This document shows, in pieces, positions 1 to 64,000 of a DNA stretch of 64,000 nucleotides (position 1 is the stretch's first letter; each line of letters starts with the position of its first letter). This stretch comes from Candidatus Eiseniibacteriota bacterium. Lineage in GTDB: Bacteria > Eisenbacteria > RBG-16-71-46 > CAZAMP01. A program made the translations under genes and the position numbers. The stretch covers positions 5,056,001 through 5,120,000 of the forward strand of contig OZ245046.1 in assembly GCA_965224245.1 (NCBI GenBank). The letters are read 5' to 3'. The notes under the pieces were generated by a model. It was given only the letters and a program-made list of their open reading frames with translations, did no database searches and was not told the DNA's origin.

Positions 1-2
1 GT

Positions 3-665
3 CACGGCGTCAGCGCGGCCAAGCCCTACCTGGGGTCGATGGGGATCTACATGTTCAAGAAGGACGTTCTCATCGAGTGTCTCGCGAACGACCTCGTGGA
101 CTTCGGAAGCCACATCATCCCGGCCGCGGTCGGCGAGCGAACGGTGCAGGCATACTTCTTCGACGGGTACTGGCGCGACATCGGAACGATCGGCGCCTTC
201 TACCATGCGCACATGGATCTGCTCGAGATGGAGCCGCAGTTCGACTTCAACGACTCGAAGTGGCCCTTTTACACCCACCCGCGCTACCTGCCGGGCGCCC
301 GGCTGGACCGCACCACGTTCTCGCGGAGCGTCCTGTCCGAGGGAACGCGGGTGAGCGAATCCACCATCGAGCATTCGATCATCGGGCTGGGGATGACCAT
401 CCGGGCGTCCACGGTGAAGGACTCACTGATCATGGGCGTCGACGCGATCACGCCGCACCCTCCGGCGGGGGCGCCGCCGATCGGCATCGGCGCCGGGAGC
501 CACGTGGAGCGGGCGATCATCGACAAGAACGCACGCATCGGTCGCAACGTGAGCATCGTGAACGCCGACCACGTCGACGAGGGAGATGGCGAGGGCTGGG
601 CGATCCGGGACGGGATCGTGATCGTACCCAAGAACGCGATCATTCCCGACGGCACGGTGATCTGA
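3..665 (+). CDS. glgC: Glucose-1-phosphate adenylyltransferase, C-terminal part (5' end outside the window)
   Basis: Frame is open from the window start. Motifs SMGIY.F, YWRDIGTIGAFY, AIIDKNARIG, DGIVIVPKNAIIPDGTVI. Confidence 0.95.
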   Translation, partial: HGVSAAKPYLGSMGIYMFKKDVLIECLANDLVDFGSHIIPAAVGERTVQAYFFDGYWRDIGTIGAFYHAHMDLLEMEPQFDFNDSKWPFYTHPRYLPGARLDRTTFSRSVLSEGTRVSESTIEHSIIGLGMTIRASTVKDSLIMGVDAITPHPPAGAPPIGIGAGSHVERAIIDKNARIGRNVSIVNADHVDEGDGEGWAIRDGIVIVPKNAIIPDGTVI

Positions 666-906
666 GCTCACCGGCGTCCTCGCGAGCCCCGGACGCCGAC
701 ACGAGGCCCGACTCACTGGACGATGAGCCTCGGACGTGTGGTCTCTGGACGAGGCGACCCGCCGAGCTCCTACGACGGCAGCCGGGCCGAGCTCGTTCCC
801 ATGCCCCGGTCGACGCCACGGTCGGGTTCCGGCTATCATCCCCCGGCTCTGGACGAGACCGGCCGGTGCGATCCGGCCGGCGCCTCAGCGTGGGAGGAGA
901 CGCGGG

Positions 907-2682
907 ATGAGCTCGAACGACGTCAACCGGCAGAGTCGGATCGCGCAATGGGCGTTCGACACACGCGGCGTGCTCGGTCGCTTCCATCTGTGGCTGGAGG
1001 ACGTGGACGAGGTCTTCGAGCTCGGTACGGCGGACATGCCCACCTTCACCGGCTCGGCGCTCGAGCGCGGGCTCGTGATGACGACCGCGGTCACCGCCCT
1101 CGGGACGCGACTCTTCGGCAGCCATGGCGAGGGCGCCGGGACCGACAAGGCCACCCTGAACCGGGTGAAGAAGGACGCCGACGCCGTCTCCGCCTACGCG
1201 ATGAGCGAGGGGCTCTGGTATCTCACCCGGGCGCTCCCCGAGAATCACGCGGTCATGGTCTCGCTCGGCGAGGGCCTGATGCCCAAGGCCGGCGAGACGC
1301 CGGAGATGGGCTCGAATCCCCTGCTCGGCTTCGGGCGCGTGTATGCGCGGCCCGAGGTCGCGCGCTACCTGGACGACCGCGTTCGCGAGCTCCTGAACGA
1401 CGACGGATACGGGTGGGCGGACTTCTGGCGGGACGTCAACGACCGGGGCCTGACCGTGTGGGGCGCCGCGATCGACACCCTCGAGAACACCTCGCGCTTC
1501 GCGAAGGGCAGCTCGACCGGACCGATGGCGGTGCTGCACCTGTTCGATCAGCCGTTGAACGTGGCCAAGCCCTACGAGGGCTACATGGGCTCCCTGACGC
1601 TTCCCAACGCGGTCGTCGCCGAGGCCGAGAAACGGGCGATCCTGTGCGACTACCGCACGCCGCGGGCGAAGGTGCTCGAATGTGCGCTGGCCGCGTATCC
1701 GGGTCTCACGGCCGAGAACGTGCACGTGTGGACGCTGGGCGGCCCCTCGCGCCAGGCGCGGCTCGGGGGTCTGTGGGACGCCTGGCGGTCGCTCGGCGTT
1801 CACGTGGTCGAAGACGGCTGGCGTCTGCCGGGTGGCGGGGAGACCTTCAACGAGTCCGGTACCTACGCGCCGATCTACCGTGTGGGTCCGCTCGACGTGG
1901 ACGGCGAGACGCATCTGTTCCTCTGCGACGGCTACGCCGCGTCGGCCGAAGCGATTCAGGCCGCGAGCCTGGATCCCGTCCTCGACGTGACCACGTCGAT
2001 GGTGCTGTTCTCGTCCGAGTTCGAGGTCTCGTGCGAACGCGAGTCCGAGGTCATGGGGCTCTCGCCGGACGAAGCCTCGTTCGCGCGGGATCTCGCCGCC
2101 GTTCTCGGCCGAGACGTCGACGCCTTGCTCGAGTCGACGTACGCGTCGATCATCCGGCACGCCGCCTCGGCGAACCTGCCGCTGGGGAAGCGCACGCTGA
2201 CCATCGACGACGTGATCCCGATGAAGCAGTGGCGCGTCCTCGCGCTCTCGGGGTGCATGTGCCCCGACCCGTACTCGGGCATGCCGGGCGTGGAGGAGGT
2301 CGCCCCCTCCACGTTTCGGGTGACGGTTCGGGCCGCCACCCGGCAGAAGTGCCGCCGCGTGACGCTCACGCTCCGTCTGATGGAGTCGATGGACGAGTCT
2401 CGACGCGTCTTCTCGCCGCTCCTGGATCGGTTCTACGCCGGAGAGAACTACCGCCAGCGCCCGGTCAAGATCTCCGACTCGGGTCGGATCCGGAACGAGC
2501 TCATGACGTGGTGCTCCGAGGCGCTGGAGTTCAACGCCGACGGCACCATCGGGGTCGATCTCGCGCGTGTCGACGATGCGGTGCTTCCTCCGGACAAGAA
2601 GACGTTCGTGATGGACGTGCTACGCTGGTACCACACGGAGCATCCGTTCTGGTTCAAGTGGCTCTCGCTCTCGGACGGCTGA
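907..2682 (+). CDS. Divergent GlpX-like (class II fructose-1,6-bisphosphatase / sugar phosphatase fold) protein with long extensions
   Basis: ADAVSAYAM, VSLGEG...E.PEM and AIDTLENTSRFAKG resemble the GlpX motifs AD.AAV.AMR, VIGEGE.DEAPML and AVDPLEGT...AKG. ATG 907 follows GGAGGAG. Confidence 0.55.
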   Translation: MSSNDVNRQSRIAQWAFDTRGVLGRFHLWLEDVDEVFELGTADMPTFTGSALERGLVMTTAVTALGTRLFGSHGEGAGTDKATLNRVKKDADAVSAYAMSEGLWYLTRALPENHAVMVSLGEGLMPKAGETPEMGSNPLLGFGRVYARPEVARYLDDRVRELLNDDGYGWADFWRDVNDRGLTVWGAAIDTLENTSRFAKGSSTGPMAVLHLFDQPLNVAKPYEGYMGSLTLPNAVVAEAEKRAILCDYRTPRAKVLECALAAYPGLTAENVHVWTLGGPSRQARLGGLWDAWRSLGVHVVEDGWRLPGGGETFNESGTYAPIYRVGPLDVDGETHLFLCDGYAASAEAIQAASLDPVLDVTTSMVLFSSEFEVSCERESEVMGLSPDEASFARDLAAVLGRDVDALLESTYASIIRHAASANLPLGKRTLTIDDVIPMKQWRVLALSGCMCPDPYSGMPGVEEVAPSTFRVTVRAATRQKCRRVTLTLRLMESMDESRRVFSPLLDRFYAGENYRQRPVKISDSGRIRNELMTWCSEALEFNADGTIGVDLARVDDAVLPPDKKTFVMDVLRWYHTEHPFWFKWLSLSDG

Positions 2683-2794
2683 CCGACGATCGACGGACGA
2701 AGGGCTCGCCGACCCACGCGGAGGTCGACCCGCGGGTGGGCAGGCCGTCGACGTCGATTCGGCGCCGATCCCGGCCGACACGGACACGGACACC

Positions 2795-3898
2795 ATGATC
2801 ACACGCTCGACATCCGGCTCCTCGCGGCCCCGAATCTCGGTCGCGCCGATGATGGACCACACCGACCGGCACTGCCGTTACTTTCACCGGCTCCTCTCTC
2901 GTCGCACGATGCTCTATGCCGAGATGATCAGTCCCGGCGCCATCCTCTTCGGGGATCGCGAACGCTTCCTCCGGTTCGACGAATCCGAGCATCCGGTCGC
3001 GGCGCAGCTCGGGGGCAGCGACGCGGCACAGATGGCCGCGAGCGCCGCCATCGTGACCGAGTTCGGCTACGACGAGGTGAACGTGAACGTCGGCTGCCCG
3101 AGCGACCGGGTTCAGTCGGGGAAGTTCGGCGCCTGCCTGATGAAGGAACCGGCCCTGGTGGCCGACTGCATCCGGGCGATGCGAGACGCGACCGACATCC
3201 CGGTCACGGTGAAGTCCCGCATCGGCGTGGACGACCACGACGCGTACGAGGACCTGGCCGAGTTCGTGTCCGCGGTCGCGGCGGCGGGGTGCCGGACGTT
3301 CATCGTGCACGCACGCAAGGCGTGGCTCGAGGGGCTCAGCCCGAAGCAGAATCGCGAGGTGCCCCCGCTTCGCTACGACGTCGTGTTCCGTCTGAAACGG
3401 GACTTCCCGGGGCTGAACATCGAGATCAACGGCGGCGTGACGTCGCTCGATCAGGCGGAGATGCTCCTGGCCGAGACCACCGGGGTGAGGCTCGACGGCG
3501 TGATGATCGGACGGGAGGCGTACTCGAATCCGTGGATCCTGGCCGACGTGGATCGGCGCTTCTACGGCGAGCCCGAGGTCTCACGCTCACGCCTGGACAT
3601 CCTCGAGGCGTACCTGCCGTACGTGGCCGCCGAGCGCGCGGCAGGTGTCCGTCTGGCACCTCTCGTCAAGCCGATCCTGGGTCTGTTCCAGGGGCAGCCG
3701 GGTGCGAGGCGGTGGCGGCGGGGCCTGAGCGAGTCGGTTCCGCCGGATGCGGGCGCGGAGTTCGTCAGAGCGTGCGCCGCGCACGTGCGATCGGCCGGCA
3801 CGTCGCGGCCGGGCGCCTCGCGCTCTCCGATCGAGCGTGACGAGGGCCGCGAGCGTGACCGCGATCGCGTATGCGGACGCGCCACGCGCACCGGCTAG
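2795..3898 (+). CDS. dusA: tRNA dihydrouridine(20/20a) synthase
   Basis: VAPMMDHTDRHCRYF, NVGCPSDRVQSG.FGACLM, IVHARKAWL.GLSPKQNREVPPL, GVMIGR.AY. Confidence 0.93.
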   Translation: MITRSTSGSSRPRISVAPMMDHTDRHCRYFHRLLSRRTMLYAEMISPGAILFGDRERFLRFDESEHPVAAQLGGSDAAQMAASAAIVTEFGYDEVNVNVGCPSDRVQSGKFGACLMKEPALVADCIRAMRDATDIPVTVKSRIGVDDHDAYEDLAEFVSAVAAAGCRTFIVHARKAWLEGLSPKQNREVPPLRYDVVFRLKRDFPGLNIEINGGVTSLDQAEMLLAETTGVRLDGVMIGREAYSNPWILADVDRRFYGEPEVSRSRLDILEAYLPYVAAERAAGVRLAPLVKPILGLFQGQPGARRWRRGLSESVPPDAGAEFVRACAAHVRSAGTSRPGASRSPIERDEGRERDRDRVCGRATRTG

Positions 3899-3963
3899 CG
3901 CGGAGCGCCCGCCGCCACGACCACGCACCGGACCGACCCGCCGCCCGGAGAGCGACAGTCCGA

Positions 3964-4842
3964 TCAGTGTCGCGATACGTCGATCCGGTTCGCGATCGTC
4001 CCGATCCCGTCCACGGTGCACTCGACGAGATCGCCGGCGCGCAGGAAGCGCGGGGGTGTCTCGGCCACTCCCACCCCGGCGGGGGTGCCGGTTGCGATGA
4101 CGTCACCGGGAAGCAGCTCCACCACCGCGGAGATTGCCGCGAGCGCGTCCGCGACGCCGAAGATCATGTCCGACGTGCCGGCGCGCTGCACAACCGCACC
4201 GTTGACCCGGCACTCGATCGAGAGATCCTGCGGATCGGACAGCTCGTCCGAGGTGACGATCCAGGGGCCCATCGGACACGACCGGGGCAGGCTCTTGCTC
4301 AGGTAGTACTGGCGATGTCGCTCCTGGAGGTCGCGCGCGGTCACGTCGTTGACCACGGCGTAGCCGAACACGTGCCCCAGCGCGCGCTCGCGCGGAACGC
4401 GATGCGCGGCGTGACCCACCACGACCGCGAGCTCGACCTCGTGATCGAGCGCGTGGGCGAGGCTCTCGTCCACCGCGATCGGGTCGAACGGTCCGGTGAG
4501 GCTGTCGCCGGACTTCGCGAACACGATGGGCGCCTCGGGGAGCCGGATCGGTCGCCCGCGAGACGCGTAGATCTCCTCGGCATGGCCTCGGTAGTTCAGT
4601 CCGAGCGCGAGAAACGACCGGGGGCTCTCGATCGGGGTCTCGAGCGAGACGTCGTCGAGCGACATCGCGCGGTTGCTTCCGACCCAGGCGGCGACGCGTT
4701 CGCCGCGATCGCGGCCGCTCAGAGCCGTGATCACGTCGCGCATCGCGGACGGCGCGTCGTCTCCGTCGAGGAGGGTGACCGAATCGCCGTCCACGATCCC
4801 GATCCGGGTCCGTCCCTCGCTCCGGACACGAGCCCACTTCAC
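3964..4842 (-). CDS. Fumarylacetoacetate hydrolase family protein
   Basis: GLNY..HA.E, DHEVELAVVVG, NDVTARDLQ, PMGPWIVT, LPGDVIATGTPAGVG. Confidence 0.9.
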   Translation of the reverse strand: MKWARVRSEGRTRIGIVDGDSVTLLDGDDAPSAMRDVITALSGRDRGERVAAWVGSNRAMSLDDVSLETPIESPRSFLALGLNYRGHAEEIYASRGRPIRLPEAPIVFAKSGDSLTGPFDPIAVDESLAHALDHEVELAVVVGHAAHRVPRERALGHVFGYAVVNDVTARDLQERHRQYYLSKSLPRSCPMGPWIVTSDELSDPQDLSIECRVNGAVVQRAGTSDMIFGVADALAAISAVVELLPGDVIATGTPAGVGVAETPPRFLRAGDLVECTVDGIGTIANRIDVSRH

Positions 4843-4854
4843 GGCGTCACGACC

Positions 4855-6135
4855 TCAGGTCGCGTCCTTCGCGAGACGGATGCCCGTGAACTGCCACCGT
4901 GCGCCCGGCGCGAAGAAGTTGCGATACGTGCTCCGGATGTGCGTGACCGACGTCGCGCACGACCCGCCCCGCAGCACCATCTGGTTGCACATGAACTTCC
5001 CGTTGTACTCGCCGAGCGCGCCTTCCGCGACGCGGTAGCCGGGATAGGGCGTGTACGGGCTCTGCGTCCACTCCCAGGTGTCTCCGAAGAGCTGCGCGGG
5101 ATGGTCGTCGGCCATGTCGTCGGTCGCGTCGGGATGGAGCTTCTCGGACTCGACGAAGTTGCCGCGGGTCGGGGCTCCCGATGCGGCGATCTCCCACTCC
5201 GCCTCGGTCGCGAGCCGCACGCCGGCCCAGCGCGCGTACGCGTCGGCCTCGAACAGACTCACGTGGGTGACCGGCCGGTGCGGATCCACCTCGGCGAACC
5301 CGTTCAGCGTCAGGTGATGCCAGCGACCGTCGATCTTCTCCCAGTACAGAGGGGCTCGCCAGCCCTGGGCGCCCACCGTGGCCCAGCCCTCCGACAGCCA
5401 GAGCTGCGGCGTCTGGTAGCCCCCGTCGTCGATGAAGCGAACGTACTCGCCCGCGGTGACCAGGCGGGACGCGAGCCGGAACGCATCCACGAACACGCGA
5501 TGGCGAGGTCCCTCGTTGTCGAAGGCGAACCCGTCGCCGTGGTGCCCGATCTCACGAATGCCCTCGTCGTACGCGTGCCACGCCATCGCTGCCGGCCTGG
5601 CCGCGGGCGGCGACGATCGCGCGCGATAGGCGGGCCGAAGCGGGTTGAACGACAACACGTGCTTGATGTCGGTGACGATCAGCTCCTGGTGCTGCTGCTC
5701 GTGTTGAAGCCCGATCTCGATCACCGCCGCCAGGGGGTGACCGGGATCCAGCGATCCCAGCAGTCGGGTCATCGCGTCGTCCACCTGCTCGCGATAGCGG
5801 AGCACGTCCGCCAGTCCGGGGCGCGAGACGAGCCCCCGTCGCGGTCTCGGATACTGGTCGCCGACGGTGTTGTAATACGAGTTGAAGAGGACGCGGTACG
5901 CGTCGTCGAAGGGCGTGTAACCCCTCACCGCGTCGGACAGCACGAACGTCTCGAAGAACCACGTCGTGTGCGCGAGGTGCCACTTGGTCGGCGACGCGTC
6001 GGTCATCGACTGGACCGTGCAGTCCTCCGGGGACAGCGGCTGGCGGATCCAGTCGGACATCGCGCGCACGGTGCGATACCGCTCGAGCAGCGTCCGGTTG
6101 GCCGACGCGACCGTCGGTTGGGCCATCGTGCCCAT
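4855..6135 (-). CDS. egtB: Ergothioneine biosynthesis sulfoxide synthase (DinB_2 + FGE-sulfatase domains)
   Basis: QSM.DASPTKWHLAHTTWFFETF, HEQQHQEL iron-binding motif, EYNGKFM.NQMVLRGGS. Start ATG at 6135 chosen after an AAGGAG RBS. Confidence 0.9.
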   Translation of the reverse strand: MGTMAQPTVASANRTLLERYRTVRAMSDWIRQPLSPEDCTVQSMTDASPTKWHLAHTTWFFETFVLSDAVRGYTPFDDAYRVLFNSYYNTVGDQYPRPRRGLVSRPGLADVLRYREQVDDAMTRLLGSLDPGHPLAAVIEIGLQHEQQHQELIVTDIKHVLSFNPLRPAYRARSSPPAARPAAMAWHAYDEGIREIGHHGDGFAFDNEGPRHRVFVDAFRLASRLVTAGEYVRFIDDGGYQTPQLWLSEGWATVGAQGWRAPLYWEKIDGRWHHLTLNGFAEVDPHRPVTHVSLFEADAYARWAGVRLATEAEWEIAASGAPTRGNFVESEKLHPDATDDMADDHPAQLFGDTWEWTQSPYTPYPGYRVAEGALGEYNGKFMCNQMVLRGGSCATSVTHIRSTYRNFFAPGARWQFTGIRLAKDAT

Positions 6136-6221
6136 CGAGGATACTCCTTGTCGAATGCGATCGGTGACGGGCGCGGCCAAACGCCGCGAACCCGGAAGCT
6201 CGTCCTGTGCGGGTGTCCCCG

Positions 6222-6704
6222 TCAGTGATCGGAATGCCCGGTCTCGTCGTCGTCGCCGTGGTCGCCGCCGACGCCGTTGGTGCCGGACCACCGCGCCAGC
6301 GCGTCGAGGTCGGCGTCGGTGAGGGTCGCGTCACGATGCAGCAGACGATACAGCTTCGGCGGCATGTGCCCCTCGGCGGCCTCCTCGAGGGACTCCTCGG
6401 CCATGTGACGCCGGCGTCCCGCCGGCACCTCGTGCCAGGTCGACAGATTCATCTTGGCGCGCGCCTCGGTCACGTCGTGGGAGATCAGCCACGAGACGGG
6501 AGCCACGTGCGCGTACCACGGCCGCTGCGTCCGATTCGAATGGCAGTCGTAGCACGCGCGTTCGAGTACGGCTCGCGCATCGGCGGGAATGTCGGGATCT
6601 CGGTGCTCCGGCGGATTCGAACGTTCGACTGGAACGACTTGAAACGCGGCGAGGACCACGACCACGAGCCCCACGACCTGATGACGACGACGCATTGCCA
6701 GCAT
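6222..6704 (-). CDS. Haem-binding domain (Haem_bd) c-type cytochrome
   Basis: ACYDCHSN.T..PWY..VAPVSW, MPP..Y..LH, N-terminal hydrophobic anchor. Confidence 0.85.
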   Translation of the reverse strand: MLAMRRRHQVVGLVVVVLAAFQVVPVERSNPPEHRDPDIPADARAVLERACYDCHSNRTQRPWYAHVAPVSWLISHDVTEARAKMNLSTWHEVPAGRRRHMAEESLEEAAEGHMPPKLYRLLHRDATLTDADLDALARWSGTNGVGGDHGDDDETGHSDH

Positions 6705-6797
6705 ACCTTTCGAGTAGCGAGTCGAGAGTCTGGCAGCGCGGCCGGCCGGTGTAAAGCCCTCCCGGCCTCGGGGCTCGCGCGTCCGTCGAGGCCGACG

Positions 6798-8033
6798 TCA
6801 CGTTCGCCGCCGCGCGTCCTGCAGGACGATCGCGGCGACGGCGACGAGAATCAGCACCATCACGACGGTCAACACGGCGGGATGGCGTCGCACCCACTCC
6901 CAGCCGATTCCGGGCGGCGAGTAGCGGGGGTTCGTGACCTCGGGACCCAGAGCCGCGAGCTCGAACGCCTCGGTCCGCATCACGACGTCCTGCTCGACGG
7001 CGCCGGAGCTTCCCAGAAACGGGTCACCGTAGTTGATCCACAACCGCGTCGCATCGGACGGAACGCGAAGCACGATGCGGGTCGGAACGACCTCCACGGC
7101 GAGCGGTGTGAACGGCGCCGTCGCACCGCCCGCGCCGACGACGGACACCCGAATCCCCGATGCGCGCTGCGGGGAGAACGTCACGTGTCGGTTGCTCTCA
7201 CGGCGACGTGCCTGGGTCTCACCCGGGTCGACGGACCGCCACCGATCCGGCGCGACCTCCAGCTCGATCATGAGACGGTTGAACGCGCTCTCGTCGGTCG
7301 GCTCGACGACGACGCCGGCGACCCATCGCGATGCGACGAGGTCCAGGCGATGGCCCCACCGGTCACCGCGAAGCTCGGCGGTCGGCGTGAACGCGGCGTG
7401 CCGTCGGGGCGCAGGCTCGGTCGACTCGGTGTACAGCATCGCACCGGGCAACGACGCCCCGGCGTTCGTCGGTCCGACGAGCCGGACGTGACGTGGTGGC
7501 CGCGCGGGAAGCCGGACCACGGTCAACGTTCCCGTGACGTCGCCGAGCGTGGATACCTCGGCTTCCAGGGGCGCCCAGCGTCGCCCGGTCCGGCCCCCGA
7601 GCACGTGGATCGACGCCGGTCGGCCGAGCGCGGCAGCGTCGGGTATCACGACCAGCGCGGACACGGTCGTCGACTCGAGCTCGACGTCGAGCACGGGACC
7701 GGCGTTGGGATCGTCGTGCCAGGTCAGGGAATCGCTCCCCAGCGCCCTCCACCGCACGTCGGTGTCCCTCGGCAGGGTCGTGAAGTGTGGCACCAGGTGC
7801 CCCGCGTCATCCGACACCCGGACGTCGGCGAACTCGTTCGTGGCGGCGGCCAGCGAGTCGTCAGCGAGTACGGTGATCCAGCGGCCGGCGAGCTCGGCCG
7901 CGTCGATCTCGATCGGACGGCGGTGAGGGAGGCGTCGTAGCGGATCCTCGCCGGTGTCGTCGGCTCTCGAGGGGGTCGTCACGGCCAGGGCCGCGGCGAT
8001 CGCGACGATCTCGAGACCGAGCTTGCGCCTCAC
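6798..8033 (-). CDS. Exported protein with a C-terminal membrane anchor (DUF3999-like partner of DUF2339)
   Basis: GTG 8033 overlaps the upstream TGA. Signal peptide, ADVRV.D..G..VP motif, C-terminal TM helix followed by RRR. Confidence 0.6.
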   Translation of the reverse strand: MRRKLGLEIVAIAAALAVTTPSRADDTGEDPLRRLPHRRPIEIDAAELAGRWITVLADDSLAAATNEFADVRVSDDAGHLVPHFTTLPRDTDVRWRALGSDSLTWHDDPNAGPVLDVELESTTVSALVVIPDAAALGRPASIHVLGGRTGRRWAPLEAEVSTLGDVTGTLTVVRLPARPPRHVRLVGPTNAGASLPGAMLYTESTEPAPRRHAAFTPTAELRGDRWGHRLDLVASRWVAGVVVEPTDESAFNRLMIELEVAPDRWRSVDPGETQARRRESNRHVTFSPQRASGIRVSVVGAGGATAPFTPLAVEVVPTRIVLRVPSDATRLWINYGDPFLGSSGAVEQDVVMRTEAFELAALGPEVTNPRYSPPGIGWEWVRRHPAVLTVVMVLILVAVAAIVLQDARRRT

Positions 8034-9865
8034 GTCGATCGCTCGCGTTGATAGAGAAGCGAGATCGCCAGGAGGAGAAGCCCCACCCCCACGAAGGTCG
8101 CGATGCGATAGCCCTCGCGCAGAACGTCGATGTCGAACGCGAAGACCTTCAAAACGAGCACGCCGAGAACGGCCACGCCGAGCAGGCGAAGCGGGCGGTA
8201 GGACGTGAGAAATCCCACCAGGATCAACGCGCCCGCGTACACGGCCCAGATCAGCGACAGCGTCATCAACATCGGAAGGCGCAGGCTTCCGGGTGCGCTG
8301 ACGACGGCCTCGCGCGCGCCGAAGGTGGCGATGGTCTCGATGGACACCCGCCACAGGAACACCGACGGGGCAACGAGCGCGAGCGTCGTCAGGAGCGAGC
8401 GTTCGGTGGGAGAGAGTGCGTCCCGATGTCGGTGCAGCTGCCGGGCCGCGAACCCGATCGCCGCCGCGGTCAGCGTGCCGACCAGGAACGACACGTTCAG
8501 CACCGGATGCTCGAGGGACGCCGACGAGGTCAGATCCCGGGTGTCGAAGACCAGCACCCGGAACACCGACAGCACGAACACGCCGAGTCCCATCGCGCGA
8601 TGGGGCCCGCTCCCGAGCCGGAGACCCGAGACCACCAGCGCGGTGCCGAGAAGCGTCCAGGCCAGCGTCGTGGACTCGGCGTCGAAGTGGCAGGGCACGG
8701 CGACGACGGCGAGGACGATTCCCGTGTAGTGCGTCAGTCGCGACGCGGGCGATCGCGTGGCCGGCGTCCAGCCGGCACGACCCAGCACCACGTAGATCAA
8801 CGCCAGGAGCGCGATGGCGATGCCGCGTAGCGGGGCCGCGTTCGGGGTCAGCGCGGCGTACAGGACGGCCGCATACCCCAGCCCGTTGCCCGCCACGATG
8901 AGGCTCTCCACGCCACTCCACGGCGTGCGGGGCGAGTCCGCCGCACCGTGTCGCGCGACGAACGGGAGCGCGGCGAAGGCGAGCCACAGCGGGGTGACGC
9001 CCGCCAGCGCCGCGCCGACGGCATCCGCCGAGAAGCTCCGATCCCACCAGTGGAGGATCTGGAGCGCGACCCCCGCGAACGTGACGAGCGGGAGTGGAAC
9101 CCAGCGCCGCCGGGTCGCGACCGCCAGGGCGCCCACCGTGCAGATGATCAGGTACGGAAACAGGAACGGCGCGGGATTGCCGGGCGCGGACAGGAAGGCC
9201 GGCGTCGCGAGCGCGCCGGTCGTGGTCAGAATGGCCACCGAGATCGCGTCGTGACGAAGCGACGACACGGTGCCGATGGCGGCGACGGCCAGAAGAAACG
9301 GATACACCACGGTGGCCGGGACCAGCGCGTGGAACCCGTGCGCGGCGTAGGCGGCGAGGAACAGGAGCGCGATGCCACCGCCCAGGAGGCCACGGCCGAG
9401 AAAGCGCTGGGCCCGCGACGACAGGAGCGTTCCGGTCACCACGAACACGAACGCGACCAGCGTTCCCAGGAGGACCTGTCCCGTGCCGGCCAGGGCGCCC
9501 GTGCCGAGGTCGGCGGCCAGGAAGAAGGCGGTCCCGAAGAACACGGCCATGATCCCGACCCACGTGAGCCACTGTCCCCCGATCAGCGCCTCGAGGTCCC
9601 GGCGCTCGCGGGGGGTGCGGGGGCGGGGCTCGACGCGTCGACGCGGCGCGGCCGGCGCCGACGTCTCGGCGGCGACGGGGGCCGCGGGCGCCGGGGCGCT
9701 CGGCGGCGTCTCGACCGCGCCGAGCGAGGTCGCGGTCCGGCCGCCGAGGGCGCGGAGCTCGGCCCGGACGCGCTTCATGTCGCTTCGCAGCACGAGCGCC
9801 ACGATCAGCGCCACCGGACCGGACAGGACGAGCCCGATCGCGAGGATGAGCATCATCACTTCCAT
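8030..9865 (-). CDS. DUF2339 polytopic membrane protein
   Basis: [14 protein letters not shown], many TM segments, KVF.FD..L...YRI.TF.GVG.LLL..S..YQR terminus. Confidence 0.85.
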
Positions 9866-10016
9866 GATCCTCAGCCTACGAGGTCGCCGCCGGCCGCGCC
9901 AGAGGGAACATCGGGACCCATAACTTATTATCATGAAACGATTTGATTCGCGGACTGCCCGCGCGGGCGGGACTGCCGCCGACCCCGCCGGGCCGCGAAC
10001 TTTCTTCGCCCGCCGA

Positions 10017-10042
10017 TGCAACCCCTTACTCCGACACCCGTA
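10017..10042 (+). promoter_or_regulatory. ECF sigma factor (SigW/RpoE-type) promoter candidate
   Basis: TGCAAC-N16-CGTA about 70 nt upstream of ATG 10111. Confidence 0.55.
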
Positions 10043-10110
10043 GTTGATGCCATCGAGGCCCCCAAGACCTCGCTCGGCTTTGCCCCCAGGAAACGAGTGG
10101 AGTAACCGTC

Positions 10111-12015
10111 ATGAATCGGATGTACAGATCTTTCACCAGCGGAGCCGCTGCCCTCCTCGCCTTCGCGTCGGTCGCCACCGCGGACGAGTTCATCCGACTG
10201 GACGATCCCGACGTCTACGATCTCCAGACGCAGGGCTTCGAGCTCGAACGCGGTGGCGAGGTCTCGATCGACGCCGTGGGCCTTCGGCCCCGAAACGCGG
10301 ACGATCTCTCGGTCTATGCCTGGATCCTCGATGCCCGCACGCGCGAGGTGGTCTGGAGGATGGACCGGCGAAACACCGACCGGATGAGGGGATCACGCGT
10401 GCTCCGCGAGGTCAGGACCACCCTCGACCTGCCGGCCGGCGAGTACGAGCTGTACTTCTTCTCCGGCGACGATCTCGCGACCGTCTCCATCCACTGGAGC
10501 GACTGGAGCGACTGGCGCGAGTGGTTCTCCTGGAGCCGCGACGACGATCGTGACCGCGAGTGGAGGGAGGCCGAGGAGGAACGCGAGCGCGAGCGCGACC
10601 GCGAACGCGACGAACGCGACCTCGAACGCGACCTCGAGCGGGCCGAGCGGGATCGCGAGCGCGCCGAGCGGGCCCTGGACCGCGCCAAGCGCGACCGGGA
10701 CTGGGAGCGCGCTCGCCGGCGCCACGACGAGCTCGACGACTGCTACGTGAGCCTCTCGTCCACCGACCTCTCGTCGCGGGACATCCGCCTGACGGACGTC
10801 GACGGAGGCTTCGAGGACGCCCTGGTCCGGTTCAACGAGGTCGGAGACTCCGAGTACCTCTCGCAGGGCTTCGAGATCGATCGTCCGCTGTCGCTCCACC
10901 TGTACGCGCTGATCGAGCATCCGAAGGGCGACCGCGAGCCCGCCGACTACGCCTGGATCATCAACGAGGAAACCCGGGAGGTCGTGTGGCGCACCACCAA
11001 GCGCAACACCGATCGAGCCGGTGGCGGGGACAAGAACCGCGTGTTCGACGACGAGGTGGACTTCGAAGCCGGCCGGTACGTGCTGAGCTACGGCACCGAC
11101 GATTCGCACTCCTACGAGGAGTTCAACGTGAACCCGCCCACCGATCCGCTCAACTGGGGCGTGACGGTGAGCCCGGGTCGCGACTTCCGATCGGGATCGT
11201 TCTCGCTGTTCGAGAGCGCTCGCGAGCGTGACCCGCTGGTCGCGTTCACGCGCGCGGGGGACTACGACTTCTTTGAGCAGGCCTTCCGCCTGGACCGCGA
11301 CGGCGACCTCCTCGTCTATGCGCTCGGCGAGTACTCGTACGGCGACCGCGAGTTCGTCGACTACGCCTGGATCGCCGACGCCGGGACCGGCGAGGTGGTC
11401 TGGGAGATGACGCGCGACAACACGATCGCCGGCGGCGGGGCCGAGAAGAACCGAATGTTCGACGGGCGCGTTCACCTCGAGCGCGGCGACTACGTCGTGT
11501 ACTACGTCACCGACGACTCGCACTCGTACGAGGACTGGAACCAGGCGCGTCCGATCGATCCGAACGCCTGGGGCGTCCAGATCTTCGCCAGCGACGACAT
11601 CGACAGCGGCGACCTGGAGCTCATGACGATGTCCGAGGTTCAGGACGACGCCGACGTGCTCGCACGAATCGTGCGCGTGGGAGACCGCGAGCGCCGGCGT
11701 GAACGCTTCACGCTGGACGACGACGCGCGGGTGCACATCTACGCGCTCGGCGAGGGCACCGGGGGCGAGATGTACGACTATGCGTACATCATCGACGACG
11801 ACTCCGGCCGCACGGTGTGGGAGATGACCTATCGTGACACCGATCACGCGGGCGGCGCCCGGAAGAACCGGCGCGTCAGCGAGGACATCCGGCTCGAAAG
11901 CGGCCGCTACGAGGTAGTGTACGTGTCCGACGGCTCGCACAGCTTCCAGGACTGGAACGCGCGCCGTCCCCGCGATCCGATGAACTGGGGCGTCACGGTC
12001 ACCCGGGCTCACTGA
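10111..12015 (+). CDS. Secreted protein with four tandem homologous beta-domains and a charged E/R/D linker
   Basis: Signal peptide. YAWI......VVW.M recurs four times; GG..KNR, DSHS(Y/F) and P.DP..WGV recur in repeats 2-4. Confidence 0.8.
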   Translation: MNRMYRSFTSGAAALLAFASVATADEFIRLDDPDVYDLQTQGFELERGGEVSIDAVGLRPRNADDLSVYAWILDARTREVVWRMDRRNTDRMRGSRVLREVRTTLDLPAGEYELYFFSGDDLATVSIHWSDWSDWREWFSWSRDDDRDREWREAEEERERERDRERDERDLERDLERAERDRERAERALDRAKRDRDWERARRRHDELDDCYVSLSSTDLSSRDIRLTDVDGGFEDALVRFNEVGDSEYLSQGFEIDRPLSLHLYALIEHPKGDREPADYAWIINEETREVVWRTTKRNTDRAGGGDKNRVFDDEVDFEAGRYVLSYGTDDSHSYEEFNVNPPTDPLNWGVTVSPGRDFRSGSFSLFESARERDPLVAFTRAGDYDFFEQAFRLDRDGDLLVYALGEYSYGDREFVDYAWIADAGTGEVVWEMTRDNTIAGGGAEKNRMFDGRVHLERGDYVVYYVTDDSHSYEDWNQARPIDPNAWGVQIFASDDIDSGDLELMTMSEVQDDADVLARIVRVGDRERRRERFTLDDDARVHIYALGEGTGGEMYDYAYIIDDDSGRTVWEMTYRDTDHAGGARKNRRVSEDIRLESGRYEVVYVSDGSHSFQDWNARRPRDPMNWGVTVTRAH

Positions 12016-12048
12016 CCGCCGTCGCGCCGCCGACCGTCTGAACCGCCG

Positions 12049-12088
12049 GGCGGGCCGGGCTTCCGCACACCGGAAGCGCCGGCCCGCC
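12049..12088. terminator. 17-bp GC stem-loop without a U-tract
   Basis: GGCGGGCCGG-GCTTCCG / CGGAAGC-(G)-CCGGCCCGCC with loop CACAC, just after stop 12015. Confidence 0.5.
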
Positions 12089-12110
12089 TCGGCGTGTATG
12101 CTCCGGCCCG

Positions 12111-13961
12111 TTGATCGACCACCCGGACCGGAGCCTTCTTCGAGTGACGCGAGCCGACGACACCCCCCCGCGCAGCCGCGCCGACGTGCGCGCCGCCTAT
12201 CGCACACGGCGAGACGAACGCGCCGCCGTTGCGGCCGGGCTCGCCTCCCGGGACCGCACCCTCGCCGCTCTTCGCGTCGGGGTGTTCCTCGCCGGCCTCG
12301 TTCTCGCGTGGCTCGTGCTCGCCCGGGGATCGCTCGGCCTTGCCTGGCTGAGCGTGCCGCTTCTCGCCTTCCTCGGGCTGGTGGTCGTGCACGCACGCGT
12401 CATGCGGAGCCTCGCGCGAGCCACGCGTGCCGTTCTGCACTACGACGCCGGGATCCGGCGCCTGGACGACGCCTGGGCCGGTGAGGGCGACCCCGGCGAC
12501 GAGTTTCGGGATCCTGACCACCCCTACGCCGAGGATCTGGATCTCTTCGGGAAGGGATCGCTCTTCGAGCGGCTGGCCGTGCTGGCCACCGCCACCGGTC
12601 GGCGCACGCTGGCCGGATGGCTTCTCGCGCCCGCGAACGCCGAGACGGTCGCGCGCCGTCAGGCGGCGATCGCCGAGCTGCGTGACGACGTCGGTCTTCG
12701 GGAGCGATTGATCGTGACCGGATCGGAGGTGCGCGTCGGGGGCCGCGAGGCGCGCATCGAGTCCTGGGTGGCCACACCGGACCGCCTCGGCGCCCCACCA
12801 CTGCGCGCGCTGGGGGTCGCACTGACCCTCGCGGCCGTCGCCGGCGGCGTCGGATGGGCGGCCGGCGCATGGCCCGGACACGTACTCGCGCTCGTGGCGA
12901 TCGCGGAGCTCGCGCTGTGGCTCGTCGTCGGGCGCACCATCCGTGCGGTTCTGGCGGACGTCGAGCCGATCATGCGGGACCTGGATGATCTCGCACCGGT
13001 GCTGGAGTTCGTCGAGTCCGGCGCCTTCGAGGCTCCGCTGCTCGGGGATCTCCGTTCCGCCATGGACGTGACCAGACCGGCTCCCGCCGCCATCGCCCGG
13101 CTCCGCAGGCTGGTGGAGCTGGTGGACTCCACCCGCAATCCGTTCTTCGCACCCGCCGCGTTTCTCCTCCTCTGGTCGTTCCACCTCGCCGTCGCGGTCG
13201 AACGGTGGCGCTCGCGGCACGGCGATCAGATCGACACGTGGTTCCGCGTGGCCGGCGAGCTGGACGCGCTCGTCGCGATCGCCGGCTACGCGCACGAGTG
13301 CCCCGAGGACCGATTCCCCTCGCTCGAGACGGGCGCGTGGCGGCTCTCGGCCGAGGGCCTCGGGCATCCGTTGATCCCGATCGATCGCGCGGTCCGGAAC
13401 GAGGTCACGCTGGGAGTGGACGGACCCTCGCTTCTGGTCGTGAGCGGATCGAACATGTCCGGGAAGAGCACGCTCCTTCGCGCCGTCGGGCTCAACGCCG
13501 TCCTGGCTCAGGCCGGCGCGCCGGTGCGCGCGCACTCGTTCCGGCTCACGCCGTTGACCGTGGGAGCGTCGATCCAGACCGTGGACTCTCTCGCCGAGGG
13601 ACGGTCCCGCTTCTACGCCGAGATCTCGAGGCTGCGCCAGCTGATGACGCTGGCCGAGGACTCCCCGCCGCTGCTGTTCCTGGTGGACGAGGTTCTGGCG
13701 GGGACGAACTCACACGATCGGCGCATCGGCAGCCGCGCGGTGCTGTCGGGGTTCCTCGCGCGCGGGGCGTGCGGCCTCGTGACGACACACGATCTCGCCC
13801 TGACCGAGCTCGTCGACCAGCTGGGAGCGCCAGCGCGCAACGTCCACTTCGAGGACCATCTCGCCGGCGGCGTGATGCACTTCGACTACCGGCTTCGCGA
13901 CGGCGTCGTGACCAAGAGCAACGCCGTCGCGCTGATGCGGTCGGTCGGCCTGGACGTCTAG
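12111..13961 (+). CDS. Membrane-anchored MutS-family ATPase (MutS domain V, no mismatch-binding domain)
   Basis: N-terminal TMs, DLDLFGKGSLF, Walker A GSNMSGKST, S.FYAE, DEVLAGTNS, TTHD. Confidence 0.88.
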   Translation: MIDHPDRSLLRVTRADDTPPRSRADVRAAYRTRRDERAAVAAGLASRDRTLAALRVGVFLAGLVLAWLVLARGSLGLAWLSVPLLAFLGLVVVHARVMRSLARATRAVLHYDAGIRRLDDAWAGEGDPGDEFRDPDHPYAEDLDLFGKGSLFERLAVLATATGRRTLAGWLLAPANAETVARRQAAIAELRDDVGLRERLIVTGSEVRVGGREARIESWVATPDRLGAPPLRALGVALTLAAVAGGVGWAAGAWPGHVLALVAIAELALWLVVGRTIRAVLADVEPIMRDLDDLAPVLEFVESGAFEAPLLGDLRSAMDVTRPAPAAIARLRRLVELVDSTRNPFFAPAAFLLLWSFHLAVAVERWRSRHGDQIDTWFRVAGELDALVAIAGYAHECPEDRFPSLETGAWRLSAEGLGHPLIPIDRAVRNEVTLGVDGPSLLVVSGSNMSGKSTLLRAVGLNAVLAQAGAPVRAHSFRLTPLTVGASIQTVDSLAEGRSRFYAEISRLRQLMTLAEDSPPLLFLVDEVLAGTNSHDRRIGSRAVLSGFLARGACGLVTTHDLALTELVDQLGAPARNVHFEDHLAGGVMHFDYRLRDGVVTKSNAVALMRSVGLDV

Positions 13962-14027
13962 CCGACGCCGGGACCGACCGACGGCTCTTCGCGCGCGCGG
14001 CGCGCGGGCGCACGTCACCGCGGGGGA

Positions 14028-15038
14028 CTAGCCCGCCGCGATCGACTGGCCCTTGACGGGCTCGCCGCGTTCGACGTGCTCGTCGCCGACCTGGAAGTCG
14101 GTGAAGCGGGCGGGTAGCCCGTCTCCGTCCCCGACGATCGCCGAGTTCTGAAGGTGGTAGTGAAGATGCGGCTCGCTGGAGTTGCCGCTATTGCCACAGG
14201 TCCCCAGAAGCGTGCCCGCCTCCACGACGTCACCCGCGGTCACCCGGATGGTGCCCGGTCGAAGGTGCGCGAGGAACGAGAACTCGCCGTTCCCGTGATC
14301 GATGATCACGTGGTTGCCGAGCGGCTGGGCTGCATTCGTCTCGCCGGGTACGTTGTCCGGAATGCCGTCCAGCACCGCCACGATCTGGCCGGGCGCCGGT
14401 GACAGGAGCGGCGCGCCGTAGCAGAAGTAGTCCTCGTTGCGATCCCCGTCGCCGCCATGCGTCGTTCCGTCCCGCTCGATGACGAGATCCAGCGCGAACC
14501 GCTGATCGCGCGTGGCGGCGTGATGGTTCTCCTCGAGCGAGCGTCCGCCCCAGAAGACGTACCAGGTCTCGTCGAAGGGGAGCCTCAGCGTGGTTCTCGG
14601 CTCGTAGTCGAGGAAGTCGCTCGGATGCGGACGCGACGACGGGCGCACCGTGAAGCCCGCGATCGCCTCGTCCGGGGTGAACGCCCAGCACATCTCGACC
14701 AGCTCGGGCCGCTTCTCGAACCGGGCGAGACGAACGAACTCGGTCAGCGTGCCCTTGGGGCCGGTCGTCTCGTCCAGGATCTCGACCATCGTCCCCAGCT
14801 GGGTCACGCAGGTGCTCTGGAACGCGGCGAGCTTCTCGTCCGGCATCGCGTTCGCGAGCTGGGGATCGAAGGCGGCGGCGATCTGATCGAGGCTGCCGGC
14901 CAGGAACGCATCGGAGTACGTGCGTCCGAGCGCGAGGGCGTCTGCACCGGCGCTCGAGGACGCCAGGGCGCCGGCGACGAGGGCCCACAGAAGCGGGGCC
15001 GCGAGCTGCCGCCCGTGGCCCGGGTAGACGAAAGACAT
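14028..15038 (-). CDS. M23 family peptidase with an N-terminal DUF3887-like domain
   Basis: Signal peptide, QRFALD, GNHVIIDHG.GEFSFLAHL, GNSGNSSEPHLH. Start ATG 15038. Confidence 0.85.
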   Translation of the reverse strand: MSFVYPGHGRQLAAPLLWALVAGALASSSAGADALALGRTYSDAFLAGSLDQIAAAFDPQLANAMPDEKLAAFQSTCVTQLGTMVEILDETTGPKGTLTEFVRLARFEKRPELVEMCWAFTPDEAIAGFTVRPSSRPHPSDFLDYEPRTTLRLPFDETWYVFWGGRSLEENHHAATRDQRFALDLVIERDGTTHGGDGDRNEDYFCYGAPLLSPAPGQIVAVLDGIPDNVPGETNAAQPLGNHVIIDHGNGEFSFLAHLRPGTIRVTAGDVVEAGTLLGTCGNSGNSSEPHLHYHLQNSAIVGDGDGLPARFTDFQVGDEHVERGEPVKGQSIAAG

Positions 15039-15085
15039 CGGTTGGGTCTCTCCGGAGTCCGCGGCGCGAGACCGCGAGTGGACGA

Positions 15086-15649
15086 TCAGGGATACTCGAA
15101 CAGATGAAGCTTCGGCCGCCCGAGGACGTTTCCGTAGATCGCCCACTCGTTCGGGGCTCGGCCGGTTTGCCCGAAGATCCAGAGCTCGCGGAGGTTCAGG
15201 GAGGGGAGGTCGAGGGCCGCGAGGTTGCGGATGCCCTCGCGGTTGAGGTGGATGCCGACGACCAGACCATCGGAGGAGGCGTAGCGGGTGAGCTTCTCGA
15301 GGACACCGTCGATGCTGCTGTCGGGGTTGACGCGGGTGGGGACGACTTCCTTCAGCTGAACGGGTATGAAGACCGTTCTTCGTCGGGCGCGCCAGGCCAT
15401 GACGCAGTCGTAGTCCGCGTCCTCGGCGAGGGCGTAGAACACCGGTCGTTTGAGGACGGCGGTGGCGAGCCCGTGGCAGAGGATCGCGGCCTGGTGTCGC
15501 TCGCGGATGTAGCGGTGACGTCCGGAGCGATACCGACGCAGAGGATCCCCGCGATGCGGTGGGCCGTGCCGGCGCCGCATCCATTCGAGCGCGTGGCGCG
15601 GATCGCTGTAGGTGAGCGTCTCCCACTGGCGCTGAGTGATGCTGTCCAT
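15086..15649 (-). CDS. Hypothetical protein, possible PD-(D/E)XK nuclease fold
   Basis: RE..QAA helix followed by D-x(13)-QLK (DYDCV...FIPVQLKE). GGAG RBS. Confidence 0.5.
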   Translation of the reverse strand: MDSITQRQWETLTYSDPRHALEWMRRRHGPPHRGDPLRRYRSGRHRYIRERHQAAILCHGLATAVLKRPVFYALAEDADYDCVMAWRARRRTVFIPVQLKEVVPTRVNPDSSIDGVLEKLTRYASSDGLVVGIHLNREGIRNLAALDLPSLNLRELWIFGQTGRAPNEWAIYGNVLGRPKLHLFEYP

Positions 15650-15864
15650 GCCGTGCTCCTAGGGCGACGCGGTGCGGGGGCACCCGAGATAGCACTCCAA
15701 CTATATCATGATTACGCTTCCCCCGCTGCCCGATGAACCCGGCGGCTGCGCGCACGGTTCCTCGGCGCGCCGTCGACGCATCACGGGGGATCGGTCTCCT
15801 TCACGTTCGACACGTGCCCGGCTCCGTGCTCGGCACGGTGCCCGGCCTCTCGCCCGTCGTCTCG

Positions 15865-16368
15865 TCATTCCGAAGAGTCAGCCGACGATGCACCCGCGGA
15901 CGGCTCATCGCAACCAAAGAACGCCGCGTTCAGCGCGAGGAACGCGTGGGCCCAGCGATACGAGGTCAGAACCGGGCGGTGATCGCGTCCGATCGCGCGC
16001 AACGCCGCGGCCAGTGCCTCGACGCTCGCGAGACCGCCGTCCGGATCCGGCGACAGCTTGCCGACCCGGGGATACGCCGTCCGGATGGGCGGATCGACCG
16101 GCAACGAGCGGGGCTCGACGTGCGCGTAGCGGCGCTCCATCGGCGCCACCAGTCGCCACGTCGCATCGAGGATCAGGATCGGTCGATGGCGGTCGGCCGG
16201 TGTCAGCGGCGGGCCCTCGAAGCCGAGCCGGACGTGGTCGCCGACGTCGGGATCCTCGGTGGGATACACGAAGAACTCGATACCGGCCAGACCCTCGAGA
16301 GGCGTCAGCGAGCACTTCTCGGGCCGCTCGCGCCGGTGCCGGATGATCGTGATGCGCGGTCGGTTCAT
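15865..16368 (-). CDS. DUF367/Tsr3-like aminocarboxypropyltransferase family protein
   Basis: HRRE.P.KCS..PL, LDATW, SLP...TAYP, LASVEALAAAL..G, Y.W...FL.LN. Confidence 0.7.
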   Translation of the reverse strand: MNRPRITIIRHRRERPEKCSLTPLEGLAGIEFFVYPTEDPDVGDHVRLGFEGPPLTPADRHRPILILDATWRLVAPMERRYAHVEPRSLPVDPPIRTAYPRVGKLSPDPDGGLASVEALAAALRAIGRDHRPVLTSYRWAHAFLALNAAFFGCDEPSAGASSADSSE

Positions 16369-16448
16369 GAGCCCAAGAATACGTAACGATCGTTCTCGCG
16401 GGCAAACACGGCTAGACTCCGGTGACCACGGTCGCCGACGGAGGATGC

Positions 16449-16922
16449 ATGCGGTGGGCCCGAGTGCTGCTCGCCGTGATGCTCGCGGCCGTCATCGGTC
16501 TGACGATCTTCGGAACGCTGGCGGTGCGACACGTCACGGTGGAGTCCGCGAACGCCGGACGCGCAGCGGATCGTTTCGCACACGTCCATGCCGAGTACCC
16601 GGGCGGGCCGGCGCTCCGGATCGAGCTCGACGCAGAGGGGCGCGCTCACGTCGTCCCGCGCGGCGATCCACCGCACGGGGATCGTCCGTCGCGCCTCCGG
16701 GTGCTGGCCTACCGCGTTCGCGACGACCGTCTCGCCGAGGCCGACGTCCCCTACTGGTTCGTCCGGCTGAAGCGACCGGCTCTCGCGTTCGCGCTGCGTC
16801 GAACCGGGGTGGATCTGGATGCACTCGGTCTCTCCGGCGCGGAGCTCGACGCGCACGGGCCGGGCATCCTGATCGATCGAGAGGGACGCGACGGTGATCG
16901 CGTCATGGTCTGGCTGGAATGA
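16449..16922 (+). CDS. Hypothetical membrane-anchored protein
   Basis: GGAGG RBS, N-terminal TM, ATGA overlap with the next gene. Confidence 0.6.
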   Translation: MRWARVLLAVMLAAVIGLTIFGTLAVRHVTVESANAGRAADRFAHVHAEYPGGPALRIELDAEGRAHVVPRGDPPHGDRPSRLRVLAYRVRDDRLAEADVPYWFVRLKRPALAFALRRTGVDLDALGLSGAELDAHGPGILIDREGRDGDRVMVWLE

Positions 16923-17446
16923 GGGAGACGACGCTCATGGTAGACGTGCACGCGGTGATCATCTCGCAGTTCCGGGCCGCGCTGGCCATGCTCGACGCCG
17001 CGATCGACGCCTGCCCGGACGGGGTCTGGGACGACGCGCGGTGCGAGAACCGGTTCTGGCACGTGGCCTACCACGCGCTCCACTACACACACCTGTACCT
17101 GAGCCCGTCCGAGGAGGCGTTCGTGCCGTGGGCGAAGGACCGCAAGGACGCGTGGTTTCTCGGTCCGTATCCGTGGCCGCCTCATGACGTGCCCGAGGTC
17201 GGAGATCCCTACACGAAGGCCGAGCTTCGTGAGCACGCGTCGCTGGTGACGTCGTGCGTGACCCCCGGCGTGACGTCGCCGGCGCTGGAGGCACCATCGG
17301 GGTTCTCGTGGATCCCGCTCACGCGCCTCGAGCTGCATCTCTACAACATCCGACACGCTCAGCATCACGCGGGTCAGCTGGTGGATCGCGTTCGGCGCGA
17401 CGGTGGCAAGGGCGTGGTCTGGGTCGGTCGCGGGGTGGACGCGTAG
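16919..17446 (+). CDS. DinB family protein
   Basis: SQF.AAL.ML..AI.ACPD..W, FWHVAYH, YNIRHAQHHAGQL. Confidence 0.8.
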   Translation: MRETTLMVDVHAVIISQFRAALAMLDAAIDACPDGVWDDARCENRFWHVAYHALHYTHLYLSPSEEAFVPWAKDRKDAWFLGPYPWPPHDVPEVGDPYTKAELREHASLVTSCVTPGVTSPALEAPSGFSWIPLTRLELHLYNIRHAQHHAGQLVDRVRRDGGKGVVWVGRGVDA

Positions 17447-17461
17447 AGGATCCGAGGCCTC

Positions 17462-18307
<846 letters not shown>

Positions 18308-18552
18308 CGCCGGGGGCCGGCCGGAGGTCGCGCTCTTGCTCTACGAGCGCGACCTCACGCTCGATCCGACCCGCACGCATGCCCTCGAGAGGATCGAGAC
18401 GCGGCGCGCCGTGGGCGCGGGAGAAGGCGAGGCCGCGACCGGCGACGACTGACGGCATTCCGCCGGACCCGGCGCGCCCGCAGAGGTGACAAAGCGGCGC
18501 CCGGAGGCACTGTGACCTCCGGGTGCCTCGGGAGGGACGGGATCGTCTTCGA

Positions 18553-19254
18553 TCACGCGCTCGCGTGGACGCGGCCGTTGCCGTTGCCGTTCCCCACGCT
18601 CGCGGCCATGCGGGAGACGAGGGTGGTCATCAGTCCTTCCCAGTGTGCACGCAGGAGCGCCGCCGCCTTCGTCGTGTCTCCGGCACGGAGCGCCTTGGTC
18701 ACCGCGAGGTGCTCCCGCGACCAGTCGGCTCCGACCTCACCGCGGAGGTACTGGTAGGCGTACCGCCGGACGGTGTCCTGCAGGGGGTCGATCGTCGTGA
18801 GCAGGCGGCGATTCGGGCTGCCGGCCACGAGACGCTGGTGCCAGATCCGATCCAGCTCGACGACGTCCTCGATGCGCTCGGCGCCCGGTAGCTGTCTGGC
18901 CACCGCGTCGAGCTCGTCGAGCGTCGGTCCATCGAAGCGCAGGCCATCGATCGCCAGTGCCTCGAGCGTCCACAGCATCGGCAGGACGTCCTGGATCTCC
19001 CGGTCGCTGAATCGTTTCACCGTGAAGCCACGACCGGGGGCCGACGAGACGAATCCCTCCCACTCGAGCTCGTGCAGGGCCTCGCGAAGCGGAGTGCGGC
19101 TGACGCCGAGCTCGTCCGCGAGGGCGATCTCCTTCAGGCGCGTGCCCGGGGGAAGCTCTCCGTTCAGGAGGCGAGAGAGGACTTCGCGGCGGACGTCGTC
19201 GCGCAACGGGCGTCGAGTGATCATGTTCGGAGCTCCTTCGAGGCCTTGGGTCAT
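18553..19254 (-). CDS. GntR (FCD subfamily) transcriptional regulator
   Basis: L.PGTRL.E..LA.ELGVSRTPLREAL winged HTH; H...EH FCD residues. Confidence 0.9.
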   Translation of the reverse strand: MTQGLEGAPNMITRRPLRDDVRREVLSRLLNGELPPGTRLKEIALADELGVSRTPLREALHELEWEGFVSSAPGRGFTVKRFSDREIQDVLPMLWTLEALAIDGLRFDGPTLDELDAVARQLPGAERIEDVVELDRIWHQRLVAGSPNRRLLTTIDPLQDTVRRYAYQYLRGEVGADWSREHLAVTKALRAGDTTKAAALLRAHWEGLMTTLVSRMAASVGNGNGNGRVHASA

Positions 19255-19271
19255 GTCGTCCCCGGCGGCGT

Positions 19272-19290
19272 GTCGAATACGGTGTACGAC
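19272..19290. promoter_or_regulatory. Imperfect inverted repeat, candidate GntR autoregulatory operator
   Basis: GTCGAATAC-G-GTGTACGAC (7/9 symmetric), 17 nt upstream of the gntR start. Confidence 0.35.
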
Positions 19291-19524
19291 GACAGGTGTC
19301 GTCCTGGTTTCCTTTTGTCGGGAAATACGTTACAGAGCCACTCGCCCCGGTGGGGGCATGGCACGGCCCAGGGGGTCGTGCCCCGGGGTTCGGACTCGCC
19401 GGCGGGGAGTTCAGGGCGATCGGTTATTAGTGGCCGGCGAGGCCCGAAAGGTTGCATCGATCCTCGGGGCCTGGCCCGGAAGGAGCGAGCGCCCGGGCAC
19501 ACCGCCCCGGCCCGCCACCCCGAG

Positions 19525-19552
19525 TTGACGCCGTCCCCCAGCACACTACACT
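19525..19552 (+). promoter_or_regulatory. Sigma70-type promoter candidate for the S9 peptidase
   Basis: TTGACG-N16-TACACT. Confidence 0.55.
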
Positions 19553-19600
19553 CGCCGGCTCGACCCGACCCGAACCTCACCGAACCCGAGGAGCGCGAAC

Positions 19601-21631
19601 GTGGCGACCAGAAAGACGCGCCGCGGGCGAAAACGCCCGATCACGAAGGAAGACCTCCTGACCCTCAACATGGTGCGACGCGGAACGGTAGCGCCGGACG
19701 GACGCCACTTCGTGTTCGCCGTGGAGACGGCCAGAAAGGACCGGAAGGGATACGACTCTCACCTGTATCGACTACGCCTCGAAGACGGTGAGGTGCGACA
19801 GCTCACGTTCGGCCGGCGGCGCGATTCGGGCCCCGTGTTCTCGCCGGACGGCCGGCGCGTGGCCTTCCTGGCCAAGCGCGGCCACTATCCGGGCATCCAC
19901 GTGATTCCGATCGACGGTGGAGAGGCCCGGTCGGTCGTCGAGAAGGACGGCAGCTTCGCCGCGCTCAGCTGGTCGCCGGACGGGCGCGCGCTCCTGTGCA
20001 CGTTCACCGAAGCCGATCCGAACCCGGCCGCGAAGGACGACGAGCCGTTCGATCCCGAGAAGGAGCCGCCCAAGCGCGAGGCGCCCACGTACCGGCACAT
20101 CACCCGCCTCTTCTACCGACTCGACGGCGCCGGCTTCCTGCCGTTGCACAAGCCCCAGGTGTGGACGTTCGACGTCGAGACCGGCACCGGCGCGGCCCTG
20201 ACGAGCATGAAAGAAGGCGCCAACGAGCCATCGTTCTCGCCGGACGGCAAGCGCATCGTCTTCACGTCCAACGTGCGCCGCGACCCCGACCAGGACATGG
20301 GCTTCGAGGACATCTTCGTTCTTCCCTCGTCGGGGGGGAAGCCGCGTCGGGTGCCGACGCCGGTCGGTCACACGTCGTCGCCGACGTTCTCGCCCGACGG
20401 GAAGACGATCGCGTACCTCGGACACGATGAAACCGAGAACCCGTGGTACGAGAACGATCGCGTGTGGACGGTACCGGCGAACGGGCGAGGCCCCGCCCGG
20501 TGCCTGTGCCGCCGGTTCGACCAGCCCGGCTACGACGCGACGATCTCCGACACCGGCGAGGGGTTCGCCGGACTCGCGCCCCGCTGGAGCCCCAGCGGCG
20601 CGTGGATCTACTTCGTGTCGTGCGGGTTCGGCGCCTCGGGTCTGTACAAGGTCCGCGCGCGGGGGGGTACTCCCGAGCGCGTCACCCCCGAGAAGGTACA
20701 TCTCCAGACCGTCGACCTGACGCGCGACTGCCGGGAGGCGGTGGGCGTGATGTCCGACGCGGTGACCCCGAGCGAGGTGTACTGGTTCGACCTGGAGACC
20801 GGAGAGTCCGAACGTCAGACCACGCTGACCAAGCCGTGGACCGACGAGATCGACATCCAGCGACCCCTCGAGGTGAAGGTCCGCTCGACCGAGGGCGCAC
20901 GCGTCCAGGCCTGGATCCTGCGCCCGCCGAAGTTCCGGCCGACCAAGCGCTATCCGGCGATCATCGAGGTGCACGGCGGTCCGATGACGCAGTACGGCTA
21001 CTCGTTCTTCCACGAGCTGCAGCTCCTGGCCGCTCAGGGCTACGTCGTCTACTACAGCAATCCCCGCGGCTCGCTGGGCTACGGGCGGGCGTGGGCCGAG
21101 GCGATCAAGGACGACTGGGGCAAGCGCGACTACGAGGACGTGATGGCCGGCGCCGACTACCTCGAGTCGCTTCGCTACGTGAACCCCAGACGGATCGGCA
21201 TCACCGGTGGGTCGTACGGCGGGTTCATGACGAACTGGGCGGTGGGACACACGCGCCGGTTCAAGGCTGCCGTCACCCAGCGCTCGGTGGTCGACATCAA
21301 GACGTTTCTGGGCTCGTCCGACGTGGGCTTCGCGTTCCATCACGAGTTCGGCGGTCAACCGTGGGAGGTGCCCGAAGCGTACGTGCGGATGTCGCCGTTG
21401 ACGTACGCGAAGAACATCCGGACGCCGCTGCTGATCATCCACTCGGAGAACGATCTCCGGTGTCACATCGAGCAGGCCGAGAACCTCTTCGCCACGCTGA
21501 AGCTGTTGAAGCGAAAGGTGGAGCTCGTGCGCTTCCCCGAGGAGTCGCACGGACTGTCGCGCGGCGGACGACCCGATCGCCGGCTCGCGCGACTCGAGAA
21601 GATCCTGGACTGGTTCGAGCGCTACCTCTAG
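19601..21631 (+). CDS. S9 family peptidase (acylaminoacyl / dipeptidyl peptidase)
   Basis: PD40 propeller repeats (FSPDG), HGGP, GGSYGG nucleophile, ENDLRC, ESHG. Confidence 0.93.
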   Translation: MATRKTRRGRKRPITKEDLLTLNMVRRGTVAPDGRHFVFAVETARKDRKGYDSHLYRLRLEDGEVRQLTFGRRRDSGPVFSPDGRRVAFLAKRGHYPGIHVIPIDGGEARSVVEKDGSFAALSWSPDGRALLCTFTEADPNPAAKDDEPFDPEKEPPKREAPTYRHITRLFYRLDGAGFLPLHKPQVWTFDVETGTGAALTSMKEGANEPSFSPDGKRIVFTSNVRRDPDQDMGFEDIFVLPSSGGKPRRVPTPVGHTSSPTFSPDGKTIAYLGHDETENPWYENDRVWTVPANGRGPARCLCRRFDQPGYDATISDTGEGFAGLAPRWSPSGAWIYFVSCGFGASGLYKVRARGGTPERVTPEKVHLQTVDLTRDCREAVGVMSDAVTPSEVYWFDLETGESERQTTLTKPWTDEIDIQRPLEVKVRSTEGARVQAWILRPPKFRPTKRYPAIIEVHGGPMTQYGYSFFHELQLLAAQGYVVYYSNPRGSLGYGRAWAEAIKDDWGKRDYEDVMAGADYLESLRYVNPRRIGITGGSYGGFMTNWAVGHTRRFKAAVTQRSVVDIKTFLGSSDVGFAFHHEFGGQPWEVPEAYVRMSPLTYAKNIRTPLLIIHSENDLRCHIEQAENLFATLKLLKRKVELVRFPEESHGLSRGGRPDRRLARLEKILDWFERYL

Positions 21632-21647
21632 ACGGCTGACCGCGCGC

Positions 21648-22607
21648 ATGGCCTCTCACGACACGGATGCCGGCCTCAGGCGAGCCCTGTTCGCCGGCAT
21701 CTTCGCGAATCTCGGGGTGGCGATCGCGAAGTTCGTCGCATTCCTGATGACGCGGAGCGCCGCGATGCTCGCCGAGTCCTTGCACTCGGTGGCCGACAGC
21801 TCCAACCAGCTCCTGCTCCTGGTGGGGCTCCACCGGAGCCGCCGCCCCCCCGACGAGGCGCACCCGTTCGGCTTCGCGGCCGAACGCTACTTCTGGTCGT
21901 TCGTGGTGAGCATCAACATCTTCCTCCTGGGGGCGCTGTTCGCGATCTACGAGGGCGTGAGAAAGGTGCTCGATCCTCATCCGATTCACGATCCCGTCTG
22001 GAGCTACCTCGCGCTCGCGCTGGCCACGGTCTTCGAGGCGTACGCGCTGAGTGTCGCCTGGCGGGAGTTCCGGCACTTTCGTCGCGAGTCCGACGGGTCG
22101 CTGCTCGAGTCGCTTCGCGACGCGAAGGACCTGTCGCTGCCCACGGTCCTGTTCGAGGACACCGCCGCGATCCTGGGCCTCGCGATCGCGGCGACGGGCA
22201 TCACCTTGTCGCTCGTCACTCACGACGGGGTCTACGACGGCATCGCGTCGATCCTGATCGGCGTCATCCTGCTCGGGGTCGCGTGGTTCCTGGCCACCGA
22301 GAGTCACAGCCTGTTGATCGGAGAGTCCGCGTCGCGCGGGAAGCGCGCGACCATCCGGACCGCCGTCGAGGCCGATCCGGCCGTCCGGCGCCTCGTGGAG
22401 CTGAAGACGTTGCAGCACGGACCCGGACACATCCTGGTGGCGCTGACGCTGGAGTTCGCGGACGACCTCTCGACCGATGGGGTCGAGGACGCGATCGTGC
22501 GCATCGAGCGCGCCATTCGCGACGCCGAGCCCGCGGCGCGGCACATCTTCGTCGAGGCCGGCGCGTTTCGCGGATCCCGGCCCGATCAGCCGCCCGAGAC
22601 GGCCTGA
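21648..22607 (+). CDS. Cation diffusion facilitator family transporter
   Basis: AESLHSVADS.NQ, HPFGF..ERYFW, EDTAA, DGIAS. Confidence 0.9.
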   Translation: MASHDTDAGLRRALFAGIFANLGVAIAKFVAFLMTRSAAMLAESLHSVADSSNQLLLLVGLHRSRRPPDEAHPFGFAAERYFWSFVVSINIFLLGALFAIYEGVRKVLDPHPIHDPVWSYLALALATVFEAYALSVAWREFRHFRRESDGSLLESLRDAKDLSLPTVLFEDTAAILGLAIAATGITLSLVTHDGVYDGIASILIGVILLGVAWFLATESHSLLIGESASRGKRATIRTAVEADPAVRRLVELKTLQHGPGHILVALTLEFADDLSTDGVEDAIVRIERAIRDAEPAARHIFVEAGAFRGSRPDQPPETA

Positions 22608-22861
22608 ACGATCGTGAGCACGTCGCCGTCGGAGGTGGTCACCTCCGACGGGTCGAGCCAGCGCGTGTTTGTGCCGTTGTGAAAGCAGAGCACGTGCTGG
22701 CGAAACCCGCCGCTCTCGTCGAAGAGGTGCCGCGCGAGCTCGGGGTGCGCCGCACGAATCGCGTCGAGCGCGCCGGCCACCGTGTCCCCTTCGATGGGGA
22801 CCGTGCGTGCACCCATCACGGATGCGAGAAGGCTCGGCAGCTCGACGGTGAGAGTGGCCAC
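22586..22861 (-). CDS. MoaD/ThiS family ubiquitin-like sulfur carrier
   Basis: 91 aa ending AVSGG. Confidence 0.88.
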   Translation of the reverse strand: MATLTVELPSLLASVMGARTVPIEGDTVAGALDAIRAAHPELARHLFDESGGFRQHVLCFHNGTNTRWLDPSEVTTSDGDVLTIVQAVSGG

Positions 22862-22865
22862 GTCG

Positions 22866-23921
22866 TCACCGCTCGTAGGCGCGGACCGACAGGATCCGCG
22901 GCAGGTGCATCGGGAGCTGCCGCCACGTATCGCCGCCGTCGACGCTCACGTGCAGCGTCCCGGCCGTCGTGCCCGCATACACGCCGCAGGGATCCCGATG
23001 ATCCACGTCCATGGCGCCGCGGAGCACGGCGCCGTAGAAGTGCTCGGTCGGCAGGCCCTCGGCGAGCTCCTGCCAGGAGTCCCCGTCGTCGCGACTGCGA
23101 TACACGCGGAGCTTCCCGTCACGCGGCATGCGGTACTCGTCGCTCTCCAGCGAGATCGCGAACAGCGCTCCCGTCCGTCGATCGCGCGCGATCGGAAAGC
23201 CGAACCAGGATCCGAGGCCATTCTCGATGCGCTCCCACGACTCGGCGCCGTCGGTCGTGCGGTACATGCCGGTGTGGTCCTGTCGCCAGATGCGATCACC
23301 GTTCTCCGGGTCCATGGCCAGCCCGTGTACGCAGTATCCGATGTCCGGATGGACCTCGTCCTCGATGGCGACCCGGACCCCCGCGTTCTTCGGCGTCCAG
23401 CTCGCTCCGCCGTCTTCGCTCCGGAACACGCCTACCGCGGAGATTCCGCAGAACAGCCGTTCGGGACGCCGGGGATCCGCGAGCACCACGTGCGCACACA
23501 GGCCACCCGCGCCCGGGAACCAGCCGTCCCGTGTCGGATGCTCGTTGAGCCCGTCGATCGATGACCAGCTCTCGCCGCCGTCACGCGACACGAAGAGCCC
23601 GGCCTCGTCGACGCCGGCATAGATCGCGTCGCCGGCCGTCACGAGCGTCCAGATCTGTGTCAGGCGGCGATCGCCGCCATCGGGATACGCGGGGGCGGCC
23701 GGCAGCTGCGTCCAGTCGACGAGGTCGCGACTCGCCTGCACGCTCGCGCCGTAGACACGACTGGCGGTCCCGAGCAGCATCCGTCCGTCCGGCGCCTCGG
23801 TGGACGTGGTGACCGCCCAGCCCTTGAAGATCGGTCCCGCCACGTCCCAGGACGCGCGCGCGTCGTCGCCGCGCAGGATGAACCCGCCTTTGACCGTGCC
23901 CACGACGAGAACGACGCTCAT
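22866..23921 (-). CDS. BNR/Asp-box repeat beta-propeller (sialidase-like), cytoplasmic
   Basis: VGTVKG, repeated S.DGG.SW boxes, W.PGAGGLC.H and CVH. Start ATG 23921. Confidence 0.85.
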   Translation of the reverse strand: MSVVLVVGTVKGGFILRGDDARASWDVAGPIFKGWAVTTSTEAPDGRMLLGTASRVYGASVQASRDLVDWTQLPAAPAYPDGGDRRLTQIWTLVTAGDAIYAGVDEAGLFVSRDGGESWSSIDGLNEHPTRDGWFPGAGGLCAHVVLADPRRPERLFCGISAVGVFRSEDGGASWTPKNAGVRVAIEDEVHPDIGYCVHGLAMDPENGDRIWRQDHTGMYRTTDGAESWERIENGLGSWFGFPIARDRRTGALFAISLESDEYRMPRDGKLRVYRSRDDGDSWQELAEGLPTEHFYGAVLRGAMDVDHRDPCGVYAGTTAGTLHVSVDGGDTWRQLPMHLPRILSVRAYER

Positions 23922-23986
23922 GAGGAGGCTCCTTCGACGAACGGGGAACGCCGCGCAACCGCACACGCGTTCCGGACGTCTTGGTT

Positions 23987-23995
23987 TGATACAAT
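23987..23995 (+). promoter_or_regulatory. Extended -10 promoter candidate for the kinase gene
   Basis: TG-A-TACAAT about 80 nt upstream of ATG 24074. Confidence 0.4.
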
Positions 23996-24073
23996 GGGCG
24001 TCTCGGGACAGTAGCAGAGTCTACGAGCACACACGGACCGGGTTTCAGCAGCCGCGGGACGGCGAGGGCTTCC

Positions 24074-26245
24074 ATGACCCACGATCGAGATGCGAGGCCG
24101 GATGCGGAGACGATCGCGTGGCATCCGAGCCCCGGCTCGGTCGATCGGTCTCCCCCCGACGCGCCACTCGCCGGGGTCGTTCCCGCTCGTCTGGGCCGGT
24201 ACCGGCTCATGCGCCCGCTCGGGAGCGGTGGGTTCGGCCAGGTCCACCTGGCGCACGACGAGGTGCTCGATCGTCCGGTCGCGGTGAAGTTCCTGGCCAG
24301 CACCCGGCCAGTGGAGGTGGCGCGGCTGCGCCGAGAGGCCCGCGTCACGGCCCGCCTCTCGCATCCCAACATCGTCGCGATCTACGAGCTCGGCGAGCAC
24401 GACGACCGCCCGTTCATCGTCATGCAGTACGTGCCGGGATCGACGCTGGCGTCGGTGACCCTGGAGCGGGACGCGCTCGTCCGGATCCTGATCCAGGTCG
24501 GCGACGCGCTGCACGCAGCGCACGCGCGGGGCATCGTGCACCGGGACATCAAGCCGTCCAACATCCTCGTGGGCGAGGACGGCCGCGGCTACCTGACGGA
24601 CTTCGGCATCGCGGGCGCGCGCTTCGTGGACGGCGCGGCCGCGCCTCTCGAGATCGCGGGAACGCCGGCCACGATGTCGCCCGAGCAGGCCCGAGGTGAC
24701 CCGACGCGCATCGATGCCCGGAGCGACATCTACTCGTTCGGCGCCACGATGTATCGACTCCTGACCGGACGCGACGCCTATCGAGGACGCACCGCCGCCG
24801 AGGTCATCGAACGCGTGCTCTCGGCGACCATCGTGTTCCCCCGCGCGCTCGATCCATCCATCCCGCGCAGTCTGGAGGCGATCGTGCTCAAGTGCATGGA
24901 CCGTGATCCCGGCGCCCGATACGCCACCATGCACGACGTCGTCGACCAGCTCCGGCACGCCGCCGCCGGCGACCGGATCGACGGCGAGTCCGGCGCGTGG
25001 CTCCGCCGTCTCGTCGGTGCCGAGGTTGCCACCGCGCGACGGCGAGATCCGCCGCCGGAGAGCGAGGCGGCCGAGTTCGCCCGCGAGATCGCCGAATGGG
25101 ACACGCACCTCTACCGCGTGTCGAGCAACCTGCCGAGGCTCTTCCCGGCGCTCCACGAGATCGTCGCGCGACTGGATGCGATCCTGGAGATGCGTCCCGC
25201 CACCGCGTGGGCTCGCTTCTACCGGGGCATGGCCTACCAGCGGCTGGGACGTCTCGTGGAGGCGCTCGACGACATGGAGGTCGCGATCGATCGCGTCGCC
25301 GACCGGACGGGCGCGCTCTTCGAGCTCGGCCGACTGTACCTCGAGCAGTACCTGCGCGAACGCCGGGCGGCGCTCGCGCACGTGAGCCCGGTGGGCGCTC
25401 GCGCCGACCTCCAGGCGGCCCGCACGCGCCTCGACCACGCCGTGGCCGCGCTGCAGGAGGCCGAGGCCACCGGCGGCACGCTGCGCCGCTGGCAACACGA
25501 CTACGTGATCGCGGTCAGCGCACTGGCCGAGGACGACGTGGAGCGATGCGTGGCCACCTGCGACGCGATGCTCGCCGAGGACGCGGATCTGGAGGAGGTG
25601 TGGAAGCTCCGCGGCGACGCCCTCCGGGCGCGCGGACGCGATCCCATCGAGAGCTACGACCGGGCCGTCGACGTGCGCCGGAGCTACGTCGACGCGCTCG
25701 TCGCGAAGGCGGAGACCCTGCTCGAACGCGCGGCGTTCGACGCCGCTCGCGAGACCCTCGACCGCGTGCTCGAGCTCACGCCCGACTGTCCGGCCACCAC
25801 GATGATGATCTCCCGGAGCTATCTCACCGAGGCCCGGCACACCGAGGACACCGCCGCGGCGGCCGACCTCCTCGCTCGTGCGGCGGCCGTGCTCGCGCGT
25901 CTCGACCCCGAGCGGAGCCCTGACTACGACACGGCCGTGCTGGAGGCCGAGATCGGGATCGCCCTCGCCGAGGCGACCCGCACGATGGATCCCACGCGGA
26001 GCGCGCTCGCGGCGCTGGCCCGGGCGAGACGCCTGCGTGGGTGCCAGAACCGGGTGGACCTCCTCGAGGCGTCGACGTGGCTCGCGCAGGCGCGTCTCGA
26101 GCCGGACGAGGAGACGGCGTGCGCCTACCTCACGCAGGTCCGAGATCGGCGACACACCGTCAGCCCGGGCGCGATTCCCGACACGCCGTGGCAATCGGTG
26201 TTCGACGGCGCCGAGACCCTCGCGCGAGAGCGAGGCTGGACGTGA
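24074..26245 (+). CDS. Hanks-type Ser/Thr protein kinase with C-terminal TPRs
   Basis: GSGGFG, VAVK, HRDIKPSN, DFG, GTP..MSPEQ, SDIYSFG; helical TPR-like tail, no TM. Confidence 0.92.
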   Translation: MTHDRDARPDAETIAWHPSPGSVDRSPPDAPLAGVVPARLGRYRLMRPLGSGGFGQVHLAHDEVLDRPVAVKFLASTRPVEVARLRREARVTARLSHPNIVAIYELGEHDDRPFIVMQYVPGSTLASVTLERDALVRILIQVGDALHAAHARGIVHRDIKPSNILVGEDGRGYLTDFGIAGARFVDGAAAPLEIAGTPATMSPEQARGDPTRIDARSDIYSFGATMYRLLTGRDAYRGRTAAEVIERVLSATIVFPRALDPSIPRSLEAIVLKCMDRDPGARYATMHDVVDQLRHAAAGDRIDGESGAWLRRLVGAEVATARRRDPPPESEAAEFAREIAEWDTHLYRVSSNLPRLFPALHEIVARLDAILEMRPATAWARFYRGMAYQRLGRLVEALDDMEVAIDRVADRTGALFELGRLYLEQYLRERRAALAHVSPVGARADLQAARTRLDHAVAALQEAEATGGTLRRWQHDYVIAVSALAEDDVERCVATCDAMLAEDADLEEVWKLRGDALRARGRDPIESYDRAVDVRRSYVDALVAKAETLLERAAFDAARETLDRVLELTPDCPATTMMISRSYLTEARHTEDTAAAADLLARAAAVLARLDPERSPDYDTAVLEAEIGIALAEATRTMDPTRSALAALARARRLRGCQNRVDLLEASTWLAQARLEPDEETACAYLTQVRDRRHTVSPGAIPDTPWQSVFDGAETLARERGWT

Positions 26246-26952
26246 GCGCGGCGACCCTGCCCGCCGATCTCGCGGACTTCGTCACGACGCGACTCGAAAC
26301 CGCGGCCGACCCCGCGAAGGCGGGTCCGATGGCCGCCTACATGAAGACGTCGATGCCGTTCTTCGGGGTCCAGAAACCCGAGCGGGTGCGCATCGTGCGC
26401 GAGGCACTCCGGCGTTTCCGGCCGGCGTCGCGACGATCCTACGAGGCGTCGGTGCGCGCGCTCTGGTCGCGCCCGCATCGCGAGGAGAAGTACGCGGCCA
26501 TCGCGGTGGCGATCGGCGTCGACGAGCTCGTCGCTCCCGCGTCGCTGGGGCTGTACGAGCGCCTGATCCGCGCCGGTGCCTGGTGGGACTTCGTGGACGA
26601 CGTGGCCATTCGTCTCGTGGGGCGCGTGCTCCGCGAGCACCGAGAGAGCACGAAGCCGCTGATGGAGGCATGGATCGACGACGACGACATGTGGATTCGT
26701 CGATCCGCACTGATCTCCCAGATCACGCACGAGGACGACACCGACCACCGCACGCTGTTTCGCCACTGCCGTCGCCGCGCGTCCGAGACCGAGTTCTTCA
26801 TCCGCAAGGCGATCGGATGGGCGCTGCGCGACTACTCTTACGCGGCTCCCGACCGCGTGGCGGCGTTCCTGATCGCCAATCGGGAACGTCTGAGTGGACT
26901 GTCGTTTCGTGAGGGCGCCAAGGCGCTTCGAAGAGTGGGCCACGACCTCTAG
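26242..26952 (+). CDS. DNA alkylation repair protein (AlkD-like HEAT-repeat glycosylase)
   Basis: M.AYMK...F.GV, REEKY, WWDFVD, W.RR.A, EFFIRKAIGWALR. GTGA overlap with the kinase stop. Confidence 0.9.
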   Translation: MSAATLPADLADFVTTRLETAADPAKAGPMAAYMKTSMPFFGVQKPERVRIVREALRRFRPASRRSYEASVRALWSRPHREEKYAAIAVAIGVDELVAPASLGLYERLIRAGAWWDFVDDVAIRLVGRVLREHRESTKPLMEAWIDDDDMWIRRSALISQITHEDDTDHRTLFRHCRRRASETEFFIRKAIGWALRDYSYAAPDRVAAFLIANRERLSGLSFREGAKALRRVGHDL

Positions 26953-27047
26953 CGGCTCGCTGGCCGGTCTGACGGCTGGCGTGCGACATCGCGCGGCGTC
27001 ACACTCCTCCGACGCGACGATGGAGCTTCGACCGAGGGTGTGCTGAC

Positions 27048-27575
27048 ATGTCGAGTCAGGATACACAACCCCCGATGCTGGTTGAGCCCACGGCGCGGCT
27101 CGAGGCGGAGTTCGGGGCGATGGCGCGCGAGTACGTCGCCGCCGGCGAGCCGCGCGACACGACCCCGCTCGACGACTTCACCGCGTACGTCACGAGGCTT
27201 CACCGTTCGCACGCCGGCCACGCGCGTCCCGGGCGCGTTCCCCAGTCGACGTACTGGCTCGTCGGGGGTGATCGGATCCTCGGCGTGAGCCGACTGCGTC
27301 ACCGGCTCCTGCCCCACCTCGAGCTCGAGGGCGGGCACATCGGCTACGAGATCCGACCCACCGAGCGCCGCCGGGGTCTCGGTACGTGCATCCTCGCGTT
27401 GACGCTGGAGAAGGCCCGCGAGCGCGGACTCATGCGTGTCCTCATCACCTGCGACGACGACAACGTGGGCTCCTGGAGGATCATCGAGCACAACGGCGGG
27501 TCCACCTACACCGAGGCCACGTCCGAGCGCAGCGGCAAGCGGATCCGCCAGTACTGGATCGACCTGCCGCGCTAG
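27048..27575 (+). CDS. GNAT family N-acetyltransferase
   Basis: LRH.L...L...GGHIGY.IRP.ERRRG, ITCD.DN..S..IIE.NGG. Confidence 0.9.
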   Translation: MSSQDTQPPMLVEPTARLEAEFGAMAREYVAAGEPRDTTPLDDFTAYVTRLHRSHAGHARPGRVPQSTYWLVGGDRILGVSRLRHRLLPHLELEGGHIGYEIRPTERRRGLGTCILALTLEKARERGLMRVLITCDDDNVGSWRIIEHNGGSTYTEATSERSGKRIRQYWIDLPR

Positions 27576-28573
27576 CGGGGGCCAAAGGTCGACTTCACAC
27601 GGCCCCAGCTCGTGATCTCGACCGGCGTGTCGACACATCCGACCTCCCGGGCGCCGATGAGCCCGCAGTCGCCGGGCGAGTGCGCCGGGGCGCACGGCGA
27701 CTCCGGTCGGAGCGTGAGGTCGCCGGCCTCGGCGTCGCAGAACATCGGATCGGCCGAGAGGTTCCCGCCGCCGTCGGATCGGCAGGGGACGTCGTCGCCG
27801 CCTTCGTTGCCGAAGACGTCGCAGCACGTCATCAGCGGCGTTCCGCCGCCGCACCAGATCGCGCCACCGCCCCGGCCAAAGGCCAGGATGCAGTTCGAGA
27901 CCGTCACGCCGGGGGCCTCGACGTCGAACACCGAGCCGGTGGGCGACGTGTTCGCGTGGAACGTGGAGTGCTCGATCGACGCCGTCTCGCCGGTCGCGTC
28001 GCCCGGGATCGACGCGTCGTCCAGATCGATGGCACCGCCGTTCCTCTCCGCGACGTTGCCGACGAACACGCACCCGGTCACCAGGAGGCCCGACTGCTCG
28101 GAGTAGATCGCACCGCCGCTTCCGGTTGCCACGTTGCCGTCGAAGACGCAGTGGGCGAACGTCAGTGCGGTCCCCGAAGCGCAGCTTGCAGCGGCCCCGC
28201 GCGAAGCATGGCCGCCGGTGATCGTGACGCCCTCCAGCACCGATGCACGCGTCTCGCCGCTGGCGAACAGGAACGCTCGGTGGAGATCGCCGGCGCTGCC
28301 CTCGCAGTCGATGATGCAACCCGACGGATCTCCGCTCTCGGATCGGATCGTGACGGCCTTCCCCAGGTAATCGACGTCGCGGTTGCCGTCGCCGGTGAAC
28401 GTACCGCCGGTGAGGAGGATCTCGTCGCCATCCGTGGCGGCGTTCACGGCCGCCTGGATGGTCGCGTACTCCCCGCTGCCGTCCGCGTGCACGACGTACG
28501 TCGTGGATCGCGCAAGGTCGTTCGCCAACGACGACAGGGCGAGCACCAGCACCGGAGTCACCGTGAGCTTCAT
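27572..28573 (-). CDS. Secreted right-handed beta-helix (pectin-lyase-like) protein with an SWGxxK C-terminal motif
   Basis: Signal peptide, DGSG.Y.TIQAA, F.GN.A..GGAI repeats, ADP.FCD, ends ITSWGRVKSTFGPR. Confidence 0.85.
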   Translation of the reverse strand: MKLTVTPVLVLALSSLANDLARSTTYVVHADGSGEYATIQAAVNAATDGDEILLTGGTFTGDGNRDVDYLGKAVTIRSESGDPSGCIIDCEGSAGDLHRAFLFASGETRASVLEGVTITGGHASRGAAASCASGTALTFAHCVFDGNVATGSGGAIYSEQSGLLVTGCVFVGNVAERNGGAIDLDDASIPGDATGETASIEHSTFHANTSPTGSVFDVEAPGVTVSNCILAFGRGGGAIWCGGGTPLMTCCDVFGNEGGDDVPCRSDGGGNLSADPMFCDAEAGDLTLRPESPCAPAHSPGDCGLIGAREVGCVDTPVEITSWGRVKSTFGPR

Positions 28574-28944
28574 GTCGTGAGTCCTCCCTGCACTTAGCCG
28601 GTCGCAAGACCCCGTCGATGGGCGCGGCTACCGAAGCGGTGCCGCACTCTTTAGCATCGCCACGCGAGGTCGGATCATCTATAATCCAAGCTGTCCTCGC
28701 TTCTAAGTCCGCATACGAGCGGTAGCCCTCCGACGACCCGGCCCTGAACGGAGGTCTCGGATGTGAACGCTCCTTCTGATCGACTTGCGGGTCATTCCTG
28801 CCGGCGCCCACGCCACCGAGGACGGTGGCTGGTCGCTTCCGCACGCGTCGAACGTGCACGTCACCGCCCCGACCTACACCGGATGTGGCGATTGCGGTCC
28901 GCTCCGACCGGCGATCCGTCGCAGGTATCGAACCGGAGGTTCCG

Positions 28945-29643
28945 ATGAGACGACTGATCACGATCGCCGCACTCCTCGTTCCCGTCGTCGCCAAGGCCGA
29001 TCCCGGCGCGATCGACAAGTACACGATCGACGTACACTTTCAGCCGCCGAGCTACCTCGGGTGCACCGAGGGCGCCGTCGCCGACGCGGCCCTGAACTGC
29101 GACGTGCTGAACCCGGTCGCGATCGACGTCGGGGAGTTCACGCCCAACTTCGCCTGGCTCATCGCGGGCTCGATCCCCGAGGGCACAGGTCCCGGCGCCG
29201 AGGGCGGCATCGGGGGGCTCCAGTTCGGGCTCGAGTACCCGGAGACGGTCTTCCTCGGCGGAGGCTTCACGCTCTGCACCGGCGGGTCGGAGATTCCCCA
29301 GGACGATCTGGACGGCACGTGGCCCGAGAGCGGCACCGGCAACGCCGTGACGTGGGCCGGAGGATGCTACCTCGTGACCGACAACCCGGACGGCGTGACG
29401 AAAATCGGCTTCATCCCGATCAACCCCGGGAGCACGGGCTTCCTGTTCGTGCGAGGAGACCCGAGGATCGGCGAGGCGCAGGCCGCGGGCTGCGACGCCA
29501 TCACGTTCCGGATCTGCCGCCAGCTACTGGGGTGCGGTCAGACCGAGCCGGGAGGTCCGCCGGGAGAGATTCGCTGCGGCGGATTCTGCGCGATCCCGAT
29601 CGTCGAATCCTCGTGGGGGCAGATCAAGAGCGCGTACCGCTGA
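28945..29643 (+). CDS. Secreted Cys-containing hypothetical protein with an SWGxxK C-terminal motif
   Basis: GGAGG RBS, signal peptide MRRLITIAALLVPVVAKA, ends ESSWGQIKSAYR. Confidence 0.8.
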   Translation: MRRLITIAALLVPVVAKADPGAIDKYTIDVHFQPPSYLGCTEGAVADAALNCDVLNPVAIDVGEFTPNFAWLIAGSIPEGTGPGAEGGIGGLQFGLEYPETVFLGGGFTLCTGGSEIPQDDLDGTWPESGTGNAVTWAGGCYLVTDNPDGVTKIGFIPINPGSTGFLFVRGDPRIGEAQAAGCDAITFRICRQLLGCGQTEPGGPPGEIRCGGFCAIPIVESSWGQIKSAYR

Positions 29644-29654
29644 CGCGTCACCGT

Positions 29655-29688
29655 GCGGGCCGCTCCGACCCTTCCGAGGGCGGCCCGC
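29655..29688. terminator. GC stem-loop between convergent genes
   Basis: GCGGGCCGCTC / GGGCGGCCCGC inverted repeat, no U-tract. Confidence 0.45.
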
Positions 29689-29709
29689 TCGCCGATCATT
29701 CCCGAGGCG

Positions 29710-31266
29710 TCAGACCTCGATCTGTGCCAGGAACTCCTCGGTGGAGTTCGTCTTGCTGAGCCCGTGGACGAGCTTCTCGACGCAGTCCTCGAGCTTCATG
29801 CGCGCGATCGTCCGGCGTAGCGTGTAGACCTTCTGCAGGTTCTCCGGACGCAGGAGCTTCTCCTCCTTGCGCGTGCCCGACTTCGGAATGTCGATGGCCG
29901 GGAAGATGCGCTTCTCCGAGAGCTTCCGGTCCAGGATCAGCTCGGCGTTGCCGGTGCCCTTGAACTCCTGGAAGATCAGCTCGTCCATCTTGGAGCCGGT
30001 CTCCACGAGCGCGGTCCCGATGATGGTCAGGCTGCCGCCGTCCTCGACGTTGCGCGCGGCGCCGAAGATCTGACGAGGTCGCTCCATCGCGCGAGCGTCC
30101 ACGCCGCCGGTCATCGTGCGGCCACGACCCTCGATCAGGTTGTTGTACGCCCGCGCCAGTCGCGTGATCGAGTCGAGCAGCATCACGACGTCGTGACCGA
30201 GCTCGACCAGGCGCATGCACCGCTTCCAGACGGCCTCGGCGAGCGCGGTCTGTGTCTCTGCCAGCTCGTCGTTGGTCGACGCGTACACCTCGCCGTCGCA
30301 GTTGCGCCGCCAGTCGGTGGCTTCCTCGGGCCGCTCGTCGACCAGGAGCACCAGCAGCTTGGTGTCGGGGTAGTGCTTGGAGATGCCGTCGGCCAGGTCG
30401 CGCAGGATCGTGGTCTTGCCCGAGCGAGGCGGCGACACGATGAGGCCCCGCTGCCCCTTGCCGATCGGGCAGAACATGTCCAGGAGCCGCATCGAGATCG
30501 GGCCGCCGTCCTTGCCCAGCTCGTAGTGCTCGTCCGGGTCGATCGACAGGAGCCGCTTGAACTCGGGGACACGCACCATCGCGGCCGGATCCTCGCCGTC
30601 GACCTTGTGCACCTCGGTCAGCTGGTGGCGATTGCCGCTGGAGGCGACCAGGCCTTCGATGTAGCTCCCCTCGTGTAAGTTGTTCTTTTCTATCAGGTTG
30701 CGATTGACGGCGATGTCCTCGGGGGTCGACAGGAAGCGATTCTCGGCCTTGCGGAGCACGCCGTGCCCCTGGCGTTCGACGAGGAGCATGCCGGTCTGCA
30801 CGGACGTCGTCTGGGGTCCGCCGCCGCCTCGGCCGCTCCGCGATCGGGTGCGGCCGCCGGAGCGACGATCCTGGCGGCCGGAGCCGCCACCACGCGACTG
30901 CCGTTCAGGCCGCCCCGAGCCCGAACGCGATCGGCGGGCGCCCGGCGTGGCCCCGTTGGACCGACGCCCGTTGGGGGCTCCCCAGCGTCCATCGCCGCCA
31001 TCGGCGCGGTCTCGCGACCTGTCGTCGCGGTTTGACGGTCTGCCGGATCTACGACCGGGGCCACCCCGGCGGGGACGATCACCGCCGGCGCGGTTACCGT
31101 CTGCCTCGGCGCCGAGTCCGCCGTCGCGCTCCTCGGAGCCGGGGCGCCGGGAGTCCGGGCGGGGACGCCGCGAGCGCGTTGTGGATCGGCCGTCTCCGGA
31201 CGGGCGCCGGCGACCGTGACCGCTCCCGCGCTTGGGGCGATCAGTGGGTCTGTCTGACGATCCCAA
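29710..31266 (-). CDS. rho: Transcription termination factor Rho with a long R/G/S-rich N-terminal extension
   Basis: [60 protein letters not shown]. Probable TTG start at 31266 after GAGGT. Confidence 0.93.
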
Positions 31267-31582
31267 ACGTAACCTCTGGGCTGTGGTGAAGCGAAGCGCG
31301 CGCTCAGGGGCGTACCCCTCGAACCGTGGTGTCAGCGCGCGAAAAAACGCCAGAATTGGTGAGCGCGAAGAGATTTTCTTTGGTTGGTCGGAAGCGCGTA
31401 GCTTCCCGGTAAGAGCGCTGACCAACGAAGCGTACACGACCCGGCGGGCGGAATCCAAGGTCGAATGTGGACCGATCGTACATCGGCCCGATCCCCGAGA
31501 GTGCTTCGGTTTGGATCCGGACCCCGGTAACATCCCTTTATATCGACCGGTCCACCCCTTCTCTTTGGGAGTTTCGTCGCCC

Positions 31583-33382
31583 ATGACCACACGTCTCGAC
31601 AGGCCCAAGGCCCGGGTCCAGGCGCTCCGGGAGCGCATGCGCCGGGAGGAGCTCGCGGCCTATCTCGTTCCGAGCACCGACGATCACCACGACGAGTACG
31701 TTCCGCCCTGCTGGGAGCGCCGGGCCTGGATGAGTGGCTTCACCGGCTCCGCGGGCGAGCTCCTGGTGACGCTCGACGGCGCACACCTCTGGACCGACGG
31801 CCGGTACTTCGCGCAGGCCACCCGCGAGCTCCGGGGCAGCGGCATCGCGCTGATGAAGATGGGCCAGAAGGGCGTCCCCGTGCTGGCGGACTTCCTTGCC
31901 GACTGCGTCCGGAGCGGAGGCGCGATCGGAGTCGATCCGCGCGTGCTGATGCACGCGCGCCACGAGAGCATCCAGCGCGCGCTCCGGGGCGGAAAGGGCG
32001 AGCTGCGGCTCGTCGACGCGAACCTGGTCGACGAGATCTGGGAGGACCGCCCCCCGATCCCCGACGAGCCGGTGCAGCTTCACGGGCGTCGCTGGGCCGG
32101 CGAGACCACCCGGAAGAAGCTGACCCGACTCCGGAAAGCGATGCGCGAGCGCGGGGTCGATGCGCTCGTGATCTCCGCGCTCGATCAGCTCGCCTGGGCA
32201 TTCAACGTGCGGGGCGCCGACGTCGCGTACAACCCGCTCGCGATCGGATACGGCCTGATCACCGCCGAGGGCGCCGAGCTGTTCGTCGCTCCGGGCAAGG
32301 TCGGCCCGGTGGTCGCGAAGAAGCTGTCGGGGGTGACGGTTCGGGGGTACGGCGAGATCGCCGAGGCCTGCCGGGCCCTGGGCGCCGCCAACGCGCGCGT
32401 CTGGATCGATCCCGCGTGCACGAACATGTGGCTCGTGGGTCATCTCGACGGCGCCGACCTGGTCGAGCTGCCCTCGCCGATCACCGCGATGAAGGCGGTC
32501 AAGAACGACGTCGAGCTTGCCGGCATGCAGGCGTCGCAGGTGCGCGACGGCGTGGCCATGGTTCGCTTCCTCCGGTGGCTCGAGCGCGAGGTGCCCAGGG
32601 GCGGCGTCACCGAGATCTCGGCGGCCGACAAGCTCACGTCGCTGCGGGCGAAGGGCGAGCACTTCCGGGGACCGAGCTTCCGGACGATCTCGGGGTACGG
32701 TCCGAACGGCGCGATCATCCACTACACGGTCACGCCGGCGACCAACCTTCCGCTGGAGCCGAGGGGGCTGTACCTCGTGGACTCCGGCGGGCAGTACCTC
32801 GACGGCACGACGGACATCACGCGCACGGTGCTCCTGGGCAAGAAGGCGACGAAGGCCCAGAAGGACCAGTTCACACGGGTCCTGCAGGGGCACATCGCGC
32901 TGGCGCGTGCGGTGTTTCCCGAGAGCGTGCGCGGCGTGCGGCTGGATCTCCTGGCCCGACGCCCCCTGTGGGACGCCGGTCTCGACTACAACCACGGCAC
33001 CGGCCACGGCGTCGGCTCGTACCTCGGCGTTCACGAGGGTCCGCAGTCGATCGGAACCCGCGAGACCGACGCGGCGTTGGAGCCGGGGAACGTGCTCACC
33101 AACGAGCCGGGCTACTACGTCGAGGGCGAGTACGGCATCCGCATCGAGAACCTGATCGCCGTCCGACCCGACGAGACACGCTCGCACGACGGGACTCGCT
33201 TCCTCGCGTTCGAGACGCTCACGCTGTGCCCGATCGACCGGCGGCTGATCGACGTCCGGCTCCTGAGCGGCGAGGAACGCAAGTGGCTCAACCGGTATCA
33301 CAAGCGCGTCAAGCGCGAGCTGTCGCCGCATCTCGGAAGGGACGATCGCGCGTGGCTCTCGAAGGCGTGCGCCACGATCTGA
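31583..33382 (+). CDS. Aminopeptidase P family (M24B Xaa-Pro aminopeptidase)
   Basis: D.H..EY, SGFTGSAG, WTDGRY, DSGGQYLDGTTDITRT, HGTGHGVG..L.VHEGP, NEPGYY, GIRIEN. Confidence 0.95.
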   Translation: MTTRLDRPKARVQALRERMRREELAAYLVPSTDDHHDEYVPPCWERRAWMSGFTGSAGELLVTLDGAHLWTDGRYFAQATRELRGSGIALMKMGQKGVPVLADFLADCVRSGGAIGVDPRVLMHARHESIQRALRGGKGELRLVDANLVDEIWEDRPPIPDEPVQLHGRRWAGETTRKKLTRLRKAMRERGVDALVISALDQLAWAFNVRGADVAYNPLAIGYGLITAEGAELFVAPGKVGPVVAKKLSGVTVRGYGEIAEACRALGAANARVWIDPACTNMWLVGHLDGADLVELPSPITAMKAVKNDVELAGMQASQVRDGVAMVRFLRWLEREVPRGGVTEISAADKLTSLRAKGEHFRGPSFRTISGYGPNGAIIHYTVTPATNLPLEPRGLYLVDSGGQYLDGTTDITRTVLLGKKATKAQKDQFTRVLQGHIALARAVFPESVRGVRLDLLARRPLWDAGLDYNHGTGHGVGSYLGVHEGPQSIGTRETDAALEPGNVLTNEPGYYVEGEYGIRIENLIAVRPDETRSHDGTRFLAFETLTLCPIDRRLIDVRLLSGEERKWLNRYHKRVKRELSPHLGRDDRAWLSKACATI

Positions 33383-33417
33383 TGCGCGGTGGAAGGGCGC
33401 GGGCCGCCGGGACACGG

Positions 33418-34494
33418 ATGACGCGGACGCTGAGCGCCGCGCCGATCGCGGTCGTTCTGATGTGGTCGGCGGGGGTCGCTCCCGCTCCCGCCGACGCCGG
33501 CATGCCGGCGGTCATCCAGAAGTACCGCTTCGAGACGATGACGATGGGCACGTACGCGTCGGTGACCATCGTCGCGCCGGACTCCGCGTGGGCCGCGGAT
33601 GCCGCCCACGAGGCGCACGCCGCGCTGTGGGCGGTCGATTCGCTGATGAGCAACTGGACCGACACGAGCGAGATCGCGCGAATCAACCGCGAGCTCGGCC
33701 CGTCGGCCATCCCGGTCGAGCCCGAGGTGGGTGACGTGATCGCGCTCGCCCTCGACGTCTGGCAGGCCTCGCAGGGCGCGTTCGACGTGACCGTCGAGCC
33801 GCTCGTTCGCGCATGGGGATTCCTGGGGGGACGGCCCGCGGTTCCGAGTCCGGGCGATCTCCGAGGGGCCCTGGCGCTCGTCGGGTCCCAGCACGTCGAT
33901 TTCGATCGGGTCGGCCGCACGATCGCGACCGACCTGCCCGGCGTCTCGATCGACCTCGGCGGCATCGCCAAGGGGCACGGCGTCGACCGCGCCGCCGGGC
34001 GGCTGGTCGCGCGCGGCGTCCACGACGCGCTCGTCGACGTCTCGGGCAACATGATGGCTCTCGGTCATCCCATGGGACGGGACGCGTGGGTCATCGGCGT
34101 TCGCGATCCGCGCGGCGAGGTCGACTACATCGCGAGGCTCTCCATCCGCGACCGCGCGATCGCGACGTCGGGCGCCTACGAGCAGTTCGTGGTGGCCGAC
34201 GGCCGGACGTACGGCCACATCCTCGACCCCCGGACGGGCTGGCCGGCCGACGGCCTCACGTCGACCACCGTCCTGGCGCCGACCGCGGCCGAGGCGGACG
34301 CCTGGAGCACGGCGTTCTTCGTGCTCGGGCTCGACGGCGCGCGCGAGGTGCTCTCGGAGAACCCCGAACTGACGGTCGTGCTCGTCGCGGAGGACGACGA
34401 CGGACGCGAGCACGTCTGGATCTCGCCGTCGCTGGCGGACGCGTTCGAGCCGGAGCCGTCGCTGACCGGCCGGTTCGAGGTGAGCACGCTGTGA
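33418..34494 (+). CDS. apbE: FAD:protein FMN transferase (alternative start 33382)
   Basis: TMGT, SEI.RIN, GAFDVTV.PL..WGF, DLGGIAKG, ATSG.YE, HILDPRTG.P, AD..STA. Confidence 0.93.
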   Translation: MTRTLSAAPIAVVLMWSAGVAPAPADAGMPAVIQKYRFETMTMGTYASVTIVAPDSAWAADAAHEAHAALWAVDSLMSNWTDTSEIARINRELGPSAIPVEPEVGDVIALALDVWQASQGAFDVTVEPLVRAWGFLGGRPAVPSPGDLRGALALVGSQHVDFDRVGRTIATDLPGVSIDLGGIAKGHGVDRAAGRLVARGVHDALVDVSGNMMALGHPMGRDAWVIGVRDPRGEVDYIARLSIRDRAIATSGAYEQFVVADGRTYGHILDPRTGWPADGLTSTTVLAPTAAEADAWSTAFFVLGLDGAREVLSENPELTVVLVAEDDDGREHVWISPSLADAFEPEPSLTGRFEVSTL

Positions 34495-35675
34495 GGGCCC
34501 CGTTCTGGCTCGCGCTCGCCGTCGCATACGCTCCGGCCCGCGCCGACGTCCCCGTGGAGACGACGGTCGTCACGCTGGAGGAGCGATGGCGCATCGGCGG
34601 CGAGAGCGAGGATCCCGACGAGCTCTTCGGCGTCCTGAACCAGATCGCCGTCGACGCGGCCGGCAACGTGTACCTGCTGGACGCCCAGCTCACGGTGGTT
34701 CACGTGTTCGACGCCGACGGTGCGTTCCTGCGCCGCATCGGACGCGAGGGCGAGGGGCCGGGTGAGTTCCGGCGCCCCGCCGATCTCCTGCTGCTCGACG
34801 ACGGCACCGTGGGCGTGGTCCAGCGCGCGCCGGGCAAGATCGTCCTGATGTCGCCGGACGGCGCGCCGGCGGGCGAGGTGGTGCCGTCGATCGGCGACTC
34901 CGACACGTTCGTGATGCTCTCGTCGGCCAGCGCCGGCGCCGACGGGACGATACTCGCGACCGTAGGCCAGCGACGGTTCCGCTCCGGTCGCCGGTCGGGC
35001 TCCACGTCGCTGGTGCGTCTCTCTCGCGACGGCGAGGCTCTCCACACGTTCGCGTCCATGGAGCAGACGGGCGACCTCCTCGAGATCCGCGAGCGCGACG
35101 GTGGGATGTTCGGCGGTCTCGTCTGGGCCGCGGCGCCCGGTGGTCGGGTGTTCGTGTCGCCGCGGTTCGACGCGTACGAGATCGACGTCCATGCCCCCGA
35201 CGGGGCCGCGATCGGCACGTGGTCGGCGCCGTACACCTCGCGCGTACGGTCGGACGACGAGCGGGTGCGGATGAAGCGACGTTTCGCGCGCCCGCCGCGC
35301 GGTCGGCGCGGTCAGGGGCCGCCACCGGTCGTCATCAGCGAGACCGACCGGGACGTGCAGCACCTGTATCCGCGTGCGGGTGGATCACTGTGGGTCGTGT
35401 CGAGCAGCGGCGCGTTCGACGCCCCCGAAGGCGCGATCGCGACGTTCGACGAGTTCGACGCGACGGGCGCGGTCACCAGGCGCATCACGCTGCTGGGCGA
35501 AGGAGACTTCCACCTGGACGGCGTGTACGTGGAAGGCGATCGCGTCTTCGTGGTCACCGGGCTGTGGGACGCCGTTCTCGCCAGCAGAGGGCTCGCGGCC
35601 GGCGAGAGCGAGACCGACGACGAGAGTGCCGAGCCGGTCTCGGTCATCTGCTACTCGATGCCGCTCGAAGGCTGA
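34491..35675 (+). CDS. Exported 6-bladed beta-propeller (NHL-like) protein
   Basis: GTGA overlap with apbE, signal peptide, VD..GNVYLLD, IGREGEGPGEF..P. Confidence 0.8.
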   Translation: MRAPFWLALAVAYAPARADVPVETTVVTLEERWRIGGESEDPDELFGVLNQIAVDAAGNVYLLDAQLTVVHVFDADGAFLRRIGREGEGPGEFRRPADLLLLDDGTVGVVQRAPGKIVLMSPDGAPAGEVVPSIGDSDTFVMLSSASAGADGTILATVGQRRFRSGRRSGSTSLVRLSRDGEALHTFASMEQTGDLLEIRERDGGMFGGLVWAAAPGGRVFVSPRFDAYEIDVHAPDGAAIGTWSAPYTSRVRSDDERVRMKRRFARPPRGRRGQGPPPVVISETDRDVQHLYPRAGGSLWVVSSSGAFDAPEGAIATFDEFDATGAVTRRITLLGEGDFHLDGVYVEGDRVFVVTGLWDAVLASRGLAAGESETDDESAEPVSVICYSMPLEG

Positions 35676-35691
35676 CCGCCGGGCGACACGC

Positions 35692-35719
35692 CGGGGCCGC
35701 CCCTCGTGGAGCGGCCCCG
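35692..35719. terminator. GC stem-loop between convergent genes
   Basis: CGGGGCCGC / GCGGCCCCG inverted repeat, no U-tract. Confidence 0.45.
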
Positions 35720-35729
35720 TGCCACGACG

Positions 35730-38700
35730 TCAGTCGATGACGACCGTCGATCGCGTGGCGACGAACCCGTCGGCACGCATGCGAACGAAGTAGACGCCGG
35801 CGGCGACGGCGTGTCCGTCGGTGGTCCGGCGATCCCACGAGACCCGATGCCGGCCCTCCTCGACCCGACGCTCGATCAGCGTCTTCACCAGACGGCCCGC
35901 CACGTCGTATACGCGCATGTCGACCCTCGCTCCGCCGGCCGGGACGTCGAACGGAATGGACGTCGTGCGCCGGAACGGGTTGGGCAGTGCTCTGTGGAGG
36001 CGATATGCGGCGGGTGCGGCTTGGGACGGAGGTGTCGGCAGTATCTCCTCGTCGCACGCGTCGCCGGTCCCGTCTCCGTCGGTGTCGGCCTGATCGGGGT
36101 TGTAGACCAGGGGGCAGTTGTCGCACGCGTCCCCGATCCCGTCGGGGCTCGCACCGCCCTCGTCGATCGCGATCGCGTCGAGACGCACCTCGGTCGTCCT
36201 CACGCCGGAGCCGTCCTCGGCATAGTCGCTGCTTGCCCGGAACGTGACCGTCCAGGCGCCGGGTCGAGGCATCCCGTACTTCGCGGTGTACGCGGCGCCG
36301 AAGTCCCAGGTCCAGTCGAGCGAGTCGCCGGGGCTGACCAGGTGCTCCACGTCGCCGCCGAGCCCGCCCGTCGTGCTGAAGCGGTACGCCACCGCGTTCG
36401 AGCCGAAGGCATCCCGCGCGACGACATCGAAGAACGAGTGACCGGTGCCGCCGGTCCCCTGGATCTGATCGAAGCGGAGAAGCGCCCCGACCCGGCTGGC
36501 CATCGAGTCCGCGTCCGCGGTGATGGCCGCCCGGACGTTCCACGGAGAGCACGAGTCGTCGGATCGTGCGTAGAGACGCGCGCTCAGCGAGCCCATGAGC
36601 GCGTCGCCGACGAGGCTCGACGACCAGTCACCCGGGCACACGGACCCGGACTGGGCTCCATCCGTCGAGTACGCGAAGCTCCAGCCGTCGAACGTTCCGT
36701 CCTCGAAGTCCTCCACGACGAAGACGCCGTCGGAGTCGTCCTGATCGGGATTGAACGTCGTCGGGCAGTTGTCGTCGTGATCGTAGATCCCGTCACCGTC
36801 CGCGTCCGCGGCGAACGTGACCATGAGCGTGTCCCGGCTCGTCAGCCCGCCCGAGTCCGTGACGCGGACCACGACCGGGTAGCTCAGGGTCGAGTCCGCG
36901 TAGAGATGCGAGGCCCGGATCGAGCCGCTGCCGAACGGAGGGTCGTGCTCCTCCAGCACGTCGGCCGAGGTGACGGTTCCGTCGCCGAAGTCCACGTCGG
37001 CCGTGTGGACGTCGAGCCAGTCCGCGTCGACGAAGCCGGCATTCACGTGAAGAGAGTCGCCGAACACGATGACGCGATCGACTCCGGCGCTGACGATCGG
37101 AGCACTGGAACCGACCGTGACCGCGACCTGGTCGGCGGCGGTGCCGCCGGCGTCGTCGGCTTCCACGCGAACGAGATGCTCGCCGGGGACACCGCTCCCC
37201 GGCCACACGTATGGTAGCGACGTGCTCTCGACGACACCGTCGACGAGGACACGAACCGCCGTGACCGGAGGCTCCAGGTTGTCCACGATCACGGCATCGA
37301 CGGTCAGCGGCAGGCCGACCCCGATCGTGGTCTCCGAGAAGGGCTGGGTGATCGACACCACGAAATCGCCCTCTCGAACGTAGCCCGAGCTCTCGGTGTC
37401 GTAGTTGTCCGCGCTCCCACTCTCGTACACCGCCAGGGCGGGATCGGTCAGCTCGGCGTCGAAGGCCGTCTGCGCGTCTCCGTTCACGATCGAGTGCTCG
37501 AGCACGTCGATGTCGGAGGGTGTCCAGCCGTACGCGGTCAGGAACGCGATCGTCTCGTCCGGGAGCCCGTTCTCGGCGACGCCCTCCTGCATCTCCTGGA
37601 GATCCTCCAGCGAGAGCGCCACGCCCGCCGCATCGTACTCGGCCTGGAGCGCCGCCCGGAGCGGAGCGAGCGACTCGAGCGCGTCGCCGTTCCACGACGC
37701 GAAGTCGAGCATCCGCTGAGCCTGCAGCTCGATCCAGGGCGCATCGTCCGCCTCGATCGCACCGAGGAGCTTGCGCACGGTCGCCTGGTAGGCCTGCATG
37801 CCGGCCACGAGGTCCCGCTGGCCCATGAAGAGATCGACCGCCGCACGGCTCATCGAGTCCGACCAGGTGGGCAGATCGACCGGAGGGAAGTCCAGCTCGA
37901 CGAGCACCATGTAGTCCGGATCCGGATCCGGCGGATCGTTGGCCTCGATGCAGGCCTCGTCCGCGAGCTCGAACAGCGCTGCCGCGAGCGCGGCCTCGGT
38001 ACCGGCGAGGATGCAGCACGGCACGCAGGTCCCGAACGACGCCGCGCACGCCACCGCGTTGGCGGCCGCCAGGCCGACATGCGTCCAGGCCAGCCAGTAG
38101 TCCGAGAACGACACCCAGAACCACCCGATCTTTGCGGTCGGAACCTGCACCTCGACCGCGAGCGGGCCGGTGTCGACGGCCCAGGGACCGCCGAGAGGAC
38201 CGTCGTCGAAGAAATCACCGACCACCTGGTAGTCGAACGTCCTGGCGATGTCGCCGATGACGCCGTTGCAGTTCCCGCCCGTCCAGTCCCAGTTCTGGCT
38301 CAACGGAGGAAACGTGAGCTGCGCGGTGGTGCCCGGCGCGATCGGCAGCCCAGCCGGCGTGAACGGGTTCGTGACGCCACAGCACGCCGCGCCGTCCTCG
38401 GTCACGGTAAGCTCGGCGTCGTCGAACGCGAACCAGTTGGAGTCCGGGTTCGACATCTCCAGCGTGAGAAGGTAGTCGACGTCCCAGATCGGGAACACGG
38501 GGTTCACGTCGAGATCGACGATCGGCGGCGAGCCGACACCGAGGAGCTGCGTGCACGTCGCGGAGTTGCCGGCGGCGTCCAGGACGCTCCAGGTGACGAG
38601 TCGACGACCCGGTCCGGTCCACGTTCCGGAGAAGTCGTTCGTCGGCGAGCCGACGCCGGGGCAGTTGTCGGACACCGACGCCGAGCCGATGGACGTGATC

Positions 38701-41147
38701 GGATCCCCCATCGTGAAGACGGGGGGCGGACAGGTGATCTCCGGCGGTACGTCGTCGACGACCGTGATCGACTGGACGCACGTACTCTCGTTCCCTGCCT
38801 CGTCTCGGGCCGTCCAGGTGACGGTCCACTCACCGGACTCGAAGGTGTGGGGGAGCGACACGTCGGCGAAGACCAGGATGTCGTCCCGGGCCGAGCAGTT
38901 GTCGACGGCGAGCACGTCGTCGGGGTTCTGGTCGAAGTCGTAGCCGCAGCCACCTCCGAGGTCGGAGAGCGCGACCACGACGTCGTCCGGACACGAGAGG
39001 ATCGGCGGGACCACGTCGGGGATCTCGCAGTCGACGAGGTGCGCGACGAACGCGTCGCCGAAGCTTCCGCCGTAGGTGGTGTCGTAGGCGCCGGCAGTCG
39101 CGCCGAAGTCGCTCGAGCTGGTCGATCCGGTCACGTAGGTACCACCCGCCGAGCGCGAGATCCCCGATCCCGAGTCCGTGCTCGAGCCGCCCAGGAAGTC
39201 CGAGCCGACGAGCGCGGTTCCGTCAGGGCTGACCCGCACGACGAACACGTCCTGATCCGATCCGGAGCGGCCGGACGCGAAGCCGTCGGTGGACGACGTG
39301 ATGCCGACCACGTAGACGTCGGTGCCGTCGGCGACCAGGTTCTCGCCGAGATCCAGAGACGAGCCCCCGAGGTAGGTGCAGTAGACCAGCGAACCGAGAT
39401 CGGCGTCGAGCCCACTCACGTAGGCGTCGGCCGTGCCGCCACCGTACGCCGACTGGTACGCGCCACTCGTGGTCGGGAGGTTGCCGGACGTGGTGCGCCC
39501 CGTGATGGACGGGCGCCCGCTCGGGTCCAGTCCGAGGCCCAAGGCTCGATCGTCACCGGATCCGCCGAAGAACGTGGAGTACGCGACGTCACCGGGTTGG
39601 CCGCCCGAGGGCGCGGCGGCGTGAAGCACGGTCACGAACGCGTCGTTGCCTCCGAAGTTGAACGAGGTGTCGTACGCGCCGGCCGTGGTGGGGAAGTCCG
39701 AGGAGGACGTCATCCCCGCGACCACCGGATCGCCGTCGCCATCCAGCGCGATGCCCAGACCATGATCCCTGGCCGAGCCGCCGAGGAACCGTGAGAACAG
39801 CAGAGACGATCCCGAGGTATCGAGCCGCGTGACGAACGCGCTGTGGTCGCCGGTCAGCGATCCGCCTTCACTGCGCCCCACCGGCTCGACCGGGAAGTTC
39901 GAGGACCACGTACGCCCGGTGACGTAGACCGTGCCCTGGTGGACGGCGATCTCGTTCACGATGTCCTGCTCGCTGCCGCCCAGGTACGTCGAGTACACCA
40001 GCGACGACCCGTCTTGCGACAGGCGCGCCACGTAGGCGTCCTGGTTCCCGTTGTGGGAGGTGTCGTACGCCGGAGATCCGGCCGTGGGGAAGTCGGTGGA
40101 CTCGGTGTATCCGGCGGCCCACACGTTCCCGGCCCCGTCGATTGCGATGCCGTATCCCTGGTCTCGTCCGCTGCCGCCGAGGAACGTGGACCACACGAGA
40201 TCGGTGCCGGACGCATTGAGCTTGGTGACGAACGCATCGTAGTCGCCGGCCCGAGAGCTCTGATAGACACCGGAGGTCGTCGGGAAGTCGGACGACAGGG
40301 TGGCCCCCGTCACGTACGCCTGACCGCTCGAGTCGCTGGTGATGGCGTTGGCGGCGTCGATGTCCCCGCCGCCGAGAAAGGTGGCGTACAGGAGGGGGTC
40401 GATGACGAGCGGCCGTTCCCTCGTCCAGCCGTTCACCTCGAAGCCCGCGGTGTGTGCCGACATCAACGTGAACCTACACGCGACGACGCGCTCGCCCTCG
40501 AAGGCCACCGGAGCCGAGTCCCGGAGCTCGATGCCGTCCACGTCGATCACGAGGTCTCGATCCTCGAGTCGAAGCCCGTCGACGCCCCTGTAGCGGACGG
40601 CGATGTCGGTCGGATCGGCGTGCGGCGAGACGTGGAACTCGGACTTGGGGCCTTCGGGCGTGGCGGTGATCACCAGATCGATACCGTCGTACAGGTCTCG
40701 GTATCGAAGCGCGCCATAGCTGGGCACACCTCGGATCCATGCCGACGGATCGTTTCCCTTGATGAAGTGACTGACGTGTTCGCGCTCGAGCCGACCCGAT
40801 GGCGTCGACCGCCTCGCACCGTCGAACGTGACGGTGATGACGCGCGCCGCCGCCGCCGCCGGTGTGGTGGCCGGACCGTCGCCGCCGCCGGGTGTGTGGG
40901 GGGCGAGTCGGATGTGGAACGCCGACGTCGTGAAGGCGATCGCCATTCGCGGTGACTCGAACGTGTACCGAACGGTTGCGTCGGCGACCTGTCCGTCGTT
41001 TCGCGTGATGAGACCGGGTGCCGACGCATCGGACGACCTGACAGATACCGCAGCGATGAAGAGCGAGATGAGGAGCAGCGGCGTCCAAGACGCGAGCGGT
41101 CGGCTCGTATGCCGGCGCCACCGCGCCGGCTGGACGTTCGTGCTCAA
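35730..41147 (-). CDS. Large surface protein: SBBP propeller repeats, HYR-like domains, hydrophobic/helical insert, Ig/PKD, TSP3 repeats, C-terminal FlgD-Ig
   Basis: TTG start after GGAGG; signal peptide; PLVIDPLLY.TFLGG; repeated YST.LGGS..D / T.S.DFP; PP.I.CP..D.AGN..TC; VDFGDGT; DNCP...NPDQ.D.DGDG; PNPF...YDV.GRLV...WD...GVYF. Confidence 0.88.
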   Translation of the reverse strand: MSTNVQPARWRRHTSRPLASWTPLLLISLFIAAVSVRSSDASAPGLITRNDGQVADATVRYTFESPRMAIAFTTSAFHIRLAPHTPGGGDGPATTPAAAAARVITVTFDGARRSTPSGRLEREHVSHFIKGNDPSAWIRGVPSYGALRYRDLYDGIDLVITATPEGPKSEFHVSPHADPTDIAVRYRGVDGLRLEDRDLVIDVDGIELRDSAPVAFEGERVVACRFTLMSAHTAGFEVNGWTRERPLVIDPLLYATFLGGGDIDAANAITSDSSGQAYVTGATLSSDFPTTSGVYQSSRAGDYDAFVTKLNASGTDLVWSTFLGGSGRDQGYGIAIDGAGNVWAAGYTESTDFPTAGSPAYDTSHNGNQDAYVARLSQDGSSLVYSTYLGGSEQDIVNEIAVHQGTVYVTGRTWSSNFPVEPVGRSEGGSLTGDHSAFVTRLDTSGSSLLFSRFLGGSARDHGLGIALDGDGDPVVAGMTSSSDFPTTAGAYDTSFNFGGNDAFVTVLHAAAPSGGQPGDVAYSTFFGGSGDDRALGLGLDPSGRPSITGRTTSGNLPTTSGAYQSAYGGGTADAYVSGLDADLGSLVYCTYLGGSSLDLGENLVADGTDVYVVGITSSTDGFASGRSGSDQDVFVVRVSPDGTALVGSDFLGGSSTDSGSGISRSAGGTYVTGSTSSSDFGATAGAYDTTYGGSFGDAFVAHLVDCEIPDVVPPILSCPDDVVVALSDLGGGCGYDFDQNPDDVLAVDNCSARDDILVFADVSLPHTFESGEWTVTWTARDEAGNESTCVQSITVVDDVPPEITCPPPVFTMGDPITSIGSASVSDNCPGVGSPTNDFSGTWTGPGRRLVTWSVLDAAGNSATCTQLLGVGSPPIVDLDVNPVFPIWDVDYLLTLEMSNPDSNWFAFDDAELTVTEDGAACCGVTNPFTPAGLPIAPGTTAQLTFPPLSQNWDWTGGNCNGVIGDIARTFDYQVVGDFFDDGPLGGPWAVDTGPLAVEVQVPTAKIGWFWVSFSDYWLAWTHVGLAAANAVACAASFGTCVPCCILAGTEAALAAALFELADEACIEANDPPDPDPDYMVLVELDFPPVDLPTWSDSMSRAAVDLFMGQRDLVAGMQAYQATVRKLLGAIEADDAPWIELQAQRMLDFASWNGDALESLAPLRAALQAEYDAAGVALSLEDLQEMQEGVAENGLPDETIAFLTAYGWTPSDIDVLEHSIVNGDAQTAFDAELTDPALAVYESGSADNYDTESSGYVREGDFVVSITQPFSETTIGVGLPLTVDAVIVDNLEPPVTAVRVLVDGVVESTSLPYVWPGSGVPGEHLVRVEADDAGGTAADQVAVTVGSSAPIVSAGVDRVIVFGDSLHVNAGFVDADWLDVHTADVDFGDGTVTSADVLEEHDPPFGSGSIRASHLYADSTLSYPVVVRVTDSGGLTSRDTLMVTFAADADGDGIYDHDDNCPTTFNPDQDDSDGVFVVEDFEDGTFDGWSFAYSTDGAQSGSVCPGDWSSSLVGDALMGSLSARLYARSDDSCSPWNVRAAITADADSMASRVGALLRFDQIQGTGGTGHSFFDVVARDAFGSNAVAYRFSTTGGLGGDVEHLVSPGDSLDWTWDFGAAYTAKYGMPRPGAWTVTFRASSDYAEDGSGVRTTEVRLDAIAIDEGGASPDGIGDACDNCPLVYNPDQADTDGDGTGDACDEEILPTPPSQAAPAAYRLHRALPNPFRRTTSIPFDVPAGGARVDMRVYDVAGRLVKTLIERRVEEGRHRVSWDRRTTDGHAVAAGVYFVRMRADGFVATRSTVVID

Positions 41148-41471
41148 GGCCGATGTCCTCCGCGGCGAACGATTCCGACCCCCGGGGCGGGGACGGGCGG
41201 TCGAGGGCGTGGGCGTTCGCCCGACAGCGCGGGACCCGTCCAGTGACCGCAAGAACCGGGCCGAGACCAGGGGGCGTCCGGCGGCCCGTCCGCCCGCGCG
41301 AGCGGGCAGGAGTCACCCGATCGACGGTATCGACGACACGCCCGGACGGAGTTCGACGATTCGAGCCGGGTTGACCGACATAGGGGATTCTCCTTACTGG
41401 CCGAGGTCGGGAACCTCACTAGAATCACTCGCTCGAACACACGCCATACGCACGCACCCAGGAGGTTCACG

Positions 41472-41981
41472 ATGCGTGACCGCATTCTCCTCGCGCTCTC
41501 GGTCATCCTGATCGCCGCGGCCACGCCGGCTCAGGCGGGGGATCGGATCTTCGGTGACGGCATCACGGCGTCCGATACACTCCTCGTCAGCACGCTGCTC
41601 GCCCACCCAGACGACTACGTCGGTCAGCTCGTCCGCGTCGAGGGAATCGCCGTGGACGTCTGCACGCATCGCGGCTGCTGGGTGAACGTCTCGTCCGACG
41701 TCGAGGGCGACGTCGTGCGCGTCAAGGTGAAGGACGGCGAGATCGTGTTTCCCCCCGAGATCCTCGGCAGCACGATCGTCGCCGAAGGGATCTGGACCGC
41801 CAACGAGCTCGACCTCGAGACCACGAAGATGGTCTGCGAGCGCGACGCGAAGGCCGAGGGGAAGAAGTTCGATCCGAGCTCGGTCACCGAATGCATGACG
41901 CTGTACCAGATCACCGGAACCGGCGCCGTCGTTCGCGCGGCTGCGGACGAGGACGACGAGGACACCACGCCGGAATCCTGA
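41472..41981 (+). CDS. DUF4920 family exported protein
   Basis: AGGAGG RBS, signal peptide, V.VEG...DVC...GCW. Confidence 0.75.
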   Translation: MRDRILLALSVILIAAATPAQAGDRIFGDGITASDTLLVSTLLAHPDDYVGQLVRVEGIAVDVCTHRGCWVNVSSDVEGDVVRVKVKDGEIVFPPEILGSTIVAEGIWTANELDLETTKMVCERDAKAEGKKFDPSSVTECMTLYQITGTGAVVRAAADEDDEDTTPES

Positions 41982-41985
41982 TCCC

Positions 41986-42540
41986 ATGCGCACCTTCCGG
42001 AAGGTGTGCCGCTGGCTTCATCGCGAGCTCGGGTACCTGACGGTCGGGCTGACGCTGATCTATGCGATCAGCGGCCTGGCCGTCAATCACGCCCACCACT
42101 GGAACGCGAGCTACCGGCACACCGCGAGCGTGAGCCACATCGCTCCGGTCGGCACCGGGGAGACCCCGGCCGTCACCGCTGCCGTGCTCGAGGCGCTGGA
42201 TCTCGACGAGCCGGTGAAGAACACCTGGCGCGCGGCGCCCGATCGCCTGCAGGTGTTCATCGAGAACGCGAAGCTCCACGTGAACCTGGTGACCGGTGAG
42301 GTCGTGCGTGAGGGCCTCTCCCGACGTCCGGTTCTGTTCGAGCTGAACGCGCTCCATCTCAACACGCCCAAGGGCGCGTGGACCGCGATCGCGGACGTCT
42401 ACGCCGCGATCCTGATCGTGCTGGCGCTGTCCGGGATCTTCCTCGTCCGCGGGCGCCGCGGACCCACGGGACGCGGCGGGGTGCTGATGGTGCTGGGCGT
42501 GCTCCTCCCGATCCTCTATCTCGCCTGGATTCGCCTCTGA
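41986..42540 (+). CDS. PepSY-associated TM helix protein
   Basis: RWLHRELGY...GLTLIYAISG...NH, LN.LH, W..IAD..A. Confidence 0.85.
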   Translation: MRTFRKVCRWLHRELGYLTVGLTLIYAISGLAVNHAHHWNASYRHTASVSHIAPVGTGETPAVTAAVLEALDLDEPVKNTWRAAPDRLQVFIENAKLHVNLVTGEVVREGLSRRPVLFELNALHLNTPKGAWTAIADVYAAILIVLALSGIFLVRGRRGPTGRGGVLMVLGVLLPILYLAWIRL

Positions 42541-42577
42541 GCGCGCCGGTTCCGCACGCGCGTCCTCCTCTCGAAGT

Positions 42578-42593
42578 TGGTTCGGTTCCTGCA
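42578..42593 (+). promoter_or_regulatory. Sigma54 (-24/-12) promoter candidate for the envelope operon
   Basis: TGGTTCG-GTTC-CTGCA: GG at 42579-80 and GC at 42591-92, exact N10 spacing. Confidence 0.45.
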
Positions 42594-42755
42594 ACAACTC
42601 GGTCGGCGTGAGCGCCCGCGGATGCGGCCAGACGCCCAAGCGACTCCGATCGAACGAGTTGCCGTTGCGCAACGACGCTCGCGTGCCGGGCTCGCCCGGC
42701 GCGCGGATCGCGCGGGACGTTGCGATCTGCAATCACGATGACGAACGGGACGTGC

Positions 42756-43223
42756 ATGATCCGATCCCCCGAGATGGCCGATCTCCGCCGATGGACCGCC
42801 GCGGCCTCGCTGGCCGCGCTCGCGACGTGTGCCGGATGCGCCGGCGACTCCGCGGGTCCGACGACACCGCGCACCGATCCGCCGACCGGCGGCGAGATCT
42901 TCCTGCTCGACTTCGACGCCTACGTGACGCGGGTCGCGCCGGTCCTGTCGACGAGCGGCTGCGCGGCCGCCGGCGACTGTCACGGCGGAGGGATCCGCGG
43001 CACGTTCGAGCTGTCTCCCGAGGATGCCAAGGACCACGCCTTCGACTTCCAGCAGGTGGTTCTTCAGGTGGCCCCGTACACGCCCGACGCGAGCCCGATC
43101 CTGACCAAGCCTCTCGCGTCCGATGCCGGCGGCGAGCCACACGCGTTCGAGCCGTTCCCGAGCACCGACGACGACGGGTATCGCGCGATCGCCGACTGGA
43201 TCCACGAAGGGGTCTTCGAGTGA
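42756..43223 (+). CDS. Lipoprotein with an atypical CX5CH putative haem-binding motif (alternative start 42774)
   Basis: Lipobox-like LATCAGC; V.PVL...GCAAAGDCHGG; S.IL.KPL...H; I..WI..G as in planctomycete-type cytochrome domains. Confidence 0.65.
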   Translation: MIRSPEMADLRRWTAAASLAALATCAGCAGDSAGPTTPRTDPPTGGEIFLLDFDAYVTRVAPVLSTSGCAAAGDCHGGGIRGTFELSPEDAKDHAFDFQQVVLQVAPYTPDASPILTKPLASDAGGEPHAFEPFPSTDDDGYRAIADWIHEGVFE

Positions 43224-43945
43224 TGCGCCTCGTGTGCCGGGTCGCCATTGCGGGTGCGCTCTCGGCCTGTCTCCTTGCCTCGCCCGTGCGCGCCCGCGAT
43301 GCGTCCGCCAACGACGCGCCCGGGGAGGCACGCGACGCGACCCGGGCCGCGCTGACCAGCCAGGGATCCGGCGAGCCCGCAACGTCCGACGCGTCCGCCG
43401 ACGCGATCGCCGAAACGACCGCCGACGGTTCGCTCGACGCGCTCGTCCCCGACGTGGCCCGCGATCCCTGGAAGCTGAGCCCCGGCACGCGCCCGTTCGC
43501 CGGACGCTTCACCTTCGGGGCGGCGTACGGCTCGCTGGGTGACCATCGCCTGTACGCGCTATGCGCCGCCTACAGCCCGAGCGCCTGGCTCTCCTGGGAG
43601 GCCGCGATCGGACACAACCCGGGCGACGCCGTCCATGCGCTCTTCCACACCCTGTCGGCGCACGTTCGCCACCCGCTGCCGTGGCGGCTCCAGCCCTACG
43701 GAACGATCGGGTTCGGACAGGCCATGGTGTTTCCCGGCACGAGCATGAACGCCGACCCCGTCACCGAGAACGTGCTCACGGTCGGCGGCGGACTCGAGAT
43801 CTACATCCGTGACGACGTCGCGCTCCGGGGCGAGGTGCGTCAGGCCACGGTCTTCGGCCCGGAGCGAGGCTCCGAGCGGACCGCGCGATACGACTACGCC
43901 GAGGCCACGATCGGCCTCGCGTTTCACAGACGAGTCAGAAACTGA
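43223..43945 (+). CDS. Outer-membrane beta-barrel protein (OmpA/OmpW-like size)
   Basis: TGATG overlap, signal peptide, LQPY.T.G.G, GGGLE.YI...VALRGEVR amphipathic strands. Confidence 0.7.
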   Translation: MRLVCRVAIAGALSACLLASPVRARDASANDAPGEARDATRAALTSQGSGEPATSDASADAIAETTADGSLDALVPDVARDPWKLSPGTRPFAGRFTFGAAYGSLGDHRLYALCAAYSPSAWLSWEAAIGHNPGDAVHALFHTLSAHVRHPLPWRLQPYGTIGFGQAMVFPGTSMNADPVTENVLTVGGGLEIYIRDDVALRGEVRQATVFGPERGSERTARYDYAEATIGLAFHRRVRN

Positions 43946-44052
43946 ACGAGCGTCGCGGCACCGGACGCGTCACACGCCGCGGACCGCGTACGCCCATCAG
44001 CGGGGACGCGCCGAGCCGGGCCTGGCGGGGGCCCGCGGCGCAGGAGGCGATC

Positions 44053-46101
44053 ATGCTGAGACACCCGAGCACCCGCGACGTCGCGCCCCCGCGACCGTTG
44101 CACCGTCACCTCGTCACGCCGGGGCTGGTCGCGACGGCGGCCGGGCTGGCGCTCGTGTCGACCGGGTGCCGCGACAGCGCGCCCGACGATCTGATCCAGG
44201 AAGAAGAGACCACCGAGGCGCTGGTCTTCGTGAAGACCGAGGGCGAGGAGACGCTCAACCGGAGCTGGGCCCACAGCAACCTGTACAAGCTGTCCCCGAT
44301 CGCACCCGACGGCGAGGTCATCCCCCTGACCGACTACACCGGCGCCAGCGTCTCGGATCCGTGCGTGTCGTTCGACGGCCGGCGGATCCTGTTCGCGATG
44401 CGCCCTCCGGGCGTATCGAGCAAGAACATCTACGAAATCGCCGCCGACGGCACCGGGCTCCGTCAGGTGACCTCGGGCGGCGGACACGACTTCGATCCGC
44501 TGTACCTGCCCGACGGCCGCATCCTGTTCACGAGCTCCCGCGACGGTGAGATGGACGAGTACAACCACTCGCCGTCCGAGCACCTGTATCGGTGCAACTC
44601 GGATGGAACGGGCCTGGAGCGGCTCAGCTTCAACCAGTCCGACGACTTCGACCCGTTCCTGCTCCCCAGCGGCCGCATCGGCTACACGCGCTGGGAGCAC
44701 TTCGGCACGTTCAATCGCTTCCCGCTCTTCGTGACGAATCCCGACGGGACGGGCACGTTTCACCACTACGGTCCTCACTCCCGGAACTTCTTCCACGCGC
44801 AGACGACACCCGACGGCCGCATCATCGCGATCGAGTCGACGATGGTGAACGAGGACGCCGGGCCGATCGCGCTTCTGAAGCTCGAGCAGGGTCCAGCCGA
44901 TCCGGTGCTGGGCGGCTCGTCGCTGCACTGGGATCGGCTCACCGTGGACGTGGGCACCGACGGCGCCCCGTGGACCTACGGCGCATTCAAGTACCCGTTC
45001 CCGATCGGCGGCAACCGCTTCGTCGCGTCGTACACGCTGCCCGCGGCCACCGAGGAGGACGTGGACTACGGGCTGTACACGTTCACGCTCAACCAGAGCG
45101 GCGCGGGCACGGTCGAGGAGCCGGCCACGTTCACGCTGAACGACATGACGTTCCTCTACAACGATCCCGCGACCAACGAGTACGACGCGCAGCTCCTGGC
45201 GCCGCACGGACGTCCGCCGGTGGTGCCCGACGTCGTGGACCCCTCGGTGGACTACGGCGTATTTCTGGCCCAGGACGTCTTCAACCGGGGCACGAACGAC
45301 GGTCAGGAGCGGCCGGTCCACGGAGTCGATGCGATCGACGAGATCGCCGTCATCGCGGCGCGCCCCACGATGCGGGGCATGAACAACGGCACCTCGGCCA
45401 ACGAGTTCGAGATGCGGGCGCTCATCGGCTTCGCGCCGGTGCAGCCGGACGGCTCGTTCCGGATCAAGGTGCCGGCCGACACCCCGATCACGTTCGCGAC
45501 GCTCGACGACCACGACCGCGGGTTCGTGGTGAAGCGGACGTGGCTTTACGTGCGCCCCGGCGAGGAGTTCGATCAGTGCACCGGGTGTCACGAGGATCGC
45601 GACGCGGGCGGCCTGCGCCCGACGAACCCCGACCCGTTGGCCGCGCACCTCGAGCCGACGGACCTGAACCTCCCCGCGTCGGCGTTCCGGATCATCAACT
45701 ACGAGAGCAGCATCGCGCCCATCGTTGACGCGAAGTGCGTGTCCTGCCATCAGCCCACGTACGTGGAGCGCGACTCCATACTGGCCGACGAGACCGTGGT
45801 CACCGTGGTCGACACGATCCCCGCACCGGCCAACCTGGATCTGACGGCGACGCCCGACACGCTGATGATGGAGAACGAGATCTTCCCCCGCGGCTACGTG
45901 AACCTCTCCGGGGAATCCGAGCACCTCGAGGAGCAGGTCGTGCGCCCGGCGTTCCCACGCCGGTCGGTGCTGATCGACTACGTGCTCGGCCTCGGCGAGC
46001 GCGCGGCGCTCGGCCCCCACCCCGAGGACGAGTACGCGCTCACGGACGAGGAGAAGGAGACCTTCAACCTCTGGGTGCTACTGGGCGCCCAGTACAAGTA
46101 G
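44053..46101 (+). CDS. Hydrazine-synthase-alpha-like lipoprotein: PD40/TolB-like propeller, HZS-alpha middle domain, two CxxCH
   Basis: Lipobox VSTGC; DP.VSFDG.RILF; DFDP.YLPDGRI.F.S.R; YTRWEH; APVQPDGSF..KVPADTP; RPGE...CTGCHE; CVSCH. Confidence 0.8.
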   Translation: MLRHPSTRDVAPPRPLHRHLVTPGLVATAAGLALVSTGCRDSAPDDLIQEEETTEALVFVKTEGEETLNRSWAHSNLYKLSPIAPDGEVIPLTDYTGASVSDPCVSFDGRRILFAMRPPGVSSKNIYEIAADGTGLRQVTSGGGHDFDPLYLPDGRILFTSSRDGEMDEYNHSPSEHLYRCNSDGTGLERLSFNQSDDFDPFLLPSGRIGYTRWEHFGTFNRFPLFVTNPDGTGTFHHYGPHSRNFFHAQTTPDGRIIAIESTMVNEDAGPIALLKLEQGPADPVLGGSSLHWDRLTVDVGTDGAPWTYGAFKYPFPIGGNRFVASYTLPAATEEDVDYGLYTFTLNQSGAGTVEEPATFTLNDMTFLYNDPATNEYDAQLLAPHGRPPVVPDVVDPSVDYGVFLAQDVFNRGTNDGQERPVHGVDAIDEIAVIAARPTMRGMNNGTSANEFEMRALIGFAPVQPDGSFRIKVPADTPITFATLDDHDRGFVVKRTWLYVRPGEEFDQCTGCHEDRDAGGLRPTNPDPLAAHLEPTDLNLPASAFRIINYESSIAPIVDAKCVSCHQPTYVERDSILADETVVTVVDTIPAPANLDLTATPDTLMMENEIFPRGYVNLSGESEHLEEQVVRPAFPRRSVLIDYVLGLGERAALGPHPEDEYALTDEEKETFNLWVLLGAQYK

Positions 46102-46112
46102 GGGACGAGACG

Positions 46113-46718
46113 ATGTCGACATCCGGCGTCCTGAGCTGGCTCACGAAGCTCGGCCTCGCGATCCTGGCTGCGACCGCGGCCTGGGGTGACACACCGAGCC
46201 GCGACACCGCGGGCGCGACCGGACTCGCCGCGGCTTCGCCCGCTGCGGTACCGGCATCGCACCCGGACGGGCCGCTCGGGTCGCACCGACTGGCCACGCT
46301 GGATGGAGGGGATCTTCGTCTCGCCGACCTCGCGGGTGAGATCGTCGTCGTGAACTTCTGGGCCAGCTGGTGCAAGCCGTGCCGGAAGGAGGTTCCGGAG
46401 CTGAACGACGTGCACCGGTGGCTGTCCGGACGTGAGGGACGCGTCGTGGCCGTATCCATCGACCACGATCGTGCCCGGGCGGCGCGCTTCGCGAGCCGTC
46501 AGGGCATGGCGATGACGGTGTGTCACGACGGGCCCGACGGGCTGGCGCGAGCGCTCGACATCTCCAGCGTGCCGTTCACGCTGGTGCTGGATCGTGACGG
46601 TCGCATCGCCCACACGGTCTCTGGCCAGGTCGACGAGGGCGTGCTGGTGGACGTCCTCGCCGGTCTGGACCCCGCGCCACGAATGGCGGAGGTCGGCGCC
46701 GAGGAGGACGCGCGATGA
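46113..46718 (+). CDS. TlpA/ResA-like thiol-disulfide oxidoreductase
   Basis: VNFWASWCKPCRKE.P, cis-Pro loop VP, LDRDG.I; signal peptide. Confidence 0.9.
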   Translation: MSTSGVLSWLTKLGLAILAATAAWGDTPSRDTAGATGLAAASPAAVPASHPDGPLGSHRLATLDGGDLRLADLAGEIVVVNFWASWCKPCRKEVPELNDVHRWLSGREGRVVAVSIDHDRARAARFASRQGMAMTVCHDGPDGLARALDISSVPFTLVLDRDGRIAHTVSGQVDEGVLVDVLAGLDPAPRMAEVGAEEDAR

Positions 46719-46951
46719 AACGGCTCATGCGACGGACGCTGCGCCTCGTCGTGACGGTCGCGGCACTCGCCACCGCCGCCTCGTCGCTCGGGTGCGGGGC
46801 CAAGGTTTACGAGCGCGAGTTCCTCGCCGATCCCGTGATGTCCTTCGACGTGGACGCCGACGAGGAGCGTCGCGAGCTCAAGTGGCTCGAGGCACGCGAG
46901 GGCTCGGCGGGCGGCGCCGGTGGCGCGGGTGGGGGGTGCGCGTGCAACTGA
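46715..46951 (+). CDS. DUF4266 small lipoprotein
   Basis: Lipobox SLGC, YER..LADP.M, REGS.GG.G..GGGCACN terminus. Confidence 0.88.
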   Translation: MKRLMRRTLRLVVTVAALATAASSLGCGAKVYEREFLADPVMSFDVDADEERRELKWLEAREGSAGGAGGAGGGCACN

Positions 46952-48081
46952 CGACCTCCCGAGTCCTGATCGCCGCTGCGGCCGTGATCGCCACGCCCGC
47001 CGACGCCGATCTCCTCGACGTGGACGAGCAGAGGGCCGACTACCTGTTTCGCTACTTCGCCGATTCCGACCACGTGCACGTGTTCTCGCACTACGGGGAG
47101 TATGCGATCTCCCTCGAGAGCGACGCCCGGCTCGAGCTCTACTGGAACCGCGAGTCGCTGGTGATTCCCGGAATCGACGCGCCGGCCGGGAGCGCCGAGG
47201 CCGTGGATGCGATCACGACCGCGAGCCGGCCGATCGCCAGCGGGGGCGATGCGTTCCGCGACTACACGAAGGTGCGCAACGAGGTCCAGGGCGGGGTCGC
47301 GTACCGGCGGACCACGCTCGGCTACTACGTCTCGACCGAGAGCGACTACTTCGCCCAGCAGGTGACGCTGCGCCTGGATCGCGACCTGCTCGCGGAGACG
47401 CTGAACCTGGCCGCCGGCGGCAGCTACGGATGGGACGTCATCGATCCCCTCGAGGACGCGGACGGGGCCACGCCGGCCGATCACAAGAACACGTGGCACG
47501 GCAACCTGGTGGCCACGATCATCGTCTCACCCACCACGTTGCTCCGGATGGGGGGCGAGCTGACCGTGGTCGACGGTCTCCAGCACAACCCGTATCGCAA
47601 CGTGTACGCCGGTGGCGGGCCCGAGCTCGAGCGACACCCGGATCACCGCGAGCGCCGCGATCTCTTCCTGAAGCTGAGTCAGTACTTTCGCAATCGATCC
47701 AGCGCTCGCGTGGACTATCGGCTCTACGCGGACGACTGGGGGGTGTCGTCCCGGACCTTCGGCGCGCGTCTTCATCAGTACCTGACCGACGCGCTCAGGG
47801 TGCGGTACCGGTACCGCTACTACGATCAGAGCGCCGCGGACTTCCATCGCGAGGAGTACGAGAGCCCGGATGGAATCGATGGACTTCGCACCGGCGACTA
47901 CCGGCTGTCCGCGATGACGTCCCATCTCTTCGGAACGCGGGTCACGCTGGATCTACGCGCGATGTCGACGTCGTCGCCGGTGCTCCAGAGGTTCGAGCTG
48001 GCCGTCGGCTACGAGCGCTACTTCAACTCCAACAACTTCTCGGCAAACGTGTTCGAGTCCGGGCTGACCTACCGGTTCTAG
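46942..48081 (+). CDS. DUF3570 outer-membrane barrel protein
   Basis: GTG-CAA-CTG start overlaps the DUF4266 end; VDAITTAS, S.E.DY, NPYR.V, E.HPD.R.R, YRLY.DDWGV, RYRYY.QS.ADF, DYRLS, terminal YRF. Confidence 0.85.
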   Translation: MQLTTSRVLIAAAAVIATPADADLLDVDEQRADYLFRYFADSDHVHVFSHYGEYAISLESDARLELYWNRESLVIPGIDAPAGSAEAVDAITTASRPIASGGDAFRDYTKVRNEVQGGVAYRRTTLGYYVSTESDYFAQQVTLRLDRDLLAETLNLAAGGSYGWDVIDPLEDADGATPADHKNTWHGNLVATIIVSPTTLLRMGGELTVVDGLQHNPYRNVYAGGGPELERHPDHRERRDLFLKLSQYFRNRSSARVDYRLYADDWGVSSRTFGARLHQYLTDALRVRYRYRYYDQSAADFHREEYESPDGIDGLRTGDYRLSAMTSHLFGTRVTLDLRAMSTSSPVLQRFELAVGYERYFNSNNFSANVFESGLTYRF

Positions 48082-48130
48082 CCCCGGCGCGCGCCGCGTG
48101 CGCGCGACCCCTTCCAACAGGAGGAAGGCC

Positions 48131-49765
48131 ATGAAGCGAGTCGTATTCGGACCGCTGGCGCTGGCGGTCGTCATGGTCGGACCGGCGACGGGAGGGACGT
48201 TCGAGCGATCCCAGCTGTCTCCCGAGCACGGGATCGACGCGGTGACCCGGGCAGTGGCGCGCGAGACCGTGAATCGGGATCTGTTCTCGCGACCGCACTC
48301 AAGCGTTCTCGTGGGCAACGTGGACGTGTACGACACGTTCCCGTACCTGGAAGCGCGATACGTACAGGTCGTGTCGGATCCGGGCTGGAACCGTCTGCTG
48401 TACGGGGAGATCGGCAAGAGCCTGTCGGCCGCCGACGGTCTGGCGGATCCTCACGGACTGGCGGTGGACGCGCGCGGGCGCGTGTACGTGGCCGACACCG
48501 GCAACGATCGGGTCGTGGCGTACGACCTCTCCTACGAGTTCGACGACGTGCACCTGGTGCCCCGGTTCACGGTGGACGACCTGCGCCGTCCCTACGACGT
48601 CGCGGTGTCGGACGGGGGGACACCCTTCGACCCGTCGGACGACCGGCTCTACGTGGCCGACACCGGTCGCAACCGGGTCGCCGCGTTCTCGCTCGGCGAG
48701 AACGGGGCCACGCTCGCGAGCGCAATCGGCGGGCTCGGCAGCGGCACGGGCCGACTGGCCGGCCCGATGGCGATCGCCGTCGGACACCGGAACGGCGTGT
48801 GCACGACCGACGTGTACGTCGCCGACGCACACACGCGGCGCCTGATTCGTCTTCGGGACGGCGCCGACGGTCTCTCCTGGGTGTCCGAGCACCGGCACCA
48901 GGCCGACCTCGTCTCGTCGCTCGACACCGATCACTGGGGCAACGTCTACGCGAGCGAGCCCGGGACCGACACCGTTCGCAAGTACACGCCGGGCCTGTAC
49001 GAGGTGGCCGCGCTCCGTGATGGGCTCGTGCGCCCGCGGGACTTCCACGTGCCGTTCGTCACGGTGCGGGACCACCGCGACGGCTCGGTGACGCGATCGG
49101 GCGAAGCCGGCGGCCTCGTGGTGGAGCAGTGGGCGAGCGACAGCGGCGTCCGCCTGTTCTCGCTGGGGACCGAGGCGACCGATCTCAGCGTGGAGGCCGA
49201 TGCCGGGCTCAGCGCGCGTTTCGTCCTCACCGATCCCGCCGACGTGCGCGTCACGGTCACCGATGCGGCGAACGGCGAGCGCGTCGCCGAGCATCAGGCG
49301 GGTCGACTGGAGGCGGGACCGCAGACCGTGTCGTTCAGCGCCGGGGACTTCGTGCGCCCTCTCGGTGACGGCGACTACCTGATGCGCGTGACGTCGCACT
49401 CGGGCTACGCGTCCGGCGGATCGGACGTGGCCCAGGTCAGCTTCCGCTTCGGTGAGGAGGGTCTCGTGCTGACGCCGACGCGGCCGCTCCTCCTGGGCAA
49501 CCACCCGAACCCGTTCAACCCGACCACACGCGTGCAGGTGCTGGTGCCAGAGAACGCAATCGGGACGCGCGCGGAGTTCCGCGTCTTCGACACGCGGGGC
49601 CGTCTCGTCCATGCGACCGAGCGCGACGTCTCGTCGGCCGGGCTACAGGCATTCGACTGGGATGGCTCGTCACGAGGCGGTCTGGACGCCTCGGCCGGCG
49701 TGTACTTCTACGAGGTCGCGGTGGCCGACGAGCATCTCGACGGCCGAATGGTGCTGATCCGATGA
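48131..49765 (+). CDS. Secreted NHL-repeat propeller with tandem FlgD-Ig-like C-terminal domains
   Basis: Signal peptide; repeated P.GLAVD..G.VYVADTGN.RV; GNHPNPFNPTT...FD.RGRLV...WDG...AGVYFY...RMVLIR. Confidence 0.85.
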   Translation: MKRVVFGPLALAVVMVGPATGGTFERSQLSPEHGIDAVTRAVARETVNRDLFSRPHSSVLVGNVDVYDTFPYLEARYVQVVSDPGWNRLLYGEIGKSLSAADGLADPHGLAVDARGRVYVADTGNDRVVAYDLSYEFDDVHLVPRFTVDDLRRPYDVAVSDGGTPFDPSDDRLYVADTGRNRVAAFSLGENGATLASAIGGLGSGTGRLAGPMAIAVGHRNGVCTTDVYVADAHTRRLIRLRDGADGLSWVSEHRHQADLVSSLDTDHWGNVYASEPGTDTVRKYTPGLYEVAALRDGLVRPRDFHVPFVTVRDHRDGSVTRSGEAGGLVVEQWASDSGVRLFSLGTEATDLSVEADAGLSARFVLTDPADVRVTVTDAANGERVAEHQAGRLEAGPQTVSFSAGDFVRPLGDGDYLMRVTSHSGYASGGSDVAQVSFRFGEEGLVLTPTRPLLLGNHPNPFNPTTRVQVLVPENAIGTRAEFRVFDTRGRLVHATERDVSSAGLQAFDWDGSSRGGLDASAGVYFYEVAVADEHLDGRMVLIR

Positions 49766-50391
49766 GGACGAGGACGGCGTGCGCCTCCGAGCGCCGCGCC
49801 GGGGGACGGCGTCGCGTCCGCGCGGCGCTGCTCCTGGCCGGCGTGCTCGTGACCGGATGCCTCGGAGAGCCCGAGCTCGAGGATCGCTGGACGCGGATCG
49901 ATCTCGACGAGACGTCGCTGGAGTCCGGCCAGGAGATCGCGACCGGCACGCCCACCTCGGTGCGGTGCACGGGCGCGGTGACGTTCCGGTCCGTCCTGAC
50001 CGGGTTCCTCGTGACCGAGGTACGCGTGAGCAGCTCGATGACGTCGGACGCCGTGGGGCTCGATCCCGACGGCCCACGCCTCGACATGGCCCACGACGTG
50101 GACGACATCCTGGCGAGCTCGGTGACGGCCGGACGGGCGGTGCGGGCGATGACCGGCTGGGATCACCTGATCTTCCCGTTCGATCTCACGTTCGACGCGA
50201 CCGTGCCCGCGGTGTCGGACTCCGGAGCGACCGTCGGTGCCTTCCTCGTGACGTACATGGGCGAGGGGGAGGAGATCGAGCTGGAGAACGGCTCGGACTC
50301 CCTCGTCGTGACGCCGTTTCCGTCCGAGGACTACCAGATCCTCCCGATCGGTCTGCCATTGGCCCCGAGCACCGGGGCGCGCGCATGGTGA
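49762..50391 (+). CDS. Hypothetical lipoprotein
   Basis: ATGA overlap, lipobox LVTGC, beta-rich mature part. Confidence 0.7.
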   Translation: MRTRTACASERRAGGRRRVRAALLLAGVLVTGCLGEPELEDRWTRIDLDETSLESGQEIATGTPTSVRCTGAVTFRSVLTGFLVTEVRVSSSMTSDAVGLDPDGPRLDMAHDVDDILASSVTAGRAVRAMTGWDHLIFPFDLTFDATVPAVSDSGATVGAFLVTYMGEGEEIELENGSDSLVVTPFPSEDYQILPIGLPLAPSTGARAW

Positions 50392-51059
50392 CGATACGGC
50401 GCGCGCTCGTACCGCTGGGACTCGCGGCGCTGGCCGTCACCGTGGCCGCCGGACCGTCGCGCGCGGGCACGACGTCCCGCGTCTCGGTGGATGGCTTCGT
50501 CGGCCCCACCTCGCTCGACACGTCGTTCGCGAGCTACCGGTGGGACGTGGGACCGCGCGCGAGCTGGACGGCCCGAATCCGGGCCCGACGGGGCCGCATG
50601 GCCGTGGCCGCGCGCATCGGCCGGACGCACGCCACGCAGGCCAGCGGCATTCCCGGCGCGGATGCCGACGTGTCCGTCGCGCTGACGTCGCTCGATCTCC
50701 AGGCTCAGCTTCGGCTCTTTTCCATCGCCCGCTGCGACGCGATGGCGCATCTCGCCAGCGGACGCATGCATCTGGGGTGGCGTCCCGATGAATCCGAGGT
50801 CGCACTGCCCGGCTCCGGCGAACGCGTCTCGGTTCGCTACGCGCCCGTGGACGAGTGGGTCGCGTCGGTCGGGATGTCGCTGGAACGGGACGTGACCGCC
50901 TCCATGGCCGCCGTCGTGGAGGTGGAGGGGCAGTGGTTCGATCTCGACACGATGCACCGGGCGGGTGGCAGCCTCGAGTCGGGTCGCGAGCGGTTCGGTA
51001 ACTGGGCGCTGCGGGTGGGTCTGTCGTGGACTCCGTGGTCGCCGGCAGGGGGCTCTTGA
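50385..51059 (+). CDS. Putative outer-membrane beta-barrel protein
   Basis: Signal peptide, alternating amphipathic strands, C-terminal W.LRVGLSW strand. Confidence 0.6.
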   Translation: MVTIRRALVPLGLAALAVTVAAGPSRAGTTSRVSVDGFVGPTSLDTSFASYRWDVGPRASWTARIRARRGRMAVAARIGRTHATQASGIPGADADVSVALTSLDLQAQLRLFSIARCDAMAHLASGRMHLGWRPDESEVALPGSGERVSVRYAPVDEWVASVGMSLERDVTASMAAVVEVEGQWFDLDTMHRAGGSLESGRERFGNWALRVGLSWTPWSPAGGS

Positions 51060-51061
51060 CG

Positions 51062-52000
51062 ATGTGGAACGACTCTCACCTCGAGATCCGCGGCATCGGC
51101 TCCGTCCGGCACGCGATCGCGTTCCGGCGCCGGCTGACGGCGTCGATCGTGTCGATCGCGTCGATCGCGGCGGCCGCATCGTCGTCGGTCGCGACGACCG
51201 GCGACGTGTCGGGCCCGCCGGCCGACGACTCCTCCCGACCGACGCGCGACGCCGCGGCGCTGGAGCGGCAGATCCGTCAAACCCGCGATGCGAAGCGCGT
51301 TCGCGTGACCGACGACAACGCCGTGGTTCGGACCGGCCCCGGCGACGCTTTCGCGCTGGCCGGCGTCTTCTCGGAGGGAACGTCGTTCTCCGTGCTCGCC
51401 AAGCGTGACGACTGGTACAACGTACATCTGTCGGTCACCGAGACCGGGTGGATCCACGCCTCGCTGTGCGAGGAGTACGACGACCTCTCCGCGCTCGACT
51501 TCCGACCGAACCCGCGGCTCTACTCCCGCATCGGAACCTTCGTGGTGACCGGACACGCCGGCGCCTACGGCTTCGATCGGAAGTCCAACTCGCTCGTCCT
51601 GGGAGGTCGCGTCGGCTACTACGTCTTCGATTTCGTCGAGATCGAGGGCGGCGTGGCCTGGACGCACATCGACCGCCCGCGCGAGATCGTCGAGTCGCTC
51701 TTCGATCTCTCGCTCGAGAGCGAGGCATTCCACATGCTCACGTACAACATGAACGTGACGATGGAGATTCTGCCCGGTCGTCAGATGGTCCCGTTCGTCA
51801 CCGGCGGCGTCGGCTCGACCATCATGCAGGGCGACACCGAGCCCACGCTCAACTTCGGCGCGGGCACGATGCTCTTTCTCTCCAAGCGTGCGGCGATGCG
51901 CTGGGAGTTCCGCAACCATCGGTTCGAGTCCGGATCGCAGGCCGCTCGACGCCGGTTCAACAACGTCGAGTTCACGCTCGGTACGGCCTACCTGTTCTAG
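51062..52000 (+). CDS. Bacterial SH3 domain fused to an outer-membrane beta-barrel
   Basis: VRTGPG.....G...G..F.VL....WY.V......GWI (SH3b); VPFV.GGVG, NFGAG, terminal LG.AYLF. Confidence 0.8.
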   Translation: MWNDSHLEIRGIGSVRHAIAFRRRLTASIVSIASIAAAASSSVATTGDVSGPPADDSSRPTRDAAALERQIRQTRDAKRVRVTDDNAVVRTGPGDAFALAGVFSEGTSFSVLAKRDDWYNVHLSVTETGWIHASLCEEYDDLSALDFRPNPRLYSRIGTFVVTGHAGAYGFDRKSNSLVLGGRVGYYVFDFVEIEGGVAWTHIDRPREIVESLFDLSLESEAFHMLTYNMNVTMEILPGRQMVPFVTGGVGSTIMQGDTEPTLNFGAGTMLFLSKRAAMRWEFRNHRFESGSQAARRRFNNVEFTLGTAYLF

Positions 52001-52009
52001 GAGTCATCG

Positions 52010-52576
52010 ATGACGGCGAGACGATTGCTGGCCGCCTTCGCGGTCGCCGGCCTCTGGATCACGCTCGGACAGCCGGTGGCGGTCGCCGGAGACGCCGACG
52101 CGCAGCGTGCCCGACGCGCGCTCTCGGTGGCGGAGGCCGCCGCCAACGCCTGGGCCGGCGACGCCGTGCTCGTGTACGTCGAGAACGACGAGGACCTCGA
52201 CGCGGACGGTCGATCCACGCGCTGGGGATATCTGTACCACTCTCCCGGCCGGAACATGTCCCGTGTGTACTCGATCCACGAGGACGACATCGTGGTGGCG
52301 TCGGATCTGGACATGGCCTTCGCAGCTCCGCCGGTGGCCAGCGCATGGATCGACAGTGACCACGCGCTCCGGGCCGCCGAGACGGAGTCCGGTGCCGCCT
52401 TCCGGGCGGAGAGCGGCGGTGCACTCTCCCACATGGTGCTCGTGCGCGGCGTGTTCGATCTCGAGCGCCCCGACGCCACGACCTGGACCGTCGTCTACAC
52501 GGCACCGGATGCTCCCTCGCTGTTCGTCGTCGTCGACGCGACGACGGGTCGCGTCACCCGAACCTATCGAGGCTGA
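52010..52576 (+). CDS. Exported PepSY-like protein
   Basis: Signal peptide, DS..AL..AE, W.V.Y......VVDATTG.V. Confidence 0.6.
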   Translation: MTARRLLAAFAVAGLWITLGQPVAVAGDADAQRARRALSVAEAAANAWAGDAVLVYVENDEDLDADGRSTRWGYLYHSPGRNMSRVYSIHEDDIVVASDLDMAFAAPPVASAWIDSDHALRAAETESGAAFRAESGGALSHMVLVRGVFDLERPDATTWTVVYTAPDAPSLFVVVDATTGRVTRTYRG

Positions 52577-52579
52577 TCG

Positions 52580-53449
52580 ATGGCGACCTTCGGCAAGATG
52601 CCGGTGCTCGGTGCGCTGCTCTCCGGCGTCGTGCTGGCGACGGCGATCCCGACCGAGGCGAACGACGAGATCTCCGCCAGCCTTCACGAGGTGACGGTGA
52701 AGGTGGAGCGCCGGAAGCCCGAGCGCGAGAAGCACCCGACGCTGCACTTCCTCCGGGCGAATCGGGCGTTCATCCGGGCACAGCTGGATCGTCTCCGGGT
52801 CCGGCCGCTGGAGACGGACGCGTCGGCCGACGCGCTCTCGCCGAGTCACGTCCGTCACCAGGAGATGATGGCGGCGATCGCGTCGGCGACCGATGCGCTG
52901 GCCGCCGAGCGCGCGTCGTTCGACGATCACGATCTGCTTGCGCGCATCGACGATCTGGCCCGGATCGACGCCCAGCTCGGCAGGCTCGACGCGCTCCTCG
53001 CGGAGCAGCGCGCGCGCCTGGCCGAGATCGAGGCGCACTTCGTCGACGCACAGACCACCGCGTTGATGCTCATCGTACGCGGGCTGCCCGACGGCACCGT
53101 GCCCACCCAGATGGTGGTGGTGGACGACGGTGGGGCGGTGACGCGGGTCGACGTGCCCGATGGCGCGCGAGCGTCGCTCGAGAACGGCGGACTCATGGAG
53201 GTCTACCACGAGTACGCCGAGCCCCGTGAGCAGTCGTGGCGGGTGTCGTTCGTGTCGGCCGGCGGCGTCGAGTCGGATCCGCGCTACGTGACGCTCCGTC
53301 CCGAAGCCGGACGTCTGACGTTCGTGGAGCTGGATCTGACGACGTGGGCCGACGAGTCGGCGCTGGTCGCCAGAGCCTGGCTGGACGCGCCTCTCGGGGC
53401 CGCCGAGGCCGTGGCCGAGCGACCGGCGGCGGAGGAGCGACGTCCGTGA
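52580..53449 (+). CDS. Exported coiled-coil plus beta-sandwich protein of Glt-like clusters
   Basis: Signal peptide, heptad region, SL..GG...VY segment; GTGA overlap with the giant TPR gene. Confidence 0.6.
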   Translation: MATFGKMPVLGALLSGVVLATAIPTEANDEISASLHEVTVKVERRKPEREKHPTLHFLRANRAFIRAQLDRLRVRPLETDASADALSPSHVRHQEMMAAIASATDALAAERASFDDHDLLARIDDLARIDAQLGRLDALLAEQRARLAEIEAHFVDAQTTALMLIVRGLPDGTVPTQMVVVDDGGAVTRVDVPDGARASLENGGLMEVYHEYAEPREQSWRVSFVSAGGVESDPRYVTLRPEAGRLTFVELDLTTWADESALVARAWLDAPLGAAEAVAERPAAEERRP

Positions 53450-56400
53450 CGTCGGTCTCATTCTCTCGTCTCGCACGGCTGCTCTCCTGCGTCGGCGCCG
53501 GGGTCGCGATCGGCCAGCTTGCGGTCGCCAGCGTCGCGAACGGGGCGCCGGGCGAGGCCCCCGAGCCCGAGACCGCCGACGCCGCACGGCCGTCATCGAT
53601 CGCGTGGCCGGCCACCGTCGACCCGGACGCGGTCCAATTCGGTCTGGCACTCACGGCCGCGCGGGTGGCCGGACCGGCCCGCGTGGCCGAGATCCTGGAG
53701 GGCCTGAACGTGGCGTCGGCGTCGTTCGAGGGAGCCGACCGCGCCGCGTTCCTCCTCGCGAACGCGTATCTGGAGACCGGTGACGTCCCGGCGTTCCTCG
53801 CCCTCGCGACGGCGCTGACCGATCGCAATCCGCGATCGCCGTACTCGCACTGGATCGCGACACTGCAGGCGATGCTCACCGGCCGGCCGCGCGAGACCGG
53901 CTCGGTGCGGGATGCGCTCGACGACGTGGCCGGTGCGACCGGAGCCCTCCTGGAGTCGCTGGCCTCCCGGGCGGCCACGACGCCGCTCGATGTCGAGCTG
54001 TCGGCGCTTGCGGCACTCGAGCTGGCGAGGCGTGACGTCGCCACCGGCGGCGATCCGACCTCGCGCCTGCTCGCGGTTCCGTCGGCGTCCGTCCACGCTG
54101 CGCGTGCCCGGCACGTGGCGGCCGCGTGGTTGTACGAGGCGGGTCGGCCCGCCGCGGCACGGGGCGTGCTCGACACGCTTCTCGTCGCCGATCCCGACTA
54201 CGCCGATCGGCGAGACGCCGAGCTTCTCCTGGCCGCGATCCTCACCGATGCTGCCGACTGGGAGCGTGCGCTCTCTCGATACTCGGCGATCGACGAGGAC
54301 TGGCGTCGTGAGGACGCCGAGCTCCGCGAGATCGAATCCGACGCCGACTGGGATGCCCTCTGGACGAGGTGGCGCGGCCAGGGAGAGGAGACGATCGCAT
54401 TCGACGGCGATCGGATCGAGGTCGAGCGGCGTGCCGCCGTCGAGCACGCCCTGGTGCCCCGCAGCCCCTCGCCGGACGAGCCCTCTCGCGCGGAGCTGGT
54501 GCCGACGGGCGCGCGCCCACGGGGGGCGCGGGTGCCCGCCCCCGGCGACGACGAGCTGCGCGAGGTGGCCGATCTCGCCCTCACCATCGGGGAGCGTGAG
54601 TCCGAGCGCACACGCCTCTTCGTACGCATGGCCGATCTCGAGGCCGACGCGGCCCGGCGTGCCCGCCACGCCGCCCGCGGCGGCGCACGTCTCGACGAGA
54701 CGCGCGCAGCCCTGGGCGCGGGCGTGGACGAGCTCGAGTCGCTGGCAGCGACGCTGGACGCGCTCGCGGTCGAGCTGGGTGCGGTGCGCGACGACGCGAT
54801 CGGGGTGTTCACCGCACGGGCCGGTCGAATGGCTCGTGCGGCCCGCAGCGCGGTCGTCACGCTGGAGGCGCTGGATCGGTTCTACGTCGGGGGTCCGAAC
54901 CTCCGGAGGGCGACGCCGTCTCCTCCCGGTGTCCCGTCCCCATCGGAGGTGCTGGCGAGCGAGGCCGAGCTGGCCGCGGAGCTGGGGACGTTCTGCGACC
55001 GCCTGACGCGGGACGTGGCCGATCTCATCGCACGCTCGCACGACGAGGCGTGGCGCCCGGGGCTCGTGGACTCCGCGCGAACGCTGCTCGCCCGCGGGCA
55101 CGCACTCCTGCAGGACGAGACGGGACTCGCCGCGCGCGTGCGGGTCGCCGGCGACGATCACGGCGCGGCGGCCGCCGTTCGTGGCCGGCTGGCGGCGCTG
55201 GACGGTGAGCTGTCGAGGCTGCGTGCCCGCCGGGCCGAGGTCCGCGAGGCGACCGCGCGCCACGCGATCGACGTCCGCCGCCGGGCGCTCGCGTCCGAGC
55301 GAGAGGCCATCGACTACGGTCTGGCGACCGCGACGTACTGGTGCTCGCGCGGAGCGGAGCCGGGGCCGGGCGCACGGGCCGGCGAGCGCGAGGCGATCGC
55401 GCGCTACGGTGCCTTCCTCGTCCACTACCCCGAGAGCGGGGCCCGCGGGGAGGTCCGGTTCAACCTCGCCGACCTCGAGCTCAGCGCGGCACGGCGGGCG
55501 TTTCGCGAGACGATGGCGCGCTACGTCGAGGAGCACGCCATGGACGATGCGCAGGCCGGGAAGGTGTCGGCCCTGTTCGTCGACGTTTCGCCGGCGCTGG
55601 CGCTCTACGACGCGATCCTGGCCGAGGACCCGGGCTTCGCACACCGGGACGCCGTTCTCTTCAACGCGGGGATGCTGCTGGCCGACCAGGGAGACCCCCG
55701 GGCCGAGTCACACCTGGAGGCGCTGGTCACCGAGCACCCGAGCTCGGAGTTTCATCAGGAGGCCCAGCTGCGGCTCGGCGATCTCGCGTTCGATCGGGCG
55801 AGCTACCTGCGCGCCGCCCCCGCCTACGAGGCGGCCGCGTGCGGTGACGATGCCGGTCACGCGGCGATCGCGCTGTACAAGCTCGGATGGTCTCACTTCA
55901 ACGTCGACGCGTTCGAGGCGGCGGCCGATGCGTTTCGCCGCTTGCTGGACCTCTACGACACCACCGACGTCCGGGACGTGGGCGCCGATCTTCGAGTCGA
56001 GGCCGAGGATTACCTGGTGCACGCACTCTCCCGGGCCGGTGGAGCGGACGCCTTCGCGGCGTACTTCGGCTCGATCGGCCCGCGCGACTACGAGCCGCGC
56101 GTCCTGGATCGGCTCGCCCGGCTCCTTCGCCGGTTCAGCCTCTACTCCGAGTCCATCGCCGCCGATCGTCTCTTCACCGAACGCTACCCCACGCGGCCCG
56201 GAGCGCTGGTCAGCGCGGCGCGCATCGTGGATGCGTACGCGGCCCGGAACGAGCCCGAGCGCGCGCACGAGGCCCGGCTCTGGTTCGCGCCGATGTTCGC
56301 GCCGGGCTCACAGTGGCGTGCCGCGAACGCCGATGCGGACTCGATTCGCACCGCCGGTGAGACGTTCGCACGGGACGCCTGGAAGACGGTCGCCTTCGAA

Positions 56401-58101
56401 CGCCATCGAGCCGCACGTGAGTCCGGCGCCGGGGCCGACTACGCGGATGCGCGATCGCTGTACGAGACGGTGCTCCGCATCTGGCCGGACGACGCGGACG
56501 CGGCTCGCCTCCATCTCTACGCCGGTGATGCGGCCGCCCACGAGGATGCGTTCGCGGCCGCGGTCTCGCACTTCGGCACCGCCGCCGAGAGCGACAGCCT
56601 CTCGCTGGCCCAGGATGCGAGCTGGCAGCGCGTGAGCGTGACCGACCGGTGGTATCGGGCCACCGCCGAGAGCGACTCGCTGGCCAGTGTGCTCATCTCG
56701 AGCCTGGGAACTCACGTGGACCGGTTCGCCGACGACCCGCGCAACGCCGATCTGAGGTGGCGCCGCGCCACGCTGGCCATGGCGCACGCGCGCCACGCGG
56801 CCGCAATCGCGCTGTTCTCCGACTTCATCGCCTCGCATCCGCTCGACCCGCGTCGCCCCGATGCGGCGAGCATGCGCGCGGACGCCGTCTACGCCACGGG
56901 CGCCTACCGCGACGCGTCCGACGCCTATGCCGACGCGGTCGCGATCGCACGAGCGGCCGGACGCGACAGCCTCGCGGCGACGCTGACCCCGAACGTATCG
57001 GCGTCGTTCTTTCAGCACGTCGAGGCTGCGGTGGCGGCGAACGCGCCGAAGGGCATCGAGGCTTCGCTCCTCTCCACGTTCGCCGATCGCTGGCCCGATC
57101 ACGCGAACGCGCCCGTGGCCCGCTATCGGGCCGGGCTCGCCTGGCGTGACGCGAAGCGCTGGGCGGCCGCGGACTCGGCGCTGACCCGACTGATCGCCCG
57201 TCATCCGGACACGGAGCTCGCGCGCGATGCTCACCTGACGCGGGCGGACCTGTGGAAGGAGGCGGACGAGCCGGCTCGCGCCGCCGACGCACTGCTCGCC
57301 TTCGCGAATGCGTACCCCGACGACGCCGATGCCGGCACCGCGCTACTGGAGAGCGCCGATCTCGTGGAATCCGCAGGGCGGCCCGAGGACGCCGAGCGGC
57401 TTCGCCTCGACTACCTGGATCGTCATCCGGACGACGTCGCGACCGCGATGGAGATCCTGGAGCCGCTGGCCCGACGCGAGCTCGACGGGCTCGACGCCGG
57501 CGCACCCGTGCGCACGCTTCTCGACGGCGAACGTGGGACCCATCTCGCGCGCTACGTGACGCTGGCCGACGCGAACGCCGCGCTGGCTTCTCGCGAGCTG
57601 ATCGCCGAGGTCCGGTTCCGGGAGGCCGAGGACGAGCTCGGGCCGTACCTCGCGCTCCAGCTCACACAGCCGATCGACGCGGCGATCGAGCGGCGAAAGA
57701 GCCGGCTCGAGGCCGTGATGACCCGGTACCAGCGCGCGGCCGACGTCGGCGTGCCCGAGTGGACGCACGCCGCGGCGCACCGGATCGGCGAGGCACTCGT
57801 CGACTTCGGACGGGCGCTGGAGGTCAGCGAGCGTCCCGGTGATCTCGGCGAGGAGGATCTGTGGGCCTACGAGGACGTGCTGTTCGAGCAGAGCTGGACG
57901 TTCTACGACCGGGGCGAAGCGGTCTGGACCGATCTCCTGTCCGGCACCGGGGTCTTCCCCGACCACGACCCGGGCGGGTGGCTGGCCCGCGCCCGCGCGT
58001 CGCTGTGGTCACGACTGGCCACGCGGTTCTCGCTGAAGCCCGACTTCGAGTATCCGGTCGCGACGGCGACCCCGCCGACCCTCACCGCGGAGGCGAACTG
58101 A
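53446..58101 (+). CDS. Giant periplasmic TPR protein, GltD/AgmU-like (~1550 aa)
   Basis: Signal peptide, long coiled coil, many TPRs (EA..RLG...F, ALYKLGW..F), C-terminal GV.EW..AA..RIG...SERP..L....Y...L.EQ. Confidence 0.8.
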   Translation: MTSVSFSRLARLLSCVGAGVAIGQLAVASVANGAPGEAPEPETADAARPSSIAWPATVDPDAVQFGLALTAARVAGPARVAEILEGLNVASASFEGADRAAFLLANAYLETGDVPAFLALATALTDRNPRSPYSHWIATLQAMLTGRPRETGSVRDALDDVAGATGALLESLASRAATTPLDVELSALAALELARRDVATGGDPTSRLLAVPSASVHAARARHVAAAWLYEAGRPAAARGVLDTLLVADPDYADRRDAELLLAAILTDAADWERALSRYSAIDEDWRREDAELREIESDADWDALWTRWRGQGEETIAFDGDRIEVERRAAVEHALVPRSPSPDEPSRAELVPTGARPRGARVPAPGDDELREVADLALTIGERESERTRLFVRMADLEADAARRARHAARGGARLDETRAALGAGVDELESLAATLDALAVELGAVRDDAIGVFTARAGRMARAARSAVVTLEALDRFYVGGPNLRRATPSPPGVPSPSEVLASEAELAAELGTFCDRLTRDVADLIARSHDEAWRPGLVDSARTLLARGHALLQDETGLAARVRVAGDDHGAAAAVRGRLAALDGELSRLRARRAEVREATARHAIDVRRRALASEREAIDYGLATATYWCSRGAEPGPGARAGEREAIARYGAFLVHYPESGARGEVRFNLADLELSAARRAFRETMARYVEEHAMDDAQAGKVSALFVDVSPALALYDAILAEDPGFAHRDAVLFNAGMLLADQGDPRAESHLEALVTEHPSSEFHQEAQLRLGDLAFDRASYLRAAPAYEAAACGDDAGHAAIALYKLGWSHFNVDAFEAAADAFRRLLDLYDTTDVRDVGADLRVEAEDYLVHALSRAGGADAFAAYFGSIGPRDYEPRVLDRLARLLRRFSLYSESIAADRLFTERYPTRPGALVSAARIVDAYAARNEPERAHEARLWFAPMFAPGSQWRAANADADSIRTAGETFARDAWKTVAFERHRAARESGAGADYADARSLYETVLRIWPDDADAARLHLYAGDAAAHEDAFAAAVSHFGTAAESDSLSLAQDASWQRVSVTDRWYRATAESDSLASVLISSLGTHVDRFADDPRNADLRWRRATLAMAHARHAAAIALFSDFIASHPLDPRRPDAASMRADAVYATGAYRDASDAYADAVAIARAAGRDSLAATLTPNVSASFFQHVEAAVAANAPKGIEASLLSTFADRWPDHANAPVARYRAGLAWRDAKRWAAADSALTRLIARHPDTELARDAHLTRADLWKEADEPARAADALLAFANAYPDDADAGTALLESADLVESAGRPEDAERLRLDYLDRHPDDVATAMEILEPLARRELDGLDAGAPVRTLLDGERGTHLARYVTLADANAALASRELIAEVRFREAEDELGPYLALQLTQPIDAAIERRKSRLEAVMTRYQRAADVGVPEWTHAAAHRIGEALVDFGRALEVSERPGDLGEEDLWAYEDVLFEQSWTFYDRGEAVWTDLLSGTGVFPDHDPGGWLARARASLWSRLATRFSLKPDFEYPVATATPPTLTAEAN

Positions 58102-58102
58102 C

Positions 58103-59047
58103 ATGCGTGCATCCCGATGGATCGTCACGTGGATGGTCGGCGGAGCGCTGCCCGTGCTCCTCGCCGGCTGTGGCGGTGTGCACCGCTCGGGCGAAGATCG
58201 CCTGGCCGATGCGCGCACCGCGGATCGGCTCGGGCACGCGGATGCCGAGGTGCTCCTGGCCGAGGCCGCCACGCGGCGCGCCGAGTTCCCGGACGAGCCC
58301 TACTGGCCGTATCGGATGGCCCGCGTACATCTGGCGCGCGGCGAGAAACGCGAGGCGATGTCGTCCCTCGGGGACGCGCTCCGCCTGGATCGCACGTACG
58401 AGCCGGCGCTGCTTCTCCTGTCGAAGGTCTACTTCGACCGGGGTCGTCATCAGGAAGCCGTCGACCTCATCGAGGGCGCGCGTCGCGCGAGCGCCGGCGA
58501 CGGGGCCGCGTCGGGCCTCTCCCCGCGCCTGGCGGCCGCGCTCGCGCTGCACCACGACGCGATGGAGGCCTGGGCCGACGCCGACGCGATCGTCGACGCC
58601 CTCGAGGATCCCGCGTCGGCGGGCGTCGGATCGGCGCTCGCGTACGTCGCGCTGAAAGGCGAGGACCCCGCGCGTGCGTCCGCGCACGCAGAGGCCGCAC
58701 TCGCCGGCGATGACGACAGCGCCGTGAACCTGAACAACCTCGCCGTCAGCCGGCTTCGCGCCGGGGATCCGGTCGCCGCCCGGGAGGCGCTCTCGAGGGC
58801 GATCGAGCGCGATCCCGATCTGGCGAGCCCGTACTACAACCTCGCGGTGACCGAGCTGTTCTTCTTCCTCGACCGCGAGCGCGCCGCCGAGTGGTTCCGG
58901 AAGTACCGAGAACGTGCCGACGGCAACGGGCCAGCCGACGTGTTCGACCCGGACGGACTGGCGGGCATGCTGGGGGATGTCACCCCCGAACGGCTGGCCG
59001 CAGCCGACGGCGACGAACACGACATGCCGGAAAGGACCACACCATGA
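58103..59047 (+). CDS. TPR lipoprotein, GltE/AglT-like
   Basis: Lipobox LLAGC; NNLA...G....A......AI..DP....YYNLA......D...A...F.KY. Confidence 0.75.
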   Translation: MRASRWIVTWMVGGALPVLLAGCGGVHRSGEDRLADARTADRLGHADAEVLLAEAATRRAEFPDEPYWPYRMARVHLARGEKREAMSSLGDALRLDRTYEPALLLLSKVYFDRGRHQEAVDLIEGARRASAGDGAASGLSPRLAAALALHHDAMEAWADADAIVDALEDPASAGVGSALAYVALKGEDPARASAHAEAALAGDDDSAVNLNNLAVSRLRAGDPVAAREALSRAIERDPDLASPYYNLAVTELFFFLDRERAAEWFRKYRERADGNGPADVFDPDGLAGMLGDVTPERLAAADGDEHDMPERTTP

Positions 59048-59409
59048 GGCACGACTTTCGCAACGCCTGTCGGGTCGCGGCACTGTGCGCGGTGGCGATC
59101 GGCATGGGCTCTCCCGGCCCGATCGAGGCCGCCGAGGCCGCGTTCACGCTCGAGGACATCACGATCGAAGGCACGGTCGACGTTCCCGAGGTCCTATTCA
59201 TCTCGGGACGCGATCAGGTGAGGTTTCCGAGCACGATGCACCGAACGTATCTGACGTCCGCCGCGGAGCTGGCGAGCCGGGCTCCCCGCGACGTGCGGGT
59301 CATCGTCTGCTGGCGGGGTCTTCTCTGCAGTCGATGGGGCGCCACGGCGCCGGCGGCGACCGAGCCCGGTCCGGCCGACGCGCCGGACGCGGACGTCGAG
59401 ACGGACTGA
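59044..59409 (+). CDS. Small exported protein, GltF/CglF-like
   Basis: ATGA overlap, signal peptide, LEDITIEG.VDVPEVLFI..R motif. Confidence 0.65.
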   Translation: MRHDFRNACRVAALCAVAIGMGSPGPIEAAEAAFTLEDITIEGTVDVPEVLFISGRDQVRFPSTMHRTYLTSAAELASRAPRDVRVIVCWRGLLCSRWGATAPAATEPGPADAPDADVETD

Positions 59410-59527
59410 GCGTCGAGAGACTCGTTCCGGAGCGCACCGGGGACGGTCGGGCCGGGACACTGGACACGTTTCGAGGATCACATCGATCGGCATGTGCGCG
59501 CCGACGCGCGCCCGGAGGAGCAGCGCC

Positions 59528-60271
59528 ATGGATCTGTTCGCGACGATTGCCGGCTTCTTCAGAGGCGGCGGCCCCTTCATGTACGTGATACTCGGCGTCG
59601 GCGTGCTGATGGTCGCCATCGTCGTCGAGCGGTTCCTCGTGATCGGACGCGCGTCGCGGATCAACACGTCCCGCTTCGTGGCCGATCTCCAGGCCTGCCT
59701 CGAGAAGGGCGACGTGGCCAGGGCGCGAGAGCTGTGCCGTGGCACCACGCCCGCCGTCCGGGTGGCCGCGGCCATCCTCGGAGATGGGTCCGGTGACCAG
59801 CAACGCCTTCAGAACACGGCCGACGGCGCGGCGACGCTTGCGCTCCCGCGCCTCACGAAGCGTCTTCCGCACCTGAACACGCTGGCCAACACGGCCACGC
59901 TCCTCGGCCTCCTGGGAACGATCTTCGGGCTGACCACGGCGTTCTCGGCGGTGGGCGCCGCCGACCCCGCGCAGCGCTCCGCGTTCCTCGCGGCCGGCAT
60001 CTCGCAGGCGCTCAGCACGACCGCCTTCGGACTCATCGTCGCGGTGCCCGCGCTCCTGGCGCACGGCTTCCTGGTGGGCAAGGTCGAGGGTGTCGTCGCC
60101 GACGTGGACGAGGTGAGCGTGAGGCTCGTCAAGCAGATGTCGCGTCCGCGGATGACGACGGCGGGCACCTCGGCTCCGGGTCTGGCCCAGAGCACGGCCG
60201 CGCGCGCGACCGCACCGCGACTGGCCCCGCCGGCTCCGGCAGCCGGCACACCCCGTCGGGGAGCCGCGTAG
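59528..60271 (+). CDS. MotA/TolQ/ExbB proton channel subunit (AglR-like)
   Basis: GG.FMY.I, ERF, ATLLGLLGTIFGL, GISQAL.TTAFGL.VAVP; GGAGGAG RBS. Confidence 0.92.
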   Translation: MDLFATIAGFFRGGGPFMYVILGVGVLMVAIVVERFLVIGRASRINTSRFVADLQACLEKGDVARARELCRGTTPAVRVAAAILGDGSGDQQRLQNTADGAATLALPRLTKRLPHLNTLANTATLLGLLGTIFGLTTAFSAVGAADPAQRSAFLAAGISQALSTTAFGLIVAVPALLAHGFLVGKVEGVVADVDEVSVRLVKQMSRPRMTTAGTSAPGLAQSTAARATAPRLAPPAPAAGTPRRGAA

Positions 60272-60274
60272 AAC

Positions 60275-60799
60275 ATGGATGTTCGTCGCACCGGCCGGAG
60301 CTATCGACGACTCATCGAGGCCGACATCGAGATGCTGCCGCTGATGAACCTCTTCATCGTGCTGATCCCGATGCTGCTCCTGTCGGCGGTGTTCGTCGAG
60401 GTGACGGCGATCGACATGGCGATGCCAGGGGCGGATCCATCCGAGAGCGCGCCGGAGGAAGAGCCGTTCCGGCTCTCGGTCGAGATCGCGCCCGATGCAT
60501 ACGTCATCGACGGCAATCGCGTCGATCGCCGGGTCATCGACTGGGGGACGCCGGCGGGGACACCCTCGCCGGATGCGGCACACGAGACGCTCCGCGCGGC
60601 GCTGGCCGGGATCGCCGAGCGGCATCCCGAGAACCGCGCGGTTCAGATCCTGTCCCGACCCCGGACGCGCTACCGCGAGATCATCGCCGTGATGGACGCG
60701 TCACGAGAGGCCGGTCTGCCGCACGTCGGACTGGGAGACGCGGCCGCCCCCCGCGGTGTCGGCGACGTTGCCGTCCGCGACGTGACCAACGAGGGCTGA
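60275..60799 (+). CDS. ExbD/TolR family subunit (AglQ-like) with Asn at the canonical Asp position
   Basis: MLPLMNLFIVLIPMLL.SAVF TM helix, Y..II.VMD..REAG. Confidence 0.85.
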   Translation: MDVRRTGRSYRRLIEADIEMLPLMNLFIVLIPMLLLSAVFVEVTAIDMAMPGADPSESAPEEEPFRLSVEIAPDAYVIDGNRVDRRVIDWGTPAGTPSPDAAHETLRAALAGIAERHPENRAVQILSRPRTRYREIIAVMDASREAGLPHVGLGDAAAPRGVGDVAVRDVTNEG

Positions 60800-60801
60800 C
60801 G

Positions 60802-61299
60802 ATGCACCGAACCTGCCACTCCGGTCGGCGCTCGATCGCGTCCCTGAGACGCTCGGGCGGGATCCGACTCACGTCGATGATGGACATCCTGACTGTCCTG
60901 CTCCTCTTCCTGTTGAAGAGCTTCGTCGTCGACGGCGAGGCGATGACACCGCGGGCGGGCATCGATCTTCCCGAGTCGACGGCGGAAGGAAGTCCGGATC
61001 CGTCGCTCGTCGTGGCCATCCAGTCCGACGGGATCGTCCTCGAGGACGAGCTGGTCGCGTCGCTGGCCGAGGTACGCGACGGCGGACTCGAGATCTCCGC
61101 CCTGAGTGAGCGTCTGGACGCGGTCTGGACCCGCATGGACGCGCTGGCGCGGCGTCGTGGCGAGCGCGAGGCCAGCGCACCGACGGCGACGATCCAGGGC
61201 GATCGCGATCTGGAGTTCGACGTCCTGCAACGCGTGATGTTCACGCTCGCCGAGAACGGGTTCGAGGACATCTCCCTGGCGGTCATCAAGAAGTCCTGA
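60802..61299 (+). CDS. ExbD/TolR family subunit (AglS-like)
   Basis: LTSMMDILTVLLLFLLKSF, LP.S, IQGD....F..L.RVM.T....GF..I.LAV. Confidence 0.88.
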   Translation: MHRTCHSGRRSIASLRRSGGIRLTSMMDILTVLLLFLLKSFVVDGEAMTPRAGIDLPESTAEGSPDPSLVVAIQSDGIVLEDELVASLAEVRDGGLEISALSERLDAVWTRMDALARRRGEREASAPTATIQGDRDLEFDVLQRVMFTLAENGFEDISLAVIKKS

Positions 61300-61307
61300 G
61301 GGTGGGC

Positions 61308-62324
61308 ATGGCGACACGTGACCGCAAGTACGACCGGCCACTCTTCGCGGGGCCCGACTCGCTCTTCGCGAAGTGCCTGGCCGGCGCGTCGATGCTCGGC
61401 GCTCTGGTGCTGATCGTCGTCTTCGTGACGCCGCTGCGCGAGCGGGAGCTCGTGACGGTGGACGAGGTGCCGAAGCGCCTGGCCAAGCTCCTGATCGCCG
61501 AGCCCGAGCCGGCGAGGACCCCACCGCTCGTGGCCGAGGCGGTGACGCTCGCCGAGCCGGTCGAGGCGCCCGTCGAGCCGGAGGTCACGCCCGAGCCCGA
61601 GGCGACCGCACCCGAGCCGAGGCCCACCCGGCGCCGGAAGCCACCGGAGGCCGTGCAGCGGGATCCCCGCGCGGGCAAGGCGGGTCGGGACCGCGCGGCG
61701 CGCGAGGTCACCGAGACACTCGCGTCCACGACGAAGAGCGTCGAGTCGGCGCTCACGAGCCTGTCGGCGAGCCTGGCCGGTGCGAGCGACGCGCCGGAGT
61801 CTCCGAGGCGCCCGCGCCGCCAGCGGCGCACGCGGAGCGGCCGGTCCGGCGGGCAGGTCACCGCGGCGGAGACCGCGGTCGTCTCGGCGGGATCGCGGGC
61901 GGCGACCGACGTCGCGCTGGAGACCGAGCTGGTCGCCGTCGAGTCGCTGGGCTCCGGGGGTGGCGCGTCGAGTCCGGGAGGATCCGGCGCCGGCGCGAGC
62001 TCGGGTGTCGACGTCCATCGTTCGACCGCGTCGCTGCTCTCGGTCGTTCGCCGGTACGCGGCCGGGATCCAGTTCTGCTACGAGAACGAGCTGAAGCGCG
62101 ACCAGACGCTCAGGGGCAAGATCGTCGTGTCCCTGACGGTCTCGCCGGAGGGTCGCATCGAGGCGGTCGATCTCGTCGAGGACACGCTCGGCTCGCCGGC
62201 GCTCGGCTCGTGTGCGCTCTCGCAGATCCGAGACTGGCGTTTCCCGCCGATCGACGAGGGCCGGGTGACGTTCCGGATCCCGTTCGTGTTCACGCCCCCC
62301 ACGACGGTGGCGGATCGGGACTGA
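61308..62324 (+). CDS. TonB-like protein with an AgmX/PglI C-terminal domain (GltG-like, no FHA; alternative GTG start 61302)
   Basis: Short cytoplasmic N-terminus, one TM, Pro/Glu-rich linker, IQ.CYE.EL.....L.GK..V...V...G.....L..C....I..W.FP....PF.F. Confidence 0.88.
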   Translation: MATRDRKYDRPLFAGPDSLFAKCLAGASMLGALVLIVVFVTPLRERELVTVDEVPKRLAKLLIAEPEPARTPPLVAEAVTLAEPVEAPVEPEVTPEPEATAPEPRPTRRRKPPEAVQRDPRAGKAGRDRAAREVTETLASTTKSVESALTSLSASLAGASDAPESPRRPRRQRRTRSGRSGGQVTAAETAVVSAGSRAATDVALETELVAVESLGSGGGASSPGGSGAGASSGVDVHRSTASLLSVVRRYAAGIQFCYENELKRDQTLRGKIVVSLTVSPEGRIEAVDLVEDTLGSPALGSCALSQIRDWRFPPIDEGRVTFRIPFVFTPPTTVADRD

Positions 62325-62675
62325 GTCGCGCACCGCGGGCACGAATCGCATGCGGAGCCAGCACCCGCTCCGCTCGATCGGACCGATCGGGCATGCGTTC
62401 GTCGACGGGGCGTTCGAACCCCGGCACGGACCGGCCGAGTCCGACCGGCCTCGCCCGACGGGCGGCTCCGGGGTCTCGGCCGAGCACGGGCGACGCCGGT
62501 CGGCGCCGCCGGAGGCCCGCCAGAGCCCGCCGACGTAGATAGAGCGCAACGTCCCCATTCCGCGGACGATACCTGTAGCGACCCGGATGAGAGCGCGCGC
62601 TTCAGGACGCCGCGCGCGCCACGGCTCCGGTTGCCGCCCGAGACCACCGTGATCGCCGTTCCGGCGAGAGTTCGG

Positions 62676-62705
62676 TTGTCGATCCCGCCTCGATCGGGCG
62701 ATAAT
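62676..62705 (+). promoter_or_regulatory. Sigma70-type promoter candidate for the glutamine synthetase gene
   Basis: TTGTCG-N18-GATAAT about 140 nt upstream of ATG 62847. Confidence 0.35.
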
Positions 62706-62846
62706 CCCCGATCGTTTTTCGGGAGGGGCTGGTCCTTTCGCGCTCCCGCGCGGGGTGACCCGGCGACCGGGCAGACGCCGTTCGTCCGAAGAGGTGTTTT
62801 CCCGGAGGTTCAGAGTCACATGCCATCCACGAGTAAGGTCACCGCA

Positions 62847-64000
62847 ATGGAAACTCAGACCGGCAATTCGAGCACCGGCCGACTGAAGGGACGGATCTAC
62901 GAGATGGATCTCCTCGGCGGACCTGGCTCGAGCGCGAGCAGCTTCGGGTCGCTCACGTTTTCCGGCGACGTCATGCGGCGTCGACTTCCGAAGGATGTCT
63001 ACGAGCAGCTTCATCAGTGCATCCAGCGCGGCCAGCCGCTGGACCACACGGTCGCCGACACGGTCGCGTCGGCGATGAAGGCCTGGGCGCTCGAGCACGG
63101 CGCCACGCACTACACGCACTGGTTCCAGCCCCTGACCGGCTCCACTGCCGAGAAGCACGACGCGTTTCTCGAGCCAGACGGCAACGGCGGCGCCATCGAG
63201 CGCTTCTCCGCCGACCAGCTGATTCAGGGCGAGCCGGATGCGAGCTCGTTTCCGTCCGGTGGCATTCGCGAGACGTTCGAAGCGCGCGGCTACACGGCCT
63301 GGGACGCGTCGAGTCCGGCGTTCATCCTCAAGACCGAAGACACGGCCACGCTGTGCATCCCCACGGCGTTCGTGTCGTGGACCGGCGAGGCCCTGGACAA
63401 GAAGACGCCGCTGCTCCGGTCGTGCGACGCACTCAGCACCCAGGCCAAGCGCGTGCTGGCGCTGTTCGGCACCGACGCCGGCGTCACGCGGGTCTCGACG
63501 ACGCTCGGCACCGAGCAGGAGTACTTCCTCGTCGACCGCGAGCTGTTCAACCTGCGCCCCGATCTCCAGATCTGCGGCCGCACGGTGCTCGGCGCGGCGT
63601 CGTCGAAGGGCCACCAGCTCGACGATCACTACTTCGGCGCCATCCCGGCCCGCGTGCTGTCGTTCATGGCCGACGTCGAGCAGCGTCTGTTCGAGCTCGG
63701 GGTTCCGGTCAAGACGAGACACAACGAGGTCGCGCCCGGTCAGTACGAGATCGCGCCCACGTTCGAGAACGTGAACACGGCGGTCGACCACCAGATGCTG
63801 ATCATGCACGTGCTCCAGCGCACGGCGCGCCATCACGGGTTCGCGTGCCTCATTCACGAGAAGCCGTTCGCGGGCGTCAACGGATCGGGCAAGCACAACA
63901 ACTGGTCGATGACCACCGACACCGGGGTCAATCTCCTGGACCCACGTGATGATGCGCACACCAACATGCAGTTCCTGGTGTTCCTGGCGTCGGTCATCAT
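62847..64000 (+). CDS. glnA: Glutamine synthetase type III (runs off the 3' end; absent from the ORF track)
   Basis: Manual translation: AMKAWA...[80 protein letters not shown]. Confidence 0.95.

What the first reader, a model, noticed from the sequence alone, without database searches (positions are those of the whole stretch)
42756..62324. ~20 kb envelope-spanning operon coupling a haem/thiol/flavin redox module to an Agl-Glt-like proton motor
Seen: 19 co-oriented genes, many joined by start/stop overlaps, nearly all with signal peptides, lipoboxes or TM anchors. Order: CX5CH lipoprotein, barrel, HZS-alpha-like diheme lipoprotein, TlpA, DUF4266, DUF3570, NHL-FlgD protein, lipoprotein, barrel, SH3-barrel, PepSY-like, coiled-coil protein, giant TPR, TPR lipoprotein, GltF-like, ExbB, two ExbD, TonB-like. 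Known: the distal block matches the core of the Myxococcus Agl-Glt machinery, whose non-gliding homologues have no established function; TlpA-DUF4266-DUF3570 is an ApbE-linked cluster. Inference: one PMF-driven trans-envelope machine that imports or exports a redox-handled substrate (for example a metal), or displays surface proteins. Similar gene sets probably occur in other phyla, but I know of no functional description of the whole assembly.
Basis: partly seen in the sequence, partly recalled or inferred. Interest (0 to 1): 0.9.

Follow-up and report, generated by a model that had tools for sequence, protein, structure and literature searches.

The report
Envelope redox module joined to motor
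A 19-gene cluster kept intact across an uncultured bacterial phylum joins an outer-membrane haem/flavin/thiol redox unit to a proton-driven motor set resembling the core of the Myxococcus gliding machine, which hints at what such motors may do in bacteria that are not known to glide.

Summary
There are 19 co-oriented envelope genes at 42756-62324, and nearly every domain call holds.

The genome's closest relatives carry Candidatus Eisenbacteria/Eiseniibacteriota/Krumholzibacteriia record titles, not Planctomycetota.

The cluster has two modules.
- **Block A (g1-g10):** HZS-alpha-like dihaem lipoprotein, TlpA, DUF4266, DUF3570 barrel, T9SS-tailed NHL protein and further barrels. In 45 of 62 relatives with room, ApbE sits directly upstream. 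In this window it lies 8 kb away, behind an insertion.
- **Block B (g11-g19):** giant TPR, TPR lipoprotein, small secreted protein, TolQ/TolR/TolR-like motor, and a TonB-like protein with an AgmX/PglI tail. The order matches gltD-E-F-G.

In the phylum sample, g3 and g11 co-occur in 63 of the 69 genomes that hold either (206 searched). The blocks stay adjacent even where block A is inverted.

The blocks are also separable:
- block B stands alone in one family;
- the redox core stands alone in a distant low-GC lineage;
- 6 of 28 clusters lack their own exbB-exbD-exbD.

Best reading (0.5): a lineage-specific coupling of two autonomous modules into one envelope-spanning machine. Function is inferred, not shown.

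The parts
33418..34494 (+). ApbE (FAD:protein FMN transferase) with signal peptide. In this genome about 8 kb of inserted genes separate it from g1.
   Evidence: Pfam ApbE 270.6 bits. An orthologue lies directly upstream of g1, on the same strand with a gap under 600 nt, in 45 of 62 related loci with room.
42756..43223 (+). g1: 155-aa lipoprotein with a Cys-x5-Cys-His motif. It is a possible c-type cytochrome-like domain. It matches no known family.
   Evidence: C.{2,6}CH is present in 29 of 29 orthologues; alignment A5. No Pfam hit even at E<=1 in 10 members. AF2 model is helical, pLDDT 81. Fold searches were inconclusive.
43223..43945 (+). g2: 240-aa secreted protein, a probable small outer-membrane barrel.
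   Evidence: OMP_b-brl 21 bits, below the 28.7 cut-off. Conserved C-terminal FYRxIxP. Found in 77 of 77 loci with room.
44053..46101 (+). g3: 682-aa lipoprotein. It is a full-length homologue of hydrazine synthase alpha (beta-propeller, middle domain, two CXXCH haem motifs) and the most conserved gene of the cluster.
   Evidence: Pfam HZS_alpha 63.5, PD40 38.4. Profile against PDB: 5c2v_A E 2.5e-26 in five colinear segments. Both CXXCH invariant in A1. 64-75% identity in 80 loci.
46113..46718 (+). g4: TlpA/ResA-like membrane-anchored thioredoxin with CXXC.
   Evidence: AhpC-TSA 70.2, Redoxin 65.1. ResA 79.9, TlpA 68.5, both below equivalog cut-offs. CXXC in 27 of 27. Missing in 3 of 69 loci with room.
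46715..46951 (+). g5: DUF4266 lipoprotein ending in GGGCACN (CXC).
   Evidence: PF14086 55.2 bits. C-terminal CXC in 25 of 27. The same C-terminus occurs in the distant lineage.
46936..48081 (+). g6: DUF3570, a 16-stranded outer-membrane barrel. It has an invariant VDAITTASRPI motif, a variant ApbE flavinylation site, in the long loop between strands 3 and 4.
   Evidence: PF12094 128.4 bits. AF2 pLDDT 85. Foldseek hits OmpG, Occ and BcsC barrels. Motif alignment. Canonical DGTTGAS at the same place in L143. Terminal Phe in 22 of 29.
48098..49765 (+). g7: NHL beta-propeller protein with a FlgD_ig/T9SS-type C-terminal sorting domain. It is probably displayed on the cell surface.
   Evidence: NHL 48.1, FlgD_ig 50.4. 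TIGR04183 25.7 against cut-off 23. The L143 homologue has Por_Secre_tail 30.9 against 27. SprA is present in the genome.
49762..50391 (+). g8: 209-aa lipoprotein of no known family.
   Evidence: No Pfam or NCBIfam hit. Lipobox seen. Found in 62 of 62 loci with room.
50385..51059 (+). g9: 224-aa secreted protein of no known family.
   Evidence: No family hit. It is the least conserved gene (26-41% identity). No clear C-terminal barrel signal.
51062..52000 (+). g10: SH3 domain plus outer-membrane barrel. It is a candidate hinge between the two blocks.
   Evidence: SH3_3 28.4. TIGR04565 58 against cut-off 60. Terminal aromatic in 26 of 30. It goes with block A in inverted loci and with block B in G127. 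An SH3-domain protein with a beta-rich C-terminal half (no barrel family hit) sits in the distant redox-only operon.
52010..52576 (+). g11: 188-aa secreted protein and first gene of block B. Resemblance to PepSY is weak.
   Evidence: PepSY 20.3 against cut-off 24. Strong homologues in 67 of 206 phylum genomes.
52580..53449 (+). g12: 289-aa secreted protein of no known family.
   Evidence: No family hit. Found in 54 of 54 loci with room. Atlas look-alikes come from Eiseniibacteriota and Gemmatimonadota clusters; this is a lead only.
53446..58101 (+). g13: 1551-aa secreted TPR protein, in the position of GltD.
   Evidence: TPR_6 52.8. TIGR02795 YbgF 94.7 against cut-off 90.1, in 3 stretches. Found in 49 of 49 loci with room.
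58103..59047 (+). g14: TPR lipoprotein, in the position of GltE.
   Evidence: Several TPR families. NF033758 GltE 25.6 against cut-off 225.
59044..59409 (+). g15: 121-aa secreted protein with the conserved motif RTLxDIHIEGEIPVPQVLFITARDQRRF. It sits in the position of GltF.
   Evidence: No family hit. Alignment A3. GltF is an 89-aa secreted protein with no domain, lying between gltE and gltG.
59492..60271 (+). g16: MotA/TolQ/ExbB-type proton channel. It scores higher on TolQ than on ExbB.
   Evidence: PF01618 83 bits. TolQ 67.6 against ExbB 47.8, both below cut-offs. Absent from 6 of 28 related clusters.
60275..60799 (+). g17: TolR/ExbD paralogue with Asn in place of the transmembrane Asp.
   Evidence: PF02472 52.7. 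Asn in 20 of 21 orthologues and Gly in 1.
60802..61299 (+). g18: TolR/ExbD paralogue that keeps the transmembrane Asp.
   Evidence: PF02472 49.4. Asp in 21 of 21.
61302..62324 (+). g19: TonB-like transducer (TM anchor, Pro-rich linker) with an AgmX/PglI (GltJ/GltG-type) C-terminal domain. It has no FHA domain.
   Evidence: TonB_C 30.1. NF033768 89.3 against cut-off 40; GltG 58 against 650; GltJ 54.9 against 450. It is the only one of 6 TonB-like hits in the genome above the cut-off. Present in 28 of 28 clusters with this region assembled.

Best explanation
This is a lineage-specific super-operon in which two modules, each able to stand alone elsewhere, are coupled into one envelope-spanning system.

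Module A is ApbE plus g1-g10. It is an extracytoplasmic redox unit anchored in the outer membrane. The inferred path runs as follows: thiol electrons arrive from a DsbD-type protein encoded elsewhere; they pass through TlpA (g4) and the CXC lipoprotein DUF4266 (g5); they reach the DUF3570 barrel (g6), which ApbE flavinylates on a loop motif. The HZS-alpha-like dihaem lipoprotein g3, and perhaps g1, provide the catalytic or haem step. The T9SS-tailed NHL propeller g7 sits on the surface. g2, g9 and g10 complete the outer-membrane platform.

Module B is g11-g19. It is a relative of the Agl-Glt/Nfs core. A TolQ-like/TolR/TolR stator (g16-g18, or paralogues where these are absent) drives the TonB-like protein g19, and g19 works through a periplasmic scaffold (g13, g14, g15).

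Inferred role of B: it transmits proton-motive force to the outer-membrane redox platform, possibly through the SH3-barrel g10. This could gate the platform, assemble it, or expose its lipoproteins, much as TonB acts on its receptors or Agl-Glt on CglB.

Shown here: gene content, domains, synteny, co-occurrence, the g6 barrel model and the motif. Inferred: flavinylation, the electron path, physical coupling and the substrate.
For: - Domains.
- g3 is a full-length HZS-alpha homologue with both CXXCH invariant.
- g6 models as a 16-strand barrel, pLDDT 85. Its invariant VDAITTAS motif aligns with the canonical DGTTGAS of a distant orthologue.
- ApbE lies directly upstream of g1 in 45 of 62 loci with room.
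- Synteny: 80 of 80 loci are colinear for g1-g13 as far as the flanks reach; for example g11 is found in 57 of 57 and g13 in 49 of 49 loci with room. All 20 further genomes carry block A (a few tblastn misses among g1, g4, g5, g9), g11-g13 and g19 in order; g14 was missed in 2 and g15 in 2.
- Phylum sample of 206 genomes: g3 strong in 65, g11 strong in 67, both in 63. Of the 6 discordant genomes, 2 are cut at contig ends with block A genes present (G117, G048), and 2 have g3 on contig-edge fragments (G099, G102).
- In G005, G032 and G019, g1-g10 is inverted yet still abuts g11, with 400-550 nt between the divergent starts.
- g19 alone passes the AgmX/PglI cut-off.
- The order g13-g14-g15-(motor)-g19 mirrors gltD-E-F-G in size and features.
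- Passages of PMC11761067 describe an Agl-Glt model with three barrels, a beta-propeller lipoprotein, TPR scaffolds and a small adaptor. This cluster has the same cast.
Against: - The modules are separable. A diverged block B stands alone beside housekeeping genes in family f17 (G082, G080). G127 (94% complete) has g10-g11-g12 with 8 kb upstream lacking g1-g9, and no g3 in the genome. A low-GC metagenome lineage has the redox core flanked by RNase R and PheST, with no block B.
- 6 of 28 clusters lack exbB-exbD-exbD, also within 12-14 kb downstream, and 2 more have only a diverged exbB-like gene.
- No physical interface between the blocks has been shown, and no RNA data exist.
- Glt equivalog cut-offs are missed by a wide margin. 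GltD and GltF homology could not be tested.
- g6 lacks the two strict [ST]GA[ST] motifs of proven ApbE substrates (27 of 29 orthologues).
- All joined clusters come from one phylum, a single class in the sample, so the counts are not independent.
- The cluster is absent from about two thirds of the phylum genomes searched.
Confidence: 0.5

Rival explanations
1. There are two independent envelope systems that happen to be neighbours in this phylum. One is an ApbE/DUF3570/HZS-alpha-like redox operon. The other is a separate Glt-core-like or Tol-like system. They are inherited together from one ancestral juxtaposition and may be co-regulated, but they do not touch each other.
For: - Each block occurs without the other: f17 and G127 for block B, L143 for block A.
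- Block A can be inverted as a unit relative to block B.
- The motor genes are dispensable from the locus in 6 of 28 clusters.
- All joined cases lie in one class, so a single ancestral event could explain them.
Against: - Adjacency survives across seven families and through an inversion.
- The g10/g11 gap is 9 nt in the window.
- Presence and absence of g3 and g11 agree in 200 of 206 genomes, although the cluster is patchy. This means the blocks are gained or lost together.
- g10 shifts between the blocks.
Confidence: 0.3
2. This is a TonB-type uptake system for a metal or other substrate that is reduced at the outer membrane before import (reductive assimilation). One of the barrels would serve as the energised channel.
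For: - TonB_C domain and ExbB/ExbD families.
- Passages of PMC8238504 report that 25 DUF3570 clusters contain a VIT1 iron transporter.
- A PepSY_TM-like gene (u2) lies just upstream in this genome.
Against: - No gene of the cluster matched a TonB-dependent receptor plug or barrel family.
- The g6 model is a 16-strand barrel with no plug domain.
- No inner-membrane transporter lies in the cluster.
- u1 and u2 are absent from all related loci examined: 0 of 10, 0 of 80 and 0 of 20.
- g19's tail is of the AgmX/PglI type, not that of the genome's other TonB paralogues.
Confidence: 0.1
3. This is a surface motility or adhesion machine of the Agl-Glt/Nfs kind. The T9SS-tailed NHL protein g7, or the propeller lipoprotein g3, would be the moved or exposed surface element, and the redox genes would serve only its maturation.
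For: - The cast matches the Agl-Glt model: barrels, a propeller lipoprotein, TPR scaffolds, a small adaptor, a TolQRR-type motor and a TonB-like transducer.
- g7 has a T9SS tail and the genome has SprA.
Against: - No homologues of the cytoplasmic Glt parts were found: there is no FHA domain on g19 and no GltI-like gene.
- The redox genes, not g7, are the most conserved part of the cluster. g3 is 64-75% identical and g7 38-50%.
- The redox core, with g7, exists without any motor in L143.
Confidence: 0.06

Closest known systems
Agl-Glt gliding machinery and Nfs spore-coat machinery of Myxococcus xanthus, and their ancestral 'core complex' (aglRQS + gltD, E, G, C + one extra gene) in non-gliding bacteria (PMC3169522, passages read; PMC11761067, passages read; PMC3858216, search listing only)
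   Same: - One TolQ-like and two TolR-like genes.
- A TonB-like transducer whose C-terminal domain passes the AgmX/PglI model.
- A giant secreted TPR protein, a TPR lipoprotein and a small domain-less secreted protein, in the gltD-E-F-G order.
- Outer-membrane barrels and a beta-propeller lipoprotein in the same locus.
- Modular evolution by adding blocks to a motor core.
   Different: - Equivalog scores for GltG, GltJ and GltE are far below cut-off.
- g19 has no cytoplasmic FHA domain.
- There is no separate GltC candidate and no GltI, GltJ or GltK.
- Homology of g13 to GltD and of g15 to GltF was not testable here.
- The outer-membrane module carries haem, flavin and thiol redox proteins, which no described Glt or Nfs system has.
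- The host phylum is outside those listed for the core complex in the passages read.
ApbE - DUF3570 - thioredoxin-like - DUF4266 flavinylation clusters, with or without DsbD (Meheust et al. 2021, PMC8238504, passages read)
   Same: - DUF3570, DUF4266 with a C-terminal CXC, a thioredoxin-fold protein and a secreted ApbE occur together.
- ApbE is adjacent in most relatives.
- DsbD is not co-located, as in 316 of the clusters that paper reports.
   Different: - The DUF3570 here has one variant site (TTAS) instead of two [S/T]GA[S/T] motifs.
- The thioredoxin-like gene matches AhpC-TSA/Redoxin/Thioredoxin_8 rather than the PF13899 named in the paper.
- The cluster adds an HZS-alpha-like dihaem lipoprotein, a T9SS-tailed NHL protein, extra barrels and a whole motor/TPR block. 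None of these is mentioned in the passages I read. The paper's supplementary tables were not open to me.
Hydrazine synthase alpha subunit (PDB 5C2V) and the uncharacterised HZS_alpha-domain superfamily (PMC12758564, passages read)
   Same: The architecture is the same over the whole length: propeller, middle domain and two CXXCH, in colinear alignment with 5c2v_A.
   Different: - NF052339 scores 94.6 bits against a cut-off of 800.
- No beta or gamma subunit homologue lies in the cluster.
- g3 is a lipoprotein.
- The organism is not an anammox bacterium.
- No member outside anammox has a confirmed function, per the passages read.
TonB-ExbB-ExbD with TonB-dependent receptors, and Tol-Pal
   Same: - The same stator and transducer families.
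- A TolB-like PD40 propeller in g3.
- YbgF-like TPR stretches in g13.
   Different: - There is no receptor with a plug and no Pal.
- All Tol and Exb equivalog cut-offs are missed, apart from a YbgF TPR stretch inside a 1551-aa protein.
- The cluster is absent from about two thirds of the phylum genomes searched, so it is not the housekeeping Tol-Pal.
Porin-cytochrome outer-membrane electron conduits such as MtrCAB (recalled, not tested here)
   Same: Works-like only: a barrel in the outer membrane combined with redox cofactors and lipoproteins on either side.
   Different: - No sequence relation was sought or found.
- Here the cofactor would be a loop-bound FMN in a 16-strand barrel, plus a dihaem protein, not multihaem wires.

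Membership tests
Agl-Glt/Nfs core complex | TolQ-like channel plus two TolR-like subunits (AglR, AglQ, AglS) | tested here: met
   In this window: MotA_ExbB 83 bits and two ExbD genes at 52.7 and 49.4 bits. TolQ and TolR models score above ExbB and ExbD models. However, 6 of 28 related clusters lack these genes.
Agl-Glt/Nfs core complex | GltG-type TonB-like protein (AgmX/PglI C-terminal domain) | tested here: met
   Met at the domain level only. NF033768 scores 89.3-92.4 bits against a cut-off of 40, and g19 is the only one of 6 TonB-like hits in the genome to pass.
Agl-Glt/Nfs core complex | Orthology to GltG, GltJ or GltE (NCBIfam equivalog cut-offs) | tested here: not met
   GltG 58 against 650, GltJ 54.9 against 450, GltE 25.6 against 225. 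No FHA domain on g19.
Agl-Glt/Nfs core complex | GltD-like giant secreted TPR protein and GltF-like small secreted protein | tested here: inconclusive
   Size, signal peptide, TPR content and gene order match Table 1 of PMC3169522. No GltD or GltF sequence or model was at hand, so homology was not tested.
Agl-Glt/Nfs core complex | Placement inside the Glt clade in trees of GltD/E/G and AglR/Q/S | not tested
   No Myxococcus or gammaproteobacterial sequences could be fetched with the tools and caps available.
ApbE-DUF3570-Trx-DUF4266 flavinylation cluster | DUF3570, DUF4266 (CXC) and a thioredoxin-fold gene together | tested here: met
   PF12094 128.4, PF14086 55.2, AhpC-TSA/Redoxin/Thioredoxin_8. 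CXC in 25 of 27 and CXXC in 27 of 27 orthologues.
ApbE-DUF3570-Trx-DUF4266 flavinylation cluster | Secreted ApbE in the cluster | tested here: met
   In the window, ApbE lies 8.3 kb upstream of g1. It is directly adjacent in 45 of 62 related loci with room, and 16 loci with room have none within the flank.
ApbE-DUF3570-Trx-DUF4266 flavinylation cluster | Two [S/T]GA[S/T] flavinylation motifs in DUF3570 | tested here: not met
   The strict motif occurs in 2 of 29 orthologues, and elsewhere in the protein. One invariant variant site, DAITTAS, aligns with the canonical DGTTGAS of L143. Flavinylation itself is not testable here.
Hydrazine synthase (alpha subunit) | Equivalog score and presence of beta/gamma partners | tested here: not met
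   NF052339 94.6 against 800. No other gene of the cluster hit an HZS model. The shared architecture is shown.
TonB-dependent transport system | Outer-membrane receptor with plug and 22-strand barrel | tested here: not met
   No plug or receptor family among the hits of the 19 genes. The g6 model is a 16-strand barrel with no plug.
c-type cytochrome (g1) | Cytochrome c fold with a haem-attachment motif | tested here: inconclusive
   C-x5-CH is invariant and follows the first helix of a helical model. Foldseek's best hits are cytochrome c6 at E about 8. VIA best Z is 4.3, with FoxE at 4.0 and PccH at 2.9. hhalign to the g3 C-terminus gives E 0.011, probability 3.9%.

The most novel reading that the evidence does not exclude
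A new class of energised extracellular redox machine. A Glt-core-like proton motor would act through a TonB-like AgmX/PglI-tail transducer and a giant TPR shaft. It would gate or power an outer-membrane electron conduit made of a flavinylated DUF3570 barrel and an HZS-alpha-like dihaem lipoprotein. That conduit would pass cytoplasmic thiol-derived electrons to a T9SS-displayed NHL enzyme or to an external substrate. If so, this would also give the first functional context for a non-gliding relative of the Agl-Glt core, whose role has been open since 2011.
Probability: 0.15. Interest if true: 0.85.

Novelty: new variant of a known kind. Interest (0 to 1): 0.62.

Why it matters
Three poorly understood things meet in one conserved locus:
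- the ApbE/DUF3570/DUF4266 system, for which flavinylation is shown but the function is unknown;
- the large HZS-alpha-like haem protein superfamily, with no characterised member outside anammox;
- the non-gliding relatives of the Agl-Glt core, whose function is unknown.

Their conserved joining in one phylum gives concrete, testable partners for each:
- Does g6 carry FMN at a TTAS site?
- Does C-x5-CH bind haem?
- Does the AgmX/PglI tail dock onto the SH3-barrel or the small g15 protein?

It also gives a natural experiment: genomes with both blocks, with either alone, and with or without their own stator.

The main limit is that all hosts are uncultured, so tests must be heterologous or done in a cultured carrier of the redox core.

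Tried and rejected
- **Complex prediction, g15 (residues 28-121) with the g19 C-terminal domain (232-340), both as alignments:** no verdict (0.29 against a mark of 0.32). It counts neither for nor against binding.
- **The look-up of sequencing runs, kind rna:** no RNA holder listed. Four runs of one study hold the DNA. Read laying was not used, so co-transcription is untested.
- **scan_promoters_terminators on 41000-60900:** 0 promoter-like sites (0.6 expected) and 3 terminator-like sites (3.4 expected). Uninformative.
- **g1:** no Pfam hit at E<=1 in 10 members. Foldseek found nothing at E<=0.001. VIA-wide best Z was 4.3. hhalign to g3 was weak.
- **The protein-atlas search:** for g15, best score 0.85, unnamed clusters only. 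For g12, 0.94-0.91, unnamed clusters from Eiseniibacteriota and Gemmatimonadota. These are leads only.
- **The search for homologous proteins:** for g3 and the g19 tail it returned only close relatives, so no Myxococcus Glt sequences were obtained for direct comparison.
- **NF033759:** I tried it as a possible Glt model, but it is TraA.
- **u1/u2 (DUF4920, PepSY_TM_like_2):** rejected as part of the system, because they are absent from all related loci.
- **The cluster as the cell's Tol-Pal:** rejected, because it is missing from about two thirds of the phylum genomes searched.
- **Earlier label of the genome as Planctomycetota:** rejected.
- **Literature:** searches found no paper describing the joined assembly. 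For one search I saw only the listing (84 papers mention the phylum).

Full report
**Observation**

The window is about 70% G+C, so I called genes by third-position GC and frame.
- Seven junctions are start/stop overlaps and ten gaps are 1-16 nt.
- Only g2/g3 (107 nt) and g15/g16 (82 nt) are wider.
- A consensus scan found no promoter-like site and no excess of terminator-like sites inside the cluster. This is uninformative for this kind of organism.
- By eye, every product starts with a signal peptide, a lipobox or a membrane anchor.

**Gene identities**

- g3: PD40, HZS_alpha and two CXXCH.
- g4: TlpA/ResA-like.
- g5: DUF4266, ending in C-A-C-N.
- g6: DUF3570.
- g7: NHL, FlgD_ig and a T9SS sorting tail (TIGR04183 25.7 bits, cut-off 23).
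- g10: SH3 plus barrel.
- g13: a 1551-aa TPR protein.
- g14: a TPR lipoprotein.
- g16: MotA/TolQ/ExbB.
- g17 and g18: ExbD/TolR.
- g19: TonB_C.

Some calls are weaker than stated. g2 and g11 score below the family cut-offs. g9 has no support as a barrel. g12 was not tested for coiled coil. g1, g8, g9, g12 and g15 match no family.

**Organism**

The 80 best loci encoding g3 relatives (63-75% identity) mostly carry record titles of Candidatus Eisenbacteria, Eiseniibacteriota or Krumholzibacteriia/Krumholzibacteriota. A few carry other labels or none. The genome also encodes SprA of the type IX secretion system and many FlgD_ig/T9SS-type tails. I therefore treat it as a member of that phylum.

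**Conservation**

Taking g11 as a central anchor, 10 of 40 relatives had a homologue.
- In the loci with enough sequence, all of g1-g19 were present in order (G021, G027, G036, G020, G016; partly G023 and G038).
- In G005, G032 and the fragment of G019, g1-g10 is inverted as a block but still abuts g11. The divergent starts lie 400-550 nt apart.

In the 80 loci found with a g3 profile, none is non-colinear. Every gene is found wherever the flank has room, apart from g4 (66 of 69) and g5 (67 of 69). For example, g11 is found in 57 of 57 and g13 in 49 of 49.

Twenty more genomes, read 20 kb from g3, all have block A (a few tblastn misses among g1, g4, g5 and g9), g11-g13 and g19 in order. g14 was not detected in 2 of them and g15 in 2. 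These genome sets overlap, and all belong to one class, so the counts are not independent.

**Co-occurrence in the phylum**

In the phylum sample of 206 genomes (18 families, G000 included):
- g3 has a strong match (E <= 1e-100) in 65. Sixteen more have only weak propeller matches.
- g11 has a strong match (E <= 1e-20) in 67, and a weak one in 5.
- Both are strong in 63, g3 alone in 2, g11 alone in 4, and neither in 137.

The two g3-only genomes (G099, G102) have g3 on contig-edge fragments. Of the four g11-only genomes:
- G117 and G048 are cut at contig ends with block A genes present.
- G169 breaks at a run of N.
- G127 (94% complete) has 8 kb upstream of g10 without g1-g9.

One counted genome, G083, is unpublished. 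Without it the figures are 64, 66 and 62 of 205.

**ApbE**

A secreted ApbE lies in the window at 33418-34494.
- An ApbE orthologue sits directly upstream of g1, on the same strand, in 45 of the 62 related loci with room. One more sits 896 nt away, and six are cut at contig edges. Sixteen loci with room have none within the flank.
- In this genome a propeller gene, a 1840-aa T9SS-tailed adhesin on the other strand, a DUF4920 gene and a PepSY_TM-like gene lie between ApbE and g1.
- u1 and u2 are in none of the related loci. The ancestral unit is therefore ApbE plus g1-g19.

**The redox proteins**

A profile of g3 matches hydrazine synthase alpha (5c2v_A) at E 2.5e-26, in five colinear segments over the whole length, and both CXXCH motifs are invariant. 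It is far below the hydrazine synthase equivalog cut-off (94.6 against 800), and no beta or gamma partner is present. Passages of PMC12758564 say that no homologue of the alpha subunit has another confirmed function.

g6 models at pLDDT 85 as a 16-strand barrel, and its structural neighbours are generic porins.
- The strict [ST]GA[ST] motif of proven ApbE substrates (passages of PMC8238504) is present in only 2 of 29 orthologues.
- An invariant VDAITTASRPI lies in the long loop between strands 3 and 4. It aligns with VDGITSATRRA of a paralogue and with the canonical DGTTGAS of a distant orthologue.
- Flavinylation at this variant site is an inference.

g1 keeps Cys-x5-Cys-His in 29 of 29 orthologues, directly after the first helix of a helical model. 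All fold and profile comparisons were inconclusive.

Two DsbD-family genes lie elsewhere in the genome.

**The motor block**

g19 scores 89-92 bits on the AgmX/PglI C-terminal domain model (cut-off 40).
- The five other TonB-like hits in the genome score 25-36.
- The control matches in E. coli and Bacteroides stay below the cut-off.
- The GltG, GltJ and GltE equivalog cut-offs are missed by a wide margin.

g16-g18 score higher on TolQ and TolR than on ExbB and ExbD. g18 keeps the transmembrane Asp in 21 of 21 orthologues. g17 has Asn in 20 of 21 and Gly in one.

Table 1 of PMC3169522 gives the Myxococcus order as gltD (1191 aa, TPR, secreted), gltE (TPR, secreted), gltF (89 aa, secreted, no domain), then gltG (TonB-like, membrane). 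That is the order g13, g14, g15, (motor), g19.

The same paper defines an ancestral core of aglRQS plus gltD, E, G, C and one extra gene in non-gliding bacteria, of unknown function, and lists GltF as restricted to Myxococcales and Bdellovibrio. I had no GltD or GltF sequence, so homology of g13 and g15 is untested.

The predicted Agl-Glt model has three barrels, a propeller lipoprotein, TPR connectors and a small adaptor pairing with the TonB-like domain (passages of PMC11761067). It has the same cast as this cluster.

**Separability**

Three results argue against an obligate single machine.
1. Of 28 clusters with the g15-g19 region assembled, 20 have exbB-exbD-exbD and 2 have only a diverged exbB-like gene. 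In the other 6, g19 directly follows g15, and no such genes lie within 12-14 kb downstream.
2. Genomes of one genus in family f17 carry a diverged block B (g11-like, a 1886-aa open frame holding the g13-like match, ExbB, two ExbD, a TonB-like gene). Penicillin amidase, pyruvate kinase and other unrelated genes lie upstream, and there is no block A. G127 has g10-g12 without g1-g9.
3. A full-length g3 relative at 37-40% identity lies on a metagenome contig of 44% G+C. Its compact operon holds:
   - a small barrel-like protein;
   - an SH3-domain protein;
   - g3, TlpA, DUF4266 (same GGGCACN end) and DUF3570;
   - an 868-aa NHL protein with a T9SS tail.

   RNase R and PheST flank it, and it has no block B and no ApbE.

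Each block is therefore a unit of its own.

**Reading**

Taken together:
- co-occurrence in 63 of the 69 genomes that hold either gene;
- joint patchy presence across seven families;
- adjacency kept through an inversion;
- a 9-nt g10/g11 junction;
- the SH3-barrel g10 travelling with either block.

The most likely reading is that this phylum coupled a stand-alone outer-membrane redox module to a Glt-core-like force transducer. I put this at 0.5. Mere neighbourhood of two independent systems remains a serious rival at 0.3.

The electron path, the role of the motor (gating, assembly or surface exposure of the redox platform) and the substrate are inferences.

**What failed or was not possible**
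- The one complex prediction gave no verdict.
- No RNA run holds the locus.
- Searches of the held literature found no description of the joined assembly.
- The supplementary tables of the two key papers were not open to me.

Noticed in passing
window 34491-42540: About 8 kb lies between ApbE and g1 in this genome only. It holds a 6-bladed propeller gene (34491-35675), a 1840-aa adhesin-like gene on the minus strand (35730-41252) with DUF7948, SBBP, PKD and a FlgD_ig/T9SS-type tail, a DUF4920 gene (41472-41981) and a PepSY_TM_like_2 gene (41986-42540). PepSY-like membrane proteins are one of the flavinylation-linked electron-transfer classes named in PMC8238504, so u2 could feed this module here. 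It is absent from all relatives examined.
   Followed up: partly
window 60275-61299: The two TolR/ExbD paralogues differ at the transmembrane acidic residue. g18 has Asp in 21 of 21 orthologues. g17 has Asn in 20 of 21 and Gly in one. This suggests a heteromeric stator with only one proton-carrying subunit type.
   Followed up: partly
The closest relatives of g3, and the phylum sample of the genome search, point to Candidatus Eisenbacteria/Eiseniibacteriota instead.
   Followed up: partly
G000:C1 about 2770933-2772527 and 3914873-3915877: The genome has two further DUF3570 paralogues, one directly beside a second ApbE, and a third ApbE at about 2.595 Mb. The organism therefore runs several flavinylation-linked systems.
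   Followed up: no
L114, L115, L118, L120, L121, L123 (G113, G152, G108, G114, G139, G157): In six related genomes the TonB-like gene follows g15 directly, and no exbB or exbD lies in the cluster or within 12-14 kb downstream. The stator is presumably borrowed from a paralogous set elsewhere.
   Followed up: partly
L158 (G127:C354) 2154-5561: Upstream of g10 in G127 lies a run of ten open frames of 77-94 aa, with a period of roughly 280 nt. It looks like a repeat-domain gene broken by stops, or an assembly artefact.
   Followed up: no
G155:C1:2512053-2514055 and G047:C24:35261-37218: In two genomes the g3 orthologue matches in several pieces, with TGA stops inside. It is either a broken gene or sequencing errors. 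G155 is a single-contig assembly at 86% completeness.
   Followed up: no
window 62631-63998: A type III glutamine synthetase gene (GSIII_N 257.9 bits) follows the cluster after a 306-nt gap and runs off the window. It is not conserved next to the cluster in the relatives checked.
   Followed up: partly
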